A stretch of 58,123 nt of DNA from an uncultured Clostridia bacterium (GTDB taxonomy: Bacteria; Bacillota; Clostridia; Christensenellales; CAG-1252). Shown here piece by piece: positions 1 to 58,123 of this stretch. The first letter of the stretch is position 1. Each line of letters begins with the position of its first letter. The DNA lies in NCBI GenBank assembly GCA_945482995.1, contig CALYRM010000004.1, positions 1-58,123 on the forward strand. The letters run 5' to 3'. The notes below the pieces were generated by a model. It did not search any database, was not told where the DNA came from, and saw only the letters and a list, made by a program, of their open reading frames with translations. The translations under genes were made by a program, and so were the position numbers.

Positions 1-139
1 ACACACTCGCTTTAACCTTTCTGTTCAATTTTCAAGTTGCAATCGCTGCCCTTTCATTGACAGCTTAATTATCTTACCATACATATAATTTATTGTCAAC
101 AAATTTTGCAAGATTTTTTATATTTTTTTATTACTTTTT

Positions 140-1225
140 TTAATTTTTTTCGGATAGACATTTTTTCTCAATTACACCGCCTCCAAGACATATTTCATTT
201 AGGTAACATACGGCATATTGTCCCAAGGCAACGCCTCTTACGGGTTTATCAAAATATAAATGTACGCCATTTTCAGTCTTTACCAACGTTGCATCAAACA
301 ACGGTTGTCTATGTCTTATTCTACATTTAACCCTTGTTTCTTGTTTTTCGGGTACAATAGATATAAAATTAAACTCTGGCACTTCGACCATGTCGGCGTA
401 AAGCTCTCTACATTCGCCTTGATTGACGTATAAAATATTGTTTTTTACGTCTTTATCTACGACAAACCAGGGTTCCAACGTACCGCCACCGCCTATTCCT
501 AAGCCGTGTCTTTGACCAATGGTATAATAGTATACTCCATGATGAGTCCCGACTCTTTTACCTGACAAGTCTAGTATGCTTCCGTCTTTCATCGGAATAT
601 ATTCCGATAAAAACTTTCTAAAATTCCTCTCACCTATGAAACAAATACCCGTGCTATCCTTTTTATTTGCAGTTATCAAACCCTTTGCTTCCGCCATTTG
701 TCTAACCTTTGATTTGTCGGATATATCTGAAAGCGGAAATAGCACGTTTGACAATTGCGCACTCGACAACTGATTTAAGAAATATGTTTGATCTTTATTA
801 GCGTCTGCCGATTGCAATAAATGGTGAATATTCTCCTCGTGGCGAACGCCTGCATAATGCCCCGTTGCAATAAACTCGGCATCAAACTGATTTGCATATT
901 CGGCAAAGGCATCAAATTTGATTACTTTATTACATAAAACGTCAGGATTTGGTGTGCGACCTTTTTTGTATTCGTCAATAAATAATTTGAATACCTTTTC
1001 GTAATATTCCTTACTGAAATCAACAACATAGTATGGGATATCCAAGGCATCGGCAACACGTCTTACGTCTCTAAAATCGTCAACAGCAGTACATTCGCCG
1101 TTATTTTCGGTTTCATTCCAATTTTTCATAAACAGTCCGACAACGTCGTAGCCTTGCTCTTTCAAAAGCATTGCGGCTACCGAGCTATCGACACCACCTG
1201 ATAATCCTACTACTACTCTACGCAT
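140..1225 (-). CDS. mnmA: tRNA-specific 2-thiouridylase MnmA
   Basis: ORF 140..1255 carries the PP-loop SGGVDSS (MRRVVVGLSGGVDSSVAAMLLKEQGYDVVGLFMKNW). It is colinear with MnmA/TrmU over about 360 aa (NPDVLCN, TGICFIGE). I place the start at ATG 1225 (AGGGG a few nt upstream) instead of the ORF-track ATG 1255. Confidence 0.92.
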   Translation of the reverse strand: MRRVVVGLSGGVDSSVAAMLLKEQGYDVVGLFMKNWNETENNGECTAVDDFRDVRRVADALDIPYYVVDFSKEYYEKVFKLFIDEYKKGRTPNPDVLCNKVIKFDAFAEYANQFDAEFIATGHYAGVRHEENIHHLLQSADANKDQTYFLNQLSSAQLSNVLFPLSDISDKSKVRQMAEAKGLITANKKDSTGICFIGERNFRKFLSEYIPMKDGSILDLSGKRVGTHHGVYYYTIGQRHGLGIGGGGTLEPWFVVDKDVKNNILYVNQGECRELYADMVEVPEFNFISIVPEKQETRVKCRIRHRQPLFDATLVKTENGVHLYFDKPVRGVALGQYAVCYLNEICLGGGVIEKKCLSEKN

Positions 1226-2117
1226 CAAATACCCCTGTTGAAATGTATCTATCACCCGAATCGGGAAGAATTATTACATATACACCTTTTTTTATTTCGG
1301 CTAACTTTTTAACCGCTGCTAAGCTTGCACCACTGCTGATGCCACAAAATAAATTATATTTATTTTTCAATTCCCTTGTATTAGAATAAGCCTCCTCATC
1401 GGCTACCGACAAAATACCATCAAGCATTTCGACTTTTACTATACTCGGCACAAAATTCGCACCGATTCCTTGAATTTTGTGTGGATGTGCGTTTTCGCCA
1501 ATTAATACTCTACTGTTTTGCGGTTCAACAGCATAAACATTTACATTTAAGCCTTTTTCGATAAAAAACTCTTTTAAGCCCATTGCAGTTCCACCCGAGC
1601 CTAACGGTGAAATAATATCGGTTACCGTCGGCAAATCCTTGAATATTTCGGGGGCTGTCGTTAGCCTATGTATTTCCTTATTGTATGGATTATCGAATTG
1701 ACATGGCATATAGCCGTTTCTCTCTATGGCTATCCTTTTGGCCTCGTCAATGGCTCCTTTCATTCCAAGTCTAGCGTCGGTCAACACAACCTCTGCGCCA
1801 TAGCTTTTTAGAAGCTCAACTCTTTCCCTACTCATAGAAGATGGCATAGTCAGCACAACTTTAAAACCGATTTCTCTACCTACATACGCTAAGCCTATAC
1901 CCGTATTTCCACTTGTAGGCTCAACTATTGTATCTCCGATTTTGATAATACCTGCCTCAAATGCTCTTCTTAACATATTAAAAGCAGGCCTATCTTTAAC
2001 AGAACCGGTAGGGTTTGCACTCTCGAGCTTGCCATACACAGGACTTCCGTTAAACTCATCGATAAAAACTAATGGCGTTCCGCCTATTTTGGTTGTTATA
2101 ACTTCAAAATTGTTCAT
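1218..2117 (-). CDS. cysK: Cysteine synthase (O-acetylserine sulfhydrylase family, PLP-dependent)
   Basis: ORF 1218..2159 has the PLP-lysine motif NPTGSVKDRPA, plus GNTGIGLA and the GSGGT loop. Start trimmed to ATG 2117 (MNNFEVITTKIGGTPLV), preceded by GGAAAGGAG. CysK and CysM cannot be told apart by eye. Confidence 0.85.
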   Translation of the reverse strand: MNNFEVITTKIGGTPLVFIDEFNGSPVYGKLESANPTGSVKDRPAFNMLRRAFEAGIIKIGDTIVEPTSGNTGIGLAYVGREIGFKVVLTMPSSMSRERVELLKSYGAEVVLTDARLGMKGAIDEAKRIAIERNGYMPCQFDNPYNKEIHRLTTAPEIFKDLPTVTDIISPLGSGGTAMGLKEFFIEKGLNVNVYAVEPQNSRVLIGENAHPHKIQGIGANFVPSIVKVEMLDGILSVADEEAYSNTRELKNKYNLFCGISSGASLAAVKKLAEIKKGVYVIILPDSGDRYISTGVFDA

Positions 2118-2214
2118 TTTCGCTCCTTTCCTATCATAAATTCTCCCAAACATAGGCAAGCGTCAATTTATTTTTCATTCCACATAAGCCAGTGTGCAAT
2201 GATATAATTATTTT

Positions 2215-2598
2215 ATTACTTCTCGCGTAATTCGCTAAAAGCCGATGCCGGGGATGAAACATCTTCACTTCGATCGAAATGACTTGTGGGCGACTAAAGG
2301 ATAGATAAAGCGGATGAGATTCTTCGACATTGCTCAGAATGACACATTCGTTGCACTCCGCCAAGGATGTCATTATGGCTCGGAATGACGTTATCTTAAT
2401 GAATGACTTATTTTATTATAGCACAATAAAAACTATTAGTATATATTTTTAATATATTTTATTCGTTAATTTTGGCAAGTTTGACAATAGATTACTATGC
2501 ATGGTTCGCAAATAGTCGGTACTTTTATAAATCTTTTCCGACTACACTCGGAATGATTAACAAGTATTAAATCTTTAAATCTTCGTTATCAGAATGAT
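2215..2598 (+). repeat. Intergenic mosaic repeat locus A (hairpin units ending ..AATGAC/AATGAT)
   Basis: Contains ttcgctaaaagccgatgc...cttcacttcgatcgaaatgac and gagATTCTtcgacattgctcAGAATgac (ending 2343), then cggaatgac and gaatgac. A second block (2503..2598) reads ggttcgcaaatagtcggtac...ccgactacactcggaatgat. A non-repeat spacer lies between the two blocks. Confidence 0.75.
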
Positions 2599-2600
2599 AT

Positions 2601-2629
2601 AAAAAAAAGTCCCGTCATTTCGACGGGAC
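2601..2629 (-). terminator. Rho-independent terminator after the GLUG-protein gene
   Basis: Perfect 8-bp stem gtcccgtc/gacgggac (2609..2616 and 2622..2629), followed on the minus strand by a U8 tract (A8 at 2601..2608). It lies 16 nt past the stop. Confidence 0.85.
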
Positions 2630-2644
2630 TTAAATTTTATTCTA

Positions 2645-5600
2645 TTATTTAGAATAAATTTTACATCTTCTTACAGACTCTGCAATTTCAGCTTCATCAA
2701 GCTCGGTATTACCATACCAACCATTTGTTGTAACGCTGTCATTGTGTGATACCGCGTCAATGGAAGCAGATACTGTGCATCTTGAAACGCTACCGCTCTT
2801 GAAGTAACCAACGATTGCGCCAACATTGATATAGCTCTTACGTCCACCAATATTGATACCAGCTACTTTTAAGCCCTTAACTTCTGCATGGATTTCAACT
2901 TCTGCGTTTACTCTTGCAATAGTACCTTCGTTATAAGCAACTATACCGCCAATGTCGAAGTATGCGTTCATTATATCTTTCCAACTTTGTGATACAGCCT
3001 TTATTGAACCTGTAACAACTGATACGTTCTTAACTGTTCCTTTGTTGTAGCCTACAACTAAACCAATTCCTACTGAACCGTGCTTAGCAACGTCAACACT
3101 TGCATTTACAAGTCTTAAGTTTTGAATTGTACCGTTATTGTATGCGAACAAACCTGTATAACCGTCATTCACATCATTTATCTTAAAGTTTTGAAGTGTA
3201 TAACCATTACCGTCAAATGAGCCCTTGAATGGAACCTTTTCAGTACCGATTGGATCGATTTCTGCATAATCTAAGTCGATATCTGCGCCTAGCTCGAAGT
3301 ATACGCCTTCAAAATCGTTATGTGTGATATATTTAGATAATATACTGTTGATACTCTTTGCAACGGTCAAGAATTGTTCCTTTGTGTAAATCATATAAGG
3401 AGATTCCTTTGTGCCGTTGGATTGTGTTACTGAATCATACTTTGGCAACTCACCGATTACATTGAGAACTGCGCCTGTAACTTCGCTTCCGTCAGTAGCA
3501 CATAGTACTAAATCGTATTTGCCTTCCTTTAGGTTGTAAGCGTAGTCATTACTTAATGTGATTACGCCATCGATATAACGAAGTTGAGTATTTGACAATT
3601 CGATTTCTTCCTTGCCACTCATTACTCTAACCTCTGAGAACGTCTTATCAGCCATATCAACATAAATGTTAAGCTCGCTGTTTTCGTTCTTTTTGAAGTT
3701 ATAAGAGTTTGTAGTGAACTTCATTTCGCCGATTACATTCAAGCTAAACTCGAATGAATTTACTTCGGTATAAACTGTGAAAGCAACTGCACCGTAATTC
3801 AATTCGGTTACATTGAGTACTAATCCTTGATTATCTATTGTATAACAAGCTTCGTCTAAGCCTACAACATAAACCTTATTGACGTCGGTTTCTTGTAAAT
3901 TCCACTTGAAAGTCTTTACTGTTTCTTGACTCTTGTTTACTGTTTGAACTGTGCTGTCCTTCATTGAAGGATCTGTTGTGTTCATAACGGTAACTTTGAG
4001 TTGAACCTCGTTTTCAGCACCGCTTACTGTGAATACGTATTCGCCACTTTGTAAATTAGCGAAGTAATCTTTGGAAATTGTTAACGAGTTAGCGTTTTGT
4101 GTGAATGATGCGCACTTGCTTCCGTTGATTGTTGCAGTTAAGGTTACACCTTGTGGAATGGTTGCACCGAAGACTACGTCACTTGGTTGAGCTTTGTCGT
4201 ATACAGCAGTCTTTGCATTGACAACAAGCATATTGTTTACACCAACATTTACTGTGAAGTTGTAAGTAGTACCTGCTACAAGAAGTTTACCTGCAATTGT
4301 ACCTTGAGGAACACCGTCAAAAGCTTCTTTTGCAATAACTGTGCCGTTTAGATGAGATGTAACGTCACGATTGCCTAACATTACCTTTGTGATTGTGTTT
4401 TCGTACAATACGATATCGAGAGGTAAATTGGAATTGGAGCTTAGATTATAATCATAAGCTGTTGTCTTTAACATTGGCAAACGATTGTCTACTACTTCGA
4501 TATTTACAGTTGCGTTTTCGCCGTTGCTGTACTCGATAACGAATGCTTCGCCTGTCGAGTTCATTAAAGCAGCTGCGTTTACTCTAAACTCTTCGGTTGA
4601 TTTGCTGTAGCTCCATGCGCCATCAACTAAGCCTACGCTCTTGATTGTGTTGCCGTATAAAGGCATTGAAATTTTAACTGCTTGAGCAGATGCTTTATCA
4701 AACGTTGCCTTGAAGCCACCATCAGGAACAATGTTCTTGTTAGTAACAACATTAACTGTCAATACTAAGTAACCCTTAGATGATTCAAATACTAATTCGT
4801 GAGCTCCGTATTCAACATTGCTCAAAGCACTTGAATTGATTGTCAAGATTTCATCGTCATACGAGTAATCTACGCCCTCGGTCATAAGTTTACCGTCTAA
4901 GCTTAAACCGATAAACTTCGAAGTATTGAGATGTACAACGTAAATTAAATCGCTGTTAGATTCTTTTACATAATCTTTATTTGCATCGTCAGCTGTTGGC
5001 TTATCGGCTGCCTTAACAACCTTTATAGTCTTGCTAACCATTTTGTTAACCTTTGAAGTAACTTTGATATCTGTTTCAAAGGTTGCGGGAGCAGTTGCTG
5101 TTACTCTAACTTTGTTATCTTTAATGCTTAACAAGCTCTCATCATATTCGTAATTAAATTCGTCCCAATCAATCGAGTAGATAGCGCCCTCTTTATCAGG
5201 ATTTTGAATATCAATAGCATATGTATCAAACTTTGTCAAATAGAAGTAGCTTGAGCTTAGATATACTGTTTCGTCTGCAAAAGCGTCATTATTTCCACGA
5301 GTTTGAGGAACATATTTGTAGCCTGCGTTCCATAACGGCCATTTCTTGTTTAGGAAAGTTTGTTGCGCGATATTGATTTTCCAAACCTTACCGTTTACGT
5401 TCATAACCGAGTACAAGCCAAGCTCTACATAGTAAGCGGGAACGATATTTAATTCTTCGTTCATTATGCTCCAGCCGTCCATTTCCAGTCTACCTGCTAA
5501 GTCAAGGTATACGCCGAAGCTAACGCCTAAGTTGATAGATACTACGCCACAAGCGCTGATACCGATTTCGTTATATAAGCCAACCTTGTTTTCCCATGTA

Positions 5601-7084
5601 CCTGTCAAAGTCAAACCATTGAAATTGAACTCATCATCAATATTGAAGTATGGGGTAACATTGTTATCGACGTAAGCTACACCAAACTCAGCTCTTACAA
5701 CGTTTTTAGCACTCGTGCTTAATTTAGCTTTTACGTCGGACTTAACTTCAATACCCATATTCTCAACAATTTGGATTGGAGTTGTGCCTACGGGAATAAC
5801 CCAAGTAGCAAAGATAAATGGCTTATCTGTGCCGTTGGTTGTGTTAAGTGAATCCTTAACGATTTCGCAAACATTATTTACAATATTTTTTAATGCAAGA
5901 TTTGCTTCGGTGTTGTTTTCGCTATCGGTATTATTGAAGTGATATTCAAAGCCACCGTTTACCGAGAATGTAGTTTCTAAATCTGCGGTAATTGCAAGGT
6001 CAAATGCCTTTGGATCTTTTTGGAAGTTGACTTTTGCATTAGGTGTGAGCTTATTAGCTAGCTTAATGGTAACTGATGCGTCCTTTGCTGATTTCAAGAA
6101 CCCCTTGAACGTCAAAGTTAGATCAACGGTTGCATTAGCAGGCTTGCCCTTATTGAAGTTATAATCAATTTTAAAGGATCCGTATTCGCCAACGTCAAAT
6201 TCCTTTGTTCCAAGTTGCTCGCCATACAAGTATTGTACTGTTGACAAGAACCAATCGGAAGAATATACGCTTTGAAGGGTAGCTTCTTCGTTGATTGAAA
6301 AGCTATCTTCGGTGATACCAATATTACTTTGGTGAACGTTTAGAACCTCGTATATATCGTCAACCTCTGCACTAACTACGGTAGCGGTCATTGTACGAGA
6401 ATCGGGATTATAGCTCGATACTGTGTTTGGATCAAGCTTGTATGCAACGTTAGTGACGACTTCATCCGTTCCTTCAATGCGCTTACCCTCTTCGCCGATT
6501 TCTGATTGATAAACAAATACGGTATTGTCAGAATACTTAGCATCTAAATTGAAGATATCCAAAGTCCAACTATTTTCGCCGTTTTCAACAATTCTGAAAT
6601 CGTTTGCGTCTAATTCTACTACGTTGTCCTTTAAGTCATATTCCGAAACGTCCTCTGCGTCAACAACAAAAATCAATTCCTTTAAGCCTGCATACTTTTC
6701 GTCTGCGAATGCAACGGATGAGCTGGTCAAGCTGATTTTGTAGGCAACGCCCGGAATCCAAGAGCCGCTTGTCGGAACAAATCCAATATTGCCCTTTTCG
6801 TCCTTAACATTGGAAATAGCTAAATTGACATTGTTTCCTTCGGAATCCTTGACAACTACGAAAGAACTAAGGTCATTGATGGTTTTGGTACATGTAATGT
6901 AGAAGACTTGATTGCTTTGAACACCATTAAGAACTTGAGTATTCTCTACAGAAGCCTCGGCATTAGCGACTACTTGATTGTTATTGACATTGCCACCGAA
7001 TACACCGGAGATAGCTAAGGCAACGACAACGACTAGCGCAACAACCAATAAGCCACTGGTGATTTTAATCGCCATACCTTTCAT
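2645..7084 (-). CDS. Giant N-terminally anchored surface protein with Ig-like repeats and C-terminal GLUG-type repeats
   Basis: Uninterrupted 1513-aa ORF. Start trimmed to ATG 7084 (MKGMAIKITSGLLVVALVVVVALAISG, hydrophobic anchor or signal), with GGAGGA 7 nt upstream. The C-terminal ~200 aa repeat GLFAYNNGTIQNLRL / GLVVGYNKGTVKNVSV / GGIVAYNEGTIARVNA / GAIVGYFKSGSVSRCTV, which is the GLUG motif pattern. No LPXTG seen. Confidence 0.8.
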   Translation of the reverse strand: MKGMAIKITSGLLVVALVVVVALAISGVFGGNVNNNQVVANAEASVENTQVLNGVQSNQVFYITCTKTINDLSSFVVVKDSEGNNVNLAISNVKDEKGNIGFVPTSGSWIPGVAYKISLTSSSVAFADEKYAGLKELIFVVDAEDVSEYDLKDNVVELDANDFRIVENGENSWTLDIFNLDAKYSDNTVFVYQSEIGEEGKRIEGTDEVVTNVAYKLDPNTVSSYNPDSRTMTATVVSAEVDDIYEVLNVHQSNIGITEDSFSINEEATLQSVYSSDWFLSTVQYLYGEQLGTKEFDVGEYGSFKIDYNFNKGKPANATVDLTLTFKGFLKSAKDASVTIKLANKLTPNAKVNFQKDPKAFDLAITADLETTFSVNGGFEYHFNNTDSENNTEANLALKNIVNNVCEIVKDSLNTTNGTDKPFIFATWVIPVGTTPIQIVENMGIEVKSDVKAKLSTSAKNVVRAEFGVAYVDNNVTPYFNIDDEFNFNGLTLTGTWENKVGLYNEIGISACGVVSINLGVSFGVYLDLAGRLEMDGWSIMNEELNIVPAYYVELGLYSVMNVNGKVWKINIAQQTFLNKKWPLWNAGYKYVPQTRGNNDAFADETVYLSSSYFYLTKFDTYAIDIQNPDKEGAIYSIDWDEFNYEYDESLLSIKDNKVRVTATAPATFETDIKVTSKVNKMVSKTIKVVKAADKPTADDANKDYVKESNSDLIYVVHLNTSKFIGLSLDGKLMTEGVDYSYDDEILTINSSALSNVEYGAHELVFESSKGYLVLTVNVVTNKNIVPDGGFKATFDKASAQAVKISMPLYGNTIKSVGLVDGAWSYSKSTEEFRVNAAALMNSTGEAFVIEYSNGENATVNIEVVDNRLPMLKTTAYDYNLSSNSNLPLDIVLYENTITKVMLGNRDVTSHLNGTVIAKEAFDGVPQGTIAGKLLVAGTTYNFTVNVGVNNMLVVNAKTAVYDKAQPSDVVFGATIPQGVTLTATINGSKCASFTQNANSLTISKDYFANLQSGEYVFTVSGAENEVQLKVTVMNTTDPSMKDSTVQTVNKSQETVKTFKWNLQETDVNKVYVVGLDEACYTIDNQGLVLNVTELNYGAVAFTVYTEVNSFEFSLNVIGEMKFTTNSYNFKKNENSELNIYVDMADKTFSEVRVMSGKEEIELSNTQLRYIDGVITLSNDYAYNLKEGKYDLVLCATDGSEVTGAVLNVIGELPKYDSVTQSNGTKESPYMIYTKEQFLTVAKSINSILSKYITHNDFEGVYFELGADIDLDYAEIDPIGTEKVPFKGSFDGNGYTLQNFKINDVNDGYTGLFAYNNGTIQNLRLVNASVDVAKHGSVGIGLVVGYNKGTVKNVSVVTGSIKAVSQSWKDIMNAYFDIGGIVAYNEGTIARVNAEVEIHAEVKGLKVAGINIGGRKSYINVGAIVGYFKSGSVSRCTVSASIDAVSHNDSVTTNGWYGNTELDEAEIAESVRRCKIYSK

Positions 7085-7113
7085 AAAACATCCTCCAACT
7101 AAATTTTGTAATA

Positions 7114-7142
7114 AATATAGCACAGTCTGGTATATTTTTCGA
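7114..7142 (-). promoter_or_regulatory. Candidate extended -10 promoter for the GLUG-protein gene
   Basis: The minus strand reads TCGAAA, 17 nt (ending TGc), TATATT, so TGcTATATT is an extended -10. This predicts a leader of about 23 nt containing GGAGGA. Confidence 0.35.
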
Positions 7143-7344
7143 CTTATTTTGTTATACAGACTTCCATATGCTATTAATCTACTCAAATTTTATCATAACT
7201 TAACAAATAAATCAATACTTTTGTTAAATTTTCTTAAAATTTATTTTTCTGGCTTAATTTGTTCTTAATACATTTTATGAATTCTAAATTATTATAATTA
7301 CAAAATTTTTAAATTAAGTGTCTAGAAACTTTATACAATACGCA

Positions 7345-7615
7345 ATTTGAAACGACGCACAAGGATGAGGTCCCTCGACTACGATTAGGATGACAATATG
7401 ATAAAAATGGCTTCCGTATGCTTCGCAAAAAGTCGGTGCTAGTATAGAGATGTCTCGACTACGCTCGACATGACGGAAAAAGGATGATATTCTTCGAACA
7501 AGGCTTAAGAATGAGAATATGCAAAAAAAGGCTTCCGTATGCTTTCCAACTAGTTTGTGCATGTATAGAGATTTCTCCACTCCGTTAGCACTTCGGTCGA
7601 AATGACGAACAAGGA
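7345..7615 (+). repeat. Intergenic mosaic repeat locus B
   Basis: Two long units (ggcttccgtatgcttcgcaaaaagtcggtgc..atagagATGTCtcgactacgctcGACATgac, and the ..ccactccgttagcacttcggtcgaaatgac variant) are interleaved with short units (aaggatgaggtccctcgactacgattaggatgac). Confidence 0.85.
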
Positions 7616-7669
7616 TAATATTTATAATTTTTTCGTTTATTACTTAATTCTTCGGTCAACAATAGCGAT

Positions 7670-9109
7670 ATGAATGTAGAAGAATTGAAAGAAACGTTAA
7701 AATCGGATTTTTGCCAAAGTTTCGATTTAGTTTTATTACAACGAAAAATAGGTGAGCTTGATTGCTTATACGCCTACTTCGATGGAATGATTGATAAAGA
7801 ACTTCTTGAAAACGGCGTTATATCAAAACTTTTCGCAGCCCCTACCCTTAATGGTAATATTGATATTAAATATTTATATAATAATACCTCATCATCGGGT
7901 AAAATCGAAGAAATCGAGAATTTTCTCGAAGCCGAAAACACTCTGACCGAAGGTTTTGTCGTTCTTTTTGTGGACGACCTATTTTTCAGTATCGATCTTA
8001 GAAAAATGGAAAAACGGTCTATCACCGAACCCCCTACTTCAAGCGTTTTGAAAGGTCCGAGAACAGGTTTTGTGGAAGAAATTGCAGTCAATGTTTCGCT
8101 TATCAGGCGAAGAATAAAAAATAAAGATTTGGTAATTCAAAGTCTTACCGTCGGCAAATACACACAAACCACGGTTGCTGTATGCTGGATTTCGAGCATT
8201 GCCGATAAAGCTATCGTCGACAGCGTTATGAAGAGAATATCTCAAATTAATATTGACGGCATTATTGACAGCTCATATATCGGAATGTTAATCGAGGACA
8301 ATCAATCCTCTTTATTTTCACAAATTTCTTCGCAAGAAAAACCCGATATCGTGGTTGCCAAAATATTAGAGGGTAGAGTCGCAATAGTTGTTGACGGTTC
8401 GCCTATGGTGCTTACCCTACCATATATGCTAATTGAGAGTTTTCAAGACAGCGAAGATTATTTTAGACGTAATAGAAGAACATCTTTCGTTAGATTGCTT
8501 AGATTAATTGGTATCATTTTTGCAGTTTTGTTACCCGCAGGCTACGTCGCACTGCAAGAATACCAGTATCAATTTTTGCCTTTTAAGTTTATGATAACCA
8601 TTATAAACGCGACAAGCGGCACGCCGTTTACTCCAACCTATGAAATGATTTTGGTGTTGATCGTCTTCGATATTCTCAACGAGGCAAGTATTCGTATGCC
8701 TCGTTTCGTGGGTATGGCTCTATCAATTGTAGGCGCAATCGTGCTTGGTGAAACTGCCGTTCAAGCAGGACTTTTGAGTTCGCCTGCCGTTCTAGTTATG
8801 GCTCTATCGGCAATAGGTATGTATACAACCCCTACTAATATGGGAACATTCTCGATAATAAGGCTTGCGTTTTTACTTGCGGCAAGCTTATTCGGAATGT
8901 TGGGTTTAGTAATTGCTTGTATGATATTCATCGTCTCAATTTGCTCTTTGAAGAGCTTTGGCACAGATTTCACAGCTCCATATGCACCGGTCGTTCCTGC
9001 TGATTTGAAGGATGGTTTTATTAAGAAGAGTATTAACGATACTATCACTCGTCCAAAGGCACTGCATACCCAAAACAAAATAAGAAAAGGAAAGTCAAAA
9101 AATGAATAG
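7670..9109 (+). CDS. Spore germination protein, GerA (A-subunit) family
   Basis: 479 aa with VDGSPMVLTLPYMLIESFQDSEDYFRR followed by C-terminal TM helices, the typical GerAA/GerKA layout. It is first in an overlapping A-B-C operon. Confidence 0.85.
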   Translation: MNVEELKETLKSDFCQSFDLVLLQRKIGELDCLYAYFDGMIDKELLENGVISKLFAAPTLNGNIDIKYLYNNTSSSGKIEEIENFLEAENTLTEGFVVLFVDDLFFSIDLRKMEKRSITEPPTSSVLKGPRTGFVEEIAVNVSLIRRRIKNKDLVIQSLTVGKYTQTTVAVCWISSIADKAIVDSVMKRISQINIDGIIDSSYIGMLIEDNQSSLFSQISSQEKPDIVVAKILEGRVAIVVDGSPMVLTLPYMLIESFQDSEDYFRRNRRTSFVRLLRLIGIIFAVLLPAGYVALQEYQYQFLPFKFMITIINATSGTPFTPTYEMILVLIVFDILNEASIRMPRFVGMALSIVGAIVLGETAVQAGLLSSPAVLVMALSAIGMYTTPTNMGTFSIIRLAFLLAASLFGMLGLVIACMIFIVSICSLKSFGTDFTAPYAPVVPADLKDGFIKKSINDTITRPKALHTQNKIRKGKSKNE

Positions 9110-10238
9110 AATTCTAACAACCAAGCTTGACGGAAAAGATACTTTAAGAGCACCCGAAACGGCAATAATACTTTTCTTACTGATGATTACTTTCAAAACC
9201 TGCAATATGCCCGCAGTTTTGTATTCGGCAGCAGAAGAATCAGGCATATGGTGTATTATTATTCATGCAGTACTTGACGCAATTTTAACCTGCGTTTCGC
9301 TATATGTAGCCTCTCTTGGCGGAATACAAAGCAAAAACATTCCCAAAGGCGTTAGAAAGGTGGCGGCTGCATTGCTATTATTCTTTTTCTTATTTAAGTT
9401 GAGCGCATTCATTTACGAAACTACAACTTCATCCTCAAGCGTTCTATTTGAAAATTCTCTGATATTCCCGATATTTTTAGCCATATTGATTTCAACTGCG
9501 ATAATAGGTTCATCAGGTTTCACCGTAATAGGAAGAGGCTCGCTTATTTTCGGTTGGCTTTCTATATTTATGCTAGTATTCAATCTCTTTTTCGTAGGCT
9601 TTGACGGCTTTGGTTATAACCTATTTCCTGCATTGAGATTTGAGAACGTTACGAAAGGTCTTATAAAACAAGCTGTTTGGTTTGGTGAACCACTAATATT
9701 GATGACAGCAGATCTATCAAAAAAATATACGAAAAAACAAAATGCACTTATCGGTGGTGCTTTTGCTGCAGCTTCCTTGGTACTTATAGCATTTTATCTG
9801 CTTCTTATCTATACCTACGGCAACGCTTCAAAGTCGGTCAATAACGCCTTTTCAAGAGTCTTGACAATGAACAAGTATTCAAACGAACTTGGGGCTGTTG
9901 ATTGGCCTATGATTATACTTTGGTTGATTGCCGCATTAATTCATACTTCGTGCCTATTTTCCGCTTGCAAGCAATGCTATGTTGAGCTTGTGGAAGTAGG
10001 GAAAAAGGGATTGACTGCCAAAACTATTATTTTCTATATCTTGGCAATTGGATTACCGTTGGTATTTTATTTTACGGTGTTTGATAACGTACTCTACACT
10101 ACGGTTTTGGGTTCGCTTCCTGTTGGTATAATCACCTTTGCGCTTGGCTATGCCCTGCCACTTGTTGTTGCGATTGCAGCTTTTATTAAGGTCAAAAAGA
10201 TAAAAAAAGAGGAAAAATTAAATGAAGTCACAGAATAA
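9102..10238 (+). CDS. Spore germination permease, GerB (B-subunit, APC-like) family
   Basis: 378-aa polytopic protein (about 10 TM). It overlaps the gerA-type stop by 8 nt, with AGGAAAG upstream. Position and size match B subunits. Confidence 0.75.
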   Translation: MNRILTTKLDGKDTLRAPETAIILFLLMITFKTCNMPAVLYSAAEESGIWCIIIHAVLDAILTCVSLYVASLGGIQSKNIPKGVRKVAAALLLFFFLFKLSAFIYETTTSSSSVLFENSLIFPIFLAILISTAIIGSSGFTVIGRGSLIFGWLSIFMLVFNLFFVGFDGFGYNLFPALRFENVTKGLIKQAVWFGEPLILMTADLSKKYTKKQNALIGGAFAAASLVLIAFYLLLIYTYGNASKSVNNAFSRVLTMNKYSNELGAVDWPMIILWLIAALIHTSCLFSACKQCYVELVEVGKKGLTAKTIIFYILAIGLPLVFYFTVFDNVLYTTVLGSLPVGIITFALGYALPLVVAIAAFIKVKKIKKEEKLNEVTE

Positions 10239-11322
10239 AGTATTTAGAATTATAGTTACCGTTGTTATTCTATTGATACTTTTAATAACCGGTGGACTAA
10301 TCACAAAAAAACCGCTTAAAGAAAGAGGTATTGTTATCGGAATAGGTCTTGATAAAGTTGACGGTAAATTGTTATTACTTGCACAAATTATACTAAGCGG
10401 TGAAAACTCTTCTCCCGGCTCTCCTAGTGCGTTCGACGTTTTGGAAGGCTCGGGGGACACGTTAAGCGAAGCATTTAACGATCTTGCTAAAAAAGAAACG
10501 CTTGTTCCATCTTACGCGCATTGCAACATTTTATTTGTAGGGAAAAGACTTTTAGAGGACGGATTTGATGAAGTCGCAACAAAGTTGTTTGAGAGCAACA
10601 AGGTCAAGGATAACACTCAATTGGTTGTAGCGGACGAAGCAAGAGACGCAATCACAACATTGGTACCTATATCAAGTACACCAAGTGAGTATATGGAAAA
10701 GGAAATAAAACTTAATGAAGAAAAAGGCGGACGAAGCGTAGTATCACTAAAAGACTACGTTCAACGCAAGGAAATTACCTCAGGTACAAGATACATTTCA
10801 TATGCTATCAAACTTCCTGCAAACGCCCCTACCGGTGAAAACACAAGTAAAGACGATAAAGAAGTATTCTTATTTGATTTATCTAATACAGCCGTATTCG
10901 ATCTTGATGGAAATATTCACTACTACGGAAAGGAAATGACCGCCGGAATTGGTTTAGTCGAAGCGAAAGGTGGCAACATAACCGCTTATAAGGGCGAAAA
11001 ATATATTAACGTTGATATATTACAATCCTTTAAAAGAAGATTCTACGAAAAAGATCCTGCAAAAATTGTATCTTATTACACCTACTACGCAAGAATTAAC
11101 GAGCAAACCTTAGAAAAAAGTCAAGATGATTTAAAGTTAGACGAGGTTGAGAAGCTAATTGGCGATACAATAAAAGAAAAAATTATGTATAGCTATAATC
11201 AAGCGTTACAAGACAACGTTGATATATTCTCGTTGATTGGTAGACTTTATAAGAGATTCGGAAAGGAATACTCTTTGGAAGAGATAAAGTGGGAAATCAA
11301 CGTAGACGTTATACTGAGATAA
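10222..11322 (+). CDS. Germinant receptor C-subunit (Ger(x)C family)
   Basis: 366 aa, overlapping the gerB-type gene by 17 nt. N-terminal hydrophobic segment followed by RGIVIGIGLDK, the typical start of GerAC-like proteins. The hydrophobic segment has no lipobox Cys. Confidence 0.7.
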   Translation: MKSQNKVFRIIVTVVILLILLITGGLITKKPLKERGIVIGIGLDKVDGKLLLLAQIILSGENSSPGSPSAFDVLEGSGDTLSEAFNDLAKKETLVPSYAHCNILFVGKRLLEDGFDEVATKLFESNKVKDNTQLVVADEARDAITTLVPISSTPSEYMEKEIKLNEEKGGRSVVSLKDYVQRKEITSGTRYISYAIKLPANAPTGENTSKDDKEVFLFDLSNTAVFDLDGNIHYYGKEMTAGIGLVEAKGGNITAYKGEKYINVDILQSFKRRFYEKDPAKIVSYYTYYARINEQTLEKSQDDLKLDEVEKLIGDTIKEKIMYSYNQALQDNVDIFSLIGRLYKRFGKEYSLEEIKWEINVDVILR

Positions 11323-11350
11323 AGATGACAGCCGTGAGGCTGTCATCTTT
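11321..11350 (+). terminator. Hairpin terminator between the convergent gerC-type and M6 protease genes (possibly bidirectional)
   Basis: 13-bp stem aaagatgacagcc/ggctgtcatcttt with loop gtga, starting at the gerC-type stop codon. It has A/T-rich flanks on both sides. Confidence 0.7.
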
Positions 11351-11462
11351 ATCTCATGTGCAACGTACAATCCAAAAACATCATTCTAAAAGCAACGCTC
11401 GAAGGAGAAGAGAATTCACGAAATCAATAGTTTCAATTCAATACAGCAACGCCGTCAATTCA

Positions 11463-14400
11463 TTATAGATTGTAAGTGATCGTGATTGTTGCTGAATCGG
11501 CAGAAACCGAAACAATGGTGATATCAAAGTTGACAATTTTTCCGTCGTTTCTAGTGTAACTCGGGAATACTTCACTAAATACGTCTCCTGTACCCCAAAG
11601 ATCGGATATGGAAGCAACACCTTTTGTGCTTTCAAACTTATTCTCGCCGTCTGCCTCCACGGTTTTGATTAAAGCTATATCTGTAATTGAATTATTGTAG
11701 TTTGTTAGTGAAATGTACCTTTCGTCACTACAAGGTGCGTCGATTTGAGAGGATACATGCGTGATACGAACTCCGTACTTTGCGCCATCGTATAACAATG
11801 AATCTTGCAAGTTAGCTTCAAGCTCGTTTAAGCCTGTAGCTGTGTATAAATCAATCAATAAATACTCCGAAAAATATGAATTGTTAAATGACAACGGTAC
11901 TAAAATGCAATCGCCACTCTTTTCAAACGAGTTGATTGTGATTGTTTTCGTTTCGGTAACAATATTAGCGTCCGTCCAACCAAGCATTATTTTGCTGTAT
12001 GAACAATGGTCGCCTGTGGTGTAATCCATCATATCTGCGCCGCCCATTGTCTCATCAGAGCCTAAACCCTCTTCATAATCATAATAATCGTCTAAGCCCA
12101 ACAAGTGCCCCGTTTCGTGAATATAGGTCATTGCGTTTAGCGTAACTCCGTACTTGGCTTTTTCGTCGTCCATAAAATCGAAACCTGCGAACATATAGTA
12201 ATACGCATATTTTGAGTCGTATTGTTCTTCGCCCATATAAGTTGTGCAATAAGCCCAATAAAATTCACCATTTGTAAAGTCAACGGGGGCTGAATAGATT
12301 ATATAAACTGAATCGATACATCCATCTCCGTTTGTGTCGTATTTTGAATAATCAATCAAGTTATCGTAATAACTCAATGCTTCTTTAAGAATAAGCGAAG
12401 AACCGTCGGCAAATGTTGCTTCATCATAATAATTCTCATAAAATTTTGCATTTTTTGGCGCTTGGAATATTTCTTGAATATCAAACGTAATATTGAGTTT
12501 GCCATAAGACGTTTTTGAATAATATGAAGCAACGCTTTCCCAACCTGTATCTTCTGCCGTTCCATTAAATGTCTTTTGAAGCTTATCAAGTTGCGCAGAA
12601 GTAATGGTGTCACCATTAAATTGAACCGGGATGACTAGAACGTGAAGGTCGTCGGCGATTGACGGCAAACCAATTGCTTCATCTGAAACCAACAACTTAT
12701 CTTGCAAATTGTCTTTATCAAAAGTATCAGGATTATAGTTTTGATTTTCCATTACGTTTTCGGGTTTTGGCTCAATCGGATCATCACCGCCACCAGTGTT
12801 GCCACCGCTTGCGCTTCCTGTCGCTACCGTTATTGATTTGAGGTACATCGATTTTTTTGTTTGCGTAGGCTCTAGAGTAATTTCGATATTACCGGATATC
12901 GGAGTTGCACTAGTAAACGTTACTGTTACAAGCACGGTGTATTCGGTTTTTTCGACAGAAACTTTTGCTTCGCCGTTTGAAGTCAAACTTGTACCACCGA
13001 CTTTGACGCTTACTACCATACCTAAATCTGCATTAGTTTGTACAACTACCGAAATGCCTGTTACGTTATCAACTGAAAGCTTTGACGTCAACACAACAGC
13101 ACCATTTTGTTGCAAGAATTGCAAGCCTCTTGTTTCGTCCAAGCTATTGGCTCCAATGCTTGAGGTGTATTCCAATTCGCCTGAGCCAACGCCTAAGCCT
13201 GCGGATACAAATGTTGTGGTCATTCCTTCAACCGGAGTATCCGAACCGCCACCTAAGTCGGGAAGTTCAAAAGAAACAGTACCGTAATCGCTAAATTCAT
13301 ATACAAATTTTTCACCGGACTCAAGATGTCCTTCGATAGTTCTTATTTTGCCATTTTCAACCGTTACGATAAATGCGCCGTATGATTTATTATTTAGTTC
13401 TCCAATAAAGGCATTACCTACACTCACAGGGTCAACTGCATGATATTTGCCGTCTATTAATTCAAACTCGTAGTAAAGAAGTAAATTCGGATCTGCATAG
13501 TACATATACGAAACACATTCCGAATATTCCATAGTATCGCTATCATATTTTTCATAACCCTCTGTTCCAAAATCAGCTAGGAAGTAGTAATCATCTAGAG
13601 CTTCGTCGTATACCAAATAATCGGTATAGGTCAAGCCGTCCTCTGCTTCGTATGCGTTTTTAATGGTTTGTCCCATATACCAATAAAAATCATCATAGCT
13701 TTCATTTGCCGAAATTACAGTTTTAACGTTTACGGCAAAATTCCAAGAATGATAATCGCTATATGCGTTGATAAGATCAACAAACTCCTGTGGATTCTCT
13801 GCAGGAGTATCGGGGATACCCTCTCCACCACCGTCGACAACAGTCAAACCCGAAACATCGATAGTCTGCTCGGAATAGCCTGAAAAATCAAAAACGGTTT
13901 TAGCCTTATATGCCCCTTCTTCGTCCTCTTCGTCCGATGACAACACTAATTTGGTAACATATCCGCCCTCGGTATAAAGTTCTACACTTGTATATACGCA
14001 ATTTTCATATGCACCGCATAGTGCATTGCCGGTTACTTGCGGATAAACCGCTTCATAATGGTCGTCTACTTTTTCAAACAAGCAGTGTGGCAACTCCCAC
14101 AAGAAGACAGGATACATACTGCTCATATACTCAGAGTAGTATTCGTTATCCGTTCCTATTTTTGTATGGGTCCCATCGCCATTATCTGCATAAAATACAT
14201 AGGCATCAATGCTAGCGTCATAAACCATGTAATCAGTCAATAACATACCCTCACTAAGATATACAGATTTACAGCCGTCGTTTGCATATGCAAATCCACA
14301 AGTTATACTTTGAACATTGTCATAATATACTTCGGCATCCATACCAAAATTCCATGTTGATTCGTCGGAGTATTTATCCAAAATCTCTTTTAGTTCGGCA

Positions 14401-15569
14401 TCATTATTAACATTACCATATGCAATGGTTAAATCTGCCAAGTTAAAATCAACTTTGCCAAACTCGTCAAAAGTAAACGTAGAAACGCATTTATCGACAA
14501 CACCATCGTATTCTTCATCCGAATAGAAAACTATCTTTGTTATTTCGTTGTCGCCGGTGTATACTTCAACCTTGGTATAGACACAACCATCAAGCGAACC
14601 ATAAACGCCATCGCCAACCTTTTGCGGATCAACGGCTACATAGTGATCGCCCTCTTTTGTATATTCGTATGTTACAAGGTCATCGAGGAACAATTCGGGA
14701 TAGTACACTGCGCCATAGTCAGCGCCTGCAATGGTTGCGGTTTGATAAGTGCCGTTAGCAAGGTCAAAATAATAAGTATACTCGTCTTTTTCAGCGTCAT
14801 ACGTAACATAATCTGTATACAAATTACTATCGGTTGCGTCACCTTCATTCATATGAATATAAATCAATGCGTCCTTGTTGTAGCCGAAAGTTTCTTGGTA
14901 TCTATAGTTTTCATCTGCATTATAGATAACGTCCGAATTAATCATAAAATTCCAATTATTGGTATCGGCATACTTTTCAAGAATTTCTTCGAAAGTTAAG
15001 ATTAGAGGTCCAACTCTATCGTTGACCGTAATGCTCGCGGTTGAAGAAACTTCGTCATATGTACAAACTACGTCAAATGTTCCGCTCTTTGTCAAGTCTA
15101 CCTTCGACAAATCAAGCATTTCGTCGGTTACAGTAACTGCGTTACCGTCTTTATCCACAACTTCAAAATATGATTTAAAGTCAACCACATCACCAACCGT
15201 CAAAGTTAAAACGGCGTCTGCCTTTACCGTAACAGTTGCATGTGCTTCCGCGTTAACTACCCTAACTGTGAAGGTCGCAGAAACCTTTTTTTCACCATAC
15301 GAACATTCAATAGTAAAAGTGCCCTCTTTTGTAAGGTCAACATTAGATAAATCAAGCATCCCTTCTGTTACTTCTATAATCTTTCCGTCATTAGTGGTAA
15401 TAGAAAAATACTTTGTGAAATCTACCTCATCCCCAACGTTAAGGACAAAGGGCAATTCGTTATTAAGATCTATTTGTATGTTTGCAAGAACAGTTTCGCA
15501 AGCTACAGCCGTTAAAGCAACTATTATTACAATTAATAATGCTAAAAATATAAAACTATATTTTTTCAT
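11463..15569 (-). CDS. Large secreted M6-type (immune inhibitor A-like) zinc metalloprotease with N-terminal repeat modules
   Basis: 1379-aa ORF. Start trimmed to ATG 15569 (MKKYSFIFLALLIVIIVALTAVAC), with AAGGAG upstream. HExxH is present as YIHETGHLLGLDDYYDY (codons at 12105..12119), preceded by VLVIPVQFNGD, as in M6 peptidases. Confidence 0.8.
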   Translation of the reverse strand: MKKYSFIFLALLIVIIVALTAVACETVLANIQIDLNNELPFVLNVGDEVDFTKYFSITTNDGKIIEVTEGMLDLSNVDLTKEGTFTIECSYGEKKVSATFTVRVVNAEAHATVTVKADAVLTLTVGDVVDFKSYFEVVDKDGNAVTVTDEMLDLSKVDLTKSGTFDVVCTYDEVSSTASITVNDRVGPLILTFEEILEKYADTNNWNFMINSDVIYNADENYRYQETFGYNKDALIYIHMNEGDATDSNLYTDYVTYDAEKDEYTYYFDLANGTYQTATIAGADYGAVYYPELFLDDLVTYEYTKEGDHYVAVDPQKVGDGVYGSLDGCVYTKVEVYTGDNEITKIVFYSDEEYDGVVDKCVSTFTFDEFGKVDFNLADLTIAYGNVNNDAELKEILDKYSDESTWNFGMDAEVYYDNVQSITCGFAYANDGCKSVYLSEGMLLTDYMVYDASIDAYVFYADNGDGTHTKIGTDNEYYSEYMSSMYPVFLWELPHCLFEKVDDHYEAVYPQVTGNALCGAYENCVYTSVELYTEGGYVTKLVLSSDEEDEEGAYKAKTVFDFSGYSEQTIDVSGLTVVDGGGEGIPDTPAENPQEFVDLINAYSDYHSWNFAVNVKTVISANESYDDFYWYMGQTIKNAYEAEDGLTYTDYLVYDEALDDYYFLADFGTEGYEKYDSDTMEYSECVSYMYYADPNLLLYYEFELIDGKYHAVDPVSVGNAFIGELNNKSYGAFIVTVENGKIRTIEGHLESGEKFVYEFSDYGTVSFELPDLGGGSDTPVEGMTTTFVSAGLGVGSGELEYTSSIGANSLDETRGLQFLQQNGAVVLTSKLSVDNVTGISVVVQTNADLGMVVSVKVGGTSLTSNGEAKVSVEKTEYTVLVTVTFTSATPISGNIEITLEPTQTKKSMYLKSITVATGSASGGNTGGGDDPIEPKPENVMENQNYNPDTFDKDNLQDKLLVSDEAIGLPSIADDLHVLVIPVQFNGDTITSAQLDKLQKTFNGTAEDTGWESVASYYSKTSYGKLNITFDIQEIFQAPKNAKFYENYYDEATFADGSSLILKEALSYYDNLIDYSKYDTNGDGCIDSVYIIYSAPVDFTNGEFYWAYCTTYMGEEQYDSKYAYYYMFAGFDFMDDEKAKYGVTLNAMTYIHETGHLLGLDDYYDYEEGLGSDETMGGADMMDYTTGDHCSYSKIMLGWTDANIVTETKTITINSFEKSGDCILVPLSFNNSYFSEYLLIDLYTATGLNELEANLQDSLLYDGAKYGVRITHVSSQIDAPCSDERYISLTNYNNSITDIALIKTVEADGENKFESTKGVASISDLWGTGDVFSEVFPSYTRNDGKIVNFDITIVSVSADSATITITYNL

Positions 15570-15708
15570 ACTATACTCCTTTATGATATTTGCAAAGAGC
15601 AAATATTATTTTATATAACTTAATTATACTTGTTTTAATTCACTAATGTCAATCACGATAGTTGATAAAATAATGTTATTTATGTAATAAAAAGATATTT
15701 ACTTAAAT

Positions 15709-15895
15709 ATGTAATGTACAATGTATAATTAGTTTACGACTGTTCGTATGCTTCGCAAAAAGTCAGTGCTTGGATAGAGATTTCTCGACTACGCTCGAAA
15801 TGACGAACAAGGATGCGATTCCTCGACAACGCTTAAGAATGACAAAGCGGATTAGATTCCTCCACGTTGGTCGGAATGACAAAGTGGATGGCTCG
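15709..15895 (+). repeat. Intergenic mosaic repeat locus C (head heptamers, long unit and two short hairpin units)
   Basis: atgtaatgtacaatgtataat head (15709..15729), then gttcgtatgcttcgcaaaaagtcagtgc..gagATTTCtcgactacgctcGAAATgac, gcgATTCCtcgacaacgcttaaGAATgac and agATTCCtccacgttggtcGGAATgac. Confidence 0.85.
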
Positions 15896-15945
15896 ATATA
15901 AAATTTTGGGTAAGAATTATATTATAAATGAAATAATTAATGATA

Positions 15946-15974
15946 TTGATTTTTGAATGTGTTTGATTTATAAT
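15946..15974 (+). promoter_or_regulatory. Candidate sigma-A promoter for luxS-NUDIX
   Basis: TTGATT (15946..15951), 17 nt, TATAAT (15969..15974). It lies about 33 nt upstream of the ATG, and the AAGGAG SD sits in between. Confidence 0.5.
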
Positions 15975-16006
15975 TAACTATGTTATTTTGATTTTAAGGA
16001 GTAGTT

Positions 16007-16873
16007 ATGGAAAAAATAGACAGCTTTAAAATTAATCATTTGATTTTAAAATCGGGAATATACGTTTCTAGAATGGATAAGTATAACGGGGTGACGGTGA
16101 CCACGTTTGATTTGAGAATAACAGCGCCGAATGCTGAACCGCCTATGGATATCTCCGCAATGCACACTCTCGAGCATTTGGGCGCTACATATTTAAGAAA
16201 CTCGGAAATCAAGGATAGAGTTGTTTATTTTGGACCTATGGGGTGTAGAACAGGCTTTTATCTTGTTTTATTTGGTTCGCTTGTCTCAAGTGACGTTTAT
16301 CCAACCATAATTAGACTTTTAGATTATATTATCAATTTTGAGGGTGATATACCCGGAGCAACGGCAATCGAATGTGGAAATTATTTAGATCAAAATCTTA
16401 CAAATGCCAAATATTATGCTAAAAAATATAAAAACGAACTTAAAAACAAGAGATTTGTTTACCCTACCGATACAGTTAAAGCAGGTTGCGTTTTGTTAAA
16501 CAAAGAAAAGAAAGAGGTTTGTTTGGTTTATAGAGAAAAATATTCCGACTATTCCTTCCCAAAGGGACACCTTGAAGGCAACGAAAGCATTGTAGATTGC
16601 GCTATAAGAGAAACTGCAGAGGAAACCAAGCGAAAAGCAAAAATAGTTTATTCGGTTGCTCCTATTGAAGAAAAATATACTACCCCTAGTAGAGAAAGCT
16701 GTATTTGCATTATATATTTAGCCGTTGACAATGGAGAGAGCGATAACACATCTTCTGACACCCACCCTATAAAATGGGTAGCGGTAGATAAGGTTTTAGA
16801 TACGTTAAGCTATGAGGCAAACAAAGAGACATTTATAAAATTACTTCCCGAAATAGAAAAACTTTTGAATTAA
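16007..16873 (+). CDS. luxS: S-ribosylhomocysteine lyase (LuxS) fused in frame to a C-terminal NUDIX hydrolase domain
   Basis: Residues 1 to ~155 carry LuxS hallmarks (SF..NH, FDLR, metal ligands HTLEH, PMGCRTGFYL, ECGNY). Residues ~160-288 carry a NUDIX box: GHLEGNESIVDCAIRETAEETK. AAGGAG lies upstream of the ATG. Confidence 0.85.
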   Translation: MEKIDSFKINHLILKSGIYVSRMDKYNGVTVTTFDLRITAPNAEPPMDISAMHTLEHLGATYLRNSEIKDRVVYFGPMGCRTGFYLVLFGSLVSSDVYPTIIRLLDYIINFEGDIPGATAIECGNYLDQNLTNAKYYAKKYKNELKNKRFVYPTDTVKAGCVLLNKEKKEVCLVYREKYSDYSFPKGHLEGNESIVDCAIRETAEETKRKAKIVYSVAPIEEKYTTPSRESCICIIYLAVDNGESDNTSSDTHPIKWVAVDKVLDTLSYEANKETFIKLLPEIEKLLN

Positions 16874-16885
16874 CGATTGCACATT

Positions 16886-16926
16886 AAAAATAGTCTATCA
16901 AGTTTTTTGCTTGATAGACTATTTTT
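16886..16926 (+). terminator. Rho-independent terminator after the luxS-NUDIX gene
   Basis: Stem agtctatcaag/cttgatagact (extended by flanking A/T pairs), followed by attttt. It lies 13 nt past the stop. Confidence 0.85.
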
Positions 16927-16929
16927 ACA

Positions 16930-17335
16930 ATATGGATTAGATTCTTCGAACAATACTTAAAAATGACGTTTATGCTAAGGTAGGACACCTTAGTCAATAT
17001 GCAATTGTGGATTAATTGATTTGTATGCTAAATGTCATTTCGACCGAAGTGCGAATGCACGGAGTGGAGAAATCTAATCCGCTTTTAATGTGCAGTGTGT
17101 TTCCAACTGCCCGTTTACAGTATAACTTTTGTTGATTATTTGCTTTTTAATGTGTAATTAATATCCAATTGGCATAACAACTGTTCGTCTGCTTTGCAAA
17201 GAGTCGGTGCTTATAGTGAGATGTCTCGACTTCGCTCGACATGACATTTGGATTTAGATCCTTACGACTACGCTTCGCAACGCTTGAGGATTACATTATT
17301 AGTCGGAATGACATTATTAGTCGGAATGACACTGT
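16930..17335. repeat. Intergenic mosaic repeat locus D (mixed orientation, with an 18-nt tandem duplication)
   Basis: Forward unit at 16930..16967. Reverse-orientation unit gtcatttcgaccgaagtgcgaatgcacggagtggagaaatctaatcc at 17034..17082. Long forward unit ending ..gagATGTCtcgacttcgctcGACATgac. attattagtcggaatgac occurs twice in tandem (17295..17312 and 17313..17330). Confidence 0.85.
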
Positions 17336-17343
17336 CTAATATT

Positions 17344-17377
17344 AAAACGACTGGTTGCTAAAGCAATCAGTCGTTTT
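17344..17377 (-). terminator. Terminator after the 2387-aa lipoprotein gene (end of the giant locus)
   Basis: 15-bp stem aaaacgactggttgc/gcaatcagtcgtttt (one G-T pair) with loop taaa, immediately downstream of the stop at 17385. A U-run follows on the minus strand. Confidence 0.75.
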
Positions 17378-17384
17378 AACTTGT

Positions 17385-20300
17385 TTATGCGAAATAGCCG
17401 TTCGCCTTTCCTGTATAATTCGATTTACCTAATGTTACACCATTCGATTTTGCAGTATAGTTGTATGTGTACTTGGTATGCTTCAATTTTATACTTAAGA
17501 ATTCCTTTTCACTAGTCATTTCATAATGTGAAATGATTGTTCCGCTAACCGCGCTTGCGCCCGATAGGTTGAGATGAGATCCTGCCACCGTGGTGGTAAA
17601 CGTACCGCCTATTACCCCCGAACAATTAAGCGTGCCGTCCACAACAATTGTTACCGGCGAGTTCGGTTGATATACCTGCTTATTCAAGCGAGTATTTGAA
17701 GCAGAGAGGCTACCGCCGTAAGCCTTTGCTCCGTAATTTGTGTAAACGTTTGAATATGTTGCGTCATAACCTATGAGTCCGCCATTCGAGGATATATTAC
17801 ATACCGCGCCACGATTTATTGTCAAACTTGCCCCCGGCAAGAGTTTAAATTTTGAGTCAAGCGTGACAGTACTGCCTTCTCCCATAACTATGTTATAGTA
17901 TCCGGGAATGGGGATTTCTTTACCCTTAGTTTCCATGTCAACGCTTGCGATACTTACAGATATACTAATTGATATATTATTAGTCTTTACCGCGCCATAA
18001 GCGGTGATTGTGACTTTTCCTGTTGCTGGATCTAACATTTTTGTAAAAGCTCCATTTGTGGCATCTGTCGTTTCAAATAATCCACCTTGTCCAAACATTA
18101 GTAGGTCTCCGACAAACTCTTTATCCGAAGCGGTAATTGTGTAGTGAGCATTAAGTTTAGCACCATACGGAACGGTCAATTTTGCTTCGATATTAGCAAT
18201 CAGGAATTGACTAAATGGGAAAAACTCTTTATATACGGTATATGCAATAGTACCGCCGGGCCAATCCTTAATTTGCAAGGATTCGGTTCCCTCTGCGCCC
18301 GAATTTAGATATACCTCGCCACTTCCTGTGATAAAGCCTAAGCAATATAGCTTACCGTAAACATCGACATATCCGGTTGTCTCAATATCCATACAGCCAT
18401 ATGTTCCGGTTGTGTGTCCCGTGTTGGTAACCTGTCTACCGGATACGTTCAAACTGCCGTTTACGGTTAGGGTTGCGCCATTCATAATTTTGAGTGTGGA
18501 ATACGCACTACTTGGCGCACCGCCCGAGGCAACTGTAAGATTGATTGTGGTATCGTGAGTTGAGTCGTAAGGAATTAACAGCGTTACTCCCGATTTAACG
18601 GTTGCATCTCCGTATAGTCTTGTATTGTACTTAACTATTATCGTTCCGCTCGACATACTGCTCAACGCGCTTTCTAACGTCGTCAAGGTTGAACTTGAGC
18701 TCGTAATAACGCTCTTAATACTAACTGTGCAGGTCGATCCTGAACTTGGTAATTGATAATTCTGCGAGCTCATAGTTATCTTGGTTTTGTATACACCACC
18801 GTCCGTGAAGCTATTGCCGATAGAATATGTCAAACTGTAATTTGACGAATCTAATACAGCGCCGTTATATATGATAGCCGGAGTTATCGTCTTAGCATTT
18901 CCGTCATAGTCATAGTTCCAAGAAGTTTGTTCCAAAGATACGGTTGCCTTGGTAAGAACTAGTTGAACGGTCAAGTTAAGTGTATTGTAATTGTCGGGGT
19001 CTGCGTTGTAGGTTGCGTTATAAGCCTTAACGTCGCAAGTCGGAACAATACTTGGGGTATTCCAAGCAAAGCCACTATTTAGCGTATAGCTTGCAAGAGT
19101 CTTTGTCGGGCTATATACGCCTGTAAGATTATTGTGCGTAATACCTGTGTACGTACCCTTTTGCAATGTCAACGTTATAGTTACGGGATAATCGTTGTAA
19201 TTAACCTTATCGACATTGTAGTATGCAGAATAAACGGTCTTATTAACAACGGGTACAACGCTTGCGTCAACCCAATAATAGCCTGCACTTAATGTGTATG
19301 CAGATAATTGTTGTCCGCTATATACACCGCTTAGTGCAGTATGAGCGGCTACATTTGTATAATTTGCTTTTTCCAATGTTATTGTTATATTAAAGATATA
19401 ATCGTTATAGTTATCGGAATCTGCGTTGTATTTTGCACTATATGCGGTAACATCAACGCTCGGAACTTTTGTGGAATCCACCCAAGCATAATTTGCATTT
19501 AACGTATAACTAGCCAAAGCCTTATCGGGATTATATATGCCTGAGAAGCCCTCATGAGTGATATTTTGATAATCTGCCTTTGCAATGTTTAGCGTGATAG
19601 TCAAACTATAATCGTTATAGTTGACTGAATCCGCATTATAAACTGCATCATACTTATTTTGTTTTACTATTGGTTTCGTATCGCCTTTCACCCAAGCGAA
19701 GTTATTATCGAGTGCATAATCATTTAGAGTGCTATCGGGGTTATATGTACCTGATAATTCTCTATGCATTACGTTTTGATAATCTGCCTTTGCAAGAATT
19801 AATCTAATACTCAATGGATAGTCGTTATAGTTATCTCTATCGGTATTGTAGTATGCGGCATATTCGGTTACATTTACTGTCGGCAATGTATCAGGTGTAT
19901 TCCAATAATAATTTTCGTTTAACGAATATGACGATAGTTTCTTATTTGGATCGTACGTGCCTGCTAGTGCGGTGTGATTGGAAACATCGGTATGGTTTGC
20001 CTTTTCGATTGATAACTTAATCGTTAGGCTGTAATCGTTATAGTTTATCGAATCTGCGTTATAAATTGCAGGATATTCGCTCACCTTGACTGTTGGCGTC
20101 GTGTTTGCGTTTTTCCATCTAAACCCTGCACCTAACACATAATCCGACAGAGTTTTATTAGGATCATAGGTGCCTGACAATTCGTTGTGCGTGATATTTT
20201 GATAATCTGCTTTGTTTATTACAAGTTCAACTGTCATTTGACCATTGACAATATAATTGGTATCGTTATTTATTGCGGTAAAGGAATAACGACCTGCATT

Positions 20301-23300
20301 CTTGAATTCATTGTAATCACCGCTTAACGATAAAGCCATATTTACATTTTCGCCGGTGTAACTTGGATAGTAACACTTGACGGTTGAGGATAAATCCGAG
20401 CCGTTATAAGTATACTCTTGATAATCCCAAGTGAGTGAAACTTTCTTTGGATTTACAGTCAATACCGCATCATTGATTGTGATATTATAGTTATCGTTGT
20501 TAGCTCCCAAAATTGTAATTGTATAACTGTTTACGGCGCTACCTACTGTATAATCAGAACTAAATGTGAAATTACCAAAGCTATCGTTTTCAACGAGTCC
20601 TACTTGAGTATAGGTAAAATTAGCGGCGTCACCATATTCGATAGTCTTGTTGTCAACACTTATCACTAAATCTTTTTTTGCGATTTCCGCTGTTTGAGTA
20701 ACATTTTGATACTCGTAATTTTGGTCCACGTAGCTTGCGAACAATGTATATCTACCTGCATTTTTAAATACACTAGCGGTACCTTGGAATGAAACGTCCA
20801 TATTTAGCTTGTTTCCGTCGTAGGTTGTAAACGTTGCGCTAACCTCGCTTGCACGCTCTAAGCCGTTATAGGTATATTCGCCGATAACCCATTCTACTGT
20901 TACGGGGCGCTTGTTTAGAGTGAACAAGCCTGCGTTTACGGTAACTGCATAGTTATTATTTGGAGTGTATTCAATATTCAATGGATATGAGCCTACTGCT
21001 GTACCTTGCGTGTAAGTGAATGCTATGTTTGTATCAATTACATCACCATCAATTACGCCGATTACTTCATAAATAAATTCTACGTTTTCATCGCCGTAGG
21101 TTGCAACAACGTCTTGTACATTTATTTCAACAGCCTTTTTATTGATGGTTAAATTGGTTGTATTGTTCTTTAAAATATAGTTGGTATCGGCAACGGTTGC
21201 AACAAGCGAATATTCACCGCTTTTCTTAAATACTTTTGTTTCTCCCGAGGTAAATTCAATATTTGCCTCTTCTCTTTCTCCATTATAATTTACAAATATT
21301 GCCTTAACCGATTCGGATTGATCGAGTCTATTATAGATATAGCTATCTAGTGTTTCCCATGTCACACTTACTTCACGATGCGTACATGTCAATGTTGCGT
21401 TGGTGTATACAATTTCGTAATCGGAGTTTTGATAGCCGTCTACGGTGATTGGATAATCGTTCACCGGAGAACCCTTTGTGTAGTCGCAGGTATAACTTAA
21501 CGTACCCAAGCTGTCACCATCAAATAACCCCACTACTCTATGTGAAAATTCGGGAACGTTTTCGCCGTAGGTTAGATATAAAGAATCCACTATAACTTCA
21601 ACTCTTGCTTTGAGAATAGTCAAGCTCTTTTGTTTATCTTGAATGTCATAGTTGATTTCATCTACGCTTGAAGCGGTAACGTTATAGGTGCCTACGTGAT
21701 AAAAATCTGTATTATCGCCACACGCAAAGCTTATATCCATATATTTATATTCGCCGTTTGTTTGCATAAACTTGGCGGTAACCGTTTCGTCTTGCGTTGC
21801 ACCATTATAAGTATAGCTATCTTGGTAATCCCAAACTGCAGTAACGGACTTTTTATTTACTCTTAATATTGCGGAATCGTAAATAATGTTATAGTTGGAA
21901 TTGTTTAGATTTTCACCACTAATTATATAATCGCCTGTATTTGCATTCTTTACATAGTCGCAGATATAGTTAAGTGAACCCAAATATGACGGTGTTTCGC
22001 CGTCAACTAAGCCTACGATTTCGTGAGAAAAGCTCGGTATTTCGTCGCCATAGGTAATAACTCTATCTTCAAACACAATATGAACGTCCTTTGGAGCAAT
22101 GGTTATTGTCCTTTCAACGCCTATTAGCTCGTAGTTCTTGTCTTGGCTGTTTGCGGTAATAGTGTAAGTTCCCGCAGTTTTGAAGTCGGAGATTACGCCG
22201 TTTAGCTTGTATGACAAAACCAAGTTCGTATTTCTGCCGTCGTATCTTACGAATTTAGCATAAATGGTATTCGATTGAGCCTCTCCTGTGTAAGTATAGC
22301 TATCGCTATATACCCAATCAACGTTTACACTTTTCTTTTCAACGGAAAGCACCGCATCATTATAGGTAATATCATAGTTAGAGTTTGTCAATCCGGTTCC
22401 TTGCAACGGATATTTGCCTACCTCGCTACCCTTTGCGTAGTCGCAATCAAAGTTCAAAACACCTAAGCTTTCACCTTCGAGCAAACCCTCAATGCTATAC
22501 GTATAATTTGGAATATCGTCTCCATACGTAACTGTCACGTCGTCAATAGTGACGGTTGCGACAAGTTTTTCTATTTCCACTTGCAGAACTGCATTGGTAA
22601 TATTGTAATTTGTATTGCTGTAGCTTGCCAGTACGTTGTATACGCCTGCATCTTTAAAAACAGTACCGTTACCATTGAAAGCAATGCTTGCAACTGCAAG
22701 ATTTCCATTGATATCTGTAAACGTTGCAGAAATACTGTTTCCTTGGTCAAGTCCGTTATATGTGTAGCTTTCTTTAGTATTCCAAGTCAAATTAACTGTT
22801 TTGGGCAATACTTGGAACCATGCGCTTGTACTTGTTTGGAAATCGTAGTTCGGATTTCTCAAACCTGTCATTCTTACTGAGTACCTACCGGAATCACTAC
22901 CCTTTACGTATTCACAATTATATCTTGGCGTGCCTAGACTGTCACCCTCTAGCAACGAGCCTTTGGTTATCTTATAGCCAAATTCGGGAATATCATCACC
23001 ATAATATACGGTGTTATCGCAAACAACCTTAAATGACAATTCCATTTTTTTAACTGTGAGTATTCCAACTTCATAACTCGTTATATCGTAGTTTTTATTT
23101 GTTAAGCCACTCAATGAAATTGAATATTCACCAACAGACGAGCCTTTTGTATAGTTGGTTTCAAAACTGGCAATACCTAATGAATCGTTATTTAAAAGAT
23201 CGCCACATTCATAGCTAAAGTTCGGTATATCGTCGCCATAAACAACGGTTTGATCTGCTGCTCTAACTGTAATTGGTTTTGGTTCGACTGTCAATGTACC

Positions 23301-24548
23301 CTCTTCAAATATCAACTTATACAAATCACTTTCTAATTTTGTGATTAAAATAGCATAAGTTCCTACATCTGAGCCTACCTTATAATTGCAAGAATACTCT
23401 GCTTCGCCAAATACATTACTGTTTCTATTTCTTGTCGAATAGCTAAACGCAGGAAGTGGATCTCCGTATTTAATGGTAATATCATTAGCTTTAACATACA
23501 TAGAAGCCTTGTTGACAATAATGCTTATTGATTTTTCATCCTCTACATAGTCGCTACCGAAGCTTGACCTTATAACAGCTTTTACAGTGTGCTTGCCGAC
23601 AGTAAGACCTTCCAACAAAATTATTTTGTTAGCTCCATCATATTCCGAACCGTCTAGATACCACTTTATCGAATAAAATATATTTTGGAATTCGGTAAAA
23701 TTCACGCTTACGGTTACCGTCAAATCTTCCGCATATTCAAACGTATTGTCGGAGTTTTGTGTTTCAAGAGTTATACCCTTTAAATGAGCAACCTTTAAAT
23801 TTGCAAATATGTTCATATTCTCGGTTGCCGTTGCCTCGCTCATAATTATTTTACTATTATACTCGGAATCAGCGTACCACCCTTCAAGTTCAAGCCCTTC
23901 GGCAGTGAATTTTGATAGCGCTTTCAATGCGTCCGTTTCGCCTACGTTTATTTTATCGCCGATATAAATCTGTTTTTGCGATAATAGTTCGGTGCCATAG
24001 TAAAAGGATACAGTAGTAGCCTTTCTTTCATATTTAGCGGTAATTACGGTTTCTTTCTTTATTTGGTCAAAAGATGAATCCCAACCAATAAAATTATAAC
24101 CGTATCTCGTGGGCTCGGTCGGTGCAATAGCTGCTGTGTTGTATTCTACAAGTTGCTCGTCTTGACCATTAACTTGAAGTACCTTGCCGTCATAGTCGAC
24201 AAATTTAACCTTAAATTCCTTTGCTTTCCATACGGCATATAAAGTAATGGCTTCCCCTTTGTATTCGTTTTGCTCGAATACGCTGTTTTTGTTGCCAAAC
24301 TCGGTTATCCAATATCTAAAGATATATCCCTCTTTTTCGGGAATAAAATTACTTGGAGTTGGATGCCCGTCAACCTCAATTATGGCGTTTCCATCCTTGA
24401 ACACAACGTTTTCATAGGTAATCGTTTTATCATTATCGTCGTCATTTACATTAATGAAGCTACACGCAGTTAGAGCTAGTAGCAGCACTAAAACGATGGT
24501 GATAATCAAAGGAAGTAAAAGCTTCTTGTTGTTAATAGCGTTTTTCAT
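17385..24548 (-). CDS. Giant surface lipoprotein: InlB B-repeat-like units, MBG/YDG-type repeat array, six 70-aa repeats and a C-terminal uncharacterised module
   Basis: Uninterrupted 2405-aa ORF. Start trimmed to ATG 24548 (MKNAINNKKLLLPLIITIVLVLLLALTAC, lipobox LTAC), with AAGGAG upstream. GYIFRYW / GYNFIGW / LEGWY motifs are of the Listeria-Bacteroides repeat type. Many units follow the pattern TV.YGD.IP.F.Y...GL..GDSLG....Y.KGS.VG.Y. Confidence 0.85.
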   Translation of the reverse strand: MKNAINNKKLLLPLIITIVLVLLLALTACSFINVNDDDNDKTITYENVVFKDGNAIIEVDGHPTPSNFIPEKEGYIFRYWITEFGNKNSVFEQNEYKGEAITLYAVWKAKEFKVKFVDYDGKVLQVNGQDEQLVEYNTAAIAPTEPTRYGYNFIGWDSSFDQIKKETVITAKYERKATTVSFYYGTELLSQKQIYIGDKINVGETDALKALSKFTAEGLELEGWYADSEYNSKIIMSEATATENMNIFANLKVAHLKGITLETQNSDNTFEYAEDLTVTVSVNFTEFQNIFYSIKWYLDGSEYDGANKIILLEGLTVGKHTVKAVIRSSFGSDYVEDEKSISIIVNKASMYVKANDITIKYGDPLPAFSYSTRNRNSNVFGEAEYSCNYKVGSDVGTYAILITKLESDLYKLIFEEGTLTVEPKPITVRAADQTVVYGDDIPNFSYECGDLLNNDSLGIASFETNYTKGSSVGEYSISLSGLTNKNYDITSYEVGILTVKKMELSFKVVCDNTVYYGDDIPEFGYKITKGSLLEGDSLGTPRYNCEYVKGSDSGRYSVRMTGLRNPNYDFQTSTSAWFQVLPKTVNLTWNTKESYTYNGLDQGNSISATFTDINGNLAVASIAFNGNGTVFKDAGVYNVLASYSNTNYNITNAVLQVEIEKLVATVTIDDVTVTYGDDIPNYTYSIEGLLEGESLGVLNFDCDYAKGSEVGKYPLQGTGLTNSNYDITYNDAVLSVEKKSVNVDWVYSDSYTYTGEAQSNTIYAKFVRYDGRNTNLVLSYKLNGVISDFKTAGTYTITANSQDKNYELIGVERTITIAPKDVHIVFEDRVITYGDEIPSFSHEIVGLVDGETPSYLGSLNYICDYVKNANTGDYIISGENLNNSNYNIIYDSAILRVNKKSVTAVWDYQDSYTYNGATQDETVTAKFMQTNGEYKYMDISFACGDNTDFYHVGTYNVTASSVDEINYDIQDKQKSLTILKARVEVIVDSLYLTYGENVPEFSHRVVGLFDGDSLGTLSYTCDYTKGSPVNDYPITVDGYQNSDYEIVYTNATLTCTHREVSVTWETLDSYIYNRLDQSESVKAIFVNYNGEREEANIEFTSGETKVFKKSGEYSLVATVADTNYILKNNTTNLTINKKAVEINVQDVVATYGDENVEFIYEVIGVIDGDVIDTNIAFTYTQGTAVGSYPLNIEYTPNNNYAVTVNAGLFTLNKRPVTVEWVIGEYTYNGLERASEVSATFTTYDGNKLNMDVSFQGTASVFKNAGRYTLFASYVDQNYEYQNVTQTAEIAKKDLVISVDNKTIEYGDAANFTYTQVGLVENDSFGNFTFSSDYTVGSAVNSYTITILGANNDNYNITINDAVLTVNPKKVSLTWDYQEYTYNGSDLSSTVKCYYPSYTGENVNMALSLSGDYNEFKNAGRYSFTAINNDTNYIVNGQMTVELVINKADYQNITHNELSGTYDPNKTLSDYVLGAGFRWKNANTTPTVKVSEYPAIYNADSINYNDYSLTIKLSIEKANHTDVSNHTALAGTYDPNKKLSSYSLNENYYWNTPDTLPTVNVTEYAAYYNTDRDNYNDYPLSIRLILAKADYQNVMHRELSGTYNPDSTLNDYALDNNFAWVKGDTKPIVKQNKYDAVYNADSVNYNDYSLTITLNIAKADYQNITHEGFSGIYNPDKALASYTLNANYAWVDSTKVPSVDVTAYSAKYNADSDNYNDYIFNITITLEKANYTNVAAHTALSGVYSGQQLSAYTLSAGYYWVDASVVPVVNKTVYSAYYNVDKVNYNDYPVTITLTLQKGTYTGITHNNLTGVYSPTKTLASYTLNSGFAWNTPSIVPTCDVKAYNATYNADPDNYNTLNLTVQLVLTKATVSLEQTSWNYDYDGNAKTITPAIIYNGAVLDSSNYSLTYSIGNSFTDGGVYKTKITMSSQNYQLPSSGSTCTVSIKSVITSSSSTLTTLESALSSMSSGTIIVKYNTRLYGDATVKSGVTLLIPYDSTHDTTINLTVASGGAPSSAYSTLKIMNGATLTVNGSLNVSGRQVTNTGHTTGTYGCMDIETTGYVDVYGKLYCLGFITGSGEVYLNSGAEGTESLQIKDWPGGTIAYTVYKEFFPFSQFLIANIEAKLTVPYGAKLNAHYTITASDKEFVGDLLMFGQGGLFETTDATNGAFTKMLDPATGKVTITAYGAVKTNNISISISVSIASVDMETKGKEIPIPGYYNIVMGEGSTVTLDSKFKLLPGASLTINRGAVCNISSNGGLIGYDATYSNVYTNYGAKAYGGSLSASNTRLNKQVYQPNSPVTIVVDGTLNCSGVIGGTFTTTVAGSHLNLSGASAVSGTIISHYEMTSEKEFLSIKLKHTKYTYNYTAKSNGVTLGKSNYTGKANGYFA
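18951..20213 (-). repeat. Six tandem ~70-aa (~210-nt) coding repeats inside the 2387-aa lipoprotein gene
   Basis: Protein repeats follow KA(D/N)Y.N(I/V).H..L.G.Y.P...L..Y.L...(F/Y).W......P.V.V..Y.A.YN.D..NYNDY.L.I.L... The nucleotide period of about 210 nt is visible from the recurring aatcgttatagtt and ctgcgttgta strings. Confidence 0.85.
20214..23520 (-). repeat. Alternating MBG-type / YTYNG-type domain array (coding)
   Basis: About 9 alternations of units containing YGD.(I/V)P.F.(Y/H)...GL..G(D/E)SLG and units containing SYTY(N/T)G..Q......A.F. Boundaries are approximate. Confidence 0.7.
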
Positions 24549-24717
24549 ATTTTGCTCCTTATGTGACAGATTGGTTTGGTTGGTTTCAGATATGTAGCTC
24601 ATATCTATTTGTATTGATTAGTCCTTTTTTTGTATGTTTCACAAATGATTTGACTGTTTTGCCGTCGTGAATTGAATTGTGACTTAACAATTGCTATTTA
24701 TGGTATATCATGATTTT

Positions 24718-27700
24718 TTAATCACGATATACCCATATATATGCGTTGTTGTCTGATAAATCCTTTTGTTGTCTATCGTAGGTTATATAATTTTCATCGT
24801 TTGAGGTCGCTTGATATATCATAAATCTAAACGGCTCGATACCTGCTGAATAATATATCAACTGCGGATGCGACGGCGCAAAGTACTTTACATCGATACT
24901 TAAAGCGTAAAGTTCGGAAAACTCTTCGCCTACACCGTCAAAGTTAATTACACTATAATTCTTGCCGCCACCGTACATCGCGACAGCACCATTGACAAAG
25001 TTATCACCACCGCTTGTCAAAATAAGCTTGTTGATGATTTCTTCATTTTCTCCGCTTACTCTGAACGACTCGATTAAGTCCGATATATTTAAATTCAAGT
25101 GAAGCTTCTCTTTTATCAAGTCGCCTGCCTCTAAAAGTGTATCGCTGTTTATATCCGTAATCTTTTTCCAATCATAGAATCTTACGTCTCCTACAAGGTT
25201 AAGCCTTGCGGGATATGAAGTTCCGGCGACGTCGCCCCAGCCCTTGTCGCTTCCGAATCTATAGTTATTACTATAATTCCAACCGTCAAGCACTAGTCCG
25301 CCGAATTGAGATTCAAGTCCTACCGAGAACAAGCCTGCGCTTACAAATACACAATTTTCCAGAGTTACGTCGGTCAAAACATAGTTATTTATGAAATAAT
25401 CGTCCGATTCACCCACCGCGTATGGCGAGCCGTCGTTCTTTAAGAAATATGGATTTGCTTGGTCGTAATATTGTTTATAATTGGTATTATTATTTGGATA
25501 CCATTTCTTTTCGGCAAGATTTACGCTTTCGTCTGCAACTACTGCCCCTCTTTTTATTTGATTTGTGCCGATTTTCAAGATAAATTCTCTACCATAAGTC
25601 AAAATACAATTCTTGATATTTGTAGTTATCTTATAGTCGGTTGTGTTGTTTTTAACATCGGTTTCGTTTGCGTTGCCTTTTCCATATACACGAACTACCG
25701 TTCTTCCGTTGTTGACTTTGCTATATGATAAGTCGAAATTATCACCAACTACCTCTAAAACTGTACCGCAATAGTCAAGATTCGTTAAATCGTTTCCTAC
25801 GCTACTATCAGAACAGCCTTTTAATTCTACGTTCCTAAGTTTCACGTCGTCCTTGCGAACTAAGAATACAATGTTATCTTGAGACTTGATACTTGCATTG
25901 TCGGCTGCTGTGGATTCGGTGTAATAGGATATTTTAACCAACGAGAGAGGTCCTGTAAATATGAAGCCCTTTGCATTGGTTCCCGAATACATTTTTTCGC
26001 CGCCTTTTGTTAGATAGTCCGCATCTATGAAGTGCCCATTGCCGTAAACGTTGTTGGTAAACTCCACGAAGTATTTGAGTTTAGCATCATTCTCCTTTCC
26101 CATTGCTTTATAGTAGGATATATCTGCTGTGGGATTCATAGTTTTATATACGCTTTCGCTAAATTCGCCTTTTCCTTCTATATAATCCTTGTATCCGCCT
26201 TTACGCCAATTCTCATCAGAATATCTTTCTTTTAGAAGTGGCGCCAACATTATATCGGACTGCAATACAATTTCCTTTTCTTGTTTTTGAGATAGCATTA
26301 ATTCGTCATAGTTGGTAATATTGACGGCGTCCTTTACCACCTCGATTGTAATTGTTGCGGAAACGTCAAAGCCTAATTTTTCGTTATAGGCACTTTCTAC
26401 CATAATGGTTACAACTCCGCTCTCAACGCCTGTTATCGATATAACGCCGTTGTTCACTGTGGCGATTCTATCGTTTGACGTTTTCCAAACTAGTTTTGAG
26501 TTATCAACCACGCTTTCGATTACGCCTGTTTTATAACTTACGTTGACAGGAATGGAAAAGCTGTACGCTGTCAATTCTCCGTTATCATATTTGAAGCCAC
26601 CCAAAACAAGCTCTTTTGCAAGGCTGTTGTTGATTGACTTTAAGCTTTCGTCATTCTTAATCGAAATATCGTTATATGGTTTTAGCACCTCAACTTTAAG
26701 CGTTTTGCTTTCATACTCTACGCCGTCAATGATTAACGTTACGATAACTTCGCTTTCGCCCTCGGCTTTGGCTGTTACTCTAAACAAATCGTTGCTCTTT
26801 TTGAGGACCTGTATTTTGCTATCCTTAGCCCTATATAGTACGTTATAATTGTCAATTCCCTCAACGGTTATATCTATTTCCTTAAACTTATCGAGTGCCA
26901 AATAGCAATCGCCCGAATAGTTTATACTCCAATTTACCTTGCCTCTTTCGATATTGACAGTGCCTACGGTTTCGTTTGCATACTTAATCGAAACAACGTA
27001 ATCACCCTTTGCGGTGTTTGATTTCCATGTAATTCTTAGCGAATAAAGATTTGGATTAGTTTTATTCTTTTCGATAACCACGCCATCGATTGCATCGCTA
27101 TCATATTCATAGGTCAACGCTTCGATGTTGCTAAAACTTTCGTTGACGGTTAAATTTACTAACGACTCGGTTTCGCTAAACGAAGAAATTGTAGTTTCAC
27201 TTTTGCCACCGTCAAAACTTATCAAGTCATCGGTCAAAACGGCTTCTACCTCTACCTGATATATAAATTCATAAGTATGGTCGACAAACTTCTTTTGGCT
27301 TTCGTCATATTTTACACCGACAAGTCTAACCATAATTTGGCACTCGCCACCAAACTTTGCGGTCATTTTGCCTTGTTGGGTTATAGAGACAATAGTTGAA
27401 TCGCTTGATTGATAAGATATTTCATATTCGCCATGCGTAGGATATATTAGTAAGTCCTCGCCTATCGTTATCTCTCCTGCGTCGCCTGCCTGCATCCTTA
27501 TTTTTGTTGTTACTTGTTCGGCTTCCGCGACCTTTTCGCTTCCAAAATTAATTGTAACACTATCTTGCTTGCCACCTGCCGTTGCGATAATGATTACGCT
27601 ACCGACTGATTTTGCGCTAACTACGCCGTCTTCCGAGATTTCAACTTCGGCTTTTTTCTTTCCCTCAACCGCCATTGCTTGGAATGAGGTTTGTGTATGT

Positions 27701-27918
27701 GTTGCAGTGGTCGGCAATATTTGAACGTCAAGTTTGACTTGAGTTTGAGCTAAAATATCAACGTTCTTTTCCTTTTCGCCGTCTATCGTCAAATTGACTT
27801 CGGTAACAGGTACGTCAACCAATACTTCTACCGTTTTAGCGGCAGTTGACAACGAGAACATTAACAATAAGGGTATAACTAATATTAATGCAATAATTTT
27901 ATTCTTTACCTTTTTCAT
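24718..27918 (-). CDS. Secreted protein with Big_2-type Ig-like domains and a C-terminal right-handed beta-helix-like region
   Basis: 1066 aa with signal peptide MKKVKNKIIALILVIPLLLMFSLSTAAK. Big_2-like endings are present (KLVWKTSNDRIATVNNGVISITGVESGVVTIMVESA). The C-terminal half (NVYGNGHFIDA, VKLRNVELKGC, IKNCILTYG) resembles a pectate-lyase-fold helix. Confidence 0.7.
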   Translation of the reverse strand: MKKVKNKIIALILVIPLLLMFSLSTAAKTVEVLVDVPVTEVNLTIDGEKEKNVDILAQTQVKLDVQILPTTATHTQTSFQAMAVEGKKKAEVEISEDGVVSAKSVGSVIIIATAGGKQDSVTINFGSEKVAEAEQVTTKIRMQAGDAGEITIGEDLLIYPTHGEYEISYQSSDSTIVSITQQGKMTAKFGGECQIMVRLVGVKYDESQKKFVDHTYEFIYQVEVEAVLTDDLISFDGGKSETTISSFSETESLVNLTVNESFSNIEALTYEYDSDAIDGVVIEKNKTNPNLYSLRITWKSNTAKGDYVVSIKYANETVGTVNIERGKVNWSINYSGDCYLALDKFKEIDITVEGIDNYNVLYRAKDSKIQVLKKSNDLFRVTAKAEGESEVIVTLIIDGVEYESKTLKVEVLKPYNDISIKNDESLKSINNSLAKELVLGGFKYDNGELTAYSFSIPVNVSYKTGVIESVVDNSKLVWKTSNDRIATVNNGVISITGVESGVVTIMVESAYNEKLGFDVSATITIEVVKDAVNITNYDELMLSQKQEKEIVLQSDIMLAPLLKERYSDENWRKGGYKDYIEGKGEFSESVYKTMNPTADISYYKAMGKENDAKLKYFVEFTNNVYGNGHFIDADYLTKGGEKMYSGTNAKGFIFTGPLSLVKISYYTESTAADNASIKSQDNIVFLVRKDDVKLRNVELKGCSDSSVGNDLTNLDYCGTVLEVVGDNFDLSYSKVNNGRTVVRVYGKGNANETDVKNNTTDYKITTNIKNCILTYGREFILKIGTNQIKRGAVVADESVNLAEKKWYPNNNTNYKQYYDQANPYFLKNDGSPYAVGESDDYFINNYVLTDVTLENCVFVSAGLFSVGLESQFGGLVLDGWNYSNNYRFGSDKGWGDVAGTSYPARLNLVGDVRFYDWKKITDINSDTLLEAGDLIKEKLHLNLNISDLIESFRVSGENEEIINKLILTSGGDNFVNGAVAMYGGGKNYSVINFDGVGEEFSELYALSIDVKYFAPSHPQLIYYSAGIEPFRFMIYQATSNDENYITYDRQQKDLSDNNAYIWVYRD

Positions 27919-27927
27919 AGTCTAACC

Positions 27928-29601
27928 TCAAATATCTCTTTCGTAATATACCTTTCTCAAACCCTTGAACAAATATATTACCGCAAATACAAATACTGCA
28001 ACTGTCAAAACCGATTCAAAAAGCATCGATACAAGCATAGCGATTCTTGTCGAGTACTTCAATCCAAGCACTACCGATATCAATATACTGCCAACCCCTG
28101 AAATTGCCGAGACGATAAGCCCTATCAATATCAACGTGGAAAGATTGCTGTTGCTGTCGGTCACCTCGTCGTTTTCGGTACTTGGGAAACATGGAGTAAC
28201 CATATCCTTTTTAGTCGCATATGCAATTCCTGCAAATGAGAACAACAAGCCATTTGCAAAAACGAATACCGCTTCGCCAAAGGTTAGTAAATTGCCGATA
28301 AGTAGAGAAAAACTACTTGCCATTACCGATATAACAGACACAACGCCCGAGAAAATAAGTTTACTTCCAATGACTTCCTCAACCTTGACGGGCAAGGTTT
28401 TTAGCATTGCGTACATTCTTCCGTCTCTTGAAACGTTGGTTGCGCAGAACGTATTGGTAAGCAAACCAAACATGGTAACTACAAAAACCGCTATCGCATA
28501 ATTACACTCGGTAGCAAACAAGCCCTTTGCCATAGAAATCAAGAGTTGTGTGCAAATATAAACCATAAATGGCAACGATAAGGTTGTTGCAAAATATTGA
28601 AAAGCATAGTTCGGTGTACGGAGAACCGTTTTAAATTCTTTCAAAAGCAACGCTTGTAACACGTTTAGTTTTTTGATTTTACCTTTACGCTTATAGGTTG
28701 ACGAAAAGCCTTCTAAGCGTTTTTGAATAAACGTGTTGTAGATTTTTCTAATCAAGAAAAACGAACCAACCAAACAAGCAATCGAACCGAACAAGGCTAT
28801 CAGTAGGCTTTGCCAACCAAAGCTTCCGAGCATCATATTTGTAAACAGTCTTGCAGGATAAAGCTTGGTTGCAACCGAATTGATTTTGTATATCGTGCTC
28901 ATTTCAAAGAAATTGCTAATTTGACCCGATTGCAAGATTTGATTTAACGCATTCAAGAATAATCCATACACCCAAAAGCCAAGTCCTATTATGATTACGT
29001 AACCAATTAGTCTTATGATAAATTTTGCTTCGATAAATTGCATAAACAGCACATAAGGCAATGCAATCAAACTTGCTATTGCAGAACTCATTGCAGGTAG
29101 CAAAATAACCGAAAGCAACATCATTATATAATAGACTGCTCCGCCAACTCCAGATAGAACGCTCAAAACGATTGATATTGGTAGCAATATAAATAGAGTA
29201 GTCAAGACTTGTGAAAGGTAAATTTTGATGAATCTATGTATAAAGATAACACCCGAGCTTATCGGCTGACAAATTAAAACGTTGATATCCTTGGAATCGG
29301 ATATTGACGAAAAAATCTTTCTTGCGCCGTTGACAACGTTGACTACAAGTATTATTCCAAATACAAAAGTCAATAACTCGCCCAAGCGGTTGACGGTATC
29401 TACCGATACGTTATCATAAACGTTGGAAAGATACATTTCACCAAACGCTTTGAAAACGTATATGAATACTCCATAGATAAAAGCAATAAGTACCAAAGAG
29501 GACACAAAGCCCATAATATCTTTTTTCTTGCCCTGTTCCTTGAAGTTGTTGGAAACGTATTCCTTTATATCCTTTTTGAATAGAATTAATAGCTTGTTCA
29601 T
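27928..29601 (-). CDS. Polytopic ABC-exporter permease (about 12 or more TM helices)
   Basis: 557 aa, hydrophobic throughout. The start lies 2 nt after the ATPase stop, with GAGGA upstream. No soluble domain visible. Confidence 0.7.
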   Translation of the reverse strand: MNKLLILFKKDIKEYVSNNFKEQGKKKDIMGFVSSLVLIAFIYGVFIYVFKAFGEMYLSNVYDNVSVDTVNRLGELLTFVFGIILVVNVVNGARKIFSSISDSKDINVLICQPISSGVIFIHRFIKIYLSQVLTTLFILLPISIVLSVLSGVGGAVYYIMMLLSVILLPAMSSAIASLIALPYVLFMQFIEAKFIIRLIGYVIIIGLGFWVYGLFLNALNQILQSGQISNFFEMSTIYKINSVATKLYPARLFTNMMLGSFGWQSLLIALFGSIACLVGSFFLIRKIYNTFIQKRLEGFSSTYKRKGKIKKLNVLQALLLKEFKTVLRTPNYAFQYFATTLSLPFMVYICTQLLISMAKGLFATECNYAIAVFVVTMFGLLTNTFCATNVSRDGRMYAMLKTLPVKVEEVIGSKLIFSGVVSVISVMASSFSLLIGNLLTFGEAVFVFANGLLFSFAGIAYATKKDMVTPCFPSTENDEVTDSNSNLSTLILIGLIVSAISGVGSILISVVLGLKYSTRIAMLVSMLFESVLTVAVFVFAVIYLFKGLRKVYYERDI

Positions 29602-29603
29602 CG

Positions 29604-30347
29604 TTAATCCTCAATTTCGGACATAAATACTTGCGCCAATTTTTGATTGGGGTACTTTAATCTAAATTCTTCCATAGTTAGGGAAGTCTTTACTCTACCC
29701 TTTCCGATTATATATACTCTATCGCAGATTCTATCTAAGACGTCAAGGTTATGCGAACAGAAAAATACCGTATTTCCTTGATTTTTATAGTCTACCATAT
29801 ACTTCAAAAGCGCTTCTATTGTGGTTGCGTCAAGTCCCGTCAAGGGCTCGTCCAAAAGCCATAGCTTTGGACGGTGAATGAGAGAAGCCATTAAACAAAT
29901 TTTTTGACGCATACCGTGAGAATATGAAGAAATCATATTATAAATACTGTCGCCAAGCTTGAACTTTGATTCCATTTCGTCAATTCGCTCTTGACGAACA
30001 GCAACATCGACGTCATGTAGGTCGGCGATGAAATTTATGTATTCATAGCCTGTCATTTTGTCAAACATAGGTCTTGTATCGGGCACATAGCCTAAATTCA
30101 TTTTTGCATTTACAGCGTCGGTTTTTATGTTGTGTCCGCAAATAGTTATTTCGCCCTCGTTAAATGGAAAATAACCTGTCAAGCACTTGATTGTAGTTGA
30201 CTTTCCGGCGCCGTTTTTGCCCATAATGCCGACTATTTCACCGGCATAGCACTCAATATTTATATTTTCGATTGTGTATTCGGACGCTTTTCCATAACGC
30301 TTACACAAACCTTTGATTTCAACAATTTTTTCTCTTTCGTTGTTCAT
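29604..30347 (-). CDS. ABC transporter ATP-binding protein
   Basis: Walker A GKNGAGKST, Walker B LWLLDEP, H-loop CSHN. The signature motif is the variant SHGMRQK instead of LSGGQ. Confidence 0.9.
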   Translation of the reverse strand: MNNEREKIVEIKGLCKRYGKASEYTIENINIECYAGEIVGIMGKNGAGKSTTIKCLTGYFPFNEGEITICGHNIKTDAVNAKMNLGYVPDTRPMFDKMTGYEYINFIADLHDVDVAVRQERIDEMESKFKLGDSIYNMISSYSHGMRQKICLMASLIHRPKLWLLDEPLTGLDATTIEALLKYMVDYKNQGNTVFFCSHNLDVLDRICDRVYIIGKGRVKTSLTMEEFRLKYPNQKLAQVFMSEIED

Positions 30348-30355
30348 AAAACTCC

Positions 30356-30934
30356 CTAATAGTTGATTGTATATTTTGTATTAACTATATATCCTTTATA
30401 GTTATAATTTAATTCGATTTCGGTTAGTTGATTCCCACTCTTTTTTAGAGAAACGATTAAATCACTAACTTCGCTTTGTTCTGCATCTATAAACAAGCCT
30501 ACATTTTTCAATTTAAACTTATACGTTGTTATGGAATCACTAACGTTTACCTCGATTTTTCCATCCAAATCTTGCTCGCTTAGCGTCAAGGAATAATAGA
30601 GTTTGGTAAAGTATTCTGCTTTTGTAATAGTGCCCTCTCCGCTTTCGGTAACCAATTTATCGCCGAATAAATCGGGGTTAGGCTTGCTTACAGTGGTTGT
30701 GTAATTAACCTCGCCACCATTTACCGAATAAGTGGTGTTTTCTTGGCTTACCGTATTTCCGTTAGACTTTATGTCAAGTGTAAATATAGCGCCATTTGAC
30801 GAATTGGTTGATTTTAGAATTTCGCTTATTACGGCTAAATGATTATCCGCAGCGTTTTCGGTCGTACACCCTACAAGAAGGGTGATTACTAATATCGATA
30901 AAACCAATAATATTGCTAAAATATTCTTTTTCAT
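30356..30934 (-). CDS. Small lipoprotein of unknown function
   Basis: 192 aa with signal peptide and lipobox LLVGC (MKKNILAILLVLSILVITLLVGCTTE). AGGAGGG lies upstream. The start is 9 nt after the giant gene's stop. Confidence 0.7.
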   Translation of the reverse strand: MKKNILAILLVLSILVITLLVGCTTENAADNHLAVISEILKSTNSSNGAIFTLDIKSNGNTVSQENTTYSVNGGEVNYTTTVSKPNPDLFGDKLVTESGEGTITKAEYFTKLYYSLTLSEQDLDGKIEVNVSDSITTYKFKLKNVGLFIDAEQSEVSDLIVSLKKSGNQLTEIELNYNYKGYIVNTKYTINY

Positions 30935-30943
30935 ACGTCCCTC

Positions 30944-33900
30944 CTAGAATGTTTGCTTGATACCGAAGTAAGCTAATATGGTGATTACATTAAGAATTTC
31001 CATCGCCTTTTGCGCATTTTGTCCGCGTTTTGCAGTGTTTGCAACAGCTTCAACATCTTCAATCAAGCCCGATAACAACTCTTCGGCTTGTTTTAATACC
31101 TCATTATATCTATCTACTTTCCTAACGTTTTCACGATCTCCAAGTGCAATTCCTTTTAGCTCTTCTCTTATCTCATCAACTGTTGCCCATTTGTCGGACG
31201 ACTCAATACCTGCAAGCTTTCCTTGAATGCTTGTAAATATTTCGTCATAATTTGCTATTACCTTGATTGTAAAGCTTACGTCAAACTTATAATGAACGGT
31301 ATCGCTGATTTTCGGTTTTACAATGTATTCGCCGACTGTCGATATTGTCTCGACTTCGTTCTTGTCTTCGTTAGTTAAGGCATACGAAACTTGTAAATGC
31401 TTGTATTTACTCGGCAATTCAAACTTAATATCCAATCTGTCGCCTAAGACGTATACGCCGTTGTCGGTGAAACCTACTGCAGTAAACAATTCCGATAAAT
31501 CAATCTCTACGATTTGCCAAGTAAATGTTTTTGTACCCGAATAGTTACTGTCATCGATTGTTGCGACAAGAGTAAACTTACCAATTTCGCCGTTATCTTC
31601 CGAACATGTAATTTCATAATCGACGGTTAGCCCATCTATCGCGCACTCTGCATAAATCGAATTTGCAAACGGATCGTATTCTGCAACTCCGTTTTCGGGT
31701 AAACCTACTGCAACGATTTTGTCACTAATATCCTTTTTGTTGACTGTGACGGTGTAATCGGTAACTGTATCAGATTTGAATTCAAATGCATATTCGTGTT
31801 TTATCATAATTTTTACGTTATATACACCTGCGTTGATGATTTGCTCGACTACATTTCCGTCTACGTCGGTGATTCCCACACCAAAACTATTTTCGTCTGC
31901 GCCCTTTAAATTGCCCTCGATATTCTTAGTCCAATCAAATACCGCTATTGGCTCGCCGTCGTTATAGGTGTATTCGGTTAGCATATTTACAACGGTAAGT
32001 TTTGGTTTTGTGACTGTTAGCGTTGCGTTAACTACTGTAATTTCGTAGTTGTGATTTGATGCAATTATTGATATCGTGTGGTTTCCTGTAATAAAGTAAG
32101 CGTCAAAGTTGTCGGCTGTCATTGTTACGTTGCCATTTGTGAAGATTACGACAATTTCGATATCAATTTGGTCACCATCGACTATGCTACCCTCAGTTAC
32201 TTTATAACCATCGTTTGTGATAAGCTCCACGACTTCATCAAACGTGTTGGCGTTTTCAGCGGTCTTGTCATTCAAGGTCAACGTAATTGGTCTTGCCTTG
32301 ATTATATAAGTTGAAGAGTCAGCCGAAGTGTAGCTTATTCTATTGATTTTGTAATTTTCGTTGCCACAAGCGGTAGCCGTTATCTTATAGCTACCTACGC
32401 CGTTCCCTTGCTCTCTATTAATTGTGATTATATCGCTGAAACTATCATCGAAAGCGTATGAATAGTTATTCGGTATTGTCGGAACAATTTCCACTGCACT
32501 TTCGCCGTAAACCATTTCAAAATCGGGAATAGAAAATTCGATTTCTCTTGCGGTTATCGTATAAACTGCGTTTACAAAGGTAATATCATAGTTTGTATTA
32601 ACACAAGTACCGCTAATTACATATTCGCCCTTTTGCAAACCGTCTTGCTTTTCAAGAGTATACAACTCGCTGATTTGGTCTCCATCTGCCCCTTGATCGT
32701 TGGTTGTTGCGGTAAGTTGCAACAATTCATCGCCATAGATAGATGTTTTGCTGTCTATCATAATTGTGATTGGCTTTGGTAAAATGGTATAGGTTGCATC
32801 GTTTGCAGTTATCGTATAGTTATTTGAAATGCAATTGACTGTAATTGCATAACCGCCCGCAAGTGTACCGCTTTCACGCGTTGCCGAAACTATTGATTTT
32901 AGCGTGTCAACACCGGGCAATGCTTCTTTTACTGTAAGAGTGATTTCACTATCTGCACTACCATAATAGCTAAACGTGTCCGCCACAGAAACGGTAAGCG
33001 TCATTGGCTTGATTGTGTATTTGTATACTTGTTCGGTTATCGAATAGTTTGCACTGTCTGCACCTACAAGACTATTTGCAATAATTTGCTTGTCGCCTGC
33101 ATTTATTGATTCGCCAACTGCCAAGTTTACTTCAACCTCATCGCTTTCAATCATGTTCATAATTGTACAGGTAGGTTTTTGAGTATAGCCGTTATAGATT
33201 AATTCGTTTGTCGACCATTTAAGCTCGACCTCGCGTTTTTCTACAGTGTAAACATAATTGAAGTTTACGCCCGAAATGTTTACCGTCAAATTATATTTAG
33301 CGGCATCTTTGACTTGATATTCGGTATTTGAGTTTACGGTAAACGTAAAGTCAACCGCTTTACCGCTTTGAGCGACAACCGCACTTACATTGAATATGAC
33401 GTCTTCGCCGTCATAAACCTTTGATAAGCTCGGGACACCCAAAGAAATTGTATAGTAATCTTCACTTGTTACAACTTCAAAGGGAACTGCTGCCGTCGTA
33501 ATAACGTAGTTGTGATTTTTTGATACCGCTTTTAGACTATAAGTGCCTACTGTCATTGGGATGTTTATTTGAACAACGCCGTTGTCAACGGTACCAATCT
33601 CGTTATTACCATTAAGGATAATATAACGAACCTCATCACTCGATAAATCACTGCTTGCATAATTTATAGTCAAGGTTTGCTCAACCTTAGCAAGCATTGC
33701 ATTTGTTGCGGATAATTCGATTTCTATTGGCTTAGCGTTTATGGTATATGTGAAACTATTGTTCTTGGGAAGTGTGTAGTTATGAGAAGCGACGCCCAAA
33801 ATTTCTTTTACAAAAGCAATCTTTTCGCCTTGTTCGATACATTCAAAGTCGCCAAGTACCAAAGCTATTTCGTCGCCATTAACAACATTTTCGGCATTAA

Positions 33901-36900
33901 CGGTTGGTTTTTGTTCTTGTCCGTTGTATACCAATTCGCCAACATGCCAGCTTAACGCAAGCACTCTTGCGTTGACCTTGTATATGTAGCTATATTCGGT
34001 CTCGCCGTCAATAACCACTTTTACAATATAATCGTGAGCGTTTTTGATTTCGCTCACTTGCTCGCCATTTACAAGCAATGATACTGCAACTTTATTGCTA
34101 TCAACCATTTCCCCGCTTTCGGTGATTCTTACCGTTACATTTACACCAACAGCATTGCCGTCATACTCTTTGTGATTGGTTTCGCTATCAAAAGCAACGT
34201 CTAACGTATAATAATTGTTATCTTCTACTATTGTCAAAGTGCCATCAACGCTTGTAGCATTGTAGTTGCTGTCGGTGCAAACTGCCTTTACTGTATATTC
34301 GCCAGATGCTACTTCACCAAGCACGGTAATAAAGCCAGATACGACCTTGAATACAAGCTCGTTTGAATCGTTGTATACCTCATAAGAGATATTCTCCTTT
34401 GCGATATTTTCGCTAGCGGTTGACGTGAATATAACGATTTCTCCTGTCTTGATAGAAGAAATCATCATGTCCGAATGTTGATCAACCGTCATGACAGCAT
34501 CCTTTGGATAAATCTTGAAAGCGTGAGTCTTGGTTTCGTCAAGGGTATAATCGGTATTGGTTATAGCTATGGTTATATTATAGTCGCCTGCGTTTATAGG
34601 TTGAACGTCAAATCTATATGAAGCTGTATCACCTGACAAAACTCCAACCAATTCAATTTCGGGAATATGAGCATTTCCATCATAGGTCGCTACCGTATTA
34701 ACCCAATTAACGCTTATGGTCTTTGGATTGATTGTGTATACTGCCGAATATGTGTAACCCTCAACCTCAATCGTAATATTATAAACCTTAGCGGCTTTTA
34801 TTTGCATATCACTTCCGTTCACTTTTACAGTGGAATCTATTACCATTTCGGTTTCGGCATTCTTAACAATTGGTACAATGACAACCTCTTCGCCATCATA
34901 TACCTTAGAAAAGTCTGTCAAGCCAAGATCAAAAGTGTAATAGTTTTCGTTTTCTACTACGGAATATAAATTATCTCCTGTTTGTTTGAGCGAATAATTA
35001 GGATTATCCGTTGTAGCTTCTACCGAATAATCTCCAACGGTTATTGTATTGTCAGCTACAAGTGTTACAACTCCGTTTATTGCGGTTGCGACAAGCTCGC
35101 CGTTTCTTAATATGTTATAACCTACTGCTATTATAACACCGTCGCTTAGCGTTGCACTTATGTCAACGGTCGTATTTGCTTTTGATAGCATTACGTTCTT
35201 TGCCGATACCGTAACGGTAATTTCTTTTGCGGTAATAGTATAAGTGCCGTTGGTTACTTGCAAAGAGTAATACGACGAAACAGTATTGTCGGTTTTCTCT
35301 GCAGTAACCAAGTATGAGCCGACATTATCTCCGTTAGCCTTTACCAACCTGAAAACGTCGTCCTTGGAGTCGCCAACAAGTAATCCATCAACGCTTGCGG
35401 TCAAGGTCGCTAAACTGTCGCCGTAAACTGATGTTTTATTGTCAATGATTACGGTTAATGCCTTTTGAGATATTCCGCCATATACCGTGTTGACTGTATA
35501 TGGTATATCTAAAACGCCATCAACAACAAAATTAGCGGTGTAGGTAAACGTTGCTTGAATGTTGCCGTTGACTACCTGATAATCGCCCTTGTTTTGTAGC
35601 GTTACATCAACTGTCTTTCCGTCAATTGTGGTTGCTAGAGCGGTAACTGCCGTATCACCATAGGTAACATTGCTAGGAGTTAAAACGGCTACTATTTGTT
35701 TGTAGCTATCTAAACCGCAGTCAAGCGTGGATATTTTGTCAGTTACATAACTTGTTTGTTCGCTTTGCAAGCCATTCGTGATAGCGGTATAACTTGCATA
35801 TAGACTTTGCGCAGTCGATAATAAGTTATCGCTTGTGCAAGTTTTTAAAGAATTTAAGTCCTCAATATATTTTGTCAATTCGGCTTTTTGAATATAAACG
35901 GTTTGAGTAAAATTGCAGTTGTACGTTTCGCACCCTAATTTCACAGTTTGTACATAGCTATCTGTTAATCCTATCGCATTAAGAACGATATTTTCTGTTT
36001 TGCCGTCAAAGAAGTGAACGACAGCGCTAACTGCGATATCGCTTACAATAGTTCCGTCTGCGGCTTCCACTCTTTCATATACCGATTCGGAATTAACTTC
36101 GATTCTTGATGGAATTGAAATTGAAACAACAGACAAAGAATCCCATTCGTTTGCGCTGCGCGCAATTTTATCAAGCTCGGCGGATAAATACGCGATAGGT
36201 TGATTGATTTCGGCTTCAACCTCGATTTGTCCCTTTTGGTCGGTAATATAGTAAACGCCGTTGACGTCGACCTTAACTCCGACTGTCTCGCTCTGGATGC
36301 TCAATGTTCTATAAACAATTAACTTACCGTCTACAAGCTTTGCAAAGCTTCCGTGCATTGATTGATTGACCTCAATTGTCGGCTCGACTCCCGTTGCGTA
36401 GTCCATAGTAAAGGACGATACAACAAATTCGGTTCCCGACGACAAGCTATAGGATTGATATGTTAGCCCTTGTTCGATATTGCTCAATTCGTCCGCTCTT
36501 AAACCGCTGATTTTTGCAACCAAGGTTAAGCCGACTTTATTGTTGTTATTTCCGCTTTCTGCGCCTAATTCCAACACCTTTGTCAAGGTTGCATTTCTAG
36601 AAACTTGAATCGTTGCGCCGTCAACTGTCGACTGAACGATACCTGCAAACGAACCTATTATGTTGATTGTTCCGTTATTAATTAACATACCGGTAGCTTC
36701 AAAGTTAGAATTTTTAAGCATATCAACGGTAGGATATTGTTTGCCTGCCATTGTTGTTTGTAGAAGTCCTTCCACAACATATAAACCACCCAAAATATCA
36801 AGCGTGCCGTTTTCGGCAATAGTCATTTTTGAACCGGGTAAAAGCATATATTCACGGCTTTCGGGTACAACCAATTTGGCACCGTCATTAATTATGTAGT

Positions 36901-39900
36901 TTAGGGTATAGGGCAAACCCAATACCATCTCGTTTGAACCAAAGCTTTCCAAATAGAATTCACCGAGGGTTACTTCGCCGTTAATGCTTAGTGTTGTTAC
37001 GCCACTATCTTCAAGGTGTGTCGTACCCATTTGTACGTTTACGCTCTTAGCAGTGTACGAAAAATCAATTGAAGAGTTAGCACTCAACCAATATAGCGAA
37101 CCGTCGCCACCTTCAACTCTTTCTTCGACAGCATTCACAATGGTAATATCTTGTGTGGTAATAGAACCAAAGAAAAATAAAGAAGTTGAACCAATTAATT
37201 TTGCTTTGTGGTTTATTGTATAATCACATTGAATGTTGACTAAAGAGTAGTTATAAAACGGGAAGTTGTTTGCCTCATAATACGCTAGCGTGATTGTACC
37301 GCCCGAATAGTTGTTGACCAAGAAAGGCATTCTAATTACGGTGTTTTCGTTTGCAATTATTCTACCGTCACCCTTTATAAGTCCCACTACGTCCAAATAA
37401 CCATTGTCGGTTAAAAGGATAGTACCGTTGTTTATGATTTGAGAATATGCGCCCGAAGTATGTCCTTGAGCGGATTGATCGGGGTAGTGTTGAACTGCGC
37501 CTAACGTAAATCTACCTTGAATGGTAAGGGTAACGCCCTCTTGAACTGTTAAGGTATGATATAAATACTTACTCTCATTTGCCCAAGAAACGCTTGTTCC
37601 GGCCGTAGTTCCCGTACCCAAGGCAAAGCCTATCTCATCGTTTGCACTAAATGGTACTAAAATCTCGATATTTGTGGGGATTGTAAGATTTTCGGTTATT
37701 TCTTCGTTATTTATTAGTGTTATTTTTCTTTCAACGTCTCTTGCCAAAACGGCATCTTTGAGTGAAGTATAAAAATCAAAATCATCCTTCGCAACATAGT
37801 AATTGGGTTTTTGCATAACAGCCACTATTCTCGTGTCACCTATAACTACAAAGGAATAGCTTGCCTCGGTGGATGCTAAACTGCCATTTATAATCCAACC
37901 ATAAAATACATATCCATCGTTCGGAGTTGCGCTCAATTCAAGCAGAGAGCCAACCTTCAACGTTGAGCCTGTTTCAACATCAACGCCCTCGGTTAGGGCA
38001 GTTATAATGCCACTTTCCGTGAATCTAACCTCGGAATTAACAACAGCCTCTCCAACATAGTGCGCAACAGCGGATATTGCAAAAGAATCGCTTGTTTCAT
38101 CTACAAATGAATCGGGCTGTGTAACTTTAATGTAATAAATGTATATCGTTTGTGAGCCTGCAACGGTTAGATCGATTTCTTTTTTTCTCCAACCGTGATT
38201 TCCATGGTTAGCGCTCTGCTTATCAAATTCGCCGTATGCTTCGGCAATACCATAATTATCGATAAGCGCGGTATAATCGGTACTTTCGTTTATGTTAAGC
38301 TCTTCACCTACTGATAACAAGCAATAGCTATATTCGCTAATGTCCATAAAGTAGTTGAAAGCAAACAAGCCTGACTCATTAACGGTGAAACTGATTTTTG
38401 AAGTAGATGAAATTATTCCCCTATTGCCTGCAACATATGAAGCGCGGTCGGTTGAAACAGGTGAATAATAATAGTATGGATGAGTTGAGTCGTTGGCAAT
38501 GGTGATATTGTCGGTCAATAAAATATCTTGTTCTATGGTGTTTTTGCTTATAAGTTTAATGGTATACGTAAAGTCAACGCTCTTATAGTTGCCATCCTTT
38601 GAATATCGGAATGTAAAGGTGTGGTCTTTGTCCAATTCGCCAAAGGAATAAATATAATTGTTATTACTCTCTATTATATTTGAAATAACCGATACGCCAT
38701 CTACAAACAATTCGCATCTTTCCCCACTTTTAAGAGCAGGTGCCGAAAGCGCAACGTCAAACTTTTCGGTATAGTCTAATTCAAGAATACCGCCGTTTTC
38801 TATCGTTTGCCGTGAAGTATATCCGCCTTTCCTTAAAATTAGCTCAGTATAGTTTTGAGGAATTACCAATAATTGCTTAAAGTCGACGTTCAAAGTTGCG
38901 TCTGCATTAACTTGAAACTTGACTTCATAAGATTCAACGCCTTCTTCGAATGTTTCATTCACGCTTATGTTGCAAGTGAAGTTATAAGCAAATATTCTTA
39001 CAAGATTTCCGTTGTCATATGGTTTGAAATAAAAAATTGTAGCTAAATATTTGGGAACATTGTTTGTTTGGGAAATACTTATTTTTTCGCCCTTTGAATC
39101 GAAGTAGTAAATTTCACCCAGCGTGCTATCAAAATTTGACGTGAGCGTTACATATTCAACTGTAGTTGATATAGATTTGATTTGAAACTCTGCCGTTTCT
39201 TCATTACCCGATGATTGCGGTTTATAGTTTATCGTCACAACGTCAAAGGCATAATTCAAAACAAATGCGCCACTTGTAGAAGTGCCTAAGATATTGAATG
39301 ATGCGTCCGAATTGGAAATAGTTCCACAAACTTGCTTTCTATTTGAGGACGCGTTGTAGCATTGAGCGGTGAACGAAAGATATTCAACGTTTTTGGTTAT
39401 CAATCTTATTGAGCTTGGGGATAACCTGTCTGCACTTTGTGAAACAAAGCCTTGAACACCGTCTGTGTCTGTTGTGCTCCAACCATTCTCATCGGGTAGA
39501 TAGTAAACTCCTTCATAGGCACTTTCAACCCAACCTACCGATATAACTAAGTTTTTGGTGATCGAATTGCCAGATATGATGTACGAAAGCGTTACGTTAT
39601 TAACACCGCAAACAACAGGCAAGGTTGCATTATTTTTGTCTGCATTGAGCGCAACAGCGTTTTGGTTTACCAAAATAGAAAGTCCGAGAGTATCGTCTAC
39701 TACACCGTCAAAGCGTAGTTCTAGACTTTCGGTTTCACCAAAGACAAAGTATTCGTCACCCTTTTGGTCGACCTTGTTTTCTCCTTGATAAATAGAAAAT
39801 CCCGGCATACCGGCTTCTGCAAAAGCTACTTCTTTTACACAAATTGCAGTTAAGCCACCCATTAAAAGTGTAAGTGTGAAAATCGTGAATAATAATGTAA

Positions 39901-39931
39901 GTCCTATAAACAAAAATTTCGTTTTTTTCAT
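30944..39931 (-). CDS. Giant (2995-aa) secreted or surface protein with MBG/YDG-type repeat arrays and an internal uncharacterised module
   Basis: Uninterrupted 8988-nt ORF with AGGAGA upstream. Signal peptide MKKTKFLFIGLTLLFTIFTLTLLMGGLTA. Repeated KVYDGE.. and YNG..Q.P units. Helical C-terminus ending in a short hydrophobic stretch (MEILNVITILAYFGIKQTF). Confidence 0.85.
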   Translation of the reverse strand: MKKTKFLFIGLTLLFTIFTLTLLMGGLTAICVKEVAFAEAGMPGFSIYQGENKVDQKGDEYFVFGETESLELRFDGVVDDTLGLSILVNQNAVALNADKNNATLPVVCGVNNVTLSYIISGNSITKNLVISVGWVESAYEGVYYLPDENGWSTTDTDGVQGFVSQSADRLSPSSIRLITKNVEYLSFTAQCYNASSNRKQVCGTISNSDASFNILGTSTSGAFVLNYAFDVVTINYKPQSSGNEETAEFQIKSISTTVEYVTLTSNFDSTLGEIYYFDSKGEKISISQTNNVPKYLATIFYFKPYDNGNLVRIFAYNFTCNISVNETFEEGVESYEVKFQVNADATLNVDFKQLLVIPQNYTELILRKGGYTSRQTIENGGILELDYTEKFDVALSAPALKSGERCELFVDGVSVISNIIESNNNYIYSFGELDKDHTFTFRYSKDGNYKSVDFTYTIKLISKNTIEQDILLTDNITIANDSTHPYYYYSPVSTDRASYVAGNRGIISSTSKISFTVNESGLFAFNYFMDISEYSYCLLSVGEELNINESTDYTALIDNYGIAEAYGEFDKQSANHGNHGWRKKEIDLTVAGSQTIYIYYIKVTQPDSFVDETSDSFAISAVAHYVGEAVVNSEVRFTESGIITALTEGVDVETGSTLKVGSLLELSATPNDGYVFYGWIINGSLASTEASYSFVVIGDTRIVAVMQKPNYYVAKDDFDFYTSLKDAVLARDVERKITLINNEEITENLTIPTNIEILVPFSANDEIGFALGTGTTAGTSVSWANESKYLYHTLTVQEGVTLTIQGRFTLGAVQHYPDQSAQGHTSGAYSQIINNGTILLTDNGYLDVVGLIKGDGRIIANENTVIRMPFLVNNYSGGTITLAYYEANNFPFYNYSLVNIQCDYTINHKAKLIGSTSLFFFGSITTQDITIVNAVEERVEGGDGSLYWLSANSSIDFSYTAKSVNVQMGTTHLEDSGVTTLSINGEVTLGEFYLESFGSNEMVLGLPYTLNYIINDGAKLVVPESREYMLLPGSKMTIAENGTLDILGGLYVVEGLLQTTMAGKQYPTVDMLKNSNFEATGMLINNGTINIIGSFAGIVQSTVDGATIQVSRNATLTKVLELGAESGNNNNKVGLTLVAKISGLRADELSNIEQGLTYQSYSLSSGTEFVVSSFTMDYATGVEPTIEVNQSMHGSFAKLVDGKLIVYRTLSIQSETVGVKVDVNGVYYITDQKGQIEVEAEINQPIAYLSAELDKIARSANEWDSLSVVSISIPSRIEVNSESVYERVEAADGTIVSDIAVSAVVHFFDGKTENIVLNAIGLTDSYVQTVKLGCETYNCNFTQTVYIQKAELTKYIEDLNSLKTCTSDNLLSTAQSLYASYTAITNGLQSEQTSYVTDKISTLDCGLDSYKQIVAVLTPSNVTYGDTAVTALATTIDGKTVDVTLQNKGDYQVVNGNIQATFTYTANFVVDGVLDIPYTVNTVYGGISQKALTVIIDNKTSVYGDSLATLTASVDGLLVGDSKDDVFRLVKANGDNVGSYLVTAEKTDNTVSSYYSLQVTNGTYTITAKEITVTVSAKNVMLSKANTTVDISATLSDGVIIAVGYNILRNGELVATAINGVVTLVADNTITVGDYSVEATTDNPNYSLKQTGDNLYSVVENENYYTFDLGLTDFSKVYDGEEVVIVPIVKNAETEMVIDSTVKVNGSDMQIKAAKVYNITIEVEGYTYSAVYTINPKTISVNWVNTVATYDGNAHIPEIELVGVLSGDTASYRFDVQPINAGDYNITIAITNTDYTLDETKTHAFKIYPKDAVMTVDQHSDMMISSIKTGEIVIFTSTASENIAKENISYEVYNDSNELVFKVVSGFITVLGEVASGEYTVKAVCTDSNYNATSVDGTLTIVEDNNYYTLDVAFDSETNHKEYDGNAVGVNVTVRITESGEMVDSNKVAVSLLVNGEQVSEIKNAHDYIVKVVIDGETEYSYIYKVNARVLALSWHVGELVYNGQEQKPTVNAENVVNGDEIALVLGDFECIEQGEKIAFVKEILGVASHNYTLPKNNSFTYTINAKPIEIELSATNAMLAKVEQTLTINYASSDLSSDEVRYIILNGNNEIGTVDNGVVQINIPMTVGTYSLKAVSKNHNYVITTAAVPFEVVTSEDYYTISLGVPSLSKVYDGEDVIFNVSAVVAQSGKAVDFTFTVNSNTEYQVKDAAKYNLTVNISGVNFNYVYTVEKREVELKWSTNELIYNGYTQKPTCTIMNMIESDEVEVNLAVGESINAGDKQIIANSLVGADSANYSITEQVYKYTIKPMTLTVSVADTFSYYGSADSEITLTVKEALPGVDTLKSIVSATRESGTLAGGYAITVNCISNNYTITANDATYTILPKPITIMIDSKTSIYGDELLQLTATTNDQGADGDQISELYTLEKQDGLQKGEYVISGTCVNTNYDITFVNAVYTITAREIEFSIPDFEMVYGESAVEIVPTIPNNYSYAFDDSFSDIITINREQGNGVGSYKITATACGNENYKINRISYTSADSSTYIIKARPITLTLNDKTAENANTFDEVVELITNDGYKVTEGSIVDGDQIDIEIVVIFTNGNVTMTADNFDAYFITGNHTISIIASNHNYEITVVNATLTVTKPKLTVVNMLTEYTYNDGEPIAVFDWTKNIEGNLKGADENSFGVGITDVDGNVVEQIINAGVYNVKIMIKHEYAFEFKSDTVTDYTVTVNKKDISDKIVAVGLPENGVAEYDPFANSIYAECAIDGLTVDYEITCSEDNGEIGKFTLVATIDDSNYSGTKTFTWQIVEIDLSELFTAVGFTDNGVYVLGDRLDIKFELPSKYKHLQVSYALTNEDKNEVETISTVGEYIVKPKISDTVHYKFDVSFTIKVIANYDEIFTSIQGKLAGIESSDKWATVDEIREELKGIALGDRENVRKVDRYNEVLKQAEELLSGLIEDVEAVANTAKRGQNAQKAMEILNVITILAYFGIKQTF
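33005..35240 (-). repeat. Three ~250-aa super-repeats inside the 2995-aa gene (coding)
   Basis: Each copy has an Ig-like unit (..NG(E/N)..(V/I)(A/G)T..NGVV.....TVG.YS(V/L).A), then NYYT(F/L) .. (S)KVYDGE(E/D)V, then a (L/V)(S/N/K)W.....(Y)(N/D)G..(Q/H).P unit ending NY(T/S)(L/I). Boundaries are approximate. Confidence 0.65.
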
Positions 39932-40099
39932 GAATAATTTTCTCCTGACTAATAAAACATAATATTATATTTTATTAGTTGCACGTTAGTTGTACGCGCG
40001 TGCGTGTATATATAATATATGCGTGAAAAATGACCAAGACAAAAAATAGGCAGTATCGCATTCAACAAAAAAAGAATACCGCCTAAGCAAAATCAGGAT

Positions 40100-40534
40100 C
40101 TAAATATTAAGTCTTGAATAGAATAAATAGGCACTATCTAATGAGCGTCTTACAAAAAATATTTCTTTTGAACGGCTTTCTGTAAGTCTAAAAGAATATA
40201 ACTGGAATGCAAAAAGTAGAGTTTTAAAGGCAATTAAAGCCAAAAATGCAATTGAAACCGTTCCTAAAAATACAAATGAATACGAGATAAGCATTTGCAA
40301 TGCAATATATACCGAATTGGTACCTAAAATATATTGCAATATAACTCTAATTATCTCAATGGTTCTATTTGATAAAATAGAATTTAAAAATGTTCTAAGC
40401 TCCGAGAATCGTTTGAAAAAGCACAAGAAACAAGCAAAAAATACTATTCCGATAACAACGAGGATACGGAATCGTTTAATAAGGCGATCTAAAGTCACAC
40501 TATTTTTCTTGTCTAACATCACATTTTTATCCAT
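40100..40534 (-). CDS. Small integral membrane protein, unknown function
   Basis: 144 aa with 3 hydrophobic helices and no recognisable motif. The coding status rests only on ORF length and TM pattern. Confidence 0.45.
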   Translation of the reverse strand: MDKNVMLDKKNSVTLDRLIKRFRILVVIGIVFFACFLCFFKRFSELRTFLNSILSNRTIEIIRVILQYILGTNSVYIALQMLISYSFVFLGTVSIAFLALIAFKTLLFAFQLYSFRLTESRSKEIFFVRRSLDSAYLFYSRLNI

Positions 40535-40742
40535 AAATAAACACTAAATTAAACTCAAATGCTTTTTCAGTTTAATCTCAGTATTATTATACTATAATAT
40601 ATAAAAAAATGCAATATGTTTTTAATAAAAAACACATTGCCAAAATTTCACGATAGTTGCTCGTTACCAAAAAAAATGAATTGACGATTTTGCCATCCTT
40701 TTGCCATCCATGAATTTCACCTGCCCCCACGGGGCAAATTTC

Positions 40743-40772
40743 AATGTTTGATAGCAAACGCTATCAAACATT
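40743..40772 (-). terminator. Hairpin downstream of the Wzy_C-like gene
   Basis: Perfect 13-bp stem aatgtttgatagc/gctatcaaacatt with loop aaac, 12 nt past the stop. The trailing U tract is weak (ttgaaattt). Confidence 0.5.
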
Positions 40773-40783
40773 GCGTTGCACTC

Positions 40784-42250
40784 TTAATCCATGGGCTCAA
40801 CTGTTTTTCTATATTTTTCTAACCAAGCAAAAAGTGTTTTAAATGGTCTTGCAACAAAAGCGGTACATTGTTTTTCGGGCACAGCATGCTCGATAGTAAA
40901 CGAAATACATGCTAGCATTATAAAGAATGTTGGTCCAAAGAAATTGGTATCTATCATTCCATAAGCGTCAAATAATGCGATTGAGAAAGTCAAAGCAAGA
41001 GCATAGGGCTTATTCAAAAGCGATAGTACAAGTCTATAACGCCAAACATAAAAGATTACAAAGAAGATTATACCGCAAATACCCATATTTGCCAACACTT
41101 GGAAGAACGTGGAATGATACCAATATGGAGTATAACCATCATTGGGGCCACCCTCAACTCTTTCCCCTAGACGATAATCCCAACCTGCGCCGAATATTGG
41201 CCAAGTTTTAAATGTTTGGATTGCTTGAGGATATAACCACTCAACTCGAGCACTACTATCAAAACCCCTATCTAGCAAAGATACTAAGATTGACGAAATA
41301 TACCGTCCATATTTGCCTAACAATACTATTCCTACAACAAATAGTACACATATGCTAGTACAAAACGCCATTTTATTCTCTGTCTTTATCGTTACATACA
41401 ATAGCATAATCGGTAGCGCTAAAATTGAAAATAGAATTGAGCCTCTACAACCAGTGGACAATATCAATATATACTCTAAAGCAATAATTGCAACAAATAT
41501 AGGAGTTGCCTTATTCTTTTTGATACACAACGCAAAGGTCGCAGGTATTGCCATGGATATAACCGGGGCTACGTTGTTTGCACCTGCCCAACCTAGTTTA
41601 AAGGAATGTTTATCCAATATAAAGTTTGTTAATTCTTCAATCGAATTACAACTAGTTGCAAAGAGTGTTATTAGCTCAAAGCTTGCAACAACGCCCAATA
41701 CAAACAATACCTTTATCATATAATCCATTAAATCGCTTTTTTCTTTTGCGTTTGTTACTACAAAAAAGGTATAGCTAAAAGCAATTACGGCAACTAAAAG
41801 AAAAGCTAAGAATACAGCAAGTCCATTTTCGTATGGACTACCCAATCCGCCAAGGGCAAAAGGTATGATTAACAAAATAAGGGCAAAATGAAAACCTTTT
41901 ATCTTCTTTATTCCTAATACCGACCAATCTCTTTTGAAGTATACGAGACTGAAAATAAAGCCTACTACAAGCAGTAAAACAAATGGTATTAATAGATATT
42001 TAAAATCTTGTAGTTCATGTCTATTGTCGCTTATTATACAAGTAAACAACATTAAAAAGGATAATAAATGTTTGGTATTTTTAGAAATAAACAAAGGTAG
42101 CACCGCTAAAGCTAGCATAACGCAAAGCATTGGAACCCATATTTTGTAAACCCAACCTAAAAAGGTCAAGATTGCCATCAAACAAATATAATAATCAGAT
42201 TGAACGAAGCGATCAATTACGCTAAACGCCTTTTTTATTTTTTCAGCCAT
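40784..42250 (-). CDS. O-antigen ligase / polymerase-like (Wzy_C-type) polytopic membrane protein
   Basis: 488 aa with about 12 TM helices. The central segment ILILSTGCRGSILFSILALPIML and the overall topology resemble WaaL/Wzy/PglL-family proteins. AAGGTAG lies upstream. Confidence 0.5.
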   Translation of the reverse strand: MAEKIKKAFSVIDRFVQSDYYICLMAILTFLGWVYKIWVPMLCVMLALAVLPLFISKNTKHLLSFLMLFTCIISDNRHELQDFKYLLIPFVLLLVVGFIFSLVYFKRDWSVLGIKKIKGFHFALILLIIPFALGGLGSPYENGLAVFLAFLLVAVIAFSYTFFVVTNAKEKSDLMDYMIKVLFVLGVVASFELITLFATSCNSIEELTNFILDKHSFKLGWAGANNVAPVISMAIPATFALCIKKNKATPIFVAIIALEYILILSTGCRGSILFSILALPIMLLYVTIKTENKMAFCTSICVLFVVGIVLLGKYGRYISSILVSLLDRGFDSSARVEWLYPQAIQTFKTWPIFGAGWDYRLGERVEGGPNDGYTPYWYHSTFFQVLANMGICGIIFFVIFYVWRYRLVLSLLNKPYALALTFSIALFDAYGMIDTNFFGPTFFIMLACISFTIEHAVPEKQCTAFVARPFKTLFAWLEKYRKTVEPMD

Positions 42251-42513
42251 AGCTTTCTACCTTATTTTTTCTTTTGCTCTATCCCATTATATGGGATTGT
42301 AAATGCATTATAGCATACAAGATAGTATTTGGCAAGACTTTTAACAATTTTTTAACAATTATGTAATATTTATATATCTTTTTATCGAATTTTGGTGAAA
42401 ATCATGTCATTTTTCTCTTTTTATTATCATTATTACACCGAAAAAATACATGCGTTGCGAAGTATTTATGTCAAAATGAATATTCGAGAAGACGTATGGC
42501 CATTCGGAATGAT

Positions 42514-42555
42514 AAAAAAAGCTCCCGTCCTTTTTGCATAACGAGAGTCTTTTTT
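42514..42555 (-). terminator. Probable terminator after mscL
   Basis: Imperfect stem gctcccgt/acgagagtc flanked by A7 (42514..42520) and T6. On the minus strand the hairpin is followed by U7. Confidence 0.5.
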
Positions 42556-42579
42556 ATTTAAAGCTTGTATATATTTAAA

Positions 42580-43140
42580 CTATTTGTTATTTAATTTGGC
42601 AAGAATCTGCTCAAGTAATTCAACTGTCTTTTGTTGGTTGAGTCTTGCTGCTTCAATCTTTGCTTCTTCAGCTTTTTTTGCTAATTCTGCTGCTTCTGCT
42701 TCTGCTTGTGCTTGCGCTTCAGCTTCTGCCTTTGCTTTTTCTTCTGCTTCTAGTGCAGCTCTACCTTTTTGGGTCATCTTCTTGAGCTTGTGCTTTAAGC
42801 CCTTGCCACCTTCTCTTGCTGTGTTGATAGCCTTAACGATTACAAACAAAACAAGTGCGGTTAGTAGAAAAGTGATGATTGCAGAGATAACTGCGCCCCA
42901 ATCCAATATCAATGGTTGAACAATTACGGCACCGGTTTCATCAGTAACTGCCTTTCTTAAAACTGTTTGTAATCCGGTTGTGCCAGATATTGGAATCCAG
43001 TTGATAAGTGGCTTCAAAATGTTGTTTACTAACGCTGTAACGATTGCGGTAAATGCAGAACCGATAATCATACCAACGGCAAGATCTACTGCATTGCCCC
43101 TAGAGATAAACTTTTTAAACTCATTAAACAATTTTTTCAT
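42580..43140 (-). CDS. mscL: Large-conductance mechanosensitive channel MscL with an extended C-terminal tail
   Basis: N-terminus FKKFISRGNAVDLAVGMIIGSAFTAIVTALVNNILKPLI is canonical MscL. AGGAGA lies upstream. The C-terminal ~75 aa are low-complexity (AEAEAQAQAEAEAAELAKKAEEAK). Confidence 0.9.
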   Translation of the reverse strand: MKKLFNEFKKFISRGNAVDLAVGMIIGSAFTAIVTALVNNILKPLINWIPISGTTGLQTVLRKAVTDETGAVIVQPLILDWGAVISAIITFLLTALVLFVIVKAINTAREGGKGLKHKLKKMTQKGRAALEAEEKAKAEAEAQAQAEAEAAELAKKAEEAKIEAARLNQQKTVELLEQILAKLNNK

Positions 43141-43183
43141 AAAAATCTCCTGTATGGTTCTTATATCGTTTTATTTTCGTAAA

Positions 43184-43783
43184 TTAGTAGCAAATAATTT
43201 CAGTTGCGCCAACTGCAGCGGCAAGCGAGCCGAATACGTAGAAACAAACTCCACTTTCTGCGCTCTTTACTTGTGGGATATATAATAAGCAAATTAAAAT
43301 ACCTATGACAATCGTTAGAACACTCATTATTACATTAAATGTGGTCTTTCTGGTAGTTGCGGAACAAATAAACTTAATCAACATCATTAGTCCATATACG
43401 CCAATCAAAGCACCGATAATAATTATAAACCAACTACTGATTTGACCTTGAAATACTAATAATACTATTCCAACTACTATCAACAAAAAGCCTATAAGCA
43501 TGTTCAAATAGCATTTATTCTTATCTACAGATTCACTATTCAGTTTTTTTGCATTTCCCGATACCATAAATACACCCCAAAGGATAGCAAAAATCGAACC
43601 AATTTGTAAAGCCATACTAAATGCTTGATCTTTGGTGATTATAAGCATAACTCCAACGAATGCAACAATAAAGCCTGCAAATCTAATTGCTCCATTACTA
43701 AGTGGCGCATGCTGCATTTTTTTTGATGCGCTCTTGGGAGTTTCCGGTTTTGGTGAAGACTTTGTTTTTTTACTATTAGCCAT
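43184..43783 (-). CDS. HdeD/DUF308-like small membrane protein
   Basis: 199 aa with a Lys/Ser/Pro-rich N-terminus followed by 5-6 short TM helices. GGAGGG lies upstream. The family call is tentative. Confidence 0.5.
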   Translation of the reverse strand: MANSKKTKSSPKPETPKSASKKMQHAPLSNGAIRFAGFIVAFVGVMLIITKDQAFSMALQIGSIFAILWGVFMVSGNAKKLNSESVDKNKCYLNMLIGFLLIVVGIVLLVFQGQISSWFIIIIGALIGVYGLMMLIKFICSATTRKTTFNVIMSVLTIVIGILICLLYIPQVKSAESGVCFYVFGSLAAAVGATEIICY

Positions 43784-43935
43784 AAAACCCTCCGCTAAAA
43801 TTCTTTATTTATTTTCGGAAAACACTTTAAAATAATGATTATTTTAATGCGGATTTCGAAAATTATTATAATTATACAATGCTATTTTTGAATTGTAAAG
43901 AGAAAAAACACAACAAAAAAACAAATAATCGGGGA

Positions 43936-43964
43936 TTGACAAAAGGATGTATTTATAATAAAAT
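43936..43964 (+). promoter_or_regulatory. Near-consensus sigma-A-type promoter upstream of repeat locus E and the metallophosphoesterase gene
   Basis: TTGACA (43936..43941), 17 nt, TAAAAT (43959..43964). The next plus-strand CDS starts about 470 nt downstream. Confidence 0.5.
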
Positions 43965-44023
43965 ATAGATAGTTAAAATAGATGTATTTTATCAGTTTTG
44001 CGGTATGGCTAAACCACTTTGTT

Positions 44024-44390
44024 AACGTGCAACGTGCCACCCGTGACTGTGCAATTGGTACTGTCGCTTAATCCCTATTCTCAAAAACATATTGCGTACC
44101 TCGTTTTAGAGATTTCTCGACTTCGCTCGAAATGACAAATAAGGATAAGATCCCTCGAACAACGCTTTCAGGATGACAATTAATATGGTCGTTATGGCGA
44201 AAGGGGATGAGAATCTTCGACTTCGTTGCGCTACGCTTGAGAATGACAATTTTATAACATTCGGGCGGATTGGGAATAGCAAAAGCGGATTTAGATCCTC
44301 ACGACTTCGCTCAGGATGACGATGGGTGCGGATTTAGATTCTCACGACTTCGTTGCGCTACGCTTGAGAATGACGATGGGGTTGTGTCGA
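44024..44390 (+). repeat. Intergenic mosaic repeat locus E
   Basis: Head aacgtgcaacgtgcca (44024..44039), then gagATTTCtcgacttcgctcGAAATgac and agATCCctcgaacaacgctttcaGGATgac. Two long-loop units (..cttcgacttcgttgcgctacgcttgagaatgac) follow, plus agATCCTcacgacttcgctcAGGATgac (stem arms 44295..44299 and 44313..44317). Confidence 0.85.
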
Positions 44391-44440
44391 CGTGACGATA
44401 AAAATAGTGTAAAATAAAATTTTTATAAATGGAGCATAAA

Positions 44441-45691
44441 ATGAAAGGAAACTCAGTAAAAGGCAAAAAATGTTGCGGTATTATTTTAACAATATTTGGA
44501 TCAATAGTTGGCGCCATTCTTCTTTTTGTTGCCATTTTGGCAATAATCAACGTAGCATTCTTTAATCAACATATCGACATGATTAAAGAAATTACTCCTT
44601 GCGAGGACCCGACAATAAAGCCGACGTTGAACGAAGAGACCAACACATGGACGTTTGTTACCGACGAGGAATTTAAGGTTATGCAATTAACCGACGTTCA
44701 TATCGGCGGTGGTGCTTTCAGCAAGAAACAAGATGAATCGGCTATTAATGCTGTAGCAACAATGATTCAAGCAGAAAAGCCGGATCTTGTTATTGTTACA
44801 GGCGACCTTGTTTTCCCTGTTCCATATGCAGCAGGAAGCTTAAACAACTTGAAAGAATCCGAAATATTCGCCACCCTTATGGAGCAACTAAACGTATATT
44901 GGGCAATTGTTTTCGGTAATCACGATACCGAGATATATAGCTACTATTCAAGAGAAGATCTTAGCGAATTTTACTCTCAAGACCGTTGGGAGCATTGCTT
45001 ATACCTAGAAGGAGATAAAGAGGTTGACGGATACGGTAACTACGTTATAAACGTTGAAAACACCAAGGGTATGATTACACACTCATTTATCATGATGGAT
45101 TCACATTCATATACCGACGGTGATTATTTCGGCGTTGCTTGGAAATATGATAACATTCACGAAAATCAAGTTGAATGGTATAAAAAGACAATAAACGCGC
45201 TTAATGCAAAAAATCAAGCCGCTTTTGATAACTTGGATTTGGTTGAAAAAGCAGCATACCTTGCTACAATCGGCGAAACACAACCCAAGGTAAAATCAAG
45301 CCTTTACATACATATCCCACTTGTAGAATATCTTGACGCTTGGACCGAATATGTAAATAACGATTACAAAGATACCGAAAACGTTAAAAAGATTATGGGT
45401 GAAGTAGGAGAAACCGGAAAGATGGTATACTGCGGTGTAGGCGAAGACGCTATGTTTGAAACAATGCTTGAATTGGATAGCACGAAATACGTTTTCTGCG
45501 GTCATGACCATTTGAACAACTTTGTTTTAAATTACAAGGGCATTAATCTAAGCTATGGTATGAGTATCGACTATCTTGCTTATTTCGGCATTGACAAAAA
45601 GACCGAACAACGCGGCTGTAGTATCCTTACTCTATCGAAAAACGGCAACCTAGATATTGCTCACAATAAATTGGTTGATTATCAAAAATAG
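44441..45691 (+). CDS. Membrane-anchored calcineurin-like metallophosphoesterase
   Basis: Motifs DVHIGGG, VTGDLVF, GNHDTE and CGHDHLNN, with an N-terminal TM helix. Start placed at the second ATG (44441), which has GGAG 6 nt upstream; the ORF-track start is 44429. Confidence 0.85.
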   Translation: MKGNSVKGKKCCGIILTIFGSIVGAILLFVAILAIINVAFFNQHIDMIKEITPCEDPTIKPTLNEETNTWTFVTDEEFKVMQLTDVHIGGGAFSKKQDESAINAVATMIQAEKPDLVIVTGDLVFPVPYAAGSLNNLKESEIFATLMEQLNVYWAIVFGNHDTEIYSYYSREDLSEFYSQDRWEHCLYLEGDKEVDGYGNYVINVENTKGMITHSFIMMDSHSYTDGDYFGVAWKYDNIHENQVEWYKKTINALNAKNQAAFDNLDLVEKAAYLATIGETQPKVKSSLYIHIPLVEYLDAWTEYVNNDYKDTENVKKIMGEVGETGKMVYCGVGEDAMFETMLELDSTKYVFCGHDHLNNFVLNYKGINLSYGMSIDYLAYFGIDKKTEQRGCSILTLSKNGNLDIAHNKLVDYQK

Positions 45692-45704
45692 GTAAATCTG
45701 AACT

Positions 45705-46724
45705 ATGTGCAAGAGTAAAAGCGTTGGGGGTATAATCGCTAAAACCCTACTCAGTCTATTAATTATTATTCTCGCTTTCGTGCTTGTTGTCGGACTTATT
45801 GTTCCTGCCATAAACTATTTTATAAAAGAAGACGTAAAAGTTTATGATGGACTTACAAATCCGCATATTAGCAAAGAAAGAACCTTTATTTCCGCCCATA
45901 GAGCCGGCGGAGACTTGGCTCCTGAAGAAACATTGAGTGCCTTTGAACTTTGTATGACGGACACTTCTTATTCGGTGGACGTAGTGGAGTTTGATTTGCA
46001 TATAACCAAAGACGGCAATCTGATTCTTCTTCATGATGACACCGTAAACCGCACATCGGACGCAACCGAACGCTTCGGCAAAGACGAGGTATATGCAAAA
46101 GATTTAACCCTTGCTGAACTCAAAACCTTGAACTTTGGCGAAAACTTTGTTGACCCCGATGGCAACACCCCCTACAAGGGAAAAAGAGGGGAGGATATTC
46201 CCGATAATGTCAAGGTATTGAGCTTGAAAGAAATTCTTGACTACCTCACTGCGACTAAGAGCGACCTTAATTATGTTATCGAAATAAAAGACGACGGCGA
46301 CTTGGGTAAAAAGGCAATGGATATGCTCTACAAAACGCTTGTTGAATATAACATTTTGAATCAAACCATTGTCGGAACATTCCACAACACAATAACGAAG
46401 TATATAGATGAGGCATATCCTGACGTCATTCGTAGTGCATCTATTATGGAAGTCTTAGGAATGTATTTAGGATTTTTGTTCAACGTTCAAACAAAACTCA
46501 CCTACTCATATTCCTTTGAAGTTTTGCAAATACCTGTCGGTATGTTTGTATGGGATTTTGGTGACGCAGGCTTCATCAATTATGCGCACAAACGCAATAT
46601 CGCCGTTCAATACTGGACGATTAACGACACCGAGGAAGCAGATCGTTTGAGAAAGAACGGTGCCGACTGTATTATAACGGACAACCCGAAAGCAATATAC
46701 AATCAGTTTAACGCTAAAGCGTAA
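45705..46724 (+). CDS. Glycerophosphodiester phosphodiesterase (GDPD family), membrane-anchored
   Basis: ISAHRAGGDLAPEETLSAF and VEFDLHITKDGNLILLHDDTVNRTSD are GDPD catalytic motifs. N-terminal TM helix present. Confidence 0.85.
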   Translation: MCKSKSVGGIIAKTLLSLLIIILAFVLVVGLIVPAINYFIKEDVKVYDGLTNPHISKERTFISAHRAGGDLAPEETLSAFELCMTDTSYSVDVVEFDLHITKDGNLILLHDDTVNRTSDATERFGKDEVYAKDLTLAELKTLNFGENFVDPDGNTPYKGKRGEDIPDNVKVLSLKEILDYLTATKSDLNYVIEIKDDGDLGKKAMDMLYKTLVEYNILNQTIVGTFHNTITKYIDEAYPDVIRSASIMEVLGMYLGFLFNVQTKLTYSYSFEVLQIPVGMFVWDFGDAGFINYAHKRNIAVQYWTINDTEEADRLRKNGADCIITDNPKAIYNQFNAKA

Positions 46725-46889
46725 ACTTATTATATCAAGATGCCTTGAAGTAAAGATTTTGCAATTTGAATTATTGCAAATGATAGAATGTTTTACGTTA
46801 TAGTTAATTGATGACTTAAAAGAATATTTGAGCAAAGAAAAATAGCGATATAATAAAAGCATGCGACACTTTGATTTGATATGCAATGC

Positions 46890-46918
46890 AAAAAGCCAAC
46901 TTATGGGTTGGCTTTTTT
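46890..46918 (+). terminator. Rho-independent terminator about 170 nt downstream of the GDPD gene
   Basis: Stem gccaac/gttggc extended by A/T pairs (aaaaagccaac ttatgg gttggctttttt), with a T6 tail. Confidence 0.7.
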
Positions 46919-46920
46919 GA

Positions 46921-47405
46921 TAATAAGGATGAGGTCCTCGAACAACGCTTAAGAATGACAATATGCTAAAAATGGCTTCCGTATGCTTCGCAAAAAGTCG
47001 GTGCATGTATAGAGATTTCTCCACTCCGTTAGCACTTCGCTCGAAATGACGAACAAGGATGAGGTCCCTCGAACAACGCTTTCAGGATGACGGTGAAGAA
47101 TAGATTCCTCCACGTTGGTCGGAATAACAGTACACAATAGATTCCTCCACTGCGGTCGGAATGACGATTTAGAAGGATTAGATTCCTCCACTGCGGTCGG
47201 AATGACATTTAAATGGTCGGAATGACATTTAAATGGTCGGAATGACAGTATGAACGCACAGAATGACAGTATGAACGCACAGAATGACAAACATGCACAA
47301 TCAAAGTATGTAAAATTGCACTTAAAAATAAAAATGTCGCCTACAAATAAGCGACATTTTTTGAAACATGGATGACATCCTTCTAACTTCGTTTACAGGA
47401 TGACA
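46921..47405 (+). repeat. Intergenic mosaic repeat locus F (largest array, with tandem micro-duplications)
   Basis: About a dozen units. The long unit is nearly identical to the one in locus B. Three ..agattcctccac[gt]..ggtcggaat[ga]ac units are present. atttaaatggtcggaatgac occurs twice (47207..47246) and agtatgaacgcacagaatgac occurs twice (47247..47288). One more unit lies beyond the terminator hairpin (47372..47403). Confidence 0.9.
47331..47362 (-). terminator. Terminator after mgtC (bidirectional shape)
   Basis: 10-bp stem aaaatgtcgc/gcgacatttt with a 10-nt loop and A/T runs on both sides. It lies 63 nt downstream of the mgtC stop on the minus strand. Confidence 0.75.
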
Positions 47406-47424
47406 CTTCGTTTCGTGAGAATTA

Positions 47425-48126
47425 CTAGATTTCTTCTATCCGTTCAAGACTAATTATAAAGTCGTTTTCGGAAATGATTTTGTATATTGTTTCGGCTTCT
47501 AACGTATCGTTGGTATTAATTTTGATATCCGCTTTGATTTGATCGCCATCTTTATATGTACGTATTTCCAAAAACTTTTCAACTCCAAACAGTTCTTTTA
47601 GCTTATCCAAGGTATCCGCTTCGTTCATTAGCACTATCAAATGTATCATGTGCACGGTTCTGCCGTGTAGGAATTTGAGTGGCAAGTGAAGCAATATTTG
47701 TATCAACAATACCATAAGGGTGCAGAACAATCCTAAGAAGTACATTCCTGCGCCAAGCGCCATTCCTATCCCGGCCGTTGCCCATATACCTGCTGCGGTT
47801 GTTAAACCTCTCAAGGTGTCCTTACGATATATGATAATACCTGCACCTAAAAAACCTATACCGCTGACGATTTGAGCGGCGACTCTTGCCGTATCCGCAC
47901 CTCTTATACCCTCGCCTAATACTTGGTCGGAAAAACCGTATTTGGAGATTACCATCATCAAGGCAGAAGCCATACATACCAACGTGTGTGTACGAACGCC
48001 TGCTTCCTTGGATCTCGTTTTTCTTTCGTAGCCTATAGCAAATCCTGCTATAGCTGCGCAAAAAACTCTCAATAAATAATCCGCTAAATGTCCCCAATCA
48101 TTTAGCAACCAGATATTTTCAAACAT
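47425..48126 (-). CDS. mgtC: MgtC/SapB family membrane protein
   Basis: AAIAGFAIGYERKTRSKEAGVRTHTLVCMASALMMV is the hallmark MgtC N-terminal region. The soluble C-terminal domain is also present. Confidence 0.88.
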   Translation of the reverse strand: MFENIWLLNDWGHLADYLLRVFCAAIAGFAIGYERKTRSKEAGVRTHTLVCMASALMMVISKYGFSDQVLGEGIRGADTARVAAQIVSGIGFLGAGIIIYRKDTLRGLTTAAGIWATAGIGMALGAGMYFLGLFCTLMVLLIQILLHLPLKFLHGRTVHMIHLIVLMNEADTLDKLKELFGVEKFLEIRTYKDGDQIKADIKINTNDTLEAETIYKIISENDFIISLERIEEI

Positions 48127-48140
48127 TTCTCGCCCCCTAT

Positions 48141-48824
48141 TTATTCGTCGGTCATTGTAAAACGATAACCAACTCCTCTGACTGTTTCAATATAGTCCAT
48201 TGGAATCTTTTCTCTTATGTGTGTTAGGTGTACAACAACAGTACCTGCGTCACCGAAGGAATCCATTCCCCATACCTTTTTAAAAATAGCGTCCTTTGCA
48301 AATACTCTATTTGGATTACTTGCCAAAAAATACAATAAATCAAATTCTTTAGCAGTTAGAAAAACTTCTTCTTCTCTATAGAATATGCGTCTTGAAAGCG
48401 GTTGTATTCTTAAATCCTTATAACAAATTTCCATGCTGTTTTCACCACTTTTGCCCTTGAGACGCTCGTATTTTGCAAGATGTGCTTTTACTCTTGCGAC
48501 AAGCTCGGACGGATCAAAAGGCTTGCTTATATAATCATCTGCACCAAAACCTAAGCCACGTACCTTGTCTATAATTTCTGTTCTTGCAGATACAATGATT
48601 ATAGGAGTATCCTTTGTCTTACGAATTGTTCTGCAAATTTCAAATCCATCCATATCCGGAAGCATTATGTCAAGAATAATCAAATCGAAGTCTTCTTCCT
48701 CAGCTCTCGTCAAGCCTTTTCTTCCGTTGTTTTCGACTGTAACGGATAAGCCTTCAATCTCAAGATAGTCTCTTTCGACATCTGCTATATTCTTTTCATC
48801 TTCAACAATTAAAATTCTTTTCAT
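48141..48824 (-). CDS. OmpR-family response regulator
   Basis: Receiver domain (ILIVEDE, DLIILDIMLPDMDG, KP) plus a winged-helix C-terminus (TAKEFDLLYFLASNP, VRGVGYRF). Confidence 0.92.
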   Translation of the reverse strand: MKRILIVEDEKNIADVERDYLEIEGLSVTVENNGRKGLTRAEEEDFDLIILDIMLPDMDGFEICRTIRKTKDTPIIIVSARTEIIDKVRGLGFGADDYISKPFDPSELVARVKAHLAKYERLKGKSGENSMEICYKDLRIQPLSRRIFYREEEVFLTAKEFDLLYFLASNPNRVFAKDAIFKKVWGMDSFGDAGTVVVHLTHIREKIPMDYIETVRGVGYRFTMTDE

Positions 48825-50210
48825 TTATTCTTTTCTCCTTCTGGGAATTGTTATTTTTATTGTAAGTCCATTGTCATTGTAAGCGACAACCTCTCCTTTG
48901 TGTGCCTGAACGACATTCTTTACTACGCTTAAGCCTATACCGCTACCCGATACAGGGTTGGATCGTGATGGGTCGCCTCTATAGTAGTTTTCAAAAATAT
49001 AGTCAATCATAAAGTCCTTTACGCCCGGACCGTCATCCGACAGATAGATTTCAACATTTTCGTCTTTGTCAACTACCTTTATTTGCATATTAGCGGTATC
49101 TGCAACCTTGTATTTCAAGCTGTTGTCACAAATGTTTTGGAAAATGCGATCAAACTGTACCTTGTCTATGTTGACAATCAAGCTCTTGTTTTGGGGCACA
49201 ATACCATTTATCACTATTCCACGGGCTGCATATTGAACATAGTTTCGACGAATAAAATCATTTACAATCTCGCAAATATCGTGTTCGCTAAACGAATACA
49301 TTACAGCCCTCGATTGCATTTTCGCAAATGCCGAAAGCTTGTCTATCAGTTCACTCATCGATAACGCAGTAGAATAAACCTTTTCTATATATTCGTTTTC
49401 CTTTCCGATTTTCTTAGCCACTCCGTCCTTGATTCCCTTGGCGTAGCCTTGAATTACAGATAGTGGTGTACGCAAATCGTGCGATATACCCGATATCATC
49501 ATTCCGCGTTCTCTTTCAACCGCAGCGTTTTCCTTTTCGGAATCGCAAAGCTTTTTGCGCAACGTGTCGAATTCGGCACAAATTTCGGCAAGCTCATCCG
49601 CTCCCTTGGCGTCAATTTCCATAACCTTTTCGTAGTTGCCGTTGAACACCTCGTGCATTGCTTGATTGAGCGCCTTTAATCTTGGCACAATTATCAATCT
49701 CTCGGCAGTGGTGATTGCAAACGCCATTGATACCGACGCCACTAAAATGGACGCTATGTATATGTACAAATAGGTTTTTTGTTTTTCGCCGTAATAATTA
49801 TCTGAGTTTACCGCCACAAGCCAGCCTGAAGGAAGAGCCATTGAGGTTACAAAGGCGCCGTTATCAAAAATTACGCTTTGCTCGTTAGTTGCACGATAGT
49901 ATTTGTCTGCAAGCGACCTTTCGACTTTATCGGTCGAATTGGTATCGACAGTCTGCTCGTTTAGATAATAAAAATAGCTATATCCTTTGTCTTGAAGCTT
50001 GTTTTTCGCTATTTTGAGAGCTTCGGCTTCGGGTTCACCGCTTGTACGAATCTCGGTAAAAATTTGTCTTATTTCAAATAGCTCTGCGTAGGACATCGTC
50101 AAGCCTTTATCGTCAAACTTCAAAACATAAATAAGCCCTGTTAACGACACGACGGCGATAATCACGGAAAACAATATATTACAAATAACTAATTTTAAAC
50201 CTATCTTCAC
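48825..50210 (-). CDS. Sensor histidine kinase
   Basis: H-box ISHDLRTPLS, with N and G boxes (DNSLKY, DDGPGV, GSGIGLS) and two N-terminal TM helices. The ORF-track start is GTG at 50210 with no clear SD, so the start is uncertain. Confidence 0.85.
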   Translation of the reverse strand: MKIGLKLVICNILFSVIIAVVSLTGLIYVLKFDDKGLTMSYAELFEIRQIFTEIRTSGEPEAEALKIAKNKLQDKGYSYFYYLNEQTVDTNSTDKVERSLADKYYRATNEQSVIFDNGAFVTSMALPSGWLVAVNSDNYYGEKQKTYLYIYIASILVASVSMAFAITTAERLIIVPRLKALNQAMHEVFNGNYEKVMEIDAKGADELAEICAEFDTLRKKLCDSEKENAAVERERGMMISGISHDLRTPLSVIQGYAKGIKDGVAKKIGKENEYIEKVYSTALSMSELIDKLSAFAKMQSRAVMYSFSEHDICEIVNDFIRRNYVQYAARGIVINGIVPQNKSLIVNIDKVQFDRIFQNICDNSLKYKVADTANMQIKVVDKDENVEIYLSDDGPGVKDFMIDYIFENYYRGDPSRSNPVSGSGIGLSVVKNVVQAHKGEVVAYNDNGLTIKITIPRRRKE

Positions 50211-50325
50211 AACTACATTTTACTATATACAAGCGCCAATTTCAAGAGTTTTTTTAAAAGTTTGTGGTACTTTTGATTAAAAAGCTATATTCCGCCATGT
50301 AGACCGAAGTTCAACCTAATAATGA

Positions 50326-50345
50326 ATGCAACCTGTCGGTTGCAT
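50326..50345 (-). terminator. Candidate hairpin terminator after the PHP phosphoesterase gene
   Basis: 8-bp stem atgcaacc/ggttgcat with loop tgtc, 30 nt past the stop. The U tract is poor (tcattatt). Confidence 0.4.
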
Positions 50346-50374
50346 GAATGGAACACAAGCTATCTTATTGGCTG

Positions 50375-51187
50375 TCACTTAATCCCTAGCACATTTTTTG
50401 TGTGTTCGTTTAAAATTACATTTGTACTGCCAATCTTCGATCCGTACTCTTCGGAGTGATAGTCGCTTCCGCCCGTTATTATGAGTTTGTGTTGATTGGC
50501 AACTAAGCGAATACTTTGTCTAACCTCTTTGCCGTAGTTTGGATAGTAAACCTCAATTCCACCTAAGCCGTAGTCTACCATTCGTGAAACAAAATTACTT
50601 AGTTCGCCATTTCTTATGAATCTATAAGGATGAGCAAGTACTGCCGTACCGCCTGCCGACACAATCAACTTTACCGCTTCTTCGAGAGTTATCCCCACGT
50701 CATTTTGATAGCAAGGCGCATTCCTACCTATGTACTTGTCAAAAGCCTCGGCGCGACTATGCACGAAGCCTTGTTCATACAACATTTTCGCTATATGGGT
50801 TCTTCCTCTCGATTCGCCGTCTAACTCGTCATAGACCTTAAGCTTAATTCCGTGAGCACGTAGCTTGCGGATAATTTCATGATTTCTTTCTCTTCTTAGT
50901 TCTTGTAACTTGTGTATTCCCGCTTGAAATTCGGGATTGTCAAGATTTATATTATATCCTAAAATGTGTACTTCATCATTCAGCCTTGCAGATATTTCCA
51001 AGCCCGCTATACACTGTATGCCAAGTTCCTTTGCGCGTCCCTGCGCTTCTCTTACGCCACTTACAGTGTCGTGGTCGGTTAAAGCCATTATCTTTACGCC
51101 CAAAGAAAAAGCTTTGTCAACTAATTCACTCGGGGTTAGCATACCGTCCGAGCATTTTGAATGTAAATGTAAATCTATTGTTCCCAT
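50375..51187 (-). CDS. PHP-domain phosphoesterase (TrpH/YciV-like)
   Basis: IDLHLHSKCSDG and ALTDHDTVSG metal-binding motifs, with GGSDYH near the C-terminus. AAGGAGA lies upstream. Confidence 0.85.
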   Translation of the reverse strand: MGTIDLHLHSKCSDGMLTPSELVDKAFSLGVKIMALTDHDTVSGVREAQGRAKELGIQCIAGLEISARLNDEVHILGYNINLDNPEFQAGIHKLQELRRERNHEIIRKLRAHGIKLKVYDELDGESRGRTHIAKMLYEQGFVHSRAEAFDKYIGRNAPCYQNDVGITLEEAVKLIVSAGGTAVLAHPYRFIRNGELSNFVSRMVDYGLGGIEVYYPNYGKEVRQSIRLVANQHKLIITGGSDYHSEEYGSKIGSTNVILNEHTKNVLGIK

Positions 51188-51196
51188 TTCTTCTCC

Positions 51197-52510
51197 TTAA
51201 TCCTCGTCTGAACCTATAATCGTTAGTGTTCCGTTTGCGTCGCTTGAACCATCGGGTAAATCAATAACTTTGAGTTTCCTATCGATTTTATCGGTACGTT
51301 TGATAACTCCTTGCAAGGTTTCCGACAACTTAGTTGCTTGCTGTTCGCTTTTTTCAAGCAACTCGGCAAACTTGACAAATTCCGCCTTAAACGAAACTAA
51401 AACCTTTTGGATTTCCAAACTGTTCTTTTGTAATGCAAGCGTTCTAAACCCTACTTGTAAACTGTTCAATAAAGCCGCAAATGTTGACGGACCTGCAATT
51501 ACTACGTTATATTTCTTGCGCACACCCTCGACAAGCTCGGAATTCTTTGCAATCTCGGCATAAAGCCCCTCTATCGGCAAATACATTATTGCAAAATCGG
51601 TTGTCTTTGGTGGGATTATATATTCGTGAATATCCTTTGCCTCGTTTTTAATTAGAGTATAAAGATTCTTTCTTGCGCTATTCATTTCTTCGACTTTACC
51701 GTCAAGCGAATACTCCACTACCTTTTCGTAATCAGCAAGCGGGAATTTACAGTCGACAGGTAGCAAAACATTTTCATCAACCCCCGGTAGCTTAATACAA
51801 AATTCAACGATTTTGTTCGGCTTTATCGTAACGTTTCTTAAATACTGTTCGGGAGCCAAAACGTCCTCGACAAGACTTTGGAGAGACGTTTCACCCCAAG
51901 TACCACGTGTTTTAACACCGTTAAGCACTTTGTTTAGGTCGGTTACGCCCTTTGAAAGATTTTGCATTTCTACAAAGCCCTCTTTTACCTTTTCAAGCTT
52001 GTCGGTAATCATAGAGAATGATAATTGTAGTCTTTCCTCTAAGCTCTTATGTAGCTTTTCATCGACAACCTCTCGCATTTTTTCAAGCTGTTTAGTGTTA
52101 TCTTCTCTTATGCCCGATAGGTTCTCCTTTATTTGTTCAGATAGCTTTTCTAAACGCCCCTCAACTGCTGTAATTGACCTTTCTTGTATGGCGATTATAT
52201 TTTTGATGTTGCTATTCAACAATGCAACCACCTTATCCACGCTCTTGTCAACCTCGCTACTATGCGAAGTCAAGCTAACTCTCAGTTGTTCGGTGGTTAG
52301 TTTTGAAAGCTCAATAAAGCTCTTTTGTTGTTCTTGTCCTAACTCTCTAACAGATTTTTGCAATTTTTCGGATAGAGCGTCAAAGTAAGGAGCAAAATCC
52401 CCGGTTTTGTTTTGCTTTTTGTTTTTAATAGCCTGATCAACGACAAAAATCAACGCAACAAGTGCAATTACTGTCGATAATATGCTAAATACTAATATGC
52501 TAATTTCCAT
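51197..52510 (-). CDS. rmuC: DNA recombination protein RmuC
   Basis: N-terminal TM helix, long coiled coil, then DFAIMYLPIEGLYAEI and the following region typical of the RmuC nuclease-like domain. Confidence 0.8.
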   Translation of the reverse strand: MEISILVFSILSTVIALVALIFVVDQAIKNKKQNKTGDFAPYFDALSEKLQKSVRELGQEQQKSFIELSKLTTEQLRVSLTSHSSEVDKSVDKVVALLNSNIKNIIAIQERSITAVEGRLEKLSEQIKENLSGIREDNTKQLEKMREVVDEKLHKSLEERLQLSFSMITDKLEKVKEGFVEMQNLSKGVTDLNKVLNGVKTRGTWGETSLQSLVEDVLAPEQYLRNVTIKPNKIVEFCIKLPGVDENVLLPVDCKFPLADYEKVVEYSLDGKVEEMNSARKNLYTLIKNEAKDIHEYIIPPKTTDFAIMYLPIEGLYAEIAKNSELVEGVRKKYNVVIAGPSTFAALLNSLQVGFRTLALQKNSLEIQKVLVSFKAEFVKFAELLEKSEQQATKLSETLQGVIKRTDKIDRKLKVIDLPDGSSDANGTLTIIGSDED

Positions 52511-53747
52511 TTTTTTCTCCGCCGTATTCCTTTAATATCTGCAATTTTTCTTTTCTTGTCAAGGATCTTTTTAGTGAATATGATTTCCTTATCATAGCGC
52601 CCAAAGCCAAGCCTCGGGACTCAAACTTTACTCCATATTCGTCAAAATCTGATTTCGATATATCTAAATCTTTTGGTCTTAGAGGCAATCCGTTATTCTT
52701 AATCAGTTCGTATATAGATTCTATATCGATTCCAAGTTTTAAGTTATCTGACAACAATGCGAGTTCTTGTCTGTACCACCTGTTTTTCACTAAAAACAAC
52801 ATTAATTCAATTTCGTCCATTTGGGTTTGTGCTAGCGTATACGCACAAGTTATTTTGTCAATATCAACGTTTGCATATACCAAGCCGTCTTGTCCAAAAA
52901 TTTGTTTTATAGCATTTTCGCCATAATACTTCACGAGATTTGTAGCAAAAACTTCAAGCCTTATTCTATAATCGACATTGTCAAGTATCTTAAAATCTTC
53001 TATATGCTTATCTATCGTCTTAATGGCGTCGAACGGCAAAAAATTTTTCCACAATTCGAGTTCCGCCATTAATTTAATACCATAGTAAACATTGGGCGTT
53101 GTTTTATATTTTTGATCTGAAACAAGTATTCTATTCAGTTCCTCTCTTTTTCGCTCACCCGATATGTCTACAAGCTGTGTTGCGCTTTCCCTAGCGCCTT
53201 TCGCGGTTTCTTCTTCTATATCAAAACACAACTCGCAAGCAAATCTTACTAACCGAAGCAATCGCAAGCCGTCCTCGCTAAACGTTTCAAGCGGTCGTCT
53301 TACCGTCCTTAATTTATGATTTTCAATATCACTTAGTCCACCACATAGGTCGATTACTTCACCGGTTGACACGTTACAATACAATGCGTTTACTGTAAAA
53401 TCACGACGTAAAACATCGTACTTCATATCGGTAACAAATTCAACGGTAGCAGGCGTATGTACTCCGCCTATTGGGTAGCTATCTCGACGAAAAGTGGTAT
53501 ATTCGTATTCTTCGCCGCCACTTATAACCAAAACCGTGCCTATTCTAGGATTTACGTCCTTCACCTTGGCAACGCCCAAAAGCTCCGACTTTAATTGGTC
53601 GGGAGTTAGTACACCACATATGTCGATATCGGTTGAATTTTGCGAGCCAAACAAAATGCTGTTACGAACAAATCCACCTACGATATATATTGGTTGACTT
53701 AACCTTTTAGCTAACTCTTTTAGCGGTTCGGGAACGGCTATTTTCAT
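52500..53747 (-). CDS. cca: CCA-adding enzyme / poly(A) polymerase-family tRNA nucleotidyltransferase
   Basis: IVGGFVRNSIL...DIDI, TTFRRD, RRDFTVNA and EDGLRLLRLVRF are class II nucleotidyltransferase head and neck motifs. Confidence 0.8.
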   Translation of the reverse strand: MKIAVPEPLKELAKRLSQPIYIVGGFVRNSILFGSQNSTDIDICGVLTPDQLKSELLGVAKVKDVNPRIGTVLVISGGEEYEYTTFRRDSYPIGGVHTPATVEFVTDMKYDVLRRDFTVNALYCNVSTGEVIDLCGGLSDIENHKLRTVRRPLETFSEDGLRLLRLVRFACELCFDIEEETAKGARESATQLVDISGERKREELNRILVSDQKYKTTPNVYYGIKLMAELELWKNFLPFDAIKTIDKHIEDFKILDNVDYRIRLEVFATNLVKYYGENAIKQIFGQDGLVYANVDIDKITCAYTLAQTQMDEIELMLFLVKNRWYRQELALLSDNLKLGIDIESIYELIKNNGLPLRPKDLDISKSDFDEYGVKFESRGLALGAMIRKSYSLKRSLTRKEKLQILKEYGGEKNGN

Positions 53748-54292
53748 TATTTTGTGTATACCGTTGGATCTAAAATTCCTATATCCGGAAGTTGACGATA
53801 TCTCTCGGCATAATCGAGTCCATATCCTACTATAAATACGTTTGGAATGGTAAACCCAATATAGTCGCCCTCAAAATCGGTTCTTCTACCCTCGGGCTTG
53901 TCCAACAATGCGCACACCTTGAGTGATGCGGGATTTCTTGCTTCAAGCATACGCTTAACATATTTTAGCGTTAAGCCCGAATCAATTATGTCCTCAACTA
54001 TAATAACATGCTTGCCGGATATTGGAGTAGCTAAATCCTTTGTGAGTTTAACTTCTCCGCTCGTCTTTGTTGACGCACCATAACTTGACATTGCTATAAA
54101 ATCTATGGTTAGATCCGCATCAATTTCTCTTATCAAATCAGAGAAAAACACCGAAGCGCCCCTTAGCGTGCATATCAAAAGAACATTTTTGCCATGGTAG
54201 TCTTCTGATATTCTCTTGCCTAATTCTTTAACTTTTTCAGCAATTTCTTCTTTTGTAAAAAGTATTTTTTCAATGTCCTTGTATAGTTCCAT
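53747..54292 (-). CDS. hpt: Hypoxanthine-guanine phosphoribosyltransferase
   Basis: PRPP loop VIIVEDIIDSGLTL and FIVGYGLDY. Start trimmed to ATG 54292 (MELYKDIEKILF), with GGAGACC upstream. Its stop overlaps the cca start (TAATG). Confidence 0.92.
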   Translation of the reverse strand: MELYKDIEKILFTKEEIAEKVKELGKRISEDYHGKNVLLICTLRGASVFFSDLIREIDADLTIDFIAMSSYGASTKTSGEVKLTKDLATPISGKHVIIVEDIIDSGLTLKYVKRMLEARNPASLKVCALLDKPEGRRTDFEGDYIGFTIPNVFIVGYGLDYAERYRQLPDIGILDPTVYTK

Positions 54293-54333
54293 ATGGTCTC
54301 CTTTAATAAAAGTTCTTAACAGCACTTTTATTT

Positions 54334-54622
54334 AATGTACAATGTACAATGTGCAATTTTGGATTGCTTGATTATATGGTATAGTTATTTTCAATCAATC
54401 CGTTTATTGTATTAACTTTTGTCAATTATTAGCCTTTTTAATGTGCAATTCTTTATTTGTTTTATCACTGGTCATATACTTCGCAATAAATCGCGGTGCT
54501 TGTGTAGATATTTCTCAAACAAGACATGACGACTAATAAGAATGAGATTTTTCGACTTCGTTGCAATCCTTCTAAAAATGACGTCATGGTGCAAGATGAT
54601 AGATTAGTTCCTCAGAATGACA
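54334..54622 (+). repeat. Intergenic mosaic repeat locus G
   Basis: Head ATGTACA ATGTACA ATGTGCA (within 54334..54357), a second aatgtgcaat at about 54440, then cttcgcaataaatcgcggtgc..agatatttctcaaacaagacatgac and two degenerate short units ending aaaatgac and cagaatgac. Confidence 0.75.
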
Positions 54623-54623
54623 T

Positions 54624-55916
54624 TTATTTCTTAATAAGTGTGTATACACTTTCAATATTTCCATCGTCAACCATTACGCTTCTTGAAATTTCAACGGGGG
54701 TTACCAAAATCGTGCTGTCTACTGCTATAATTGGGTAGCGCTCCCTTAGTCTTTTTGATACCTTTTTATCGGTATAGAAATCGCCAAGCGATGTGGTAAT
54801 ACCGCTAAATCTTGTGAATACATCTCCACTTTCACGCAAGCGTATCACTGCGCTTTCGGGAATCTTGTTAACGTCAAATCTAATGCCATTGCCTGTGTAC
54901 TTCTCAACCGACCACCTATCTTTGCCGATAGTAAACTCTCCCACTCTAAATGGAACAGTCTCAAATTCTATGGGTTGGTACTCTTCAAATACAAGCAAGT
55001 CGTATTCTTTTGACGCTCTTATGCCATTTGCAAGATCAACTCTCGCTCCGTTAGTAAGATTAATCAGCGCTAAAACGTCATTCAAATTGCTTTCTTCAAA
55101 ATCTACGCCACCGTTGATTATGTTTACTGCCTGTCTTATTGCGAATTTTTGCAATACAATATGACTATTTGTCAATTCGTCAATTTTTAAACACACCGCA
55201 TTATCCACAACAGTGGGTTTGGGAGCAAGCGTCATTAAAAAATTTTCGTTTTCATTCGCTCTCTCGCTAAGTTTTAATAAGCTTTTGCGATAATCTTTCC
55301 AACGCGTTTCCACTTTCGGCAACAGCTCATTGCGGACAAAGTTGCGCGTGTAATTGATATCGGCGTTACTCTCGTCCTCTCTATATGGAATGTCATTTTT
55401 CGCGACGTAATCGTATATCTCGGCTTTTGTTACCTTCAATAACGGTCTTAAATACCTGTCTCGGTTTTGAATACCCTTTAAACCCTCAAGTCCTGTGCCT
55501 CTGAATATACGCATTATTATAGTTTCGGTTAGGTCGTCTAAATGGTGTGCAAGCAGTATGTAGTCGGCTTGCTTCCTCTCCAAAACCTCGTCAAAAAATC
55601 GATAACGAAGTATGCGCCCTGCCATTTCAAGTGAAACCTTGTGGCTCAAATGATATTCAAGAGTGTTTATACTCTTCGTTATGCACGTAATTCCGAGCTT
55701 CTTTGTGTATTCCAATACAAGCGCACTATCCTTTATCGAATTTTCACCTCGTATCCCATGCTCGACATTTAGTGCAATTACCTTAAACTCTACGTTTTTC
55801 ATCGCCGATAGTACGGTAAGCAAACACATAGAATCCGCTCCGCCCGATACGGCTACCGCAAGTGTTCCCTTGAGGTGACAAACTTCATTAAAAACGCATT
55901 GATAAATATTATTCAT
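54624..55916 (-). CDS. tilS: tRNA(Ile)-lysidine synthetase TilS
   Basis: PP-loop VAVSGGADSMCLL, HHLDD, and a position upstream of hpt as in other Firmicutes. Confidence 0.9.
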   Translation of the reverse strand: MNNIYQCVFNEVCHLKGTLAVAVSGGADSMCLLTVLSAMKNVEFKVIALNVEHGIRGENSIKDSALVLEYTKKLGITCITKSINTLEYHLSHKVSLEMAGRILRYRFFDEVLERKQADYILLAHHLDDLTETIIMRIFRGTGLEGLKGIQNRDRYLRPLLKVTKAEIYDYVAKNDIPYREDESNADINYTRNFVRNELLPKVETRWKDYRKSLLKLSERANENENFLMTLAPKPTVVDNAVCLKIDELTNSHIVLQKFAIRQAVNIINGGVDFEESNLNDVLALINLTNGARVDLANGIRASKEYDLLVFEEYQPIEFETVPFRVGEFTIGKDRWSVEKYTGNGIRFDVNKIPESAVIRLRESGDVFTRFSGITTSLGDFYTDKKVSKRLRERYPIIAVDSTILVTPVEISRSVMVDDGNIESVYTLIKK

Positions 55917-56094
55917 AATAATATTATCTTATTTTACATTAATTTTGTCAAGTAAAAGAGTTAAAACGACTGTGATAGCTTATCACTGAATTGACTGCTT
56001 TGCAATCGTGAATTGAAACTTTTGGTTCGTGAATTCTCGTGCTGCAGCACTCCATGAATTTAATTGCGACCTAATGATCGCAATTCGTCATGTT

Positions 56095-56245
56095 CAAAGA
56101 TCCATTATGGTTCAGAATGGCTGTTCGTGTGCTTCGCTCGAGTCTGTGCTTGCATTGAGACGTCTCGACTTCGCTCGACAATTAGGATGTTGATAGCTTC
56201 TTCTATGTTGCTCATGATGACTTTAATTACATTAAAAATGACGCA
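56095..56245 (+). repeat. Intergenic mosaic repeat locus H (degenerate)
   Basis: ggctgttcgtgtgcttcgctcgagtctgtgc..gagacgtctcgacttcgctcgaca.. followed by ..ctcatgatgac and ..aaaaatgac. It diverges from the consensus. Confidence 0.6.
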
Positions 56246-56313
56246 TTTAATTTCTCTTTTCGTACTTACAAAAAAGTTTTTTCTAAAAAATATCAATTAT
56301 CACTATCACTATT

Positions 56314-56343
56314 TTGAAAATTGTGATAAAATGGGATTATAAA
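56314..56343 (+). promoter_or_regulatory. Candidate promoter for pckA
   Basis: TTGAAA (56314..56319), 18 nt, TATAAA (56338..56343). An alternative extended -10, TGaTAAAAT, lies just upstream. Confidence 0.4.
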
Positions 56344-56370
56344 ATTAAAAAATTATAGGAGATTTTTTAA

Positions 56371-57978
56371 ATGACTAAAATTGATTTATCAAAATATGGA
56401 ATCACCGGCGTCAAAGAAATCGTTCATAATCCTTCTTATGAGTATTTATTTGAAGCTGAAATGGATCCTTCTCTAACAGGCTACGATAAAGGTCAACTCA
56501 GTGAACTCGGTGCAGTAAACGTCATGACAGGCGTTTATACAGGTCGTTCACCTAAAGATAAATTTATCGTCATGGACAAAAACTCAAAAGATACAGTTTG
56601 GTGGACAAGCGATGGCTATAAGAACGATAACCACCCTGCTAGCGAAGAAACTTGGAAAGCAGTTAAAGAAATTGCTGTAAAAGAGTTGTGCAACAAAAAA
56701 CTTTATGTTGTTGACGCTTTCTGCGGCGCTAACAAAGATACTCGTATGGCTGTTCGTTTCATCGTTGAAGTTGCTTGGCAGGCTCATTTCATTAAGAATA
56801 TGTTTATCGCACCTTCTAAAGAAGAACTCGAAAACTTTGAACCGGATTTCGTTGTTTTCAACGCTTCTAAGGCTAAGGTTGAGAACTACAAAGAACTTGG
56901 TTTGAATTCCGAAACCGCTGTTGTTTTCAACATTACCAGTAGAGAACAAGTTATTATCAATACTTGGTACGGCGGCGAAATGAAGAAAGGTATGTTCTCC
57001 ATGATGAACTACTATCTTCCTCTTAAGGGTATCGCTGCGATGCACTGCTCCGCTAATACCGATATGAACGGCGAAAATACCGCTATCTTCTTCGGTCTTT
57101 CAGGAACCGGCAAAACCACTCTTTCAACCGATCCAAAACGTCTTTTGATTGGTGATGACGAACATGGTTGGGATGACAACGGCGTATTCAATTTCGAGGG
57201 CGGCTGCTATGCTAAGGTTATCAACCTAGACAAAGAATCCGAGCCAGATATTTATAACGCTATCAAACGCAACGCTTTGTTAGAAAACGTTACTATTGAC
57301 GAAAACGGTAAAATCGATTTCGCTGATAAGAGCGTTACCGAGAACACAAGAGTTTCCTATCCGATTAACCATATCGAAAAGATTGTTCGCCCTGTTTCAT
57401 CGGCTCCCGCTGCTAAAAACGTTATCTTCCTATCCGCTGACGCTTTCGGCGTTTTGCCTCCCGTTTCTATTTTGACGCCTGAACAAACTCAATACTACTT
57501 CCTATCCGGTTTCACCGCTAAATTGGCTGGTACAGAACGTGGTATCACAGAGCCTACTCCTACATTCTCCGCTTGCTTCGGTCAAGCTTTCCTTGAGTTG
57601 CACCCAACAAAGTACGCTCACGAATTGGTTAAGAGAATGAAAGAAAGCGGCGCTAAGGCTTATTTGGTAAACACAGGCTGGAATGGCACAGGTAAACGTA
57701 TATCTATTAAAGATACTCGTGGTATTATCGACGCTATCTTGAACGGATCAATCAAAACCGCTCCAACTAAGACAATACCTTACTTCAACTTTGAAGTTCC
57801 TACCGAATTACCCGGTGTTGACTCGCATATCTTAGACCCAAGAGACACCTATGCAGACGCTTCTATTTGGAATACAAAGGCTGTTGATTTGGCAAGTAGA
57901 TTTATCAAGAACTTTGCTAAGTACACAACCAATGAAGCTGGCAAGGCTTTGGTTGACGCTGGTCCAAAGGTTGACTAA
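56371..57978 (+). CDS. pckA: Phosphoenolpyruvate carboxykinase (ATP)
   Basis: [14 protein letters not shown]-loop, [19 protein letters not shown]. Full length at 535 aa. AGGAGA lies upstream. Confidence 0.95.
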
Positions 57979-57989
57979 TCCAGTCTTAA

Positions 57990-58030
57990 TCCCGCCGCGG
58001 GAGCGTCATCCTGAGCTTGTCGAAGGATTT
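57990..58030 (-). repeat. Single reverse-orientation hairpin unit between the pckA stop and its terminator
   Basis: The plus strand reads gtcATCCTgagcttgtcgaAGGATtt, the reverse complement of the ..ATCCT..AGGATgac unit type. Confidence 0.7.
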
Positions 58031-58050
58031 AATGCATTTTATTAATAACA

Positions 58051-58084
58051 AAAAAGTGTTCTTCGGTTGAAGAACACTTTTTTC
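58051..58084 (+). terminator. Rho-independent terminator after pckA
   Basis: Stem aaaaagtgttcttc/gaagaacacttttt with loop ggtt, followed by a T-run. Confidence 0.85.
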
Positions 58085-58123
58085 ACTTTTTCTATAATCC
58101 CCTTATAAAAAATCAATAATTTT

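What the first reader, a model, noticed from the sequence alone, without database searches (positions are those of the whole stretch)
17385..39931. Giant-protein locus with an embedded lipoprotein/ABC-exporter module: candidate uncharacterised cell-surface system
Six co-directional minus-strand genes occupy 22.5 kb. The first five are a 2995-aa secreted protein, a 192-aa lipoprotein, an ABC ATPase, a 557-aa polytopic permease and a 1066-aa Big_2 plus beta-helix protein. They are separated by only 9, 8, 2 and 9 nt, and each has its own SD, so they look translationally and transcriptionally coupled. A 2387-aa lipoprotein follows after 169 nt with no intervening terminator. The only convincing terminator is after the last gene (17344..17377). 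None of the large proteins shows LPXTG, SLH or choline-binding-type wall anchors; they use a lipobox, an N-terminal TM helix or a C-terminal hydrophobic tail. Placing an exporter and a lipoprotein between the giants suggests a dedicated export, tethering or maintenance function rather than a chance neighbourhood. I do not recognise this architecture as a described system.
Basis: partly seen in the sequence, partly recalled or inferred. Interest (0 to 1): 0.8.

Follow-up and report, generated by a model that had tools for sequence, protein, structure and literature searches.

The report
ABC engine linked to giant adhesins
This is a real, undescribed gene module of uncultured gut Firmicutes: an ABC-2 transporter always paired with a membrane-anchored ~1000-residue surface protein and with giant membrane-tethered adhesin-like proteins that share one hallmark domain, pointing to an ATP-driven surface apparatus of unknown function.

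Summary
The six minus-strand genes exist as described, with gaps of 9, 8, 2, 9 and 169 nt.

Across 80 species-level genomes (permease identity down to 27%) the invariant core is ABC ATPase, 12-TM ABC-2 permease and a ~1000-aa protein (G5). G5 directly follows the permease in 71 of 75 loci (median gap 3 nt). A giant protein adjoins the core in 50 of 76 loci under strict criteria. Only 2 of 499 other flanking ORFs reach 1500 aa.

All three giant classes carry exactly one copy of a ~390-aa Gly-rich domain with no Pfam or PDB match. It sits far from the membrane anchor in both topologies.

The reverse search, starting from that domain in metagenomes, found G5 upstream in all 33 informative loci. 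Permease clades track giant class.

The 192-aa lipoprotein occurs only with G1-type giants lying directly upstream of the ATPase (13 loci).

G5 has a conserved N-terminal anchor helix, an Ig-like stalk and an unclassified C-terminal domain that only weakly resembles a beta-helix.

Function is inferred. My preferred model is an ABC engine with a dedicated extracytoplasmic partner acting on giant adhesins. No described system matches.

The parts
30944..39931 (-). G1: 2995-aa giant with an N-terminal signal peptide, MBG_2 x4, Flg_new_2, one tip domain, and a C-terminal helical region ending in a hydrophobic tail
   Evidence: The C-terminal hydrophobic stretch plus basic tail is conserved in 12 G1-type relatives.
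36572..37726 (-). Tip domain of G1 (residues ~736-1120): single-copy ~390-aa Gly-rich domain shared by all giant classes
   Evidence: BLASTP aligns G1 742-1111 with G6 1993-2347. An iterated HMM finds one copy per giant in 41 loci. In the window it occurs only in G1 and G6. No Pfam or PDB match.
30947..31006 (-). C-terminal hydrophobic tail of G1 (putative stop-transfer anchor, no LPXTG)
   Evidence: Below the KD threshold in the window protein.
30356..30934 (-). G2: 192-aa lipoprotein (lipobox LVGC, Cys23), an accessory found with G1-type giants that lie directly upstream of the ATPase
   Evidence: The family is present in 13 loci, and all but one miscalled ORF show a lipobox. No Pfam, NCBIfam or PDB match.
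29604..30347 (-). G3: ABC ATPase of the ABCA/DrrA/NosF-like (ABC-2, type V) class, with intact Walker A/B and H-loop and a YSHGM signature
27928..29601 (-). G4: 557-aa fused 6+6-TM ABC-2 permease (12TM_1/ABC_tran_2-like), with the motif TNTFCATN(I/V)SRDG
   Evidence: No PDB sequence match.
24718..27918 (-). G5: 1066-aa core partner with a conserved N-terminal anchor helix, a string of Ig-like (Big_2) domains and an unclassified C-terminal domain
   Evidence: Directly downstream of the permease in 71/75 loci.
27841..27897 (-). G5 N-terminal hydrophobic helix (residues 8-26) with a conserved proline and no conserved AXA site; probably an uncleaved signal anchor
24721..26316 (-). G5 C-terminal domain (residues 535-1066) with invariant motifs YGNG, QDN, NGR..R, REF, W..TSY, DWK, GGG.NY; a weak right-handed beta-helix-like fold
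   Evidence: No Pfam or PDB match. Only 404 representatives among 1.84 billion proteins.
17385..24548 (-). G6: 2387-aa giant lipoprotein (lipobox LTAC, Cys29) with Flg_new x3, MBG_2 x8 and a C-terminal tip domain
   Evidence: Full-length orthologues lie behind G5 in 27 loci. Most are lipoproteins.
17523..18677 (-). Tip domain of G6 (residues ~1976-2360 of the 2405-aa ORF)
17342..17379 (.). 17-bp hairpin terminator shared with the convergent plus-strand gene
39932..40099 (-). 168-nt AT-rich region upstream of G1, the presumed promoter region (not verified)
   Evidence: The promoter scan is uninformative.
40784..42250 (-). Wzy_C (O-antigen ligase-like) polytopic protein; a possible occasional accessory
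   Evidence: Homologues lie next to the ABC module in 8 of 80 loci.

Best explanation
The locus encodes a dedicated cell-surface apparatus.

Shown:
- The core is an ABC-2 (type V) ATPase (G3) and a fused 12-TM permease (G4), almost always followed by G5.
- This core is inherited together with one or two giant proteins, and its lineages track the class of giant.
- The giants are tethered by an N-terminal lipid (G6-type) or a C-terminal helix (G1-type).
- Each giant carries one copy of a hallmark ~390-aa Gly-rich domain far from its anchor in the sequence.

Inferred:
- G5 stays in the membrane through a conserved N-terminal helix.
- It projects an Ig-like stalk that carries a conserved, enzyme-like or binding-type C-terminal domain.
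- G3 and G4 work as an engine rather than as a conduit for the giants. ATP binding and hydrolysis are passed through the permease to G5, in the way NosFY drives NosD, LptB2FG works with LptC, or FtsEX controls wall hydrolases.
- G5 then acts on the giants or on the wall around them, to mature, thread, position or release them.
- The giants themselves cross the membrane by Sec, using their own signal peptides.
- The lipoprotein G2 is an add-on specific to G1-type giants that lie upstream of the ATPase.
For: Linkage:
- G5 follows the permease in 71/75 loci, with a median gap of 3 nt. An ATPase lies next to the permease in 69/75 by a strict rule and nearby in the rest.
- Giants adjoin the core in 50/76 loci under strict criteria. 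Only 2/499 other ORFs reach 1500 aa.
- No other gene family is conserved across the loci, and no glycosyltransferases are.
- Reverse test: all 33 informative metagenome loci found through the tip domain have G5 upstream, and the permease too where the DNA reaches far enough.
- Permease clades match giant classes.

Tip domain:
- One copy per giant in all three classes.
- It lies far from the anchor in both topologies in the window.

G5 as partner rather than cargo:
- Constant size and architecture across 404 representatives.
- The N-terminal helix is among its best-conserved parts, with a near-invariant Pro and no consistent signal-peptidase site.
- 27 invariant columns in the C-domain, many of them polar.

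Other points:
- The ATPase is catalytically intact and belongs to the ABCA/DrrA/NosF class.
- The giants have their own Sec or lipoprotein signals.
Against: - There is no experimental or structural evidence for a G4-G5 contact or for any G5-giant interaction.
- G5's C-domain model is of low confidence (pLDDT 60) and its beta-helix matches are weak.
- There is no sequence similarity to NosD, LptC or FtsX partners.
- ABC-2 transporters are usually true exporters of lipids or glycans, so a transported substrate remains possible.
- A few loci with both flanks visible lack an adjacent giant (L023, L030, L032, L047).
- Every genome is an uncultured MAG, so nothing is known about expression or phenotype.
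- The reverse test covered only the G6-type subgroup.
Confidence: 0.45

Rival explanations
1. This is a true exporter model. G3 and G4 export a lipid-linked glycan, teichoic-acid-like polymer or lipid. G5's beta-helix-like domain is an extracellular polysaccharide-active enzyme (esterase, lyase or hydrolase) that processes that polymer or the wall. The giants are decorated by the polymer or bind to it.
For: - ABC-2/type V transporters typically export glycopolymers or lipids, and the ATPase is nearest ABCA lipid exporters.
- The weak fold matches of the G5 C-domain are all carbohydrate-active beta-helices: pectin methylesterase, pectate lyase, tailspike depolymerases.
- The invariant QDN motif recalls the QD(T) motif of CE8 esterases (own knowledge, untested).
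- A Wzy_C-like gene lies upstream in the window and beside the module in 8/80 loci.
Against: - No glycosyltransferase, polymerase or other glycan-synthesis gene is conserved with the module.
- The Wzy_C link holds in only about 10% of loci.
- The fold evidence is weak (E 0.045, TM 0.2-0.3).
- This model does not explain why module lineages track giant classes.
Confidence: 0.2
2. This is an antagonism or contact-weapon model. The giants are contact-dependent effectors or toxins aimed at neighbouring cells or at the host. The ABC-2 transporter and G5 provide self-protection or help deliver the effector.
For: - ABC-2 transporters of the same broad class give immunity to lantibiotics and other membrane-active agents; the ATPase gives sub-threshold hits to lantibiotic-protection and PSM-export families.
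- The giants are diverse and their modules co-diversify with them, as effector/immunity pairs often do.
Against: - No toxin domain was found in G1 or G6.
- The hallmark domain is internal or near-terminal and conserved, not a variable C-terminal toxin tip.
- Both giants are tethered to the producer's membrane.
- No small immunity-type gene follows them.
- PADLOC finds nothing beyond generic ATPase similarity.
Confidence: 0.1
3. This is an ordinary drug or bacteriocin efflux pump. G3 and G4 form a DrrAB/LanFEG-type pump that merely sits among surface-protein genes, with no functional link to the giants.
For: The best NCBIfam hit of the ATPase is drrA (E 4e-52), followed by other generic ABC families.
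Against: - All those hits fall far below curated cut-offs (177 against 312 bits for drrA).
- The permease matches no curated family.
- The linkage to G5 and the giants holds across about 70 species, in both search directions, with co-diversification.
- The genes are separated by 2-9 nt.
Confidence: 0.04

Closest known systems
NosDFY(L), the assembly machinery for nitrous oxide reductase (PDB 7O0Y and related entries)
   Same: The part list matches: an ABC-2-class ATPase (NosF is among the PDB matches of G3, E 4e-30), an ABC-2 permease, an extracytoplasmic beta-helix protein riding on the permease, and a small lipoprotein partner. In Nos the ABC part acts as a mechanical energiser, not a conduit (own knowledge of Müller et al., Nature 2022).
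   Different: G5 shows no sequence similarity to NosD, and G2 none to any solved chain, NosL included. The permease is a fused 12-TM protein. G5 is membrane-anchored, with a long Ig stalk. There are no copper or N2O-reductase genes, and the clients would be giant adhesins. This is an architectural analogy only.
LptB2FGC (LPS extractor with the bitopic partner LptC)
   Same: An ABC transporter whose activity is coupled to a single-pass partner. That partner's N-terminal helix sits in the transporter, and its extracytoplasmic domain extends the machine outward (own knowledge). G5's conserved N-terminal helix with a Pro fits such a role.
   Different: A different ABC class (type VI against ABC-2). 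There are no beta-jellyroll domains, and the hosts are Firmicutes MAGs with no evidence here of an outer membrane. No homology was detected.
GldAFG ABC transporter with the giant SprB adhesin (Bacteroidota gliding)
   Same: An ABC-2 transporter of unknown substrate with a large accessory extracytoplasmic protein, functionally tied to a giant surface adhesin. GldA is the second-best NCBIfam hit of G3 (E 3e-51).
   Different: The score is far below the GldA cut-off (175 against 403 bits). There are no GldF/GldG-type or T9SS genes, and the phylum and envelope differ.
FtsEX with PcsB, CwlO, RipC or EnvC (ABC-controlled wall hydrolases)
   Same: The concept is the same: an ABC ATPase/permease that moves nothing across the membrane but switches an extracytoplasmic enzyme on and off.
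   Different: FtsEX is a type VII (MacB-like) system with 4-TM FtsX. G4 is a 12-TM ABC-2 protein. The FtsE family score is far below its cut-off, and no hydrolase domain is recognised in G5.
Giant extracellular proteins of Firmicutes, for example Giant1-5 of Apilactobacillus kunkeei (PMC12863079), and MBG/Flg_new adhesins in general
   Same: Multi-thousand-residue repetitive surface proteins of Firmicutes encoded in tandem. MBG_2 and Flg_new repeats mark G1 and G6 as adhesin-like.
   Different: I saw that paper only as a title and abstract in a search listing. That abstract mentions no ABC-2/G5 module. The tip domain here has no Pfam or PDB match.
Type I secretion of giant RTX adhesins (LapA/LapBCE, SiiE)
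   Same: An ABC transporter genetically coupled to a giant adhesin.
   Different: T1SS uses a type IV exporter with a membrane-fusion protein and an outer-membrane channel, and substrates with C-terminal signals. Here the giants have Sec or lipoprotein signals, the ABC is ABC-2 type, and I recognised no membrane-fusion or TolC-type gene in the locus.

Membership tests
ABC-2 / type V ABC transporter (ABCA-DrrA-NosF-like NBD plus ABC-2 permease) | Nucleotide-binding protein with Walker A, Walker B-Glu, signature and H-loop, closest to ABCA/DrrA-class NBDs | tested here: met
   PF00005 E 1.7e-28. Top PDB matches are ABCA3/4/1/7 NBDs, then TM_0544 and NosF. Motifs GKNGAGKST, LWLLDEP, YSHGMRQ and CSHN are present.
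ABC-2 / type V ABC transporter (ABCA-DrrA-NosF-like NBD plus ABC-2 permease) | Permease with 6-TM ABC-2 units matching a curated ABC-2 membrane family | tested here: inconclusive
   About 12 hydrophobic segments. Both halves open with an L-x-K-(K/E)-x-K type motif (sequence). The window protein hits ABC2_membrane_5 and ABC_tran_2 only below gathering score (20 against 25 bits). Precomputed PF09847 12TM_1 is on record for it and for many homologues. No PDB match.
DrrAB daunorubicin-type drug exporter | ATPase reaches the TIGR01188 cut-off and is paired with a DrrB-type 6-TM permease | tested here: not met
   177 bits against a 312-bit cut-off. The permease has no NCBIfam hit.
Lantibiotic/bacteriocin immunity ABC (LanFEG-type) | ATPase reaches the TIGR03740 cut-off, with a lantibiotic or bacteriocin gene nearby | tested here: not met
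   127 bits against 310. No bacteriocin-type gene is conserved in the loci.
GldAFG gliding-motility ABC transporter | GldA equivalog score, plus GldF permease and GldG auxiliary protein | tested here: not met
   175 bits against 403. The Pfam scans of the six products reported no auxiliary-component family.
NosDFYL | NosD-family periplasmic beta-helix protein (Pfam NosD / CASH) and a NosL lipoprotein | tested here: not met
   No Pfam hit on the G5 C-domain even at E<=10. The profile search against PDB, which holds NosDFY entries, found nothing. G2 has no family or PDB match. Only the fold class (right-handed beta-helix) is weakly suggested.
FtsEX / MacB type VII mechanotransmission ABC | FtsE equivalog ATPase and a 4-TM FtsX/MacB permease with a periplasmic domain | tested here: not met
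   FtsE scores 90 bits against 265. G4 has about 12 TM segments and no large loop.
Type I secretion system for giant adhesins | Type IV ABC exporter, membrane-fusion protein and outer-membrane channel; substrate without an N-terminal signal peptide | tested here: not met
   The T1SS family scores 90 bits against 693. The giants have N-terminal signal or lipoprotein sequences. No MFP or TolC gene is conserved.
Sortase-anchored (LPXTG), SLH or choline-binding surface proteins | C-terminal LPXTG sorting signal, or SLH / CW_binding repeats | tested here: not met
   No LPXTG near a C-terminus. No such Pfam domains.
MBG/Flg_new repeat adhesin-like surface proteins | Multiple MBG_2 and Listeria-Bacteroides (Flg_new) repeats above gathering score | tested here: met
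   G6: MBG_2 266 bits (8 stretches) and Flg_new 59 bits. G1: MBG_2 82 bits (4 stretches) and Flg_new_2 24.2 bits against a 23.6-bit cut-off.
Anti-phage defence systems (PADLOC) | Any component matching a defence-system model beyond generic ATPase similarity | tested here: not met
   Only the ABC ATPase gives generic hits. The other five proteins give none.

The most novel reading that the evidence does not exclude
This is a previously unrecognised kind of ATP-driven surface machine in Firmicutes. An ABC-2 engine with an integral stalked partner (G5) would actively deploy, hold, mature or release giant adhesin fibrils that it recognises through their hallmark tip domain. That would be a Firmicutes counterpart to T1SS/LapG or Gld/SprB-type control of giant adhesins, defined by two new domain families.
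Probability: 0.25. Interest if true: 0.85.

Novelty: new variant of a known kind. Interest (0 to 1): 0.65.

Why it matters
- Giant surface proteins are common in gut Firmicutes, but how they are handled after Sec export and kept on the cell without sortase, SLH or choline-binding anchors is largely unknown.
- This module gives a concrete, testable candidate: a small set of genes that travels with such giants across Christensenellales-like Clostridia and across Bacilli- and Mollicutes-labelled MAGs, many from the human gut.
- It defines two unclassified domain families, the G5 C-domain and the giants' tip domain. These could be added to family databases and used to find the system elsewhere.
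- If the ABC part works as an engine rather than a pump, this would extend the NosDFY/FtsEX/Lpt concept to adhesin biology.
- If it is a true exporter, it points to an unknown surface polymer tied to adhesin display.

Tried and rejected
- Family searches on G1, G2, G4, G5 and G6 (Pfam, NCBIfam): only repeat or Ig domains and sub-threshold ABC-2 hits.
- PDB sequence and profile searches for G1, G5, G6, the G5 C-domain, the permease, the tip domain and G2: nothing significant.
- Foldseek on full-length G5 was swamped by Ig arrays such as S-layer proteins, contactins and NUP210. I therefore re-predicted the C-domain alone. The model was poorer (pLDDT 60) and gave only weak beta-helix matches.
- A profile-profile comparison of the G5 C-domain with the giants' tip domain showed no relationship.
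- PADLOC and Rfam found nothing relevant.
- The promoter scan was no better than shuffled sequence.
- Literature: a search with 'giant' returned giant-panda papers. 'MBG domain', 'giant proteins + ABC-2' and PF09847/12TM_1 turned up no description of this module. The giant-gene preprint concerns unrelated Omnitrophota systems.
A four-sequence subgroup worked, so the reverse test covers only G6-type giants.
- Chance neighbourhood, drug pump, T1SS and defence-system readings were considered and rejected on the membership tests.

Full report
**1. Observation**

All six minus-strand ORFs are present at the stated coordinates: G1 30944..39931 (2995 aa), G2 30356..30934 (192 aa), G3 29604..30347 (247 aa), G4 27928..29601 (557 aa), G5 24718..27918 (1066 aa) and G6 17385..24602.

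The junctions are 9, 8, 2 and 9 nt, each with a GGAG-type ribosome-binding site.

For G6 the ATG at 24548 is preceded by AAGGAG and corresponds to where orthologues begin.

A 17-bp hairpin at 17342..17379 follows G6. Within 17000..36900 only 5-6-bp stems inside coding sequence occur on the minus strand.

The rest of the window is ordinary chromosomal sequence of a spore-forming Firmicute. It holds a gerA operon, MnmA, TilS, HPRT, a CCA-adding enzyme, RmuC, PEPCK and a two-component system. There are no tRNAs and no Rfam matches. The identical permease occurs in assemblies of at least two sequencing runs.

**2. What the parts are**

- **G3** is a catalytically intact ABC ATPase of the ABCA/DrrA/NosF class. 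Every curated family score is far below its cut-off.
- **G4** has about 12 hydrophobic segments and no large loop. It gives only sub-threshold ABC-2 hits, and its relatives carry PF09847 or PF16949.
- **G2** is a lipoprotein with no family match.
- **G6** has MBG_2 x8 and Flg_new x3 plus a lipobox. **G1** has MBG_2 x4, Flg_new_2 and a signal peptide.
- None of the large proteins has LPXTG, SLH or choline-binding modules.
- **G5**: the AlphaFold2 model (pLDDT 77) shows residues ~36-535 as a string of Ig-like domains, which Foldseek matches to S-layer and other Ig arrays. A separate C-terminal domain spans residues 535-1066.
  - That C-domain has no Pfam hit even at E<=10 and no PDB sequence match with a 43-sequence profile.
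  - Predicted alone it gave pLDDT 60 and pTM 0.71. Its best fold matches are all right-handed beta-helices (pectin methylesterases, pectate lyases, phage tailspikes) but weak, at E 0.045 and TM 0.2-0.3.
  - 'Beta-helix' is therefore plausible, not established.

**3. Is the neighbourhood conserved?**

The permease has 136 detectable relatives in the word-indexed search. A scan of one genome per GTDB species found 123 loci, and 80 were fetched with 10-kb flanks. They come from uncultured gut Clostridia (many Christensenellales-like) and from MAGs labelled Bacilli, Mollicutes and Acholeplasmatales. The nearest are Christensenellaceae MAGs at 65-70% permease identity.

My ORF and homology maps gave these results:

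- A G5-like protein of 950-1160 aa lies directly after the permease in 71/75 loci with room to see it. The median gap is 3 nt.
- Two of the four exceptions (L016, L018) are a re-ordered variant that still contains G5. The other two are L008, a 4-kb contig with no G5 hit, and L076, which has only a short G5-like ORF.
- An ATPase lies next to the permease in 69/75 loci by a strict rule. In the other six it is within about 0.5-0.8 kb or re-ordered.
- Giants (at least 1500 aa, or cut by a contig end) adjoin the core in 50/76 loci under strict criteria. Several apparent negatives have split or shorter G1/G6-like genes.
- Only 2 of 499 other flanking ORFs reach 1500 aa.
- Clustering all flanking ORFs shows that permease, G5, ATPase and giants are the only families shared across clades. 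No glycosyltransferase or other enzyme travels with them. A Wzy_C-like gene, also present upstream in the window, appears in 8 loci.

**4. The lipoprotein is not core**

An iterated HMM finds the G2 family in 13 loci. All but one miscalled ORF have a lipobox, and every one of these loci has, where the contig allows, a G1-type giant directly upstream of the ATPase.

**5. The giants share one hallmark domain**

BLASTP aligns G1 residues 742-1111 with G6 residues 1993-2347.

An HMM grown from these two segments finds exactly one full copy of this ~390-aa Gly-rich domain in each giant that is complete enough. It occurs in 41 loci and in all three sequence classes: G6-type, G1-type and a third class. 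In L023 the copy is split across two adjacent ORFs.

In the window it occurs only in G1 and G6, not in the two other large ORFs. It has no Pfam or PDB match and is unrelated to the G5 C-domain.

G6-type giants are mostly lipoproteins, and in them the domain lies near the C-terminus. G1-type giants end in a helical region followed by a hydrophobic stretch and a basic tail, and in the window's G1 the domain lies in the N-terminal third. In both topologies the domain is therefore far from the membrane anchor. That fits a functional tip on a repeat stalk (inference).

**6. Reverse test and co-diversification**

Starting from the tip domain of a G6-type subgroup, a metagenome scan returned 38 loci, many labelled human gut. 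In all 33 with enough upstream DNA, G5 lies directly upstream of the giant, and the permease too wherever the flank reaches it. The other five have under 5.5 kb upstream, all of it inside the giant.

Average-linkage clustering of permeases shows that clades match giant classes:

- The window's clade goes with G1-type giants.
- A second clade goes with the third class.
- Two clades go with G6-type giants.

The window and L001-L003 are unusual in having a G6-type giant behind a module of the G1-associated clade. One MAG (UMGS1170) carries two paralogous modules, each with its own giant type.

**7. G5 as partner**

An exhaustive HMMER search finds only 404 representatives of the G5 C-domain among 1.84 billion proteins. 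Among the 150 best listed, nearly all full-length hits are ~950-1160-aa proteins with the domain at the C-terminus. Every name given by a source is 'hypothetical protein'.

G5's first 40 residues are among its better-conserved parts. The hydrophobic helix has a near-invariant proline, and most orthologues lack an AXA-type cleavage site. That points to a retained signal anchor.

The C-domain has 27 invariant columns across 43 sequences of 30-66% identity. They include Q146-D147, R209, R243-E244-F245, N252, W360, T366, W383-K384 and GGG.NY. This pattern suggests a catalytic or specific binding site.

**8. Mechanism**

Shown: a conserved, co-diversifying module of ATPase, ABC-2 permease, G5 and tip-domain giants.

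Inferred: the giants use Sec, because they carry their own signals and an ABC-2 permease is an implausible conduit for them.

The ABC pair most likely acts on or through G5. My preferred reading (0.45) is an engine-plus-partner machine in the manner of NosDFY(L), LptB2FGC or FtsEX-hydrolase systems. In it G5 would mature, thread, position or release the giants.

The main rival (0.2) is a true exporter of a glycan or lipid, with G5 as a carbohydrate-active enzyme. The fold class and the occasional Wzy_C neighbour favour it. The absence of any conserved glycan-synthesis gene weakens it.

An antagonism/immunity reading (0.1) and a plain efflux pump (0.04) fit the data poorly.

**9. Comparison with known systems and novelty**

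None of the families considered passes its membership test, apart from the generic classes 'ABC-2-class ATPase' and 'MBG/Flg_new repeat protein'. The resemblance to NosDFYL is in the part list only.

I found no description of this module in the searchable literature.

I rate it a new variant of a known kind: an ABC transporter with a dedicated extracytoplasmic partner. It has two unclassified domain families, and there is a fair chance that the machine is of a new kind.

**Caveats**

- All genomes are MAGs.
- Operon structure, localisation and every interaction are untested.
- The reverse test covers one giant class only.

Noticed in passing
window 16007..16873 (+): A single ORF fuses LuxS (S-ribosylhomocysteinase, residues 3-145) to a NUDIX hydrolase domain (residues 157-272). 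It converges on the cluster's terminator.
   Followed up: no
window 11463..15602 (-) and 2645..7186 (-): Two more large ORFs lie just outside the finding: 1379 aa with Big_3 and 1513 aa with CBM_X2. Neither contains the giants' tip domain, so they are not part of the module.
   Followed up: partly
window 40784..42250 (-); L011, L036, L046, L053, L065, L073, L076, L079: A Wzy_C (O-antigen ligase-like) polytopic protein lies upstream of G1. Homologues sit next to the ABC module in 8 of 80 genome loci from several clades. It may be an occasional accessory, or chance.
   Followed up: partly
window 40100..40534 (-): A 144-aa ORF with about 2-3 hydrophobic segments lies between the Wzy_C gene and G1. 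It has no family match and no homologue flagged in the related loci.
   Followed up: partly
window 42580..43140 (-): The MscL homologue is long, at 186 aa. The Pfam match ends at residue 127, leaving an unexplained C-terminal extension.
   Followed up: no
L007 and L055 (both from MAG UMGS1170, URNP01): One genome carries two paralogous ABC-G5 modules. One has a G1-type giant and lipoprotein upstream, the other a G6-type giant downstream.
   Followed up: partly
L121 13297..23213 (same contig as L001): In the closest Christensenellaceae MAG the gene after G5 is called as a 6032-aa product, far larger than the window's 2387-aa G6.
   Followed up: no
L016 and L018: MAGs labelled Mollicutes show a re-ordered module: permease, a ~250-aa G5-like fragment, ATPase, full G5, then a G1-type giant.
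   Followed up: no
L014, L036, L073, L080, L010, L011 (record titles): Several loci with this Firmicutes-type module come from bins labelled Parasutterella, Bacteroides/Bacteroidaceae, Butyrivibrio, Subdoligranulum or Ruminococcus. These are probably mis-binned or mislabelled contigs rather than true hosts.
   Followed up: no
window 7670..11322 (+): A gerA-type spore germination operon is present (GerA, a 378-aa ORF with no Pfam hit, and GerAC). It indicates a spore-forming host.
   Followed up: no
L069, L047, L078: Some loci have an extra G5-like ORF in tandem: a second full-length copy in L069, and a short fragment plus a full-length copy in L047 and L078.
   Followed up: no

Follow-up and report, generated by a model that had tools for sequence, protein, structure and literature searches.

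The CGTC-tagged REPs form a superfamily in which the CGTC tag is often TGTC, the stem begins with A and then T, and a short tail follows (Di Nocera 2013, PMC3733652). The superfamily includes the families CGTC-1 to CGTC-4, of which CGTC-1 corresponds to the dRS3 elements of Neisseria, and its elements flank no tyrosine transposase (PMC3733652). A subset of dRS3, the Neisseria NTS (CGTCATTCCCGCGMAVGCGGGAATCYRG), flanks ssnA, a gene for a 94-aa single-domain GIY-YIG protein, as do the Ssn-related motifs (SRM) (Chenal et al. 2025, PMC11893778). SsnA binds the NTS solely as single-stranded DNA (ssDNA), on one strand, and cuts it a few nucleotides upstream, with neither binding of RNA nor action on it (PMC11893778). 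Cleavage needs the three bases preceding the palindrome on its 5' side, binding mostly needs the C just 3' of it, and in N. meningitidis SsnA restricts the recombination of incoming ssDNA that bears NTS (PMC11893778).

Here, we analysed a 58-kb stretch of DNA (the window; 38% G+C, ~91% coding) from a spore-forming, Gram-positive member of the Clostridia, with genes encoding GerA, LuxS and ATP-dependent PEPCK, in which intergenic regions are occupied by arrays of short hairpin repeats. The named sequences closest to this PEPCK come from MAGs labelled 'Clostridia/Clostridiales bacterium'. Judged by their sequence, these repeats are a new type within a known class, the CGTC/TGTC-tagged REPs, alias SRM. 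An unexplained repeat family from one uncultured gut member of the Clostridia is thereby assigned to a class whose enzyme partner emerged only in 2025.

Arrays in the window and anatomy of the hairpin

A covariance model built from hairpin copies of other phyla (R1) yielded 18 matches in the window at E<0.1 (best, 7e-11), 16 on the minus strand and two on the plus strand; all 18 are intergenic and they are spread over nine loci (Table 1). An earlier note on this DNA had listed nine intergenic loci sharing a repeat family, and each of the nine carries it, the coordinates being correct. The stem arms quoted there (ATGTC/GACAT, ATTTC/GAAAT, ATTCC/GGAAT, ATCCT/AGGAT and ATTCT/AGAAT) were recovered where the note had placed them, and the long unit ending in a hairpin was confirmed, with six good and two degenerate copies in the window. 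The recurring peptide reported in the same note is a true translation of the minus strand (VEKSLYMH.L..KHTEA).

Table 1. Repeat arrays and bounding terminators in the window (R1, matched by the covariance model).
Feature	Positions	Strand	Content	Evidence
Array 1	2220-2598	-	degenerate long unit 2496-2557; full hairpin 2312-2347 (ATTCT/AGAAT); several decayed units ending ATGAC or ATGAT	R1, E 5e-6
Array 2	7345-7610	-	hairpins 7363-7398, 7443-7478 (ATGTC) and 7564-7610 (loop-expanded); long units 7403-7474 and 7516-7606	R1
Array 3	15735-15884	-	long unit 15735-15804 with hairpin 15773-15808 (ATTTC); weak unit 15811-15847; hairpin 15849-15884 (ATTCC, GACC..GTGG core)	R1
Array 4	16929-17331	-	unit 16929-16967; long unit 17179-17245 with hairpin 17214-17249; one inverted loop-expanded hairpin 17034-17080 (GTC on + strand); tandem half-units 17293-17331 (18 nt x 2.2, 100% identical)	R1
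Array 5	44090-44374	-	hairpin 44105-44140, best score in the window; units 44143-44181, 44205-44251 (weak) and 44288-44324 (ATCCT)	R1
Array 6 (main array)	46921-47290	-	unit; long unit 46960-47050 (loop-expanded hairpin 47008-47054); unit; three ATTCC hairpins (47097-47132, 47134-47169, 47175-47210)	
Tandem half-units	47195-47289	-	20 nt x 2.7 and 21 nt x 2.4, repeats 100% identical in both; every half-unit joins a spacer to the tag-proximal arm (GTCATTCCGACC on - strand)	
Two short decayed units	47370-47408	-	ending GGATGAC	R1, E 0.8
Array 7	54468-54621	-	degenerate long unit 54468-54530; loop-expanded unit 54540-54586; decayed unit	R1
Array 8	56110-56242	-	long unit; hairpin 56154-56181 without ATGAC tag; decayed units	R1
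Single hairpin	58001-58035	+	opposite orientation (GTCATCCTGAGCTTGTCGAAGGAT); inside the 70-nt segment 57980-58049	R1
Terminator of the GDPD gene	~46891-46920			read from sequence
Intrinsic terminator of the MgtC-family gene	47330-47361	-	outside the repeat family; bounds Array 6	

On the minus strand, the central part of the unit is TGTC / ATxTC / GAGCGNAGTCGA / GAx'AT / C, and the full unit reads 5'-(T/C)GTC, ATxTC, GAGCGNAGTCGA, GAx'AT, C(TC)-3'. It comprises an unpaired tag at the 5' end, a covarying 5-bp stem enclosing a 12-nt core, and a C on the 3' side of the stem; the tag, the core and this C are all conserved. The core is able to extend the helix through tandem G.A/A.G pairs, after which come a G-C pair (C-G in copies of the GACC...GTGG subtype) and a C-G pair that closes a G-N-A triloop; this possible helix contains one bulged T. 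Among the matches listed from other genomes (132 copies), the GNA loop varies freely at its middle base (A in 61, T in 27, G in 26 and C in 18), with the bases on either side of it fixed. The energies predicted for the hairpins as ssDNA with nearest-neighbour DNA values (-0.7 to -4.1 kcal/mol) are weak and no better than those of shuffles, and the evidence for pairing is therefore evolutionary rather than thermodynamic. The loop-expanded hairpins of Arrays 2, 4 and 6 harbour a nested second GCGAAG-like motif.

When each region is split after every ATGAC on the plus strand, the arrays resolve into head-to-tail units of 20-90 nt, and RRATGAC occurs 34 times on the plus strand versus five times on the minus strand of ~5.4 kb of intergenic DNA. 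The long unit (~70 nt) consists of a ~45-nt extension and a hairpin, the stem of which is either ATTTC or ATGTC. No supported structure was found for the ~45-nt extension, which may derive from an inverted copy of the core that has decayed. The long unit appears to be specific to the host lineage: the 15 matches obtained in a metagenome scan with GCTTYGCAAARAGTCRGTGC were all chance matches inside genes, and those obtained by blastn of the 5' extension were confined to contigs of the same strain. The tandem half-units, perfectly identical in both places where they occur in the window, represent an architecture also found in loci of other phyla (L005, L079, L094, L090 and L027).

Covariation and spread across phyla

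A 21-nt pattern derived from the window, in which the variable stem base (x) and its partner (x') were left free, was run against a single genome for each prokaryotic species and matched at least 119 stretches from at least 10 phyla. The hairpin occurs in Bacteroidota, Verrucomicrobiota, Ignavibacteria, Rhodothermales, Planctomycetota, Chloroflexota, Acidobacteriota, Patescibacteria and Spirochaetes and, among the Firmicutes, in Clostridia (including Christensenellales and Oscillospiraceae) and Negativicutes (Dialister). In 127 of the 132 copies among the matches listed, x and x' form a Watson-Crick pair, with all four combinations represented (T-A 57, G-C 43, C-G 22 and A-T 5). A search with the core only, which left the tag and the entire stem unconstrained, produced 229 matches, of which 210 carry the GTC tag, 146 have all five stem positions paired and at least 140 have a C directly 3' of the palindrome; those of the matches that lay beyond the reach of the 21-nt pattern comprise 31 stem types. 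In the window, GTC precedes the stem in seven of nine core-only matches (GTT and TAA in the other two) and the 3' C is present in all nine. The consensus tag is TGTCAT.

In an alignment of 60 diverse copies, 95.7% of the cells are paired and five of the seven pairs, the inner G-C/C-G pair among them, have changed on both sides, a value reached by none of 500 shuffles and far from the 28-50% pairing of slid registers. The first pair in this alignment is A-U in 43 of the 60 copies, the second is most often U-A, and the column of the 3' C is at least 70% conserved. Because the aligned copies had been pre-filtered for at least four of five paired positions, the core-only search provides the unbiased figure. 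The 18 copies of the window behave alike, with 96.7% of cells paired and four of the seven pairs changed on both sides (0 of 500 shuffles reach the observed value; slid registers, 25-56% pairing). However, stem type in the window tracks core subtype, so that most of the covariation there might be accounted for by some five clonal subfamilies, and independent compensatory events are shown only by the copies from other phyla. The long units, with either ATTTC or ATGTC stems, are a partial exception, suggesting a degree of independence within the window as well. The covariation is strong, and the hairpin itself is under selection, as the earlier note had argued from the window.

A recurring GIY-YIG gene and the class of the repeats

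Clustering of all ORFs located within 800 nt of the hairpins in the at least 119 loci identified a single cross-phylum family, a stand-alone GIY-YIG protein (PF01541) of ~100 aa. Its gene is found in seven of the 119 listed loci, from Ignavibacterium, four Flavobacteriia, Dehalococcoidia and Spirochaetes, and adjoins the hairpins every time. In the reciprocal test, where homologues were picked by protein alone, all four Flavobacterium genes proved to lie within dense arrays extending on both sides, with 61 R1 matches in 36 kb. The SsnA orthologue of N. gonorrhoeae (94 aa; Y6, Y17 and E64), whose gene is surrounded by nine NTS, shares 43% (E 9e-23) and 41% (E 1e-14) identity with the hairpin-flanked proteins, and the homology, assigned a probability of 99.6% by hhalign, is full-length. 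The PDB holds no SsnA structure, the closest solved structures being the UPF0213 proteins 1zg2 and 1ywl. Since the hairpins recur beside a gene 41-43% identical to SsnA, the family belongs with the CGTC-tagged REPs/SRM. The 58 kb of the window and a further ~20 kb of flanking sequence from related strains contain no GIY-YIG gene, and none was found within 8 kb of the hairpins in the fetched loci of Clostridia, Christensenellales, Oscillospiraceae and Dialister.

The hairpins share with SRM and NTS the 5' (C/T)GTCAT tag, an outer stem that is often ATTCC/GGAAT, the C directly 3' of it and a loop of the G-N-A type; in both cases, nearly all copies are intergenic and clustered as mosaic arrays, and, taken as a family, the repeats flank a gene for a ~100-aa homologue of SsnA with a single GIY-YIG domain. 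They differ in the inner part, which is GA-GC-GNA-G(T)C-GA here but a continuous CGC/GCG stem in NTS, as well as in having five continuous, A/T-rich base pairs, head-to-tail arrays, tandem half-units and a lineage-specific long unit. In addition, the host is a Gram-positive spore former, whereas the described SRM hosts are mostly Pseudomonadota, and no ssn gene is seen in the window or the strain flanks. R1 scored true Neisseria NTS at just 9-12 bits, aligning the tag, outer stem and tail alone. The published SRM string, HGTCWYN(0-2)YYVSBRHN(0-5)WNVSBRGN(0-2)RNCYNB, which is a search tool derived from 29 genomes rather than a functional definition, has no match in the window and 13 matches in 917 kb of related loci, compared to 254 hairpins with the GAGCGNAGTCGA core. 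Because copies of the NTS type and of the core type share one Planctomycetota contig, the SRM types form a continuum, of which the branch described here is large, phylogenetically very broad and overlooked by the published definition.

With the CGTC-tagged REPs as a whole, the hairpins have in common the unpaired CGTC/TGTC tag, the A-then-T start of the stem, a short unpaired 3' tail beginning with C, occurrence in Bacteroidetes, Spirochaetes and other phyla, and the absence of an association with tyrosine transposases. The CGTC families have a stem of 8-9 bp and a loop of 4-5 nt, as opposed to the 5-bp stem and conserved 12-nt core found here, and mostly form head-to-head dimers, whereas the window arrays are head-to-tail, although head-to-head (REPIN-like inverted) pairs of the hairpin are present in Verrucomicrobiota loci. 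Firmicutes are not among the phyla given for the CGTC-tagged REPs (PMC3733652). The GTAG REP/BIME/REPIN elements are likewise organised in mosaic arrays with a covarying stem and a conserved tag and, together with RAYT, combine a tagged ssDNA hairpin with a small nuclease the gene of which is flanked by the repeats (REPtron-like); however, their tag is GT[AG]G rather than (T/C)GTC, their enzyme has the HUH/Y1 rather than the GIY-YIG fold and chemistry, and no RAYT was found near the hairpins here. The REP/BIME-like character proposed in the earlier note thus stands in the broad sense (tag, AT-initial stem and short tail), but does not extend to the RAYT partner, in place of which the GIY-YIG gene recurs.

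Turnover between strains, proposed mechanism and alternatives

Over 10.9 kb, four contigs of other samples match the window at 97.6-98% identity. The species is also represented by assembly GCA_019973075.1, whose contig JAIFIN010000626.1 is 98% identical to the window, and in samples ERZ27255290 and ERZ11474004. In the spacer between the GDPD and MgtC genes, which harbours Array 6, the strains possess one, two or four ATTCC units versus three in the window, and the copy number of the 20-nt half-unit also varies. At the same spacer, L142 and L145 contain two additional units, X and B', which belong to other subfamilies. An 8-nt direct repeat, ATGACGGT, borders unit X and could reflect insertion beside the tag as well as deletion between the repeats. 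The segment at the end of the window that contains the plus-strand hairpin is represented by 17 nt in three strains. Another array is located past the window's end in L143, and the family therefore extends beyond the window. The repeat family is turning over within the species. Such whole-unit differences between 98%-identical strains offer a natural system for studying how CGTC/SRM repeats multiply.

The explanation that we consider probable is that the repeats are DNA-level hairpins of the SRM type acted on by an SsnA-like GIY-YIG nuclease. The functional strand would be 5'-TGTC-ATxTC-GAGCGNAGTCGA-GAx'AT-C-3', which is the minus strand of the window for 16 of the 18 copies, and would fold whenever replication, repair or DNA uptake leaves it single-stranded. 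The folded hairpin would then be bound by a small nuclease of the SsnA family, with a single GIY-YIG domain, which, by analogy with Neisseria SsnA, could recognise both the GTC tag on the 5' side and the 3' C and nick the ssDNA a few nucleotides upstream of the tag. Under this proposal, the stem covaries because pairing alone is required, and the tag, core and 3' C are conserved because they are read by the protein. The arrays would gain and lose whole units at the ATGAC boundary or beside it, by copying linked to the nuclease, by recombination between units, or by both. We infer that the host genome carries a cognate Ssn, that this enzyme cuts the functional strand and that the cell gains from it. 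The weak predicted stability, the head-to-tail arrays, the mismatch to the SRM string, the low R1 scores of Neisseria NTS, the fact that the nearest solved structures are UPF0213 proteins, and the absence of an ssn gene from the DNA in view were all counted against this explanation. If each Ssn-hairpin pair is regarded as a candidate site-specific ssDNA nuclease with its target, for use in ssDNA tools, the branch of SRM described here offers an A/T-rich target with a structured core.

More tentatively, and with doubts outweighing confidence, the GAGCGNAGTCGA-core hairpin could be viewed as a distinct, ancient SRM class of at least 10 phyla, served by an Ssn clade of its own and recognised in its own way, in that the protein would read a core closed by G.A pairs in tandem and by a GNA triloop. 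In such a scenario, unit insertion would depend on the nuclease and occur at a fixed offset from the tag, and the repeats would constitute a GIY-YIG-driven ssDNA mobile element parallel to RAYT/REPIN and still active in the host species.

The probable explanation, involvement of an SsnA-like nuclease, has to be weighed against the possibility that the units are orphan or relic SRM, left behind by an Ssn-hairpin system that the lineage once had or received, with the nuclease gone and the functionless arrays changing by slippage or unequal recombination only. This appears unlikely, but stays a live rival because no ssn gene is seen in ~80 kb from the species; such a gene is absent from the 58 kb, from the strain flanks and from every Firmicute locus looked at, although the DNA looked at amounts to ~3% of a typical genome. 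A relic would also account for the many decayed units (R1 E>0.01, lost tags, half-units), and 19% of the SRM-rich genomes are without an SsnA homologue (Chenal et al., PMC11893778). The whole-unit differences between strains are the outcome expected of unequal recombination in a periodic array, yet simple slippage does not yield the units of other subfamilies (X and B') interleaved in L142, and the solitary hairpin that is present or absent at 57980-58049 lies outside any array. Furthermore, several intact copies in the window score level with any in other phyla (E 7e-11 to 7e-9). Far less credible still is the notion that the units are REP/BIME elements of the classical kind, mobilised by a RAYT (Y1 HUH transposase) from another part of the genome, the IS200/IS605-like partner implied by the earlier note. 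A short tagged hairpin, mosaic intergenic arrays and the REPIN-like inverted dimers of the Verrucomicrobiota loci would all suit such elements, as would the unit-end pentanucleotide that also precedes the start of the next unit, similar to IS200/IS605 targets. Nevertheless, the tag is (T/C)GTC rather than GT[AG]G, and a crude motif scan detected no HUH...Y ORF in the window, where the note had likewise seen no RAYT, or in 0.9 Mb around ~250 copies. The REPs tabulated for subclass 2.6 and class 3 (Quentin et al. 2018) are other sequences, and CGTC elements flank no tyrosine transposase (Di Nocera et al., PMC3733652). Nor is there any bias of orientation with respect to GC skew, as is seen from the 111 single-orientation loci, which split into 56 negative and 55 positive. 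This split also led us to reject the hypothesis of a replication-strand preference, which the negative GC skew of the window and the minus-strand location of 16 of its 18 copies had raised; at the level of arrays, the strand bias of the window (7 versus 1) is not significant.

A role at the RNA level, which was among the options of the earlier note, would make the units cis elements that act as mRNA stabilisers, attenuators or processing sites or give rise to small RNAs; it is likewise most improbable. The covarying stem is equally compatible with pairing in RNA, many copies occupy 5' or 3' untranslated positions, and GTAG REPs influence mRNA stability. Against this, orientation is independent of the flanking genes: the window arrays lie in divergent, convergent and tandem gene contexts and nearly always in one orientation, and in the other loci the co-oriented and anti-oriented cases number 34 versus 37, and the divergent and convergent ones 18 versus 19. 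Array 6, flanked by the convergent GDPD and MgtC genes, is situated between their two terminators and therefore outside both transcription units, which fits a DNA-level element. At gathering thresholds, no Rfam family was matched, no tRNA or tmRNA was detected, and the region 46900-47420 produced chance-level Rfam matches only, the best one falling on the terminator. Finally, folding is weak and SsnA does not bind RNA (PMC11893778).

Searches of the full-text literature with sequence strings of the hairpin returned unrelated primers only. The concern raised in the earlier note that spurious ORFs across the units might contaminate protein databases was not borne out, as four such ORFs from the arrays are absent from a collection of 15 billion proteins. 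Long PEPCK entries (580-733 aa), which we had suspected of reading through the repeats, turned out to be internal-duplication artefacts. Gene callers left the array region empty in L001. The repeat arrays break metagenome assemblies, with contigs L001, L002 and L143 all stopping inside arrays.

Core types and hairpin variants

Canonical Ssn-related motifs of the NTS type, the Neisseria repeat targeted by the GIY-YIG ssDNA nuclease SsnA, were found on the same contigs as hairpins with the GAGCG core of the window's repeats (L072, a Planctomycetota MAG, and L038, L052, L099 and L100). One of the canonical motifs, TGTCATTCCCGCGAAAGCGGGAATCCAG, matches the Neisseria NTS consensus except at the first tag base (T for C), and intermediates between the two types, such as GTCATCCCCAGCGAAGCCGAGGGATC, are also present among these contigs. 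Two further departures from the simple hairpin recur (Table). In the loop-expanded form, seen again in several phyla, an additional GCGAAG-like motif is nested within the core, giving the impression of one mini-hairpin placed inside another. The half-units consist of a ~10-nt spacer, the tag-proximal arm and ATGAC, the + strand end of each unit; their perfect tandem copies often trail a complete hairpin, a layout shared by the window and unrelated phyla, and may have been left by successive rounds of nicking and repair beside the tag.

Table. Positions of variant repeats and array-bracketed genes
Feature	Window positions	Other loci
Loop-expanded hairpins	47008-47054, 7564-7610, 17034-17080	L005, L013, L026, L108, L116, L121
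Perfect tandem half-units	47195-47289, 17293-17331	L005, L027, L079, L090, L094
Very large surface-type proteins bracketed by arrays	2645-7186, 11463-15602, 17385-24602 (with 19143-20213)	

Genes beside the arrays

Among the large window ORFs, one of 1513 aa, flanked on both sides by arrays, carries a CBM_X2 domain, and another of 2405 aa combines eight MBG_2 domains with Listeria-Bacteroides repeats and DNA repeats of 210-nt period. The bracketing of surface-type ORFs recalls the clustering of the Neisseria NTS around surface-protein genes, but in the window housekeeping genes are flanked by arrays as well. The four Flavobacterium ssn-like (SsnA-homologous) genes analysed, together with their hairpin arrays, all reside in polysaccharide-biosynthesis loci (L122-L125, about 3600-5000 in each), with NeuB or MBOAT on one side and glycosyltransferase genes on the other. 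Separately, the 186-aa window ORF at 42580-43140 includes a 6-nt/24-nt tandem repeat (CTGCTT; 42690-42751).

Strain differences and database entries

Metagenome contigs of the window's species begin or stop within repeat arrays (ends of L001, L002 and L143), indicating that the arrays fragment short-read assemblies. Among contigs of other strains, ~98% identical to the window, L142 carries an integrated element downstream of the PEPCK gene (12528-21608) encoding a large serine recombinase, HTH proteins, PD-(D/E)XK, an ssDNA-binding protein and a family A DNA polymerase, whereas L143 and L144 hold different genes at this position.

The ssnA region of the N. gonorrhoeae chromosome NZ_CP119140.1 (L146), source of the SsnA orthologue, lacks annotation in the gene table distributed with PLSDB, a plasmid collection that files complete 2.17 Mb chromosomes of this species as plasmids. 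In the protein collection, the PEPCK entries P0121-P0125, P0133 and P0137 (580-733 aa) have stretches of 45-200 residues duplicated internally. These duplications have no connection with the hairpin repeats and probably arose as artefacts of assembly.
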